Source of the DNA: an uncultured Planctomycetales bacterium
Lineage (GTDB): Bacteria; Omnitrophota; Gorgyraeia; Zapsychrales; Fredricksoniimonadaceae
Assembly: GCA_964492215.1 (NCBI GenBank)
Contig: CAZBJT010000001.1
Coordinates: 1-25,305, forward strand
Direction of reading: 5' to 3'
DNA length: 25,305 nucleotides
Shown here: piece by piece, positions 1-25,305 of the stretch
Numbering within the stretch: the first letter of the stretch is position 1
How the letters are laid out: every line of letters begins with the position of its first letter
Made by a program: the position numbers and the translations under genes
Notes under the pieces: generated by a model
What the model was told of the DNA's origin: nothing
Seen by the model: the letters and a program-made list of their open reading frames with translations, nothing else
Database searches by the model: none

Positions 1-3000
1 AAGATCGGATAAGCCTATCTTGATCCAATCCGCAGCTATTACATTAAAGCTATATAGATCTCTCTTGTATTTGGATTTTCCCTGCCCCATCCACGAGACT
101 AACGCTACCTGAGGCGTACCCGTTAACTCTACCAAGGTACATAACGCTTCTTCATCCGCTAAATAAAAGCGATCATCTTTTAATAAATGATGCTGAGCCT
201 CATGACGGGCAACTTGATAGGCAATATAGGCAAATAATTGTGTTGATGCAATAACAGGCAATCCTAATTTTTGTCGTTTATTTTCGATCATCTTTATTTC
301 ATGCCAACATTGCCGCACATCAACCACTGGCTCGGACCCATTAACCGTTAAACCCATAAACGATGCTCTTCCTTTAGTCGGGTATTCGGTCAAAGCAACC
401 CGCACTCGCTTATTTTTAGCGTCCGTATCAATATAAAAATGACCATATACATCTACAATATCAAATGTTAAATCGCTACCGTTAGCACAACAAATCAAGA
501 ATAGGCCCTGCGATTCCAAATACCTGTTAATAATAATTGTGCGACGGAGCAAAAAATTATCTCTTTTAAAGTCATCTTGCACCAACCTCTTAGCACCTTC
601 CCACAAATCCTGCACCTTATGCAATAAAAGTGCATCTTCCTTAAAATAGTTACGCATTTTCTCATCAGCCTGATCTGGAAAATCATAATGCACAATGATG
701 CCTTTTTTCTTACGTAATGATCTAGCTAATGAGGTTAATTTGATATTTTGTATAGGATGAAAGAATGGATTATCCAATACCTTGGCATAACGATGCGGCA
801 TGCGTCTGTTTAATCCCATGGTCATCAGTGTGCGCCCGAAGAGATGTTCATTCGCTTTGATCAATACTTGCAGGGACGGATTGTTTTGATATTCGGCAGT
901 GGCTTCAACATTGATAGGACGGCCATGGTTGGTTTGATGCCGCATGAAATTATTCATCCGGTGCACGGCCGTACGGTGTTCCGTAGAAAGATCGTGCTCG
1001 TCCATCCAAGCCAAGACCGCAGCAACGTCCGGATTATTATCATGCAGTGCTAAAAACTCCTCACGCGTAATGTCCCCATCGTGCAACCAGCGCTCTTCCC
1101 AAAGCGGGGCTTGTTCATAAATAACGGCCAACTGCTCCGCTTCTGTCCGGGCCATATTGTACCGGCGCATAAAATCAGCGGCCTGCCATTGTTTGGTCAG
1201 CCGGGCGTATTCTTCCACGGTCTTGGCAAAATACCTGGTTTTCCAATCATAGCCGGTGGATCGCGCACTTTTTAAAGCTGTGATATCACCGACGACGCAC
1301 ACTGATTCGTCAGCAAAACTGATGGCATCAATGAGCGGATCGATCTGATGGGTGTAACCGGCACGGGTAGGCTCTTTAGAACTGCGGGTCATGCCCACGA
1401 TAAGCACCGGCGTGCGCCTGGTTAAACCCTCCGGGATTGTCACCCGATTCGCAATAAAATCATGCAAATCCCCGGTGCTGCAATGCGCTGCAAGAGCGCC
1501 TTTCAAAAAGTCCTGCATCTGCTTGACCTGTTGAGGATAAAGGACAATAACGTGCATATCTAAGAGTGCCCTGCCCTGCTTTAAGAGCGACACGATCCGC
1601 CCCGCAATGACTTCCGCCTCATATTGATTAATGTATTGACCATCCACGACCGGTGCATCATATCGAGCCTCGCCGCCAATCACCGCTGTATCCACCACAT
1701 TAAACACCCCTGGATCAATGCGGCCGTAATGGTTGGCGCGTAGGCTCGGCTGATTACGCAGGCGGCCGACCAACTCACTGATGACCCAATGGCTTGGACT
1801 CAATGATGGCCCTGCCGGGCGTGCATACACCTCTTGCATTTTGCGGCGCACTTCAGCCACATAAAGGTTATATTGTTCTTTGCCGAGGCCTAATGGCTTA
1901 TCTAGGGAATGTTGGTAACGGGTAATTTCATCAAAATCATTTTCATTCAAGAGTCCGGCTTCGATAAACAAACGCATGCGGCGGCTCAAAGCGGAACCAA
2001 TGCGAAGAAAATGGGAAGAAAGCCCCAGGCCCTTGTTGACATTCCCTAAATAATTCCCCCAATTGATCCCAATGGCATTATCAAGAGAACTTAAATACGT
2101 ATTATTCAACCTTCCGATGATCTCTATCGGTGCTATCAGGGCCTTGGATTCTTCATTGATGGCAGCAACCAGCGCCCGGACCGCAGCTACCCGCACACGC
2201 GGATCCAGATTTTTCTCTACGGCGCGCAGCATAAATGGACTCAATGGCTGTTCGAATGCGTATAAAGTTTCTCCTAAGAACCGCAGTGGTACGCCGCCCC
2301 AAATGTCAAGCATCACATCTCTCAGGCAATTTCCCGATACCTGGGTAAACGGCACATTCCAGTCATCTGAAGGAAATTGTTCCTCTAAGTATGCGCGCAG
2401 TTCCAGCACTGAAGCAATATCCTCGCTGGCTTGAAGCTGGGCCAGGCGTTCTTCCAGATACCGGCGCCGATAGGCAAATGATGCTGATGCCCCGGCATTG
2501 ACATAGGTGCCGGGACCAAAAATTTCATCCACCATGCGCCCTATTTTCTTTCCAAACACGTCTACATAAAGCTTGTTCAATGCAGGCACATAAAGTTTGA
2601 AGATTGGACCTTTGTGCCAGGTGATGTGAAAAACAGTCAACTGTGTCGGGGAATCAATCAAAGAATCCGCATGCGGTAGTTCCTCTGGTTTCAAATACCC
2701 CAAGGTCACCAAATGGGCACGACGTTCCATGTATTGAGGCGAATAGAATTCCAATAAAGCGCATAAGGCTTCATACTGATCATTGGGGGCATCCCACCGT
2801 TTGGGATCGTTCCCATCAAACATCCACCGGGCCAAGACACGCGGTTTGCCGATGCTGAAACGTTCAATGACCAACGTAGGAAATCCCGCCATGATGATCT
2901 CCGGCAAATACACCCGATGGCGGACTAAATTGCGCTGCAGATTATGACTCAAATTATCGACGCGGGCATAGATGACCGCTTGAATACCTTGCGGCTGCAA

Positions 3001-6000
3001 TCGACCCCATGCCACCAGCTCATCGCGGACTTGCTTGATCAATGCTGCACGGGATACATCTCCGGTGCGCTGATGCGTAGGCTTCAAAACCGTTGCCAAT
3101 GTTTGGGGTAAATGGCCGTCGTGCATGGCATAAAATACATAGGATGCCTTTCCATTCGCCTGAGGAACAAAATCAGGGTCGATCAAATGTTCATGGCCGG
3201 ATGCCATTTGTTTCATCCTTTGGGCAATGGCATTTTGAACAGCGACCATTTTAGGCTTTCCCCCGCTCTTGTGTATTTTTTCCAATTCATCGATAAAAAA
3301 TGCATACTCGACGATCTCATTGAATAATTTATGCCACAAATCAAATAATTTGACCGCTTCACGATCAGTCATAAAAAGTTCGCGGCGGCTTTTCATGCGC
3401 ACGCGGCCTTCAAAAGGACTGTGCAGGAAACTCAATACTCGTCGTTCCTGCTCATATTTGATGTCTAATGCCTTGACCAAAGCAATCAATCTTTCTTGGT
3501 ATGGCGTTAGTTCACCCGCATGGACCTGTGCGTACCAGGCCACAAATTCCTTAATGTGCCGGTCTTCCTGTTCACCAATCAGTGTCAGATCTTTAAATGG
3601 CGGGATGTCGACATTAAAAAATAATAAGCCATGCTCCATCACCGGCAGCTTTATTCCCTGCGACGCCCGGGTGAATTCTGGGGAGGATGTTTTTTGCCAT
3701 TTGAAAAATGCATCAATTTTATCGTGCTGGTGAGCAATATAATGCTTAAGCGGGACAATGACTTGCTCACTGTATTTGCCTGCTTCTTTAATAGCCGCAA
3801 GGAAATCGTTCAAGGCGTGCGGCCTTCTTTCGCTTAAACCGGTGGGGTGATTTTCATCCAAGGCGTCATTATAAAATACGGCCAATGGGCATTTCTTCCC
3901 TTCAGCAGACAACAGGCTTAAGAAGTTGGCTTTAAATCCTTTCATCGTCGCTAAAAATTTGATTTCAGCACTGCAGGCCACAAATTCGGTATTGATCCTG
4001 TTAGGGTCATGCGGATCTCTCCAGTCAACTCCCGGGGCCCGGCTCATTAGAATCTCCGCCGCCTCATGCCAAAGCTTGGCGGTCAAATACACCACTAATG
4101 CCCGCCTTTGTTCATCACTGAATTTCTGCCAGAAGTATCCGTCACGGTCAAATATCTTCTTCCACTGGCCATTGATCTCGATTTGAAACGTACCATTACG
4201 CATACGGCGGGCCTGGGCCGCCACATGTACTGGCATTCGCGCCCACTTTAATAATTTTTCCTTACGCAATTTGTTTAATAAGTGCCGCATGGCATTTAAC
4301 GCCTGCCTGTGGTCTATGGCATAACCTAAAAATGGATTGTCCGGTATATTGATCAATTCAAAAGCTTCCTCCAATAACTCTTGATCGTCGATAGGAACGG
4401 CATTGTTTCCAACACCTTCATCTTCATAAGCTTCCTCGATATGATCTATCGTGATACCTTGGGAAGGACGCAGGGTAGATGTGACCGCCATGCCTCTTAT
4501 TTTTTTCACTATATCGAGCGGCAGGTGAAGTGTTGAGAGTGCGACGTCTGACATCTTGGCATAAAACATGCCGGACAAAGAAACCTGGTCTACGCCGGGC
4601 AATAAGCAGCCGCATTTCCACGCTGATTGCCTTAACAAAAATGCCGCCATGCGTGGATAAACCTTTAATATCTGGGTGACCGGCCCTAAAAAAGAGCCGA
4701 TGATCGGCAAGAAAGAAAAGGCGGCAGCCATGATGGCCGGTGACTTGCGCGTGACCCATAGGGTGATCCCCACCCGAATAGCCCCATTGAAGAAAACCCC
4801 CGCGACATACCATGGATTAAATCCGCCATGGATCAGCATCAGTATGGAAGCAAAATCAATGCCAGGGATTTTGATGAGATAAAATAAGAACAATGACAAT
4901 AATTCGATTAATTGCGGGTCTTTTAATTCAGCCCTGATCTCCGCCTCTTCTGCGACCGTGATCGTTCCATGAGACCTGGCTTTTGTGATCCTGTCGTCGA
5001 TCCATTTCCGGGTCAAAGTCTCTCGATAGCTAGGAATAAATACAATGCCATAAAAAAACAGCCCCATATCGTGCATGAGGTTTTCAATCCGTTGGGGCAG
5101 GCCTCTTAATACAGATTTCGATCGGATTTTAAAATCATGCCATAGGATAGGTAATTGTTTGTGTAAAAACCAATGGCGGTATTTATCGCGATTTATCTGC
5201 TCGCTCTGGCGCCATTGCTTGACCGACCATTCCAACCGGTCAATAACTGCGGCGGTGGCAGCATCCTTGGCTTGCGCGCGCAGCTTGATAAAATCAATGG
5301 CATCAGCGAACGGAAATAATCGCCAATGAGAAACCCACTTGTATATGTACCCCAGTTCAAGGGGCAGCATTAAAACCAATCCTCCAACCACACCTGGGAC
5401 GATATCCACTAAAACCATTTCACCTGTTGCCTCATTGATGAAAATATTACCCAAGGCATTAATGTTTAAAGGATCTGTCTGACGGGCCGTACCAAAAAAT
5501 CCGATGCCATCGAGGAATTTCTTGCGGCGGGATAATTCCGACAATGTGGTGGATAACTCACCCCAAAACGCCGGTGACGCCCTGGGCTGAATCTGTGGAC
5601 TGAATAAACGGGCCAATGGAAGATGAATACGGTTAAACCAAAAATCCTGGATCAGCGATGCATTAGGACTGGCCAAGCGCATGTGCCGGCCTTGCACAAA
5701 ATCATAAGCCTGCACGTAACTGTTAGTAGCTTCATCGAAACGTGTGTATATGACTCTCGGGGTAAGGTCTTTTCCCGTCTGGGCATGATAAAGGTCATTG
5801 ATCAACCCATTGGCAAAATGAGCGGTTAATACCGCGTACAAATTATGCCGATAGGCAAATGGTGCCTTCCGGATAAAACTATAAATCGTGTCCGCCACAA
5901 ACTTACCTAAGCCGGATTCCCTATCCATGCTGCCAAAATGCTTTTCAACATATTCCCGGCCTTGGGCATCTTTGACCAAATAAACAACCGAAGCCAACCC

Positions 6001-9000
6001 TGCCCCTAATTTCTTGATCACCGTACGTTCACCCACTGTGAAAGGATTACCTTTGGTATCAATGGCCCGGATGGTCGACGGCAGGATTTGATCAGGTTGT
6101 AAAATCGATTTTTTAGGTAATGCATATTCATCCGGCCAGCCAGAAGGAAATCCCACGGTCTGGACGGCTAAATCGAAATCAGCAAATTGCCCCGTAGGAG
6201 CTGCGACTGTTTGTGTGACAGGCTTAACGGTCTTAAACCCGAAGAAAATAAGCCCGCCATATAAGACAGCAGCGAGAATTAATAAAGCCACTGAGGCATG
6301 CGCTGCAAAAATAAAAACATTAAATACCGCCGTGGCAAATGCCAGCCATTTAGTCCACGGCTTTACGACCAATGCGGATTGATTATTTTGGTTTAGAAAA
6401 ATAGCTGAGGCAATAGCACTAAACGGCGAGATCATGCCCATCATGAATGTGCGGGTGGCTTCATTGGGGAAGAAATAAAAAACAAAACCGAACCAAATGG
6501 TCAAGACGATAAAATTCAACCGGGTCGCGTAAAGCATCCCCCGTGATTTCTCTTTAATGATGGCGCTCAATAAACCTTTTGTTTTGTGTTTGGCTTTGAG
6601 TTCTTCCCGCCGGCCCCAACTCTCCACCCAGCCATGCACAATCAAACTTAAAATAATGACGGAAATGGGTGACGTGGTGATTTGATCTGCCAGACCGCCC
6701 AGCCATAACGGCAGTGTTGCGGTCCATATCTCATAAGTCAGCGCCCAGAACCATCCCATGATGCCGACACTGAGCGGCAGCACCAACAGCTTCCACCGCC
6801 ATAAAGGTTTCCAGGTCACTTTTCCCTGCAGGCGCAAATGGATCAATTGGCCGATATATTCGCCTAATGTGATGAATATGGCCCAGCCGATGATCCCTTT
6901 AAGGCTGGCTACCATCAACAAGGCTTGCCACCCGCCTATATAAGAGAAGCCGGCTGGAAAAAACATTTTCTGAAATGATAATGGCTTGATTAGGTATTGA
7001 ATGAGTCCAAAGATGATCGCAATGGCCGTAAGGACAGTGGCGAAGAAGCGATCACCTATTTTTTGACGGGCGGCCTGGACTTTATGGTAGACACCCAGCA
7101 GCGGATTTCTTGAGACTGCTTGCTGCTGCATAGCTAATAGCGTCGGGTGTTCTGGAGTAAACAAGTGCGTGATATATGTATTTGTTACCGGTGTGCCATG
7201 CCATACGGCTTTGTTGTAGTCAGCATGGACTTTGGCGGCGGCCTTGATGCCTGCCCAGCGGACATCGGCCGGACTTTCTTGAGCAAGGAGTGCCGCTTCG
7301 CGCGCATGCTTATAGGCAAAGTCTGTGGCTTCACCTAAGGCTAAAAGTACATCAATTTGTGGGTTACTCGGATCTTTCACCCACCCTTGGTCTTTTACAT
7401 AGGCCTCAACATGGCCCAAAGCAAAATCCATAGGATTCCCACGTCTACCATTCTTGGCGGTGCGGTCGATCTCCTCTGTCAACGCAGCGACATCAAAAAA
7501 TTCATCCACCCTACCTTGTTTGATGGCCGACTCAAAGTCTTGCTTGTGTTTTTGCTGCAGCCCTAAGGGTGCAGTCCTTACTGCTGCACGCGCGGTAAGC
7601 AAATAAATAGCATATAAATGCGCTGTCTCAAAAGGCCGCACCCTTAATTTCTTCTGACTTAAAATCGCTGCGGTCAAATCCATGGCCCCATGAGAGCCGG
7701 CAACAACATACGGTTTATTCCAAGCCAATACTTTGGCCTGCGGCATGGCCTGGATCAATTGAACCGCACCCTGACCAAAACGATCCAAGGTTTTGCCCCG
7801 GCTGTCGCCATCATGCCTTTGCGTAAACGTGGGGCGGTGATCTTGTTCATAGGAATCCCGCCATAAAACAAAAGGCATGTTCCAAACTAACCGGTCAACA
7901 TCAGCCAATTCAGGACGCAAATGACCCTTTTCATCCACGATATTATCCGCCAATACTGCCTGCCTCAAGGGAATGCCCAAAAGCCGGGCCGTAAATTTGG
8001 TATTGGCTATCTCCATGGGATTAATACCCAATACACTGATGTCGCTTTTTCTTCCCCTTAATCCAAGGAAGACCGCCCAGGTATCAAAACCAGCACCGGG
8101 GCCTACAACCATAACATGATGGGATTCTTTTAAATCCAATGCTAAAGGTCGGTTGGCAACGATCGCGCTGTAATATTCCGCGTCTACATTTTCATCCCCG
8201 TTATTCTGTCCGAATACCGATGGAAAAATCGGAACAATGGCCCAGTGTGCACCATCATGAGCATCAGCCATGCCCCATTTAGATAATGCATCCATGCTTT
8301 TGGCCCATACTTGAAACTTGCCTGATTCAAGACATAGGCGCGTAAGGCGATAAGACAGATTACCTATACTCACCATATTAGAATCGACATTAAAATTGAC
8401 CAGCACCTCTTTTAATCGGCCCTGCATGAATATATATTCCTGATGATTGAGCCGCCAAATATTTTTAAATTGTTCATGGCCAGGCTGGGCTACTTCTGCG
8501 TGATAAGACGTTAAGTCAATGTAAACATTGTTAGGCTTTACCAGGCATCGCTTATCTGGAAAAATACCAAGCCAACGTCCGCACTCATCTTTGACTAACC
8601 AATAGGTCAAATAATGCTGATGGTCTTGCCCATAAAGCTCACGGGCCAGCCATGACCAGCCCGGGTGAGGTTTATTGCTGTTAGGCAATAACTTCTCAAG
8701 CGTGCATTCACCCACACGCAATGTTTGCAGGACATTCATGTGATTGAGTTGCAATGTTTCGGCGATGGCGGAGATTGGTGTGTCTTTAGACTGAAGATAT
8801 TGCACTGCTTGAGGTTTATTCTTATTATTAATCTGCGTAGTAATCATAAATGGGAGACTGGCAGCTAAAACTGCTCCTCCTGCTGCATGCATTCCCAGCC
8901 AAACATATGTAAATACAACTGCAATAGCGAAGAGTAGTTTTACCAATAACTTCTTATTAGTCTGCCTATGCATGGCATGACCTACAAACAACGGTTCAGC

Positions 9001-12000
9001 CCGCGGATTTTCTTTTCTCCACTTTTCCAAATCATTAATAATCTGCACATTCAAAAGATTAAGTATCCTGCAGCTGCCTCCTTCACGGGCCAGTCGAAAA
9101 GCCCGGGGAGAAAGGTAAAACTGTTTATTTTGCCAATAGGCATTCGCTTCGACCGGCTCCGCCGGACAAAAACCGAAATGCTTGGTTAACGTGTGCAATA
9201 AAAGAATATTTGCTGCTTCAGGATGGACACTCTTTACATCAGGATAATAATCAAAGAATAGATCTAATAAAAACTTCATCCGTCCCCCTCTAAAATCGGG
9301 GTCAACGTTGGCCCGGAGCAAAGCAAAAGCACCTTTATCATTCTTAACAGCACAAATAGTCATGGCTGGTCCGGACATACGGTCTGCAGAGCTTGGCTGT
9401 GGCCATAGTTCCAAATATCTATGTTCTTTCCCATCAATGACCGCCTCACGGGTGGTCACCGTAAGTTCATGCATCTGTCTGAATCTGTCCTGTACCTTAA
9501 TTGTGACGTGAGTGATCCTGGTTTTTCCAGATTTCAACTCTGCCTTCGCCAACTGCAAATTCCATTTGATTGATGATGTCTTTCCTACAAGATCTATCAA
9601 TAAAAACTCTGTTGCCTTGTCATATGATGTATTGAGGATGAATGAAAAGAGTTCCTGGATCTTCTGTAATGCGAGCTCTACTTCTACTAAGGAAATTTCT
9701 TTGTCCCTAGCAAGCAGAACATTCAATTCTTTCTGTAAAATAAGAAATCTCTTCTGCGTCTCTACGTGGCCAATCGCATCTGGGTTTGATCCGAACTTTT
9801 TTAACATTTGATCAAATACGAACTTAGCATGGGCTATTTTTCCAATGCTCTCTGGCAATACAAAAAGTAACGACACTTCGAAAGCCTTCAAGTCCCCCTC
9901 TTTAGCAAAAACCTCTAGAATGCCAGCCAAAATATTTGGAAGCATGATTGTGCCGATAAGAATGAAATAGGTGGCAGGAGAAATTAAAATAATGAACGGC
10001 AGGCAGAAGACAAAAATCGCAACGATGAAGTTTGCGATGAAACCGGCTAATAGCGGCGCACCGCGTATGCCATTGGCTTTACCTTCAAAGAAAACCGCTG
10101 ACCAGGTCTGTTGACGCCACAACTCTTTGAGGACTGCAATTTTCTGACCGCGCGGGGCGTTCCATAAAATCTGTACACTGGCAGCCAGCAAATGGCCCAA
10201 CTCATGCACGGGGGTGGCTAATGTCACCAAAGCTACAGTGCGCACTAACCGATTATATTTCCCACCTAATTGCACAACGTGAAGATTAGCATGACTTTCT
10301 AGAAACCCTTGAGCCCCTTCGTTCTTAACAATAGATTTACCGCTCTCCTGTGTCTTAGAAGACTGTGGTAATTCGATCCATCCTGCGGATTTTCGGCCGG
10401 GGTCAAAAGCCAGGATTACTGCATTTGATTCACCTTGCAGGTCATGGTCTACAACAAATAAAACAGGCCGTCGTAGAAGCTCAGCTTCACCACGGATAAT
10501 GCCCATTAATTCTCTTATATACACCTTATACAATTCTTTTTCCGGGGCCGATAATTCTTGCCTCGGACTAAATCCTGATTCTATTAATAGAGGATCACCG
10601 AATATGGTTTCCGCAACATGTCCTGAAAGAACGCCATGCAGCCATATCGACATACTAATTGAATCATTTTTAACTGTGATCCATTGATGCTTTTTAAATA
10701 TCTGCACTGTTTTGCTAGGGATAGATTTCTTGGGTAATCTTGAGAATATCTTCCTGGTAAACCATACTGATTGCCAACTCAGCCAATCGGCTTTATTTCC
10801 CGGTTTACCGGCATATTGCTTCATTTGGCGCATCCCTGCTTTAATGACTTGAGCGAAATGCTTATGTGCTTCTGGACTTAATAATGAAACAAGTACTTTT
10901 GCCCCATCGGAATAATCTTTCTCCAAACGCCATGAATACCAAACAATGTTCCAGAATTGATGAAACACAATCCGATCATTTAACTCAAAACCCCGAAGCA
11001 TTGTCCTTAAATCCCCAGCTGCCTTTCTAAAATCAGGGTCATGGGCATTAATATATTCTGTTTCGCCGGCCCATTTTTTCTCGCCCCAACATTCCTCTTC
11101 TTTCGACGCAGCGACCAATATTTCAACAAGACCCTCTTCTTCTGTTTGAGCCTTCAATACGGCCTGATAATGTTCCGGCAACATGCCTGGGGCGCTCAAT
11201 ACAGGCTGCATAAGGTGGGCATCAAAGAACTGCGCTGCCCGCCTAAACCCGCCTTCTCTATATATCGACGTAAAATAATGGTTCTGACCGCTGACAATCT
11301 CGACTTGAGGCGTATCAGTTAATTGGTAGCGTCTACCAATTAATTCTTGCATGGCTTTGATTTTGGGTTGGATGAGGCGATCTTCGCGGCCTAGGAGGTA
11401 AGAGAATCTCCCTGCATTTTTTTGTAAGCGTTGTTGCTCTTCGGGGGTTTTGGCGGTTAACCAGGGCATTTGTTCTTCTAGGGTGAGTGACGCATTAGGC
11501 TCAAACAGGGCACGGAAATGATGGGCGTAATTCTTATAGCCGCCATTGCCTTTAAAATAATAATCGTCGGGACTATTGTGTTCCCAATAGGACAGCACGT
11601 CATCTGATTGGGCAGCCATTTTGCGGCCGAACACGCCGCCTAAACTAAATCCGGCCACACCGATACGGCTGGCGTCGATCTGCGGGGTGACTCTTAAGAA
11701 CTCCATGATGGCCATGGTATATCCGCTCATAAAATCAGGACCATTGATGCGGCCCTGATTTCTGCCTTGGCCGGGGAGATCAGGACGCTGCTCGGCAATA
11801 CCTTTGCCGATTAATTCTTCTTCTAAAAGGTATAAATATGGGAATTCTTTATTGGCCATGATGCCGGGGAATGTGACGACAACAGCAAAAGGAGCTTTAT
11901 GTGATGTAGCCGCAGGGGTGATCAAATAGGCTGGGATATCAAGGTGTCCGTCAAATGGGATAGATGCCTGGGTCATCACCGGCGGCGAGCGGCCATGCAC

Positions 12001-15000
12001 CTGATATGCTTGCGCGCGGGCTTTAGGGTAAACCGCTTCTAACTCATCTAAAATCGGGCCTTGCTCGGCATCACTTTGAATTAGAAAATTACGTGCCAGG
12101 TAAAGATAAACGTATTTCTTGGCCGCATCGGTTTCTTTATCGGCATATTTCTTCCAGGTCTTGGCCCAAAGCAGCACATCATCGGCGTAACGCGGATAGA
12201 ACTCAAACGTTGAAAATTCATGAATGATATCTTGGGTAACACGGACGGCGGTTGCTTTGTCCGCGCCCATGATGCCCGTATAACGGACCACCTCATGCAC
12301 CAGCTCGACGAATTGCCAGTGCATCATCAGCACATCTTCTTTTCTGCTTTTATGCCATGCCAAAAATGGTTTGCCTTTTTCTCCGGTTACTTGCACTGTG
12401 ACAGTTTTATTAGCAAAATTCTCGGGCGTCATGAGCGCCTTGACTATGCAGGTGACATCCTCAAGAATGACTTCCCAATCACTGCCATAGAGCTTCTTTA
12501 CCTCTTGATGCCAATTCCTGTTTTCAGCAATGAAATCAAACCCGCGATCTATCTGTTTGCTGACTCCGCCAAATTCTTGAGGCACATAGCTCTCAATCCC
12601 CCCTGCTTGCTTACGTATGGTGATCTGCGGTTTAAAGATATTCCTCAACGCAAGCGGCCCGGCCAAAGTCCGGGTCATGTCCCGTCGATGTGGGGCCTTC
12701 TCAAACGCCGGGCTGCGATGCACCTCAGCCCCGGCCATGGCTGCTTTGGTTAAAAACACCGGCAGATCACAATTCATGTCCACAACGGTCTTGCCGCGTA
12801 ATAAGGAAAATTCCACATTCAACCGCTCATTGCCCCGTAATCCCGGGACCATGAAATTAAACACGGCCTGCGCACCGGCGACAAATGTATTCAATGAACC
12901 TGGATGACCGAGATAAATGCGGACTTGAGGGGTTTCTATGAGGACGTCTTTCACTAATTGCTTGGCCTTGCGCTGATCCGCATCAAAGACAAAAATCCTG
13001 GCTTCCGGTGCATGACGGCTGATGGCCCGTGCCCAAAAATGCGCCGAGGCACCCGCCCCCAGAAAAACCAAGTCCTTATGATTATTTAGTCCCTTGCCTA
13101 AGCCCTGCAAAAATTCACTCGCCCAGGTTTCTCTTCCGTCAGCAATAAATTGCTCATGGGAACGCTTAAGATCTTCCAAATTGAATCTGTCTGGCCGTAA
13201 TGCCCTTTGCACAGAAAATCCCTTCCCATAGCAATAAGCCAAAGACGAACTCATAGGGCCATAAAACAAGAACCTCGCCAAACCAGGTTCACCTTGCCGA
13301 TGGAAAAATGGATAAATCCCTTTATCCCAAATCCAAGTACCTTCGTACACTCCTTTTACACGTGGACCTTCATCACGTAATGCATAGAAACGTAAAACCT
13401 CCAAAAATGAGAAACGATCTTTCCAACGCTTATGCTGTTGAGGAATATTCTCCCGCTCTTGCTGTGTCCCGCGAAGGACGGACCAATCATCGATAGTCAA
13501 TTGATTTCCTTTAAGCCAGGCATGGGCTTGAGCTTCTAAGAGGTCTTCCACTAAGAGACGTACTTGGTTCGTAAATTCCATATGCGAAGACTCTGTCTCG
13601 ATCAACATCTTCCCTAACGCGTAAATGGATGCGCTGGTAGCGGCACGTATGGTAGAGTTAGGATTATATTTTTTATCAGGAAAACGGGCGGTGAATACCT
13701 TCTTGGCTTCTTTTAAATCAACTGCAGGACATTCAATATTTTCCAGAAGCGCCCATATTTTATAAGCCTTATCTACAGGCAGGTTACTTAATTGATAGTC
13801 GCCTACACTCATGCGCTCATCTGCAATAGGACTGGATAACTTAAGCATCATGGGATGGAGCGTGTCTTTAATGCCCGGGGGCATGATCAAATCTCTGGAT
13901 CGTTTTGGTTTAAATTGGTCGAATATCACAGCTAACTCCGGCGGGGAAGGCAAATCTACCAGACGGGTCAATTGATCGCTGTAGCTGGCATTAAATGCCC
14001 GTGTGGCTTCCACCGCCAGGCGATGGGCCTCTTGGGGCGAATGACTTTGCATGAATTCCAATTCTGTGATTTCATGAAAAGCAATGACCTGCAATATTTG
14101 TTCGATGTCTGTGGAGCTGGTACACAGATGTATCCATCGATCCGCCACCACATCGGAGGAGAAATAAATCGCCAGGACATCGTCTTCTTTCCGGGCCCAG
14201 ATAAATTCCTTAGGCGGCCCGTAAGTATCCAGCGGCTTGATACATTCTCTAAATGAAATCTTTTGCCCTTGAAATTCTTTAAAGAAATTAAATACCGGTT
14301 TCCACGCTTGTTGATCATCAGCTAATGCCGCCGCTGCCTGACGTTCCTCGATGGTCATGTTTCCCCAAAAGCCTGCCGTGCCACCTTTAACTTCCGCATC
14401 TTTCTTAAATGTATTTTCATTGCTGCCCACCCAGGCATTCTTATCTCCGACTTGCGCTAGGGTCAAGGGTTCGCCGTCCATGGTCTTATCGGCTTGCCTT
14501 TTACTGACAACATGGTAGATGATCTGCAAGCCATCTTCGTCGAGGTACTCGCCGGTTTTCTTTAAAAAGACTTTCTCTAAAATATCATCTAATTCTAAAG
14601 AGCGGTGAATCAGCGCTGCGTTAAATGTTACTGTATGAATATCGTTAAAGATGCGCATGCTGTGCGGTAATTGCTGTTTTAACTTACGACGCAATTCACG
14701 TGCTTGATCAAGCTGACCGTGTGACTCCAAAAATTTAAGCAAGCAATTCGGATACTTGCGGGCTAAGCTTAAACCAGCAGCCATGATCCGTTGCCTCATG
14801 GCTGGTTTTGAGCCTCCTCCCTTCAGAATGGCCCTAATTGTCCCAAGATCGACTTTTGCTTTTCTGGCTATTTTGCGCCGACTTATTTTGCGCTGTCTTA
14901 TTTTCGGGTCGACGAGACTCTGTAAATATTCGCGTAGAATAGTATTGGGGTGTTTCTGCTGCTTTAATTTGCTTGCTACATCAAGCAGGTGCCTGCGGAT

Positions 15001-18000
15001 GGGCGGCTCGGTCTTGTTGCCTTGCCGGGCATTTATAACTTCATCCACAACGCTGTATGAAACTTTAGAAATGCACGAAATCTCCTTCATGGAATATTCC
15101 AATGCCGAATCCCGGATTTGGCGACGTAAATGTTTTTGAGGACTATCTTTCAGGGTATCCAGCGCCGTCTTAATCTTCTGATATGTAAAGAAAGTGGGAT
15201 GGCTGCGGCGACTTAAGATAAGGGCGATCGTTTGCCGCCTCACACCGGACAATTTGCTAATTTCATCTTGTGTATGTTTCAAGTCGATCTTTTTTTGAAT
15301 GTCCTCAATTAATGCATCCAATTGCTCGTGAGAAATAAGCGGTCCGGATGGTTTATGTGCAGGTCTTTCTCTTTTAGGCAGTTTAGCTACCTTGGCTGAT
15401 ATTTCTCTCGTTAATGCCCCATTTTTTACCTCTCCAGATAGCAGTCGCCTCAAACGACTAGAGCTGAGACCAAGATGTGCAGCTATTTCCAGCAATGTAT
15501 AACCTGCCGTTACTGCTTTATTAACGGCTTCCTTGCAGTGAACTAAAGACAAACTTATATCTTCAGGAGGCAGTTGGAATCGTTGTGGCTGTTGAGGCAT
15601 TGCTACCGCAGAAGGATGATCATTTGGAAAAAGAACTTCTAAAATAGCCTGGCGCCAATTAAATTTACGCATCTGCGTTTTCCTATGTGCAGGTATAATC
15701 TCTACATAATCTCCATCGATAGATTTTACATGGCCACCCACTAACCCCGCACCCGCTGGACCTGGATACCGTATTTGATCTCCCTCTTTAAGTTGATATC
15801 CTCTTTTTATTGCGTCCATCAACGGATGCCACTTTTCTAAATCCTCGTCTATGTGCAACAACAAACCTTTCCTTGCCTGATACACATTCCAGTTAAGCTC
15901 GAAATGCTTATCACTGGCGGCTGCCATGGCTATTCCGTTTACTTTGCGTTGAACTTCGGCAGGTAACGTAACCGGTACACGGCTGGCAGGATAAAAATCT
16001 CTCAATGCCAGCTCACGGGCTGCTTCATAAGCTAAATCAACAAGGGTCGCCTGCTCATATAAAAAGTCCCAATCAGCTTGTTTGGCATCCCGCCAATCCA
16101 TCTCAATCAAGTCAAAAACCCTCTTATGTTTTAAAGCAAATGCCCGACGGGAATTTTCATCTCTTTTATAGCGACGGGGTTCTTCTTCTCCTCTTGCCGC
16201 AAGGCGCATATATTCTTTAACAGCAGCATCACCGGCAGCTAATGCGATTCTCAGCCCCGGCGCATACGCCTGTTGCATAGCCAATAAATGGTGACTGTCA
16301 CCATTTATTTTGCGTTGGATGCGGGTGATATGGTTGCGCCAATTGATGTGGAGGATAAAATCGCCGTCGTCCCAGGCGCGCAGGGTTTCGAGCATTAACG
16401 GAGGGCCGTTTACGTCTGGTTTTTCAGAATTGACGCAATCGTATATATTAGCGGCCCGCACCTTTTCGAGAGGTTGGACGGACAAAGCTGCAGCTGACTT
16501 TAATGTCTGCGCCATGGGCAGGTCGATATCTTCAAATCTATCGCCGACAATCACGGTACGGCGCATATCAAAAGATGTTTTGAAATATTTCTCCAATACT
16601 TTCCACTTGCGTAAATACCTTAAGCTTTCCCCTTTGTCCCAAACAAATTCTACCGATCTTTTAGTTAGGGGATCTCTTATCTTTATTGTTTTGCGAGGAG
16701 TAAACAAAAGCATGGTTTGGCGTACGAAAAAAGCAAAAGATCTTAATAAAACATCCAGATTAATAATTTCCCGCGTCAATGGCCATGGGGTTATCGGCGC
16801 AAATGTGCCATTACGGACATCAGTGAGTCGATGGGCATAAGTAACCCGGGACAGAACGATCACTCGGGAACGCACATCTTCATCCAACAGGCTGATCCAA
16901 TCCTGCCAAATGTCTTTCTCATCATCAAGACTATTAATGACCTGTATACCGCCAGTGTGCAAGAACCGGTTGTATTCTTTGACCAATTCTTCTTCTGTCT
17001 GGAAACGCCATTTCCCTCCCTCTTCCACCGGCTCATAAACCAGCGTGCCGCGAAAATCATCGACGCGGATCATTGATGCCGATGAAGTGCGCATATTGAT
17101 CAAACCCAAATCATAGGCTAAATGTTTAAAGACACGGGTCAAATAGCCTTGAGATAAAGGCACGCCATAGGTGAAAAATAAACGCAGGGCTTTTTGCTGC
17201 GGGGGGGCATAATCATGCCAGCGGATCAATGTTTCCGTATGGCCGAATGACCGGGCCGCTTCTTCAATAAAGACAGCGCCGACAAAAACAATCGCCGCCA
17301 ATGCTATCAATTTCCACCAGATGAAATATCCGCCAACAACCATGTGTAATATCAATTGTGAAATACCCACTACTAATAAAATCAAGGCGGGATAGCGGAA
17401 CATGGGTAGCATGGCCTGAGGAGAGTCCGTTTCTGTCGGTTGATCTTTTGGTGCCCTGGCCCAGCCTTTTTCGGCGATCTGTTCCGGCGTAAGACCCAAT
17501 TCACGCAAATAATGCCAATAGGTCGGCCACCACTCCTTAGCGAATGAAATCGTCGTGTATACCGTTGGTAATTTACGTGCTTTCCAACCCTTAAAAGTAA
17601 GATCAGGTGCGGCTGAGCCTAAATTATCGCGACCCGCCTGTAACAAAGCCTCTTTGGTCCATTTCGTTGCACCCTGGCTTTCCCTGGCACTCATGTCCTT
17701 CTGACGCTTGGCCAAAGCTTCTTCATCTGCCAATTGATGCTGTTCAGCATAGCGGCGGACTTTCCGACGGAAAATGGATTTCCAATCCCGGATCTTCTGC
17801 TGTTCTAATGACGTACCGCCATGCCGATTTTGCCAATTCATACGGATAGCATCATGAGAACTTTGCTTCAAATACCCCTGCAAGGCGCTATCGTTCAACA
17901 GGACAAATTGCTCATCCTCAGTCAATTCAATTTTCATCTGCCTCACTACGTTCAAAGGCATACATAACTCTGCCATTAATGCCTCAAGCCCGTCTTTGCC

Positions 18001-21000
18001 CTCTTTGACAATTTCCAATGCCGCCTTTAACAAACGTCGTATTGATTGAGACGAAAGGTCTGCAATGGGCCCTGCTAGAAGATTTTCCGCATCCAAGGTT
18101 CTAATCACTGTTACTGGGTCAATATTTTTCTCACGATTGACCCCTGTTAATAACTGCAAAATTCCTCGGTGCACAGCCAAAAGATACGGCCAGGTCTTTA
18201 ACATTTTCTCCTCGGTAAAACCTTCCGTGTATGATGCGGGATATGTTTCCATCACCCGTGCATGGATAAGCTTGATATCATCTATCGTAGACGGCACCTC
18301 GACATGCAAAGACCGACGCCCGGTTATGACAAAACCCAAAATCATCAGCACCATATTTTTACTAAATTGCTCATCGCCTAGAGCGGTATACAAGTAGCCC
18401 TCTATTTTTAATGCTTCTATCGCACCGTCAGATAATCCACTCAACGTCTTGATCTCTTCCAGCGAATATCTTTCTTGGGATGATTTATACACTTGATTCC
18501 AAATGGCGCGAAAATGGTCAGGACGGTCGGTGGGCAAAGCGCCAAAAATAACAGGCAATGTTTCAATCAAGACATCCGTAAGATCATCTTTATGGTGGGC
18601 TTCAATAAGGCTTAGCGGCACAGCCCTGTTGTGGACCTTCGAGAATTGCCAACGGGCACGTGGTGCTGCATCAGGATTTTCTCGCAACTCTTTAAGCAAG
18701 TAAATTTGAACTTCTTGGGTTGGTTCATATGTTACAAAAACCCCGTCCATCGTGACTTCAGGTAAGGCTGGAACAAAAAATAATGCGTATCGGAGCTTCT
18801 TCTGTTGGCTGGAGACGACTTCTGACTTGAAACATTCTTGGCCATCTAACCCTTGGCCTGTTGTAAACCATGCTCCTATGCGATCGACCATGGCATTGAC
18901 TTCTTCACCATTCGACTTTCCCGCACGATACTCTAAAAGAGAACCGGTTAATGCCTTCTTGCCCAGGTTAAGAGGACTTTCTTTAACAGGTTCAGTGGTG
19001 ATCGCTGCTTCAACAACAACGGAAGCAGGGACAATAACAGTGGCATCGGATTCTTCTGGAGCAGGCGGAGCCCTTGGCGCTGCCGGCTCAGGTGTGGGTG
19101 ATACTAGCTCTGGTTCAGACGCAGGTGCAAGTACAGGTAGTGGTTTTGGTAAAGAATTGGTAGACGCTACCAATTCTTTTTGGGCTGCCGGCGGTGTTCT
19201 GGGTGAAGGGATGGGGGTGGTGCTTGTTGGGGGGATGATTTGCCGGGTATGGCCATTGTCTCTCATGAGTTTTACAATCTGTCCCTTTTTCTCGGCGATC
19301 ACATGGACGACTTCCCCTTCAAAACGCATAAACTCGCCTAGAAAATCATGACCATCAAATATAGCCAATATCTCTACCGGATAAGCCCGACGGCTAAATG
19401 TGACAAGCCCGGAATCCCGACGTGCACCTTGACTGCCTTTGGCAAAAACGAAACGTAATGGACTGCCTCCTACTACCGGGATTTCGATTACACCCTGGTG
19501 CAAGCGGGCAGAATAATCAGAGATATCCGACAACTCTGCCCCATTACGATACCATGTCGCCAAAGCAATGGATTGTGCATCGTCCAGATCAGGCTTAATT
19601 CCTGCGGAGGCTGCATCAGCGGCCGCCCCAGAGGCATCTGTAACAGTCTCTTCTGCAATACCAGCTGCTGGTTGCGGATCAATAAAAGAATTGGTAGACG
19701 GCACCAATTCTTTTGCTGGGGCGGGGATGATTTTGGCTTTTGTTCCGTCTTCCATGACTTGATGCACGATGACGTTCTCTCCCCGTCCTGTAACTACGAC
19801 ACGGATCACTTGGCCTTCGAAACGCATAAACTCGCCTAATACCATCCAATGACCTGACACTTCTCTTAACACCTGTAACGTCTCTACGTTATCAGAATAA
19901 AACTTACGGCTTAGCGTAACTTCACCGTCGGGTATGTCATTGCCTGTATTGTCTTTGAATAAACGGAATTGTAATAAACTAAAATTCGGCACCACGATGT
20001 TAACATCCGAATAGACCGGCCATTTTCGTTTGTCCATTTCGATCAGACTTGCAGGCTTAAAAGGGGTGCTCTCAATATGGGCCGGATAATCTCCAAATGA
20101 AAGTGCATGACCTTCCTGATGATACCAACGGGCCAATGCGGGAAAATCAGCATTGCTCATACGTAATTCTTTCATCACTTCCTGTATAAATGCATTGTTT
20201 TTCCAATCAGGATGTTCAGCCAAATTAGAAAGCAAAGCGAAGCGCGCACCTGGTAAATTCTCAAACCTTATGGCATTTCTTACCTCAACCCATACGGTTT
20301 GCGGGCTCTTGAGTTTTTCATCTTGGTAAACATCAATGACCACTTGCGCAATGTCCACATCAATATCCAACTTGGCATTAGCTTCATCCAAATGGTCGAC
20401 GATACGCACAAAATAATCTAACAAAGCTGAAGCTTTAGGTGCGGTCAATATTTGATGGTTACCGGCATGGGTACGAAATATATCAATGCCGTCGCTTATT
20501 TCCTTCAAGTTTTCCATGGTGGGTGGATTTAGAAAATTAGGGATATCGGTAAGCTGCACCGCAGCAATTTGGGCTTGAGTCCCAGCTATATCTAAAGCAC
20601 TTTTAAGTACGGCGGATTTACGGGCCACACTTTCGGCCCTCTCTTGCTGCACAACAACCTCGCCTTCCTTCGTTGCCATGGGGACTTGCATGTTGCTTAA
20701 AACGTTGACCAGCGCACGGCGACCATCCTGCTTCACCTTAAGCAGACGTGCCTCTTCATCCCGAAGAGCTTTGGCGCGGCGTTCTTCACGCTCTTGGTCT
20801 AACAGGCGCATCAAGGCATCGAATTCTTTTAATTCCTCGGGGAATCCTTCTAAAGCTTCACGCACAGTACCAACCAATGGCAGGGCTTTTGCATCATGAT
20901 CGCCGCTGATCAAGGTCTCGATCTCATTACCCCGCTGGGCAACTAGGGTATCGCGCACCCGACGGGCTTCGGCTTTTTCCGCTGCTTCTTTGGCCTCTTT

Positions 21001-24000
21001 AGCTAAACGCACATCATCACGCCGTTTGAATTCTGCCTGACGTAATATTTTTACCTGTGCATTAAATGTGGTGAGCTCATTGGCATCTTTAAGTAATCGT
21101 TGTGCTTCCTGGATCAATTCATTGACTTGTGCATCTTCGATTTCTTTAGGTAATGATGTTTTGATAGCAGCAATGGTTTCATTCACATACCCGGTGATGG
21201 CAAGTGCGCGCATGGGTTTAAGAATCTCTTTGCGGCGGTTGCCCGCTTTTTCCCATAGCCCATGCAACAATCTCCAGGCTTTCTGCATCTCACCTTTTTC
21301 CATATGCAAACGGCAATCGGCTAAATTTTGTGAATCAGAAGGTATAGATGTAGTGGTATTAATCACTGCAGCAAACCATGTCCCTATGGCCTGAAGGGTA
21401 CGGGCAAAATCATCGGCGCTCTTAACACCGACGACAGGTTTATCCAGGCGTTGTTTCCATGCCCTTTGTTGTGCGGCCATTTGCTGCATGCTTTCAGCTT
21501 TGGCTTCAGTCAACGGCTGAACAAAAGCTTCGCTTAAAAAACCATTAGTCTGATCTGAACTTCCAGTCAAGGCCCCACGGGTTGCATACCGGCTGCTCAA
21601 GGCCTGCTCAAGGGACGTGTCGTACAAAGCTTCATAACGCCCGCGCACAAAGTCATAAGCACCGGCGACATTATGAGATTTAGGGCCCAACATTGCATCA
21701 GTCAGGATAGCTATGCCAAGTTCAAAGAAAAATGCCGGGCGCGTACTCTCAGGCAAAGATTTTACTAAATGCCTTAATTCAGGCAATGCAGCCAGCCATG
21801 CCGGGGCTAATTGTTTGTCGAGTTTTTTGGTAAATTCTTCCATACCGTCGGCAGGTATCAACCAAGCCCCTGCGGCATCACGGGCTAACCCTAGAGCAAT
21901 AAGCGGCCAATACATTTGGCAGGCATCGGATTTTATTAATTCGACGATTGTTCTCTTCTGCTCAAGGATCTTCCAACGCTTTAAAGCTTCAGGTTCGGCG
22001 ATATCCCATTGGGCGATTTTATTGAAGGTGCTGGAGATTTCCGGCAGCTTGGGGACGGTCACTTCCACCGTGGCTGGTACTTGCTGTACGGGGGGTTGAG
22101 CATCCTTAGCCCCTTCTGGGTCTGGATTCCCGTTGTCACGGGAATGACATTCAGGGACAATAACGGCAGCTTCAACTTCCGCTGTTATAGGTGCTTCAGG
22201 CTTTTCTTCTTTAGCTGGTTCTGGTTGCTCTGGGGCCGGCTTCTTTGGCTCTGGTTCTTTTGCAGGCTCTGGTGTTTTCGGAGTATGGACTTTTACTTCT
22301 TTCATTTTTTCCACCGGCAAGGCTTCTTCATACTGAGTCAAATCGCCTAAATCAATACCCTCGGTATGCCTTAAGGTATTGCGTACAATCTCCCGGGCTT
22401 CGGGCCATTCAATGGGTTGCGCGCTTTTCTTCGTTACTTTCTTACGGGCAGCAAACTCTGTTAAAACACCTTCGAGCAAAGGCAAAGGTAATTGCCCAGC
22501 TACGTGTGCTTTAGCCTGTGCTTGTTTTGGACGTGCCACCGTATCGCTTTGATAATCCGGCCATAACATTTCCATCACCGCATAACGCAATAATTCCAAA
22601 GAATTAATATCGGCAAACATCCGGGAATCTTCCACGGTAAGGGGATGGCCAAAGTCTTCCCTGGATAACTCATCTGCCAGGCGTTCCGATGCATTAAGGG
22701 GGTACGGGACCATTTGCACAATATAGCCATGATTGTCAAAACCAGCCTTCAATCCCTGGCGCTGCTCGTCGATGCTGCGCAGCTGTAACGGCCTGGCTAA
22801 GGCCCGGGCTTGCAGCACATAAGCCATGGCATCCAAATACCCTTTCACATTCCCTAATAAAAGCGCATCCCGGGCTTTGTCTTCCCAATAATAGGCGCGT
22901 GTCAGATAAATCCAACTATCTAATTCAGGACGGATATGTTGGATGCGTACATTGATCGTACTTTTACTTCCATTATCGGCCAGGCGCTTAGTTAATTGTT
23001 CCTGCAGTGCAATCGCATAATCGTATAAAGCTACGGTGAATGCTTCGCTTTCATTGCGCGCGATGATATCACGTAATTTATTCCAAGCATTACTCAATCC
23101 TGAGGCAATGACACCTTGCTCATACCTGCCAAAAATTATTTCTAGTTTAGTTTGATTCTTAAACGCGATTTGACGCATAAAAGTCATATTCATCTGCTCG
23201 CTGCCGACGCGGTCGTTTAATTGGTATGTCTTCTCATCGGATTGATAAAGGATAGGACGGTAATCATTAGGGACCATCAAATACACAACCGCTTGTTGGG
23301 GCTCAGGAGAATCCGTGACTTGCCGGACTAATTCATTGACCTGTTCATCCAAAGCCGGACGCAAGGCCTCTAAATTTACCTTGTGGAATGAATCCACCGG
23401 CAGCACGACATGGCGATTACCCTTGCCGCCTAAATATTGCGGTTGAATAAACCCAGCTAAAATATCTTGCGGGATACCTAAACTTTCTAACCATGCCACC
23501 GCTAACCGGGGCGCTTGGGCTTTTTCAAAGAGCAAAGATTCATCCAAACCACCGGTCACCGCATCATCAGCTTTATGCTTTTCTAAACTGCGGATAAACT
23601 CCAAAATTTGATCATCGGTTAAATTGGCACAGAGCCGATCAAAAGCCCTGGCTTGCTCACTGATACTTTGGGGACGGATATAATCAAGCAAGATATTCCA
23701 TAAGGCCTCACGGATAAATAACGGCAAAGCAGCCTGTACATCTGCCTCGGGTGTCAGTGTGCTTAAGTCTCGCTTAATCGCCGCTTGGACTAATTTAGAC
23801 TGGATGGGAAAATCTTCTTCCGTATATTGCCCTGCCCGTTCCACATGAATACCTTCTTCAGATAAAAGACCGTCTAAGTCCAAATATTTATTGGTCAACA
23901 TCAAACAGCGCGAGCGCCCTTCTTTATAATCTGCCATCTTCTGTGCATATTGGTTTAAGAAGGCTATTTGATGCTGATGAATGCGGCCGGCATAATACAT

Positions 24001-25305
24001 ACGGGCTGCATTCTCGCCTGCATAAACATCCCAGTTTCCCCTGCGTAATGCATTTTTAGAAGTGTCATTAAAAGCACCGGCGATAGTGGCCTCCATAATG
24101 GCACGATGAAAATTCTCGGAAGGTAAGGCATGGTCAAGTTGGATCCTAAAACCAGGCCAAGTCTTTTTCCAAATAGGAAGCTGGGTGGTTAAATATTGCA
24201 TTAAAGCCTTATGGAATTCGGTGTGCCCCAAACCTGCCTGCTCAGCTTCAGATATGATGAAGTTCTGATCGTCATTCATAGGCACTTGAACATACTTCAC
24301 ATTATTTCTATAAATCTGCTCAGTCTTCTTTGCTTCTATGCTCAAGTCGACAAGTTCCAAAGGTTTAGTTGTGCCGAGGATCTTTTGCCTAAGTTTTGAT
24401 TTTCCGTCAACCCCTTGAATGGATTTGAGCGCATAAAAAGGAACCTGCACCGTCAATGTTACCGGTTCCTCCGATGGAGGCACAGAATTCAAGAGCACCG
24501 TAATGGCCGTATCAATATTCGCACGCGCCTTTTTAAAATCCTCCGCCCCCTCAATATCAGCATACACCCGGGCTAAATGCGGACCAGGCACGGTCACGGC
24601 CGATGACTGCGCAGCCCCATCAATAGGTGTCGTCATAGTAGCCGCCAAAGAATTGGTAGACGGCACCAACTCTTTTGTAGCTTGTTCTAGTACGCATAAG
24701 GGCTCTTCGGGCAAAGCGGGTTGGTGCGTTCTGCTCCAGGCTAAAATGTCTTGGGCCGTCCATTCATATTTATTGTCCGCGGCATACCTGGCTTCATTAT
24801 TCTTGATCAAAGTTTTAATTTGATCTGGATCAGCAGCTTTAACAATTTTCTGTACGGCATGGCTCCATGCCCTGAGGGGCATCATGCCGTTATGCTGGAA
24901 TGCACCGAAGGCGTGTACTAAACCTAATAATATTACCTGCCGGTATTTCTCAGCCTCGGGCATGTCCACCTGCCATGTCCGGGCAATAATCATATTATCT
25001 TGATAAGGGATTTCATCTAAACGTAAACCAGATGCAAGAATGGATTTTCCCGGAATCTTCATCTCTAATGCTTTAACGACATCTTCCGTAGAACGATAAT
25101 ACGTAAAAGGCTGCCCCAGCAGGACATGGCCAGGTTTTTTCAAGAGCTTATTTAATATTTCAACGTGCAATTGGTCAAAATACTCACATGTCTTAACAAG
25201 GGCATCCATTGACGCGATCCTGTAACGCGCATAATTGGCTAAATCCCCTTTATGCCAGAAATCAAGGGCCGCATGCTCAAGCACCAAGTAGCACACGCGA
25301 CTGAC
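1..25305 (-). CDS. Internal fragment (>=8,435 aa, open at both ends) of a giant multidomain membrane-associated protein
   Basis: Manual translation of the minus-strand frame over all lines found no stop codon, from VSRVCYLVLEHAALD (25305) to ...DWIKIGLSDL (1). Many family motifs and TM segments fall in this single frame. No start or stop lies in the window. Confidence 0.97.
130..700 (-). other. Zincin-like metallopeptidase domain (HExxH) within the giant CDS
   Basis: QLFAYIAYQVARHEAQHHLL (HEAQH at 190-204), preceded by strand-like VYGHFYIDTD and followed by LADEEAL, a candidate third-ligand Glu. Boundaries approximate. Confidence 0.6.
1270..1790 (-). other. Degenerate SF1 helicase C-terminal RecA-like domain (DNA2/NAM7/UPF1-like, AAA_12-type)
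   Basis: Motif order SHWVISELVGRL...FNVVDT...YINQYEAEVIAGRIVSLLKQG...HVIVLYPQQVKQM...VLIVGMTRS...AGY...IDAISFA...VCVVGDITALK parallels the AAA_12 pattern, but motifs V and VI are degenerate. Confidence 0.7.
4000..4240 (-). other. Zincin-like module with HExxE...H variant
   Basis: ALVVYLTAKLWHEAAEILMSRAPGVDWRDPH (HEAAE at 4054-4068, His at ~4009). Confidence 0.4.
4680..5400 (-). other. Hydrophobic/transmembrane block C-terminal to the kinase-like domain
   Basis: Hydrophobic stretches VVGGLVLMLPLELGYIY, MGLFFYGIVFIP, LIELLSLFLFYLIKIPGIDFASILMLIHGG, VAGVFFNGAIRVGITLW, AIMAAAFSFLPIIGSFLG. Confidence 0.6.
5390..6030 (-). other. Protein-kinase-like (Ser/Thr kinase fold) domain
   Basis: Gly-rich loop VIKKLGAGLASVVYLVKDAQGREYVEK (5941-6020), hinge-like YDFVQG, catalytic-loop-like TDPLNINALGNIFI and Mg-binding-like MVLVDI (~5401-5415). 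Confidence 0.75.
6250..7060 (-). other. Multi-pass membrane block, possibly Mpv17/PMP22-like
   Basis: About 6-8 hydrophobic helices. KGIIGWAIFITLGEYIG and IWFGFVFYFFPNEATRTFMMGMISPF resemble my recollection of Mpv17/PMP22-family N- and C-terminal patterns. Confidence 0.45.
7650..8240 (-). other. Class I SAM-dependent methyltransferase domain (HemK/MTS-like)
   Basis: Motif I HVMVVGPGAGFD (8089-8109), motif II-like VLGINPMEIANT, motif IV VDRLVWNMPF (7870-7884, NPPY/F-like), N-terminal IVPIFPSVF. Confidence 0.75.
8830..8950 (-). other. Transmembrane helix/hairpin
   Basis: KKLLVKLLFAIAVVFTYVWLGMHAAGGAVLAASLPFMI. Confidence 0.6.
9070..9520 (-). other. GNAT-like acetyltransferase domain
   Basis: Motif A-like ALLRANVDPDFRGGRMKFLL (9283-9306) and motif B-like LTKHFGFCP (9169-9180). 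Confidence 0.55.
9850..10260 (-). other. Membrane-embedded M50/site-2-protease-like metalloprotease domain
   Basis: Hydrophobic helix ending in TPVHELGHLLAA (HELGH at 10192-10206), LLAGFIANF (AGPxxN-like), further TM helices, then LPN...EGD as a candidate third-ligand Asp. Confidence 0.7.
11240..12150 (-). other. Alpha/beta-hydrolase domain (FrsA / 2,6-dihydropseudooxynicotine hydrolase-like)
   Basis: WAKTWKKYA...SIPFDGHLDIPAYL...VVTFPGIMANKE...DLPGQG...IDASRIGVAGFSLGG (nucleophile elbow 11635-11652), LLGREDRLI (Asp ~11380), SGQNHY (His 11278-11280). Confidence 0.85.
11319..11343 (-). repeat. REP-like palindromic hairpin copy A (opposite orientation to B-D), translated in frame
   Basis: ttaattggtag-cgt-ctaccaattaa: perfect 11-bp stem with 3-nt loop; its core is the reverse complement of copy B. 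Reads LIGRRYQL in the CDS. Confidence 0.75.
12250..12480 (-). other. Degenerate zincin-like module (HE without second His)
   Basis: KPFLAWHKSRKEDVLMMHWQFVELVHEVVRY; the RKEDVL segment matches RKEDDVL of the module at ~14180. Confidence 0.35.
12690..13270 (-). other. Shikimate-dehydrogenase (AroE)-like NAD(P)-binding Rossmann domain
   Basis: DLVFLGAGASAHFWARAI (13042-13062), IFVFDADQRKAKQL, AVFNFMVPGLRG and KTVVDMNCDLPVFLTKAAMAGAEV follow the AroE C-domain motif order; the N-terminal substrate domain is not clearly recognisable. Confidence 0.6.
13980..14230 (-). other. Zincin-like module with HExxE...AH motif
   Basis: YGPPKEFIWARKEDDVLAIYF...LQVIAFHEITELEFMQSHSPQEAHRLA (HEITE 14062-14076; EAH 14023-14031). 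Confidence 0.5.
14818..15504 (-). other. Array of four tandem helix-turn-helix motifs
   Basis: GYTLLEIAAHLGLSSSRLRRLLSG (15433-15504), HTQDEISKLSGVRRQTIALIL (15214-15276), YSMKEISCISKVSYSVVDEVI (15034-15096), IARKAKVDLGTIRAILKG (14818-14871), with basic linkers. Confidence 0.75.
16490..17075 (-). other. HAD-superfamily-like domain, variant motif I
   Basis: IRVDDFRGTLVY (17041-17061; DxDGTL-like), GGIQVINS (motif II-like), TVIVGDRFEDID (16528-16554; motif IV). Confidence 0.55.
17250..17400 (-). other. Two transmembrane helices ending in EExxR
   Basis: YPALILLVVGISQLILHMVVGGYFIWWKLIALAAIVFVGAVFIEEAAR. Confidence 0.6.
17490..17664 (-). other. Single homing-endonuclease-associated-repeat-like unit
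   Basis: KWTKEALLQAGR...GWKARKLPTVYTTISFAKEWWPTYWHYLRELGL resembles the 'wt.e.i....lPs..ti...f.sW...l...G' pattern as recalled. Confidence 0.4.
18970..19260 (-). other. Pro/Ala/Glu/Thr-rich low-complexity linker
   Basis: IIPPTSTTPIPSPRTPPAAQKELVASTNSLPKPLPVLAPASEPELVSPTPEPAAPRAPPAPEES. Confidence 0.85.
19151..19179 (+). repeat. REP-like palindromic hairpin copy B, translated in frame
   Basis: aaagaattggtag-acg-ctaccaattcttt: perfect 13-bp stem. Reads KELVASTNSL in the minus-strand CDS. Confidence 0.85.
19230..20150 (-). repeat. Tandem duplication of an uncharacterised ~160-aa module
   Basis: ALARWY..GH/ALATWYRNG; VTLSRK/VTFSRR; LGEFMRFEGQVIRV/LGEFMRFEGEVVHV; both units end in IIP. DNA 19316-19340 and 19814-19838 are 24/25 identical, offset 498 nt. 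Confidence 0.8.
19684..19714 (+). repeat. REP-like palindromic hairpin copy C, translated in frame
   Basis: aaaagaattggt-agacggc-accaattctttt: 12-bp stem. Reads KELVPSTNSF. Confidence 0.85.
20200..20420 (-). other. Possible degenerate PD-(D/E)xK nuclease-like domain
   Basis: DIAQVVIDVYQDEKLKSPQTVWVEVRN: D...ExR in place of D...ExK (20275-20295). Confidence 0.3.
20640..21330 (-). other. Charged coiled-coil/helical region
   Basis: E/K/R/A-rich helices such as LAKEAKEAAEKAEARRVRD and LLDQEREERRAKALRDEEARLL. Confidence 0.6.
22020..22330 (-). other. Pro/Glu/Lys-rich low-complexity linker
   Basis: TPKTPEPAKEPEPKKPAPEQPEPAKEEKPEAPITAEVEAAVIVPE. Confidence 0.85.
22780..23100 (-). other. TPR-like helical region
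   Basis: SWIYLTRAYYWEDKARDALLLGNVKGYLDAMAYVLQARAL and FTVALYDYAIALQEQL show TPR-like amphipathic patterns. Confidence 0.35.
24100..24480 (-). other. Possible PD-(D/E)xK (restriction-endonuclease-fold) domain
   Basis: PIQGVDG...LELVDLSIEAKK (IEAK at 24328-24339) fits G-x-D...E-x-K. Confidence 0.4.
24647..24675 (+). repeat. REP-like palindromic hairpin copy D, translated in frame
   Basis: aaagaattggt-agacggc-accaactcttt: one stem mismatch; one substitution from the core of copy C. Reads KELVPSTNSL. Confidence 0.8.

Follow-up and report, generated by a model that had tools for sequence, protein, structure and literature searches.

The 25,305-nt stretch of DNA analyzed here (the window) is occupied from end to end by one open reading frame on the minus strand (positions 1..25305), and this frame very probably belongs to a genuine coding gene of giant size from a bacterium-like organism. 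Six-frame translation from base 25305 gave 8,435 codons and no stops for minus-strand frame 0 across the full window, whereas the other five frames held 298-618 stops each and their longest open run was 213 codons. The gene start and the gene stop both lie outside the window, which is an internal slice of at least 8,435 codons, and because the frame is open past both window edges the real gene must exceed 25.3 kb. The original prediction, which was made from the letters of the window, had proposed just such a frame running beyond both edges, with a true length that could be much greater and with all recognizable motifs on it, and had named an overlooked in-frame stop as one danger to this view. 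There is no such stop among the 8,435 codons, and each recognizable domain described below maps to minus frame 0. The frame was indeed absent from the list of open reading frames that accompanied the sequence, as had been remarked, because the tool that made the list leaves out frames running off either end.

Several properties mark the frame as a genuine coding sequence. TAA, TAG and TGA are all missing from it and abundant in every other frame, so that no reassignment of stop codons is needed to explain its length, and base composition gives a probability of ~1e-208 for a run of 8,435 codons without a stop. The order GC1>GC3>GC2 holds in each 1,000-codon block, and codon usage is uniform, with correlations between blocks of r = 0.80-0.91, vs. 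only 0.09-0.13 against shifted frames. Competing genes, RNAs or signals were not found on either strand of the window: promoter-like and terminator-like consensus sites were not enriched, there were no tRNAs or Rfam families, and the largest ORFs of other frames (120-199 aa) had no Pfam matches. The window also contains no taxonomic marker genes. Residues are numbered below such that aa i corresponds to window positions 25305-3i+1 .. 25305-3(i-1), and all protein features lie on the minus strand.

Domains and membrane segments of the encoded protein

No domain could be assigned to ~85% of the residues, which makes the protein nearly Pfam-dark, and it is non-repetitive, with no long or tandem repeats across the 8,435 aa. 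One domain of ~150 aa was duplicated internally, the copies having since diverged: unit 1 (19690..20139, aa 1723-1872), which contains GEFMRFEG, and unit 2 (19156..19566, aa 1914-2050) are 33% identical (BLASTP, E = 1e-14) and were also aligned as DNA. Composition scans and the sequence itself identified a Pro/Glu/Lys-rich low-complexity linker at 22102..22308 (aa ~1000-1068), and a composition scan a Pro/Ala/Thr-rich linker at 18943..19254 (aa ~2018-2121).

The best-supported enzyme is an alpha/beta-hydrolase of the S33/esterase-like kind (11206..11988, aa ~4440-4700), for which Pfam and PHROG matches were weak, and which was recognized from its similarity to PDB 9w30 (E = 7.4e-7) and to S33/esterase structures with aligned motifs. 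Its nucleophile elbow, GFSLGG (Ser 4554), aligns to GFSMGG of 9w30, and its C-terminal GQNHYF, with His ~4686, aligns to GANHIF; the catalytic acid is probably the D in GREDRL, and the domain is apparently intact. A helix-turn-helix (HTH) array lies at 14716..15522 (aa ~3262-3530), within which HTH_3 (PF01381) at aa 3342-3383 scored above the gathering cut-off (31 vs. 23 bits), two further units were weak matches (aa 3266-3289 and 3470-3496) and one was identified by pattern only. Weaker still is a Rossmann-like beta-alpha-beta stretch with GAGASA at 12706..13083 (aa ~4075-4200), based on a Sacchrp_dh_NADP match at E = 0.13 and a beta-alpha-beta pattern in a low-confidence model. At 9907..10218 the motif HELGH (aa 5034), one of two HExxH motifs in the protein (the other being at aa 8368), precedes a pair of strong TM helices (aa 5090-5133, scores 2.91 and 2.02). 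This arrangement resembles an M50/site-2 protease below threshold (Peptidase_M50, PF02163, 14.8 bits with a cut-off of 27.2; RseP, E = 0.95), and no clear second M50 motif, (N/L)DG in a later TM helix, was found. Inspection by eye also drew attention to a kinase-like stretch at aa ~6420-6650 and a methyltransferase-like one at aa ~5740, for both of which Foldseek gave no structural support. Single-sequence AlphaFold2 models of aa 5690-6720 (pLDDT 40) and aa 3990-5160 (pLDDT 37) were unusable, Foldseek against the PDB returned nothing (best E = 0.09), and PADLOC and PHROGs gave HTH and esterase noise only.

An exhaustive homology search covered the C-terminal 1,200 aa (aa 7236-8435). It defined a conserved module of unknown function, module A (1897..3606, aa 7234-7803, 570 aa), also delimited by domain mapping and alignment, that is common to two other proteins, P0001 (1,513 aa; HMMER E = 1.8e-68, 248 bits) and P0002 (2,286 aa; E = 1.4e-44). 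Identity to these proteins is ~30-32% over 360-530 aa, with invariant motifs that include R[YF]SIGKxRxLARWMF..DPxRW. P0001 consists of module A and a complete Upf1-like SF1 helicase (AAA_30/AAA_11 + AAA_12), and P0002 of module A, sigma-70 r4 and two RpoA-CTDs; what accompanies module A in its relatives are the DNA-binding domains sigma-70 r4, RpoA-CTD and HhH, and not adhesion domains.

Following module A in the giant is an SF1-helicase RecA2 remnant at 1180..1794 (aa 7838-8042), with 36 bits and E ~1e-14 to the helicases P0001, P0004 and P0005. The order of module A and RecA2 is that of P0001, while RecA1 is missing, as only 35 aa separate the two parts vs. ~525 aa in P0001, and no Walker A motif (GxxxxGK[ST]) occurs near the helicase-derived domain. 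In the alignment the site of motif V (T-x-D-x-x-QG-x-E) reads TIPEGLTRRT and that of motif VI, with its Arg, reads LIDAISFADE. Since the homology is real but motifs V and VI are lost and AAA_12 is below its cut-off (20.3 bits, cut-off 27), we regard this part as a derived, inactive helicase remnant; ATPase or helicase activity is not expected, because RecA1 with Walker A/B is missing in addition to motifs V and VI. Module B (832..1179, aa 8043-8158) matches P0003 (E = 3.1e-13, 58.9 bits). P0003 is a C-terminal piece of 1,449 aa from a TM-rich HExxH protein, the contig ending within its gene. By these alignments, free-standing homologs of ordinary size exist for both module A and the helicase-derived part, and the giant differs from P0001-type proteins (1.5-2.3 kaa) in embedding the module in an ORF of at least 8,435 aa. 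Relatives of HTH_3 and of the SF1 helicase occur on compact prokaryote-type contigs, beside PilZ and MutL; a further contig reached through the MutL cluster (L016, GC 0.54) proved to be unrelated. Genes adjoining these relatives, like those on the contigs with the hairpin described below, fell into clusters that bore no names and led only to contigs of 1-2 kb. The expectation of a multi-enzyme protein is only weakly borne out: one enzyme domain, the hydrolase, is solid, the helicase is a dead remnant, and the M50-, Rossmann-, methyltransferase- and kinase-like calls are below threshold or by eye.

Membrane segments were called with a Kyte-Doolittle scan, a crude predictor. Counts at a loose threshold (1.5) showed no excess over shuffled sequence and were dropped as evidence; at the stringent threshold then used (KD19>=2.0) there were nine segments, vs. 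2.3+-1.4 in shuffles, a number reached by 0/200 shuffles. These include a TM hairpin of two helices at 17266..17388 (aa 2640-2680; KD19 2.35 and 2.36) and a block of ~7 TM helices at 6262..7044 (aa 6088-6348); no other 270-aa stretch of the protein is as hydrophobic as this block, in which there are 7 peaks in 300 aa (shuffle maximum 5) and a mean hydropathy of 0.83 (shuffle maximum 0.58). Three further TM-like segments were identified by the hydropathy scan at 4678..5415 (aa 6631-6876). The density is approximately one helix per 500 residues and most helices are paired. Judged by hydropathy, the TM helices appear to be real, in agreement with the prediction of a multi-TM protein.

Searches for relatives of the whole protein returned little. 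Peptide-pattern scans identified no close relatives among 185,579 GTDB species representatives and nothing in IMG/VR and JGI metagenomes, and a scan of IMG/VR with the module A alignment was also empty. With tblastn, the whole protein had no match in phages and one weak hydrolase-type match in plasmids (E = 8e-4, 29% identity). A word-indexed search of 5.8 billion proteins was empty as well, but its insensitivity is evident from the fact that it did not return P0001 and P0002, though these were in the query, and P0001 was later recovered by exhaustive HMMER at 248 bits.

In-frame palindromic hairpins

A perfect hairpin of 21-29 nt occurs in four in-frame copies in the window, where zero were expected. 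Copy 1 (24647..24675; AAAGAATTGGT-AGACGGC-ACCAACTCTTT) encodes KELVPSTNSL in a linker-like stretch (aa 212-221), with an RNA fold of -18 kcal/mol (z = -3.3). Copy 2 (19685..19713, KELVPSTNSF, aa 1866-1875; z = -4.9) lies where duplicated unit 1 ends, and copy 3 (19151..19179, KELVASTNSL, aa 2044-2053; z = -4.9), with a 13-bp perfect stem and a 3-nt loop, is at the end of unit 2, within the Pro/Ala/Thr-rich linker. Copies 2 and 3 occupy equivalent positions of an old duplication, so that conservation, and not new insertion, may account for them. Copy 4 (11319..11343; TTAATTGGTAG-CGT-CTACCAATTAA; ELIGRRYQL, aa ~4655) has the opposite loop orientation and a different reading frame from copies 1-3, and is inside the alpha/beta-hydrolase, directly before the His-bearing strand. 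Also in-frame is another perfect palindrome of different sequence, AATAAATGGTGAC-T-GTCACCATTTATT, at 16282..16312 (aa ~3000; z = -4.3).

The same hairpin was identified in four independent metagenome contigs (L001, L002, L005, and L006), where it lies at gene 3' ends, abutting stops. These contigs resemble the window, with r = 0.79 for codon usage (RSCU) and r = 0.85 for tetranucleotide composition, and the genes on them include aroK, a prepilin-peptidase-like gene and a dienelactone hydrolase. In another organism the hairpin closes an ordinary gene as ...KKELVASTN-stop, in the same frame in which the window reads KELV[PA]STNS. Three other readings were rejected. KELVPSTNS is not a protein motif or cleavage site, as the repeat is a DNA palindrome that is also present in another frame and orientation; nor is there a single 9-mer resembling an uptake sequence, as AATTGGTAG never occurs outside the hairpins. 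A tRNA-derived origin was dismissed because the matches in L003 and L007 look to be tRNA-Leu D-arm-like coincidences, ARAGORN calling no tRNA at these loci; ~1 chance match to the pattern is expected.

A multi-copy palindrome found both in-frame inside ORFs and at gene 3' ends is what is expected of a REP- or RPE-like element. Rickettsia palindromic elements (RPEs) are ~100-150 bp, and REP and SPRITE are terminator-like or extragenic repeats (PMC10969869). Like RPEs, the window element is a short palindromic family with several copies that is read in-frame within a coding gene and adds a conserved peptide, and like REP/terminator elements it is found at gene 3' ends in other contigs; it is unlike an RPE proper in size, being only 21-29 nt. 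That the hairpin marks how the giant gene is built or remodeled is an unlikely proposition in our estimation, and it could take two forms. In one, the linker hairpins would be old gene ends, fossil boundaries left as giant genes grow via stop loss at 3' hairpins. In the other, a 29-nt selfish palindrome, in effect a "mini-RPE," would colonize coding sequence in-frame under nucleotide-level selection in the mRNA, one example being a site of pausing or processing on which expression of a >25-kb message depends. If the hairpins are functional or mobile, they would represent an unusually small in-frame repeat element.

Origin of the gene and comparison with known giant proteins

The explanation we prefer is that the window is an inner slice of a giant gene whose product would be a non-repetitive, mosaic, membrane-anchored protein, composed of domain-less stretches, linkers, the HTH array, the hydrolase, the HExxH motif with its TM hairpin, and the 7-helix block. 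Its C-terminal part would derive from a "module A + SF1 helicase" gene. Growth of the gene through in-frame accretion of once independent genes is inferred from the single module with free-standing homologs, and some modules may later have decayed into scaffold. The mass of the protein is probably mostly cytoplasmic, because the TM helices are mostly paired and because modules such as the HTH, the Rossmann-like and the helicase-derived ones are of cytoplasmic types; the bulk would then lie on the cytoplasmic side, with several anchor points in the membrane. Such a scaffold could keep nucleic-acid-binding modules and a small number of hydrolytic activities in one assembly at fixed stoichiometry. 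The four hairpins would stem from a terminator/REP-like repeat that the host lineage carries, with copies either tolerated in the coding sequence or inserted into it. Taken as a blend, a giant coding gene with a cytoplasmic scaffold for its product is reasonably probable in our judgment, while the scaffold mechanism by itself is offered tentatively.

Other readings of the window deserve consideration. Giant, non-repetitive, TM-bearing and poorly annotated ORFs are commonest in Omnitrophota, where they are mostly singletons, and the window looks similar; it might thus be a slice of an "Archaeovorin-like" giant of that phylum, exported or surface-exposed and serving in prey or host attachment or in cell-wall degradation; a degradative function is conceivable for both the hydrolase and the HExxH modules. 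We consider this rather unlikely, based on the fact that no SecA_DEAD or SecA preprotein-binding domain was matched in the 8,435 aa even at E<=1 (a copy beyond the window, or a more divergent one, being possible), and that no glycosyl transferases or hydrolases, methyltransferases, peptidases (C39/S8 among them) or NUDIX reached Pfam or NCBIfam thresholds; dockerin and TSP3 were likewise without Pfam matches. The N-terminus, where such giants have C39 or S8 near a signal peptide, lies beyond the window. In addition, there is no close relative among the GTDB species representatives and no taxonomic marker in the window, the modules that can be recognized (HTH array, SF1-helicase derivative, Rossmann-like) belong to cytoplasmic types, and the DNA-binding domains accompanying module A elsewhere are not those of adhesins. 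A polyprotein, translated once and then cut at its linkers by its own HExxH/serine-hydrolase modules or by host proteases, seems distinctly improbable, since the recurring linker peptide that could be its cleavage site is explained by a DNA palindrome, with a fourth copy in another frame and orientation, and no protease family reached threshold. What speaks for it are the two HExxH motifs, the Ser hydrolase, the long Pro-rich linkers and the C39/S8 self-processing proposed for Omnitrophota giants.

The window has no feature that settles the replicon or domain of life, and eukaryotes are where huge proteins are commonest (PMC11573180), but an origin from a virus, plasmid or eukaryote rather than a bacterial chromosome is very unlikely given the empty phage and IMG/VR searches, the one weak plasmid match, the prokaryote-type contigs carrying the HTH_3 and SF1-helicase relatives, the genes (aroK, prepilin-peptidase-like, dienelactone hydrolase) on the contigs that share the hairpin, and the lack of any intron-like interruption. 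Least credible of all is an artifact, whether an assembly chimera or decaying, non-functional sequence that merely lacks stops. The helicase module is clearly degenerate, as such decay would have it, and none of the collections scanned contained the source contig; however, decaying sequence would gain stops, a 25-kb run free of them has P ~1e-208, and module A is kept at ~30-32% identity with its invariant motifs. In a chimera, each junction would have to preserve the frame and fall within an ORF; there are no long repeats to seed misjoins, and codon usage is uniform between blocks.

The window adds a well-verified, nearly unannotatable example to a recently recognized class of giant bacterial genes, and illustrates why such genes escape notice, as an ORF open at both contig ends goes unlisted by ordinary ORF and gene callers. 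Its anatomy provides testable hints on giant-gene evolution: a module with free-standing homologs, a helicase without its ATPase half, an old duplication and hairpins that are read through, which together suggest accretion of neighboring genes followed by decay into scaffold. From the window, an Omnitrophota origin and a predatory role are neither supported nor refuted. The original prediction had also linked such ORFs to predatory or host-dependent lifestyles, and on either of these the finding alone has no bearing.

The gene is of an already described kind of giant bacterial gene. Proteins of >5,000 aa in one ORF include NRPS/PKS megasynthases and repeat adhesins and are also known from Planctomycetota, Elusimicrobiota, Lentisphaerae and Peregrinibacteria (PMC11573180). 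The window shares its length with the first two groups, but unlike NRPS/PKS it has no condensation, adenylation, KS, AT or carrier domains (Pfam, NCBIfam), and unlike repeat adhesins it has no Ig-like, cadherin, RTX or tandem repeats, only the one diverged internal duplication; the absence of tandem repeats and of dockerin matches in the 8,435 aa also sets it apart from a dockerin-type giant. Among long Omnitrophota proteins, 94% bear TM helices or signal peptides, 46% are TM-only, 15% are Pfam-dark and 80% are sequence singletons (Nielsen & Lui 2026, doi 10.64898/2026.06.07.730766), and the architecture of the window protein would be "TM-only," the commonest class. Domains typical of Omnitrophota giants are SecA_DEAD, C39/S8 peptidase, glycosyl transferases/hydrolases, NUDIX and dockerin/TSP3 (West-Roberts 2023, doi 10.1101/2023.11.21.568195). 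The window protein differs from these giants in having no SecA_DEAD, C39, glycosyl transferase, starch synthase, histidine-kinase ATPase, NUDIX or dockerin/TSP3, and in carrying HTH units in tandem and the remains of a dead SF1 helicase, with a length shown only to be at least 8,435 aa, vs. a giant tier of >=10,000 to >30,000 aa. Its numerous TM helices (nine segments and the 7-helix block, by a crude predictor) are in keeping with them. The closest likeness is to the TM-only/Pfam-dark proteins of at least 10,000 aa of the Omnitrophota class Gorgyraeia, with which it shares a stop-free ORF of tens of kb, a non-repetitive mosaic build, ~1 TM helix per 500 residues, a mostly unannotated sequence with no close relatives, and the tendency to be missed or truncated at contig ends by standard gene calling.

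Coding signal of the giant ORF

The minus-strand frame that the original prediction described as open across the entire window contains no stop in 8,435 codons when the reverse complement is translated from base 25305, the base from which amino acid positions are counted downward here. No in-frame stop had been overlooked; TAA, TAG and TGA are all at zero. Six-frame translation gave 298–618 stops in each of the other five frames, with a longest open run of 213 codons, and since all three stop codons are absent from the open frame but each is frequent in all five others, reassignment of a stop codon is not involved. Based on base composition, the probability of 8,435 codons without a stop is ~1e-208. 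As is typical of coding sequence, the order GC1>GC3>GC2 holds in every 1,000-codon block of the ORF, and codon usage correlates at r = 0.80–0.91 among six blocks vs. r = 0.09–0.13 against shifted frames. This uniform codon usage, together with the absence of long repeats, argues against an assembly chimera. All recognizable domains lie in this frame, as the original prediction noted. The eight ORFs (120–199 aa) of other frames have no Pfam match, and the giant ORF was missing from the ORF track solely because the lister leaves out ORFs running off an end. Neither tRNA genes nor Rfam families were found in the window, where promoter-like and terminator-like sites are at or below shuffle expectation. 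We consider it very probable that the ORF belongs to a genuine protein-coding gene of giant size from a bacterium-like organism.

Domain content, relatives and history of the giant protein

At a loose Kyte-Doolittle (KD) threshold the giant protein has 15 hydrophobic segments, not above shuffles (13 ± 3). At KD ≥ 2.0, nine segments were found vs. 2.3 ± 1.4 in shuffles (0/200 shuffles had as many); seven TM peaks fall inside 300 aa (aa 6088–6348; shuffle maximum 5), and the mean hydropathy of this 7-helix block is 0.83 (shuffle maximum 0.58). The scan also placed TM hairpins at aa 2640–2680 and 5090–5133, a single TM helix at aa 5453 and up to three more segments at aa 6631–6876. Because strong TM segments exceed shuffles in number, clustering and hydropathy, the protein appears to be truly membrane-embedded at several points.

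Very little of the protein was recognized by the curated libraries used (Pfam, NCBIfam, PHROGs, PADLOC and PDB sequences). Its amino acid composition is ordinary and it is not repetitive, TRF giving only two trivial arrays; identities as an NRPS/PKS or a repeat adhesin were rejected. An alpha/beta-hydrolase at aa ~4440–4700 is significant against solved structures (E = 7.4e-7 to PDB 9w30), the alignment matching both GFSLGG, the nucleophile elbow, and GQNHYF, the His motif. The sole HTH above threshold is HTH_3 at aa 3342–3383 (31 bits, cut-off 23), beside which two weaker HTH matches and one unit recognized by pattern only make an array of about four units probable at aa 3262–3530. A Rossmann-like stretch with GAGASA lies at aa ~4080, and at aa 5034 a HELGH motif precedes two strong TM helices, an arrangement whose likeness to site-2 proteases is far below threshold. 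No tool supported kinase-like or methyltransferase-like regions called by eye, and structure predictions were of low confidence (pLDDT 37–40; Foldseek best E = 0.09).

Searches of GTDB species representatives, IMG/VR and JGI metagenomes recovered no close relative, and neither did tblastn of the entire protein against phage and plasmid records. Word-indexed searches of a 5.8-billion-protein set also gave no match, a weak negative as they overlooked a 248-bit relative that exhaustive HMMER recovered and were blind even to P0001 and P0002 when both were in the query alignment; since known relatives are missed, such negatives for long or divergent queries do not equate to absence of homologs. Exhaustive HMMER with aa 7236–8435, one-seventh of the protein, against 1.84 billion representatives identified five proteins. 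Two of them, P0001 (1,513 aa, E = 1.8e-68) and P0002 (2,286 aa, E = 1.4e-44), share with the giant module A (~570 aa, aa 7234–7803), which has invariant motifs, among them R[YF]SIGKxRxLARWMF..DPxRW. P0001 is free-standing and has, C-terminal to module A, an entire SF1 helicase (AAA_30/AAA_11 plus AAA_12 at 87 bits). In P0002 (contig L009, 30–6890), module A precedes sigma-70 region 4, two RpoA C-terminal domains and HhH motifs. The P0002 N-terminus has three ~200-aa repeats, and this would be an unusual large DNA-binding protein. Module B (aa 8043–8158) is common to the giant and P0003 (E = 3e-13). P0003 is the C-terminal part (1,449 aa) of a larger TM-rich, HExxH-bearing protein; its gene is cut by the start of contig L010 (3–4352), and PilZ and MutL genes lie downstream. 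The remaining two proteins are ordinary SF1 helicases, matching only aa ~7887–8034. Both the codon usage (r = 0.74) and the tetranucleotide composition (r = 0.84) of L010 are similar to those of the window. A similar order, large gene, PilZ and further on MutL, occurs in the unrelated 196-kb contig L016 (GC 0.54; 15392–20450), in which the large gene (2,347 aa, extending past the locus) has a 71-aa C-terminal match to P0003.

The gap between module A and RecA2 is 35 aa in the giant vs. ~525 aa, including RecA1 with Walker A/B, in P0001. Near the RecA2 region of the giant, a partial AAA_12 match (aa 7889–8007; 20 bits vs. a cut-off of 27), no Walker A was found, and in the alignment TIPEGLTRRT stands in place of motif V (TxDSFQGxE) and motif VI lacks its arginine. 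With RecA1 and Walker A missing and motifs V and VI lost, we therefore interpret this region as a remnant derived from a helicase and incapable of ATPase activity. Elsewhere, aa 1723–1872 and aa 1914–2050 (33% identity, E = 1e-14) are, judged from the alignment, an old tandem duplication. Outside a hairpin and a DNA island encoding GEFMRFEG (window 19301–19340 and 19799–19838; 85% over 40 nt), the DNA of the two units is only roughly half identical. Each of the two Pro-rich linkers precedes a short motif of the form ..A[TA]VIVP.. (window 19026–19058 and 22152–22184; 73% DNA identity between the two over 33 nt), which hints that linker-plus-flank pieces may also have been copied inside the gene. 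This anatomy fits assembly from once-independent genes followed by duplication and decay, a history drawn from one clear case.

In-frame hairpins

The peptide KELV[PA]STNS[LF] occurs three times in the giant (aa 212, 1866, and 2044). We rejected a protein-level repeat, as the underlying feature is a DNA palindrome of 29 nt, AAAGAATTGGTAG-ACG-CTACCAATTCTTT, with perfect stems of 11–13 bp. As a perfect palindrome of 21–29 nt (core AATTGGTAG-NNN-CTACCAATT), it has four copies in the ORF, in two orientations and two frames, where none is expected by chance. Copies at window 24647–24675, 19685–19713 and 19151–19179 encode the KELV[PA]STNS peptide in linkers; the fourth (11319–11343), with opposite loop orientation and in another frame, encodes ELIGRRYQL inside the hydrolase domain. 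RNA folds have z = -2.9 to -4.9. As four of the six readings of the hairpin are stop-free, the observed frames are no proof of targeting. The hairpins ending the two duplicated units are identical at 27/29 nt amid roughly half-identical DNA, so either the hairpin was renewed or its nucleotide sequence is itself conserved. An uptake-signal-like motif was rejected, the isolated 9-mer not being enriched. Another perfect palindrome of different sequence, AATAAATGGTGAC-T-GTCACCATTTATT (window 16282–16312, in-frame at aa ~3000; RNA fold z = -4.3), has a similar layout, A-rich...TGGT / ACCA...T-rich, and may belong to this repeat family in diverged form.

Exact scans found the core in seven JGI contigs and in none of the GTDB genomes and IMG/VR contigs searched. 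Three (L003, L004, L007) were discarded, their matches resembling chance hits or a tRNA-Leu D-arm; the others (L001, L002, L005, L006) have a perfect palindrome and come from two related samples. Their RSCU correlates with that of the window at r = 0.79 (same-size subsamples of the giant, 0.80–0.87; unrelated loci, 0.21–0.45) and their tetranucleotide composition at r = 0.85. In three of the four the hairpin is at a gene 3' end: it abuts a stop codon in L006, lies between two convergent genes in L002, and in L001 (1174–1194) overlaps the end of a 147-aa ORF (1172–1615, minus strand) adjoining aroK. That ORF ends ...PKKELVASTN-stop, the final residues coming from the hairpin; the L001 variant ACCAATTAA gives a stop codon, and in the window this frame continues through the variant ACCAATTCTTT. 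Based on these 3'-end positions and the window-like composition, in a related lineage the hairpin seems to behave like a REP/terminator-type 3' hairpin, and in the giant it would be translated. Its nearest analogs are REP/SPRITE-type terminator-like repeats (PMC10969869) and, by in-frame occurrence in genes, Rickettsia palindromic elements, which insert in-frame but are ~150 bp (PMC10969869) compared with 21–29 nt here.

Possible function and comparison with known giant proteins

Most of the TM helices are paired, which would bring the chain back to the same membrane side, and the identifiable modules (HTH units, Rossmann-like stretch, helicase derivative and module A) are of cytoplasmic types; for these reasons most of the polypeptide is probably on the cytoplasmic face, tethered to the membrane at several points. 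Relatives of module A are fused to DNA-binding and RNA-polymerase-type domains. Our tentative proposal, which we hold to be somewhat less probable than its alternatives combined, is that the giant would be a membrane-anchored scaffold on which a small number of hydrolytic activities, from the Ser hydrolase and possibly from an HExxH protease of the membrane, are grouped with nucleic-acid-binding modules.

The original prediction of a slice of a multi-enzyme, multi-TM protein of the Omnitrophota type was partly supported: the TM helices and the hydrolase stand, the helicase remnant does not count as an enzyme, and HELGH is below threshold. Among long Omnitrophota proteins the TM-only class, to which the proposed architecture corresponds, is the commonest (46%), and of those ≥10 kAA, 94% have a signal peptide or TM helices, Pfam-dark proteins make up 15%, and singletons at 30% identity account for 80% (doi 10.64898/2026.06.07.730766). 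Membership among these giants cannot be claimed, since the window holds no taxonomic marker gene, the visible 8,435 aa are under the 10-kAA tier, the recurrent domains of Omnitrophota giants (SecA_DEAD, C39, glycosyl enzymes, NUDIX and dockerin/TSP3; doi 10.1101/2023.11.21.568195) were not found by Pfam in the slice, and other phyla also encode proteins of >5,000 aa (PMC11573180). The orphan slice fits the now well-documented landscape of giant, non-repetitive, TM-bearing, poorly annotated ORFs, to which it adds a putative evolutionary anatomy of accretion, a dead helicase and duplication, along with unusual in-frame terminator-like hairpins.

Follow-up and report, generated by a model that had tools for sequence, protein, structure and literature searches.

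Giant bacterial genes are a recently recognized and poorly understood group, and the literature states explicitly that whether their products act whole or cut into pieces is an open question. The kind is best documented in the Omnitrophota. The giant proteins of that phylum are multi-enzyme assemblies that carry methyltransferase, GNAT, HAD, histidine-kinase ATPase, and other domains; 94% of them have transmembrane (TM) helices or a signal peptide, 46% are TM-only proteins of a "membrane-anchored cytoplasmic-domain" type, 15% have no Pfam match, and singletons make up 80% of the clusters formed at 30% identity (Nielsen & Lui 2026, bioRxiv 10.64898/2026.06.07.730766). Most full-length giants also contain a SecA_DEAD-like domain and/or a C39/S8 peptidase domain, and the idea of autoproteolysis is not new, having already been proposed for giant Omnitrophota proteins (West-Roberts et al. 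2023, bioRxiv 10.1101/2023.11.21.568195).

The window that we have analyzed, which is the whole stretch of 25,305 nt presented above, is an internal 25.3-kb slice of one giant minus-strand gene whose product has at least 8,435 residues, and this gene belongs to that known kind. It resembles the Omnitrophota "multi-enzyme metabolic cluster" and "Archaeovorin" giants in being an enormous single ORF with many unrelated modules, none of which dominates, in having TM helices spread along the chain (about one per 370–530 aa), and in the character of its domains, which are far diverged from their families, are set among large Pfam-dark stretches, and have no close relatives; the best homologue of its one well-conserved module is itself an Omnitrophota mosaic protein. 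There are also differences. The published catalogue begins at 10,000 aa, whereas the window, which includes neither gene end, gives a length of 8,435 aa or more; only one Pfam domain is above threshold in the slice; and searches of the 8,435 aa found no glycosyltransferase, NUDIX, or dockerin domain and none of the SecA_DEAD, C39, and S8 domains, although these last three may lie outside the slice. MARTX toxins and viral polyproteins are likewise very long single polypeptides of heterogeneous modules, but searches of Pfam, NCBIfam, and PHROG found in the slice no RTX repeats, InsP6-activated C80 cysteine protease, or known effector domains, and neither a recurrent cleavage motif nor a viral protease fold was detected in it.

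One Open Frame

The whole window is open in frame -1 of the minus strand, with 0 stops across 25,305 nt, whereas the remaining five frames hold 298–618 stop codons each, or one per 14–28 codons on average.

1 to 25305, minus strand: single ORF, slice of a giant gene; 8,435 codons, both ends open; aa 1 is encoded by window 25303–25305

In each 500-codon block of this frame the GC content follows the coding-type order GC1 > GC3 > GC2. The sequence-only reading had placed one polyprotein-like feature at 130–24480; its continuity as an ORF holds, and its true extent is larger, filling 1–25305 and running off both ends. Tandem repeats in the window were trivial in a repeat scan, and an Rfam scan of the window gave no match.

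Among ORFs with both ends inside the window, none longer than 199 aa is listed (those running off the ends are not in the list). A Pfam search of the antisense ORFs of up to 199 aa found no match, and we have taken these ORFs as shadows of the giant frame.

Recognizable Modules

What can be recognized in so long a protein? Over the whole 8,435-aa product, HTH_3 alone exceeds its curated Pfam cutoff, which leaves about 85% of the residues functionally dark. Besides the M50-like segment described below, four regions nevertheless bear some resemblance to families of nucleic-acid-binding or catalytic domains.

14716 to 15522, minus strand: four XRE/Cro-C1-type HTH units in tandem, one every ~65–70 aa (aa ~3262–3530)
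12700 to 13149, minus strand: NAD(P)-binding Rossmann module of the shikimate-dehydrogenase (AroE) type, with a GAGASA loop (aa 4053–4202)
11176 to 12306, minus strand: FrsA-family alpha/beta-hydrolase with an N-terminal helical domain (aa 4334–4710)
1285 to 1641, minus strand: remnant of the C-terminal RecA-like domain of an SF1 helicase (aa 7889–8007)

The HTH array, which had been called from the sequence alone, is borne out by HTH_3 (PF01381) scores of 31.0 and 28.4 bits against a gathering threshold of 23, by the alignment of its four units with one another, and by PHROG matches to transcriptional regulators; a PADLOC search of the giant protein returned faint HTH matches only. The "dehydrogenase-like" call became more specific: NCBIfam points to shikimate dehydrogenase (E = 0.003–0.006) and Pfam, weakly, to Sacchrp_dh_NADP and OCD, while the full-library HMMER search found a match (P0011, E = 1e-8), and pairwise alignment gave 34% identity over 154 aa (E = 9e-18).

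The putative esterase was borne out too, as an FrsA-type hydrolase. A PDB sequence search gave matches at E = 3.7e-5; an exhaustive HMMER library search gave 132 matches, the best at E = 9e-32; an AF2 model built from 47 sequences reached a pLDDT of 91 and a pTM of 0.92; and Foldseek with that model retrieved Wdyg1p, AntI, DHPON hydrolase, and FrsA over nearly the full length (E down to 6e-16, TM up to 0.70). The predicted triad is Ser4554 (in GFSLGG, window 11644–11646), Asp4642 (11380–11382), and His4676 (11278–11280), of which S4554 and D4642 align at positions that at least 90% of the sequences conserve and H4676 lies at the consensus GxH position. The module thus shares with the FrsA / Ayg1p-AntI / 2,6-dihydroxy-pseudo-oxynicotine hydrolase family (PF06500) a helical N-domain joined to an alpha/beta hydrolase (TM 0.70 to FrsA 4i4c), the GxSxG elbow, and the Ser-Asp-His triad; it differs from members of that family in sitting inside a giant protein rather than standing free. 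PF06500 is matched by 43 of the 47 aligned homologues, whereas the module's own sequence reaches no Pfam cutoff and does not match PF06500 at all, giving only Abhydrolase_1 at 16.8 bits.

The fourth region is a fragment in a strict sense. It covers positions 84–193 of the 195 in the AAA_12 profile at 24.6 bits, close to the cutoff of 27, and a motif scan found no Walker A or DEAD box near or upstream of it; the helicase call therefore holds as a near-threshold match but as one without ATPase motifs. Searches of Pfam, NCBIfam, PHROGs, PADLOC, and PDB sequences lent no support to the nuclease, HAD, GNAT, methyltransferase, kinase, and second-protease calls. For the kinase and methyltransferase in particular, PDB sequence searches of the regions were empty, and ad hoc HMMs made from the relatives' modules, which are small and weak models, gave no match. 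About half of the earlier domain calls thus fail in profile searches, the HTH, Rossmann, and esterase calls stand, and the M50-like (below) and helicase calls are weak, which means that a naive reading of this protein as an "enzyme necklace" overcalls its domains about 2-fold.

The HExxH Motifs

The giant protein contains exactly two HExxH motifs, where its composition predicts 0.42.

9856 to 10248, minus strand: HELGH segment, weakly site-2 protease / peptidase M50-like; HELGH at aa 5034–5038 (window 10192–10206), followed by two strong TM helices at aa 5090–5133
190 to 204, minus strand: second HExxH, HEAQH (aa 8368–8372), whose domain the end of the window may truncate

HELGH lies within a hydrophobic stretch next to TM helices, as an M50 motif should, and its best matches, all weak, are the M50 family and RseP: Peptidase_M50 (PF02163) at E = 0.018 and 14.8 bits, against a cutoff of 27.2, and RseP 7w6x at the top of a PDB sequence search, at E = 0.038. 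Set against M50 and RseP proper, the segment scores below threshold, has no PDZ domain, and lacks, anywhere in aa 4990–5300, the second S2P motif NxxPxxxxDG that supplies the third zinc ligand. A library search of 1.8 billion proteins found no homologue of it at E <= 1e-3. The HEAQH region matched nothing in Pfam or PDB sequence searches. Of the claim that there are at least two HExxH proteases, then, the two motifs are real, but one is weakly M50-like and the other has no family match.

Membrane Segments, Linkers, and Dark Regions

A hydropathy scan finds 15–17 hydrophobic TM-like segments (about 16) in six blocks, at aa 2640–2680, 5090–5133, 5453–5471, 6088–6348, 6631–6649, and 6807–6876; about five blocks had been noted before. 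The Pro-rich linkers noted with them are also present, two in number.

22111 to 22293, minus strand: linker 1, Pro/Glu/Lys-rich (aa ~1005–1065)
19006 to 19260, minus strand: linker 2, Pro-rich (aa ~2016–2100)
17263 to 17400, minus strand: TM block A, a two-helix hairpin (aa 2640–2658 and 2662–2680; Kyte-Doolittle 19-aa means 2.35 and 2.36)
8836 to 8949, minus strand: TM block C, one or two helices by hydropathy (aa 5453–5490)
6211 to 7059, minus strand: TM block D, polytopic, ~7–8 helices by hydropathy (aa 6083–6365)
4606 to 4914, minus strand: TM block F, ~3 helices by hydropathy (aa 6798–6900)

Any topology drawn from these blocks is a hydropathy topology, and the N-terminus, and hence any signal peptide, lies outside the window. 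Single-sequence AlphaFold2 of aa 4990–6189, which spans the M50-like segment and the regions read as "GNAT" and "methyltransferase," gave an unusable model (mean pLDDT 37), with a secondary structure that is, at low confidence, mainly helical and not beta-solenoid.

Relatives of the Gene and of Its Modules

No close relative of the whole gene was found in any collection (~15 billion proteins). Genome, viral, and metagenome contigs contained no exact copy of a 40-mer taken from the window, related-locus searches of genome and metagenome collections found no relatives of the window, megablast and tblastn against phages returned nothing, and tblastn against plasmids returned only a marginal 165-aa match to the hydrolase. 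A word-indexed protein search with aa 3436–8435, 1–3435, and 4040–4710 gave no match at E <= 1e-3; because aa 4040–4710 is the very region with 132 matches by exhaustive HMMER, these word-indexed negatives are not evidence of absence.

The hydrolase is where the kinship lies. All of its best ten library matches (E 9e-32 to 6e-12) are embedded in proteins of ~1,000–6,500 aa, 6 of the 10 in proteins longer than 3,000 aa, whereas stand-alone hydrolases score E >= 1e-8. The best match, P0001, from a MAG, is annotated Candidatus Omnitrophota. The window itself has no taxonomic marker gene, and on this one module and one named homologue we infer an Omnitrophota-type origin for the gene. The hydrolase relatives are enzyme mosaics with PALP, HATPase, PrmA-like, acyltransferase, kinase, GH77, and GDPD domains. 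With the mosaics of 3–6.5 kaa among them (P0001, P0002, P0004, P0008, P0009, P0010, P0012, and P0027), our protein shares the FrsA-type module including its helical N-domain (24–37% identity) and the arrangement of unrelated enzymes as beads on a string, with TM stretches in some of the mosaics. Several of them begin with a shared "IQDAH...EAQ" domain and finish in "...A-x-A," and the window contains neither gene end. The R[SA]ExR or GARLA motif that these mosaics repeat between modules, up to 17 times, is absent from the giant protein. Besides the hydrolase, only the Rossmann module found a match (P0102), in a separate 2,838-aa protein with no hydrolase match.

Palindromes within the Frame

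The giant protein does have one recurrent peptide, KELVPSTNS (three copies), and it is encoded by a palindrome. The recurrent element is 29 nt long, AAAGAATTGGT...ACCAATTCTTT, and three of its copies encode a KELVPSTNS-type peptide; two of these end the copies of a duplicated domain.

24647 to 24675, minus strand: palindrome copy 1, AAAGAGTTGGT-GCCGTCT-ACCAATTCTTT; encodes KELVPSTNS (aa 211–219) in a low-complexity linker
19685 to 19713, minus strand: palindrome copy 2, perfect 11–12-bp stem with a 7-nt loop; KELVPSTNS (aa 1865–1873)
19151 to 19179, minus strand: palindrome copy 3, 13-bp stem with a 3-nt loop; KELVASTNS (aa 2043–2051), within Pro-rich linker 2
11319 to 11343, minus strand: palindrome copy 4, core AATTGGTAG-nnn-CTACCAATT in opposite orientation and another reading frame; encodes LIGRRYQL (aa 4655–4663)
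16283 to 16309, minus strand: further perfect palindrome, 13-nt arms with 1 nt between, AATAAATGGTGAC-n-GTCACCATTTATT (aa 2999–3008)
19681 to 20163, minus strand: duplicated ~150-aa domain, copy one, with an LGEFMRFEG core, ending in palindrome copy 2 (aa 1715–1875)
19147 to 19593, minus strand: duplicated ~150-aa domain, copy two, ending in palindrome copy 3 (aa 1905–2053)

As RNA, copy 1 folds into a hairpin of -18 kcal/mol (z = -3.3) in which the sole arm change retains a G.U pair on the sense strand, copy 2 folds at -15.5 kcal/mol (z = -4.9), and copy 3 has a z of -4.9. Copy 4 coincides with the sole low-confidence surface loop of the hydrolase model (residues 326–329, pLDDT <50). The palindrome at 16283–16309 may be a diverged relative of the 29-nt element. 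Because the core also occurs inverted and in a different frame, the element is a nucleic-acid element and not a peptide motif, and on the same ground we have ruled out KELVPSTNS as a peptide cleavage site. The palindrome was not found in plasmids or at the loci of the mosaic relatives.

The two copies of the duplicated domain are 32% identical (BLASTP, E = 3e-15) and represent the sole internal duplication. In a BLOSUM 9-mer scan 24 pairs emerged, where shuffles yielded 11–12, and all of the 24 are palindrome, duplicated domain, Pro-rich linker, or isolated pairs; a reduced-alphabet 5-mer scan found no outlier in the giant protein, unlike in its mosaic relatives.

Discussion

How, then, might such a protein work? 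We lean toward a reading in which the product is a mosaic, membrane-anchored, multi-module giant of the Omnitrophota "multi-enzyme" type that probably acts as one membrane-tethered scaffold. Long, mostly helical stretches without detectable relatives would alternate with a few recognizable modules, namely four HTH units, an AroE-like domain, an FrsA-family hydrolase, a faintly S2P-like HExxH segment, a polytopic TM block, and a degenerate helicase half-domain. The approximately 16 clustered TM helices would anchor the chain, the hairpin of block A bringing it back to the same side of the membrane, and the scaffold would keep modules of cytoplasmic type, both catalytic ones and ones that bind nucleic acid, along the inner membrane face, with several of the modules presumably degenerate and noncatalytic. 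Topology and function are here what we infer, from an ORF, modules, TM clusters, and a hydrolase kinship that were observed. A membrane-threaded scaffold had been offered earlier as one of two options, and it fits the alternation of TM blocks, one of them a clean two-helix hairpin, with HTH, Rossmann, and FrsA-like modules.

The other option was a self-processing polyprotein or effector arsenal, in which proteases within the precursor would release its enzymes as separate pieces, whose target would be the cell of a host or of prey. Autoproteolysis has been proposed for this class of protein (West-Roberts et al. 2023, bioRxiv 10.1101/2023.11.21.568195), and there is something to be said for it here: two HExxH motifs are more than the 0.42 expected, one of them adjoins TM helices and faintly resembles M50/RseP, and the relatives that share the hydrolase repeat R[SA]ExR 11–17 times (~0.1 expected), or [GA]ARLA, between modules, and in P0001 and P0008 the codons for the motif vary, as would be expected of a cleavage or recognition site at the peptide level. 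Yet R[SA]ExR, [GA]ARLA, and any other enriched short peptide are absent from the giant protein itself, the one peptide that recurs in it merely reflects a DNA palindrome, the M50 signal is sub-threshold and comes without the second catalytic motif, HEAQH matches nothing, profile searches found no MARTX features (RTX repeats, C80 CPD), and the modules that have support are of housekeeping kinds found in the cytoplasm and do not include toxins. We consider this reading unlikely. The M50-like segment could in principle free modules by intramembrane cleavage, and proteolytic self-dissection of the giant protein is possible but not indicated.

Less likely again is a surface-exposed protein, mostly exported, that digests or binds the cell wall of prey, as proposed for the "Archaeovorin"/dockerin-type giants. 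Omnitrophota giants often combine a signal peptide with TM helices (39%) and are flanked by secretion and glycoside-hydrolase genes (Nielsen & Lui 2026, bioRxiv 10.64898/2026.06.07.730766), the N-terminus that would bear any signal peptide is outside our window, and the dark ~85% of the protein could conceal secreted or effector modules. Still, no profile search found a CAZyme, dockerin, TSP3, lectin, adhesin, or beta-helix domain, the HTH, NAD(P) Rossmann, and FrsA-like modules require cytoplasmic partners or cofactors, and the AF2 prediction for aa 4990–6189 is mainly helical, not beta-solenoid (at low confidence). Finally, one might doubt that there is a gene here at all and see in the frame a product of chance, decay, or misassembly, with database relatives almost absent and profile matches few. 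That doubt we regard as very hard to sustain against 8,435 stop-free codons where other frames have a stop every 14–28, a codon-position GC pattern that is uniform along the frame, a hydrolase fold modeled at high confidence with all three predicted triad residues present, and an HTH that passes its Pfam cutoff.

To this class of genes the slice adds a very divergent example, in which one enzyme module could be modeled with confidence and the membrane anchors form a clear pattern. In practice it can serve as a test bed: two of its pieces, the FrsA-like module and the HELGH segment, are small, can be expressed, and have obvious point mutants, and the in-frame palindromes supply specific positions at which to look for RNA or protein processing. 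These palindromes also lead to a thought that we offer as a long shot. In a related gene, which encodes 6,479 aa, a GC-rich hairpin is conserved at 15 places and each time specifies the RAEVR junction motif, and giant mosaic genes may, conceivably, carry in-frame "punctuation" made of nucleic acid. If so, the hairpins would mark sites of transcript cutting or pausing, or of module recombination, and would be the missing "cleavage point" information of giant genes, whose segmentation would then take place at the level of RNA or DNA and not at that of a protease.

One open frame, part of a giant gene

How much of the window is gene? Because frame 1 of the minus strand has 0 stop codons across 25,305 nt, the whole window is a single reading frame, 8,435 codons long and open at both ends; with 298–618 stops in each of the remaining five frames, such a run cannot be chance. 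The ORF listing, which omits ORFs running off the ends, contains none of >199 aa with both ends within the window. Every 500-codon block of the frame follows the same order of codon-position GC (GC1 > GC3 > GC2), and the translation has the amino-acid composition of an ordinary protein. An artefactual ORF in place of a genuine gene is scarcely credible: no stop interrupts the frame, and the hydrolase module described below is well folded. The sequence-only reading had placed a giant ORF at 130–24480 (aa ~276–8392), with domains in the order that the minus-strand translation bears out; the continuous frame upholds the ORF, and its true extent exceeds both that span and the window.

Giant Omnitrophota genes have been described whose products combine numerous transmembrane (TM) helices with strongly diverged enzyme domains (West-Roberts et al. 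2023, bioRxiv 10.1101/2023.11.21.568195), and cleavage of the giant product by embedded peptidases was proposed there, with the cleavage points noted as unknown. A catalogue of 916 proteins of at least 10 kaa (Nielsen & Lui 2026, bioRxiv 10.64898/2026.06.07.730766) defines a “multi-enzyme” class (methyltransferase, GNAT, HAD, histidine-kinase ATPase, others); it reports TM helices or a signal peptide in 94%, TM-only “membrane-anchored cytoplasmic-domain” architectures in 46%, no Pfam match in 15%, and singletons as 80% of sequence clusters. We place the window protein among these giants because it fits that description of the Omnitrophota “multi-enzyme” proteins point for point, its full length lying beyond the window; SecA_DEAD and C39/S8 domains were not seen in this slice. 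We infer that the gene belongs to Omnitrophota.

Which modules are there

For profile scans against Pfam, NCBIfam, PHROGs and PADLOC the protein was divided into ten overlapping 1,000-aa pieces, the alleged domains were rescanned as separate pieces at E ≤ 10, and the protein was compared with all PDB sequences.

The module that had been called an esterase (aa 4334–4710) is firmly supported. It matches PDB alpha/beta-hydrolases by sequence (E = 3.7e-5), and exhaustive HMMER, run over 1.84 billion proteins, gives it 132 matches, the best at 9e-32; its AlphaFold2 model, from a 47-sequence alignment, reaches mean pLDDT 91 and pTM 0.92. Foldseek aligns it near full-length with FrsA, 2,6-dihydroxy-pseudo-oxynicotine hydrolase, AntI and Wdyg1p/Ayg1p (best E 6e-16, highest TM 0.70), and the aligned part takes in the N-terminal helical domain characteristic of the FrsA-type family. 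Of the 47 aligned homologues, 43 match Pfam FrsA-like. The predicted triad—Ser4554 (GFSLGG), Asp4642 and His4676—is in place.

The helix-turn-helix (HTH) array also stands: HTH_3 is the only domain above its curated cutoff (31.0 and 28.4 bits vs 23), and in an alignment the span aa 3262–3530 resolves into four XRE-type units. The “dehydrogenase-like” piece, to judge by its matches, is a genuine NAD(P) Rossmann domain of shikimate-dehydrogenase type: the profiles of shikimate dehydrogenase, saccharopine dehydrogenase and OCD match it weakly but concordantly, and in the exhaustive search it aligns with an AroE-like protein at E = 1e-8, with 34% identity across 154 aa. The supposed helicase fragment corresponds to the C-terminal half of AAA_12, at 24.6 bits vs a threshold of 27; because the motif scan found neither Walker A nor DEAD box in it, we regard it as a helicase remnant.

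For the nuclease, HAD, GNAT, methyltransferase and kinase calls, profile and PDB sequence searches returned nothing; ad hoc HMMs for methyltransferase and kinase were negative. A motif scan did not find HAD motif I, nor catalytic-loop motifs of kinase type in the stretch that had been called a kinase. This protein is highly divergent, and a missing match with these tools does not prove a domain absent.

Hydropathy gives 15–17 TM-like segments in six blocks, which lie, with two Pro-rich linkers, on the minus strand:

aa ~1005–1065, minus, Pro-rich linker 1
aa ~2016–2100, minus, Pro-rich linker 2
aa 2640–2680, minus, TM block, clean two-helix hairpin
aa 5090–5133, minus, TM block
aa 5453–5471, minus, TM block
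aa 6088–6348, minus, TM block, about seven helices
aa 6631–6649, minus, TM block
aa 6807–6876, minus, TM block

The HExxH motif occurs exactly twice, as HELGH (aa 5034) and as HEAQH (aa 8368), vs 0.42 expected from composition, so that the gross description of TM blocks, linkers and two such motifs was right. Whether they mark two proteases is another matter. HELGH has two independent, weak pointers to site-2-protease likeness, a Pfam M50 match (E = 0.018) and RseP as top PDB sequence match (E = 0.038); its segment lacks the canonical NxxPxxxxDG motif and has no homologues at E ≤ 1e-3 among the 1.84 billion proteins, and an AlphaFold2 single-sequence model of aa 4990–6189 was unusable (pLDDT 37). 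At HEAQH, profile and PDB sequence searches found no protease family. With that call and the five enzyme calls lacking support, about half of the “enzyme necklace” was pattern-matching without verification; the other half holds.

In-frame palindromes

The only recurrent peptide in the protein is KELV[PA]STNS (aa 211, 1865 and 2043), encoded each time by a near-identical 29-nt palindrome, AAAGARTTGGT-(7 nt)-ACCAATTCTTT. In general form it is AAAGAATTGGT-(3–7 nt)-ACCAATTCTTT, a perfect palindrome of ~29 nt, in frame in three linkers; its core occurs a fourth time, and a separate perfect palindrome lies elsewhere:

24647–24675, minus, KELV[PA]STNS palindrome
19685–19713, minus, KELV[PA]STNS palindrome
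19151–19179, minus, KELV[PA]STNS palindrome
11319–11343, opposite orientation and different reading frame, palindrome core
16283–16309 (aa 2999–3008), perfect palindrome AATAAATGGTGAC-n-GTCACCATTTATT, 13-nt arms, 1 nt between

The arms use the same codons in all three copies except for one GAG/GAA change, which keeps a G.U pair, and the remaining differences fall in the loop only. The predicted RNA hairpins have energies of −15.5 to −18 kcal/mol (z = −3.3 to −4.9); no copies are expected by chance, and 4 hairpins are perfect over stems of ≥11 nt, vs 0.09 in 100 synonymous-codon shuffles. The fourth core, at 11321–11341, falls exactly in the sole low-confidence loop of the hydrolase model. Because the core recurs inverted and in another frame, and because of the hairpin excess, we reject KELV[PA]STNS as a peptide cleavage site and take the palindromes for nucleic-acid elements tolerated in frame; judged by its pattern, the element behaves as a REP-like insertion, an RNA hairpin or a protein-binding site.

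A ~150-aa domain is duplicated in tandem at 19147–20163 (aa 1715–2053; 32% identity, LGEFMRFEG core), each copy followed by a palindrome copy far better conserved than the domains. The four XRE-type HTH units (14716–15522) lie in a gene that itself carries four or five long palindromes. XRE-type HTHs typically bind inverted repeats; a link between these units and their own gene's palindromes is pure speculation.

Relatives and their junctions

No close relative of the window sequence was found in any collection scanned, and three word-indexed protein queries gave no match; since that search missed matches down to E = 9e-32 that exhaustive HMMER recovers in the same regions, its negatives are weak and should not be over-read for the rest of the protein. 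The ten best hydrolase-module matches are all embedded modules in proteins of 992–6,479 aa (6 of 10 >3,000 aa), and free-standing hydrolases score much more poorly. These proteins, too, are built as mosaics from unrelated enzymes. The best, P0001, annotated Candidatus Omnitrophota, combines PLP-dependent enzyme, histidine-kinase ATPase and PrmA-like methyltransferase; P0004 carries acyltransferase, FrsA-like and kinase domains, and P0008 has GH77 and GDPD domains. In the three contexts fetched, these genes neighbour ordinary chromosomal genes. Apart from the hydrolase module they have nothing detectable in common with the window protein; the one further module with a counterpart is the Rossmann domain, in P0102, a 2,838-aa hit distinct from these proteins.

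Large mosaic proteins with the FrsA-like module repeat a five-residue motif at domain-sized spacing: R[SA]ExR in P0001, P0002, P0004, P0009 and P0027 (11–17 copies in the longest, ~0.1 expected) and [GA]ARLA in P0008, P0010 and P0012 (4–9 copies, about 0.1 expected). An N-terminal “IQDAH..EAQ” domain and a ...A-x-A C-terminal end are also common to several of these proteins. Our literature search found no paper describing these junction motifs. In P0001 and P0008 the motif codons vary, which indicates a peptide-level motif. In P0004, 15 of 16 junction motifs are RAEVR (locus L003, 10001–29440), written mostly CGC-GCY-GAG-GTG-CGG although GC is 43%, and the sites fold into a conserved hairpin, CCGCGC-YGAG-GUGCGG (mean MFE −11.2 vs −3.9 kcal/mol in control windows); its motif is thus constrained at the nucleotide level too.

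How the protein may work

We lean towards one membrane-tethered scaffold that would carry its catalytic modules and its nucleic-acid-binding ones on the cytoplasmic side, several of them degenerate. The HTH, Rossmann and FrsA-like modules are cytoplasm-type, the first TM block, a two-helix hairpin, would bring the chain back to the same side of the membrane, and the TM clusters lie hundreds to thousands of residues apart; the membrane-threaded scaffold that the sequence-only reading offered as its alternative fits. The self-processing polyprotein that it favoured, cut by its own proteases, has a published proposal on its side and draws no support from this sequence; we consider it unlikely, given one faint protease and one unsupported, no recurrent junction peptide in the window protein and no MARTX hallmarks. 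A role in surface predation is a long shot, with no CAZyme or adhesin signal.

The relatives' repeated motif resembles the punctuation of a polyprotein. In-frame punctuation of this kind might mark sites where the protein is cleaved, where the RNA is processed or pausing occurs, or where recombination takes place—for the window itself with low probability.

Follow-up and report, generated by a model that had tools for sequence, protein, structure and literature searches.

How does one short DNA palindrome come to lie at four places inside a single protein-coding gene, in frame each time, and is it a dispersed repeat, a functional element of the transcript, a protein-binding site or simply a conserved peptide? 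The locus in question is a stretch of 25,305 nt, analysed as a whole and hereafter called the window. Its sole long open frame runs on the minus strand from end to end (positions 1-25305), free of stops over all 8435 codons and open at both window ends, as the earlier note had supposed when it wrote of a giant gene. The gene is an orphan: neither the N-terminal 2435 nor the C-terminal 3435 residues of the protein have a homologue among 5.8 billion proteins, and residues 1090-2100 have none among 1.84 billion representatives searched exhaustively with HMMER. The only recognisable domains are an HTH_3, a weak match to AAA_12 and an alpha/beta-hydrolase segment (positions 11266-11985, minus strand, residues ~4441-4680), with its nucleophile Ser4554 in the motif GFSLGG and its histidine at residue 4676. 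The protein also contains a tandem duplication of two modules of ~170 residues each with 31% identity, both encoded on the minus strand (module 1, positions 19648-20160, residues 1716-1886; module 2, positions 19114-19587, residues 1907-2064). The window has no megablast match in phages or plasmids, contains no Rfam family and encodes no RAYT-like ORF, and the literature descriptions of giant orphan genes make no reference to palindromes or hairpins.

We wrote the consensus of the repeat, called family 1, as AATTGGTAGACG(CT/GC)ACCAATT (in regular-expression form, AATTGGTAGNNN[CG][TC]ACCAATT) and searched the window with the pattern AATTGGTAGACGSYACCAATT, tolerating up to 2 mismatches. This resulted in four matches, at 11321-11341 on the minus strand (copy A) and at 19155-19175, 19689-19709 and 24651-24671 on the plus strand (copies B, C and D), whereas none was expected from 100 dinucleotide-preserving shuffles, all of which lacked a match. 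Copies A, B and C match exactly, and D has one mismatch and a weakened stem. Perfect palindromes span 11319-11343 (A, 11-bp stem), 19151-19179 (B, 13 bp) and 19684-19714 (C, 12 bp), so that the pattern search and the palindrome spans together confirm the four copies and their positions as first described. The whole of copy B (19151-19181, plus strand) has the canonical core, a 3-nt loop and TTTTT on the plus strand; copy C (plus strand) has GC in place of CT at its apex and a 7-nt loop; and copy D (24647-24677, plus strand) combines this apex variant with its stem mismatch. Stems of at least 11 bp average 0.08 in codon-shuffled versions of the gene, ~50-fold below the actual gene, and either strand folds as RNA into a stable hairpin (-10.8 to -18 kcal/mol, z down to -5). 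There are no further degenerate copies in the window at up to 8 mismatches; a partial match at 10531-10550 was rejected as no more than a shared stretch encoding EKEL.

The core can be written as AATTGGTAG-ACG-CTACCAATT. A T-run usually comes after it on the strand that carries the ACG. Copy A (minus strand) has the ACG-loop orientation on the coding strand and lacks the T-run. Because the unit is a palindrome, this copy, which had been called inverted, differs only in the 3-nt loop. The 4-5 T that were said to follow copies B to D on the plus strand are present.

All copies in the giant gene preserve its frame. Copies B, C and D are read from the minus strand as AAA GAA/G TTG GTR SCG TCT ACC AAT TCT TTN, giving KELVASTNSL (residues 2043-2052) in the linker after module 2, KELVPSTNSF (residues 1865-1874) in the linker after module 1 and KELVPSTNSL (residues 211-220) in an Ala/Thr/Pro-rich stretch. 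The peptide KELV(A/P)STNS(L/F) that had been reported is indeed encoded there, in coil-like linkers. AlphaFold models put copies B and C in coil after beta-rich modules, but these single-sequence models (pLDDT 34-40) are too poor to serve as evidence. Copy A differs from the others in both frame and orientation: it encodes ELIGRRYQL (residues 4654-4662) within the alpha/beta-hydrolase domain, 2 residues before the strand of the catalytic histidine. Four of the six reading frames of the element are open, and the copies occupy two of them. Since B and C occupy corresponding sites, each at the end of one duplicated module, the four copies represent at most three independent events. Copies A and D are outside any internal duplication, and D adjoins no recognisable module. 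The modules share a second conserved island, GEFMRFEG, whose DNA is identical at 26/30 positions.

The identity of copies B, C and D extends to their codons. Given the peptide and the codon usage of the giant gene, all three would use the same codons at K, L, S, T, N and S with a probability of 7e-7, and an 11-bp stem arises in just 0.25% of codon-weighted encodings of KELVASTNS. These two figures bear out the view that synonymous sites are conserved as well. Copies C and D have the two-base apex variant in common, one of its changes being synonymous, despite the fact that only B and C are paralogous through the module duplication, which suggests that the element was copied as DNA. In 6/8 family 1 copies, the 21-nt core does not vary even in its loop, which fits any sequence-specific recognition and not that by a RAYT alone. 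The compensatory stem changes that the earlier note had looked to are few, and not significant in a covariation analysis. As a separate observation, copies B and C could stem from one copy through the module duplication.

The earlier note had allowed that the motif might be found nowhere else and be only a conserved peptide. Instead, exact copies lie at non-coding sites on other metagenome contigs. Our search of metagenomes for the 21-mer produced seven hits, three of which we judged to lie outside the family: the L004 hit falls by chance within the coding sequence of a transglutaminase-like gene, that of L007 resembles a degenerate tRNA-Leu (although called by neither ARAGORN nor Rfam), and that of L003 has one mismatch, lies at the end of its contig and is from an organism of different composition. 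The remaining four loci (L001, L002, L005 and L006; L002, L008 and L009 are one locus) are on unrelated short contigs that have no other similarity to the window. The copy of L002/L008 lies between convergent genes, one of them a dienelactone-hydrolase gene that ends 2 nt before it and the other 8 nt away; that of L006 directly follows a stop codon; and that of L005 is ~200 nt behind a gene. In L001, a small gene takes its final eight codons (KELVASTN) and its stop from the element, a shikimate-kinase gene follows after 13 nt, and the element is identical to copy A over 27 nt. The T-run after the stem reaches 6-8 T in L001, L005 and L006, always on one fixed strand, and the polarity of the asymmetric 3-nt centre is fixed relative to it. 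The exact non-coding copies, the other frame of copy A and the over-uniform codons together indicate, as had been proposed, that the constraint is at the level of nucleic acid. Copies B, C, D and that of L001 share one frame and one peptide, an observation that leaves some room for a role of the peptide.

The composition of these contigs suggests that they come from the organism of the window. Their G+C content is 0.44-0.49, compared with ~0.46 for the window, and the tetranucleotide profiles of L001, L002 and L008 correlate with that of the window at r = 0.76-0.85 (controls: 0.68-0.82 for 1.5-kb pieces of the window itself, 0.40 for two unrelated hits). The hydrolase gene beside the L002 copy is closest to proteins of Omnitrophica/Omnitrophota MAGs (63-68% identity); the Omnitrophota are a phylum with known giant genes. 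The Omnitrophota loci whose hydrolase gene is 68-70% identical have no family 1 motif, no comparable hairpins and no similarity to the giant protein, and the motif has no match in 185,579 species-representative genomes or in viral contigs.

The note had likened the palindrome to REPs (repetitive extragenic palindromes), which are mobilised by RAYTs, HUH enzymes related to IS200/IS605. REPs are palindromes of 20-40 bp with stems of 5-13 bp and loops of 2-20 nt; most lie <20 bp past the 3' end of an ORF, in the gaps between ORFs that converge or point the same way, and one end of a classical REP carries the tetranucleotide GTAG (or CGTC) (PMC3733652). Family 1 is similar in being a stem-loop of 21-31 nt with an identical core, dispersed over several loci and containing GTAG. 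Its stems (9-13 bp) and loops (3 or 7 nt) are within the REP ranges, and the placement near ORF 3' ends fits 4/4 copies outside the window. It differs in that GTAG/CTAC is at the top of the stem beside the loop, CGTC spans the loop on the other strand, and the T-run forms part of the unit; the flanks carry no conserved terminal tag, and all eight copies are single, with no inverted doublets or clusters of the REPIN type. What stands of the proposed REP identity is thus a dispersed, in-frame, REP-like hairpin with exact copies elsewhere, and what does not is the position of the GTAG, which is adjacent to the loop and not at the foot of the element.

Translated palindromes are themselves documented. 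In-frame intragenic REPs and RPEs have been described, among others in uvrA and in a bacterium of the PVC group (Di Nocera et al. 2013, PMC3733652; for RPE in-frame insertions, Ogata et al. 2000 as cited in PMC3733652). The proteins in which the palindromes are translated appear to be functional; the palindromes often occupy linkers or loops, there may be two or more per ORF, and some supply the ORF end (PMC3733652). Family 1 resembles the intragenic GTAG/CGTC REPs and the RPEs in all of this: it is translated in linkers, several times in one ORF, and at the ORF end in L001. RPEs proper are longer (~100-150 bp) than the family 1 unit, and, unlike RPE hosts, the host of family 1 is an orphan gene of >25 kb in an uncultured free-living lineage. 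In-frame REPs being already known, family 1 adds an example to them and is not a new kind of system. In the hydrolase domain that holds copy A, the serine and the histidine are 122 residues apart, compared with 120 in PDB 9w30 (the second alignment block is weak alone), which argues against a net insertion at this copy.

Two other types of repeats invite comparison. Inverted pairs of the Neisseria DUS and the Haemophilus USS form intrinsic terminators from repeated sequences, and family 1 is like them in having a repeated hairpin and a T-run just behind genes, as well as in-gene copies in preferred frames; in contrast to them, its in-gene copies carry short U-tracts and went uncalled in a terminator scan. 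The window contains no isolated half-sites (AATTGGTAG or longer) outside the palindromes, so the unit is the hairpin itself and not a pair of uptake sequences, and we rejected the idea of a DNA uptake sequence, which would be an asymmetric motif of 9-12 nt that is common as single copies in either orientation. MITEs are likewise small non-autonomous repeats able to sit in frame in genes, but they have 70-300 bp, terminal inverted repeats and target-site duplications, whereas the family 1 unit has 21-31 nt and its copies show no consistent target duplication.

The giant gene contains a second hairpin, unrelated in sequence to family 1. This hairpin, family 2, is a perfect palindrome with a 12-bp stem, AATAAATGGTGACTGTCACCATTTATT (positions 16283-16309, plus strand), translated as KINGDSHHLL (residue ~2999). 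Its 19-nt core has matches in more than 119 stretches of public genomes, versus ~4 estimated by chance, with at least 9-13 loci in each of several MAGs among the matches listed. About 90 of the 101 classifiable copies listed sit at changes of coding phase, i.e., between genes, and some loci have inverted pairs 50-70 nt apart. In four loci (L038, L044, L049 and L093), family 2 flanks RAYT genes, which match Y1_Tnp of Pfam (1e-13) and, in NCBIfam, the REP-associated tyrosine transposase model NF047646 (80.1 bits against a cutoff of 80). The link of the giant gene to RAYTs is through this second hairpin and its neighbours in other genomes. In L047, the palindrome is read as NGDSHH inside a uvrA gene, in the same frame as in the window; uvrA is also the host of the intragenic REPs reported in O. 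terrae and Thioalkalivibrio (PMC3733652). In Clostridium aquiflavi, 3-4 copies of the palindrome are arrayed upstream of a gene in the manner of an operator. We found nothing relevant to the family 2 sequence in the literature. The identical palindrome occurs in Burkholderiales-like, Omnitrophota, Planctomycetota, Parcubacteria and Clostridium genomes, and it is conceivable, if unlikely, that a REP-RAYT system has crossed phylum boundaries. REPIN-RAYT systems are currently viewed as vertically inherited, a view that such a transfer, if true, would oppose.

We consider, with a probability of roughly 0.6, that family 1 is a REP-like dispersed palindrome of an uncultured, probably Omnitrophota-related bacterium, present in the giant gene as a passenger. 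Its usual site would be a few bases past gene 3' ends, where the transcribed hairpin and U-tract may end or stabilise transcripts. It would have spread as DNA, most likely by the action of a hairpin-recognising HUH/Y1 transposase (RAYT) on single-stranded DNA, or alternatively by gene conversion between copies. The copies in the giant gene would be neutral and persist because four frames of the element are open, two being in use, with three copies placed in unstructured linkers and one in a segment of the enzyme domain that presumably tolerates it. None of these copies puts a hairpin and U-tract on the sense strand, so the mRNA of >25 kb would not be terminated. Being so large a target, and weakly constrained over much of its sequence, the giant gene would collect such elements.

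The hairpins might instead be under selection for a function in the giant transcript or locus, serving as antisense terminators, as internal barriers to 3' exonucleases that stabilise the mRNA of >25 kb or as sites of translational pausing behind protein modules. We think this unlikely, even if several observations are in line with it: the T-run is antisense in all three linker copies, the RNA of either strand folds stably, copies B and C are at the ends of the two duplicated modules, and an action at the RNA level is assumed for REPs elsewhere (PMC3733652). The T-runs of the in-gene copies, 4-5 T on the antisense strand only with an A+T-rich stem base, are compatible with the antisense terminators of the earlier note, and yet a standard terminator scan leaves the sites uncalled because the U-tract is so short and partly paired. 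The same orientation bias is expected if copies that terminate the sense transcript are lost, and the survival of the others is the simpler reading. Moreover, there are just 4-5 hairpins in 25 kb, copy A is inside a domain and has no T-run, and the identical copies elsewhere indicate a generic genome-wide repeat that was not built for the giant gene. A broader version, in which REP-type hairpins have been recruited by the giant genes of this lineage to punctuate long transcripts (antisense stops, mRNA stabilisers, pauses) or mark the junctions at which modules were added, seems to us unlikely. The note's suggestion that the repeats are points of module shuffling is not supported: there is one pair of duplicated modules only, copy A is inside a compact enzyme domain, and copy D adjoins no recognisable module.

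It is quite unlikely that the 21-bp palindrome is the chromosome-wide site of a dimeric DNA-binding protein, of the operator, partition-site or nucleoid-protein type. An invariant core, loop or spacer included, with little covariation is what sequence-specific recognition of double-stranded DNA would produce; parS and Noc sites provide a precedent for protein-binding sites inside genes, and the C. aquiflavi array of family 2 looks like an operator. Against this, 4/4 outside copies are at or behind gene 3' ends, three of them with a long T-run on a fixed strand, a combination that is typical of REP or terminator hairpins and unexpected for a DNA-binding site. The fixed polarity of the asymmetric centre and the lack of isolated half-sites argue in the same direction.

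We regard as very improbable that KELV(A/P)STNS is a short linear peptide motif, such as a processing or recognition site, and that the palindrome is an accident of one ancestral coding sequence. Three copies do share a frame in unstructured linkers, and the small protein of L001 has a hydrophobic, signal-like N-terminal segment and ends in PPKKELVASTN. The untranslated copies of L002/L008, L005 and L006 nonetheless largely refute this reading, to which the different frame of copy A, the codon identity and the rarity of stem-forming encodings given above are also contrary, and large protein searches revealed no homologous protein family that carries the peptide. That the repeats are mere remnants of internal gene duplication, as the presence of copies B and C in the duplicated module could suggest, or chance palindromes is refuted by copies A and D, the matchless shuffles and the exact copies on unrelated contigs.

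A single gene was thus enough to recognise the dispersed palindromic repeats of an uncultured lineage, and giant orphan genes accumulate and translate such repeats. For this organism, the family 1 repeats are handy markers for binning and strain typing, and they offer a way to date the module duplication against the spread of the repeat. They also account for conserved short "peptide motifs" of giant proteins, which are otherwise prone to over-interpretation. A function of the hairpins in the long transcript, if true, would bear on how genes of tens of kilobases are transcribed and translated.

The minus strand of the window has no stop codon over all 25,305 nt, and thus forms a single frame of 8,435 codons that is open at both ends, with a G+C content of about 0.46 throughout. 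Omnitrophota is a phylum known for giant genes; the words palindrome, hairpin, and terminator are absent from two papers on these genes. Two word-seeded searches, with the N-terminal 2,435 aa and the C-terminal 3,435 aa, found no homologues of the giant protein in 5.8 billion proteins, and an exhaustive HMMER search with aa 1090-2100 found none in 1.84 billion representatives. By these searches, the protein is an orphan. Its recognisable parts are few: helix-turn-helix repeats (approximately aa 3270-3500), an alpha/beta-hydrolase domain (aa ~4440-4680), and, close to the C-terminus, a weak helicase-like match to AAA_12. Judged only by eye, the protein also has a GxGxG stretch of Rossmann-like character, HExxH motifs, several hydrophobic blocks that look membrane-spanning, and, again, its weak helicase-like end. 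The sole internal protein duplication is a module of about 170 aa in tandem (aa 1716-1886 and 1907-2064, 31% identity; window 19114-20160). There is also a weak similarity between two distant parts of the protein, aa 3008-3168 and 5914-6061 (nt ~15802-16284 and 7123-7566; 26% over 166 aa, E = 2.6e-4). A related, Omnitrophota-like contig, sampled in the same series as the metagenome contigs described below, encodes a 3,029-aa gene (L010 9854-13848/L011 9713-13707), which has neither a Pfam match nor similarity to the window's protein.

The earlier note had described four copies of a hairpin repeat (family 1) in the giant gene. Its pattern matches four times in the window and never in 100 shuffles, and the palindromes lie exactly where it had placed them, at 11319-11343 (copy A), 19151-19179 (B), 19684-19714 (C), and 24647-24675 (D). 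Copies B, C, and D read KELV(A/P)STNS(L/F) on the coding strand; copy A has the other loop orientation and is read in another frame, as ELIGRRYQL. The RNA hairpins of both strands have folding energies between -10.8 and -18 kcal/mol, much lower than those of shuffled controls. The claim that the constraint acts at the level of the nucleic acid was borne out: given the peptide, the codon sharing of B, C, and D has a chance probability of 7e-7, and an 11-bp stem arises in only 0.25% of KELVASTNS encodings weighted by codon usage. Hence, the uniformity of the codons exceeds what a constraint on the peptide alone would explain.

Copies B and C each close one of the duplicated modules, at corresponding positions, so the four copies represent no more than three independent events. 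The modules keep two islands that are near-identical in DNA, one encoding GEFMRFEG (26/30 nt) and the other being the hairpin (27/30 nt). At the apex of the stem, copies C and D depart from the canonical form by the same two bases, one of the changes being synonymous, whereas copy B has the canonical form, as do the copies outside the giant gene. Copying at the DNA level fits the sharing of the variant better than plain inheritance along with the modules. The suggestion that the repeats are points of module shuffling was unsupported. The element has four of its six frames open, of which the copies use two, and none of the copies presents a hairpin followed by a U-tract on the sense strand. Copies B, C, and D fall within coil rich in Pro, Ala, and Thr. 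Copy A is two residues ahead of the catalytic-His strand of the alpha/beta-hydrolase domain, where the Ser-to-His distance is 122 residues versus 120 in a solved homologue. Because the domain is not lengthened, copy A may stem from conversion or replacement rather than from simple insertion.

The family-1 motif is absent from species-representative genomes and viral contigs, and one scan of JGI metagenome contigs returned seven matches. The exact canonical 21-mer is found, mostly untranslated, in L001, L002 (the same locus as L008 and L009), L005, and L006 (Ga0265319/Ga0265320), contigs with no other similarity to the window. The copy of L002/L008 separates two convergent genes, a dienelactone-hydrolase gene that ends 2 nt before it and another whose end is 8 nt away; that of L006 directly follows a stop codon; and that of L005 is ~200 nt behind a gene. 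In L001, it serves as the final eight codons plus stop of a small gene (1172-1615, minus strand; ...PPKKELVASTN*) and lies 13 nt before a shikimate-kinase gene. It is read there in the frame of copies B-D, and the start of the small protein resembles a signal peptide. The flanks vary between copies, with a T-run after most of them on the ACG-loop strand. These contigs share the G+C content of the window, and the tetranucleotide signatures of L001, L002, and L008 correlate with it at r = 0.76-0.85 (window pieces, 0.68-0.82; two unrelated matches, 0.40), a measure that is not very discriminating, as one unrelated 57% G+C contig reached 0.73. The nearest relatives of the hydrolase beside the L002 copy are proteins of Candidatus Omnitrophica/Omnitrophota MAGs (63-68% identity). 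On this basis, the window probably derives from an Omnitrophota-related bacterium. Among the seven matches, we discarded as irrelevant one that arises by chance in the coding sequence of a transglutaminase-like gene and a variant at a contig end. L007 (2600-2700, minus strand) was also rejected, being tRNA-Leu-like (acceptor, D-arm, T-arm). The left arm and loop of family 1, GAATTGGTAGACGC (window 19154-19167 and other copies), have the same sequence as the D-arm region of bacterial tRNA-Leu (confirmed for E. coli tRNA-Leu), which explains this chance match. L007 is called by neither ARAGORN nor Rfam and may be a degenerate tRNA gene.

Several explanations can be confronted with these copies. 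The hairpins may have been selected for a role in the long transcript, stopping antisense transcription, stabilising the RNA, or marking pause sites; such roles received no specific support, and the sites in the gene are not called as terminators. A site for a DNA-binding protein fits in part, since the invariant core and the weak covariation agree with it, but the placement 3' of genes and the strand polarity do not. The untranslated copies contradict a peptide motif KELV(A/P)STNS, as does the different frame of copy A, and an origin as uptake sequence is ruled out because half-sites are lacking.

Family 1 is best read as a dispersed palindrome of the type of the repetitive extragenic palindromes (REPs). 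REPs are palindromes of 20-40 bp that carry a terminal GTAG and mostly lie at most 20 bp behind ORFs; they are often associated with a tyrosine transposase, the RAYT (PMC3733652). In-frame copies inside genes are on record for REPs and for Rickettsia palindromic elements, with uvrA and other repair genes as notable hosts and the PVC bacterium Opitutus terrae among the species concerned (PMC3733652). Family 1 resembles REPs in size, structure, and placement and, with four copies in the window and four loci outside it, may do so in dispersal, whereas it has no terminal GTAG and no doublets were seen. It seems to work like a REP, although membership of the GTAG-REP/RAYT class is not established in the strict sense.

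Apart from family 1, the window has just one perfect long hairpin, AATAAATGGTGACTGTCACCATTTATT (16283-16309, family 2), with a 12-bp stem and the translation KINGDSHHLL. Among the matches listed, its 19-nt core occurs in more than 119 stretches of species-representative genomes, for a chance estimate of ~4. Several high-G+C MAGs (labelled Burkholderiales, 'Enterobacteriaceae', and Bdellovibrionales) have 9-13 or more loci each, and the core is also found in one Planctomycetota MAG, two Omnitrophota MAGs, and others. At the high-G+C loci, ~90 of 101 classifiable copies coincide with a change of coding phase, i.e., they lie between genes, and several are inverted pairs 50-70 nt apart. In four MAGs (L038, L044, L049, L093), the palindrome is beside, or on both sides of, a ~220-aa gene that matches Pfam Y1_Tnp and also reaches the curated cutoff of NCBIfam NF047646 ('REP-associated tyrosine transposase'). 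Being RAYT-flanking, intergenic, and multi-copy, family 2 is a bona fide REP-RAYT repeat elsewhere, of which the giant gene has an in-frame copy. A Burkholderiales MAG (SMAG_U11853, L047 ~4678-4696) has the palindrome in frame inside uvrA, a gene with intragenic REPs reported before in other species; it lies between the UvrA interaction and DNA-binding domains (...FAE-NGDSHH-FPVHRF...), and its NGDSHH frame is that of the window. Both families have the same architecture and 13 of 21 core positions in common; no family-1 sequence was found in the family-2 loci. In Clostridium aquiflavi (L088 4711-4860), three to four tandem GGTGACTGTCACC palindromes in one intergenic region, flanked by two choline-binding-repeat protein genes, resemble an operator array and not a REP.

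Read as a REP-type palindrome, family 1 would usually sit just behind genes, where the transcribed hairpin with its U-tract could end or protect transcripts. It would spread as DNA, the putative enzyme being a Y1 transposase specific for hairpins, as the analogy with family 2 and with published systems suggests. The copies of the giant gene would be survivors of selection, not purpose-built parts, as suggested by the open frames, the absence of a hairpin with U-tract on the sense strand, and the location of B, C, and D in coil.

The observation of the earlier note is confirmed and its interpretation partly supported: its notion of a REP-like repeat translated in frame holds, and a RAYT link of family 1 is putative. 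Among the matches listed, the identical 19-21-nt palindrome of family 2, AATGGTGACTGTCACCATT, occurs in L013-L131, at local G+C of 0.29 to 0.72, in genomes labelled Burkholderiales, Bdellovibrionales, Planctomycetota, Omnitrophota, Acidobacteriota, Parcubacteria, Yonathbacteria, Lachnospiraceae, and Clostridium. Horizontal spread of the REP-RAYT system, mislabelled MAGs, or unrelated uses of the same palindrome are possible causes. The finding gains some interest from its host, an orphan giant gene, and from the unexpectedly wide taxonomic spread of the family-2 palindrome.
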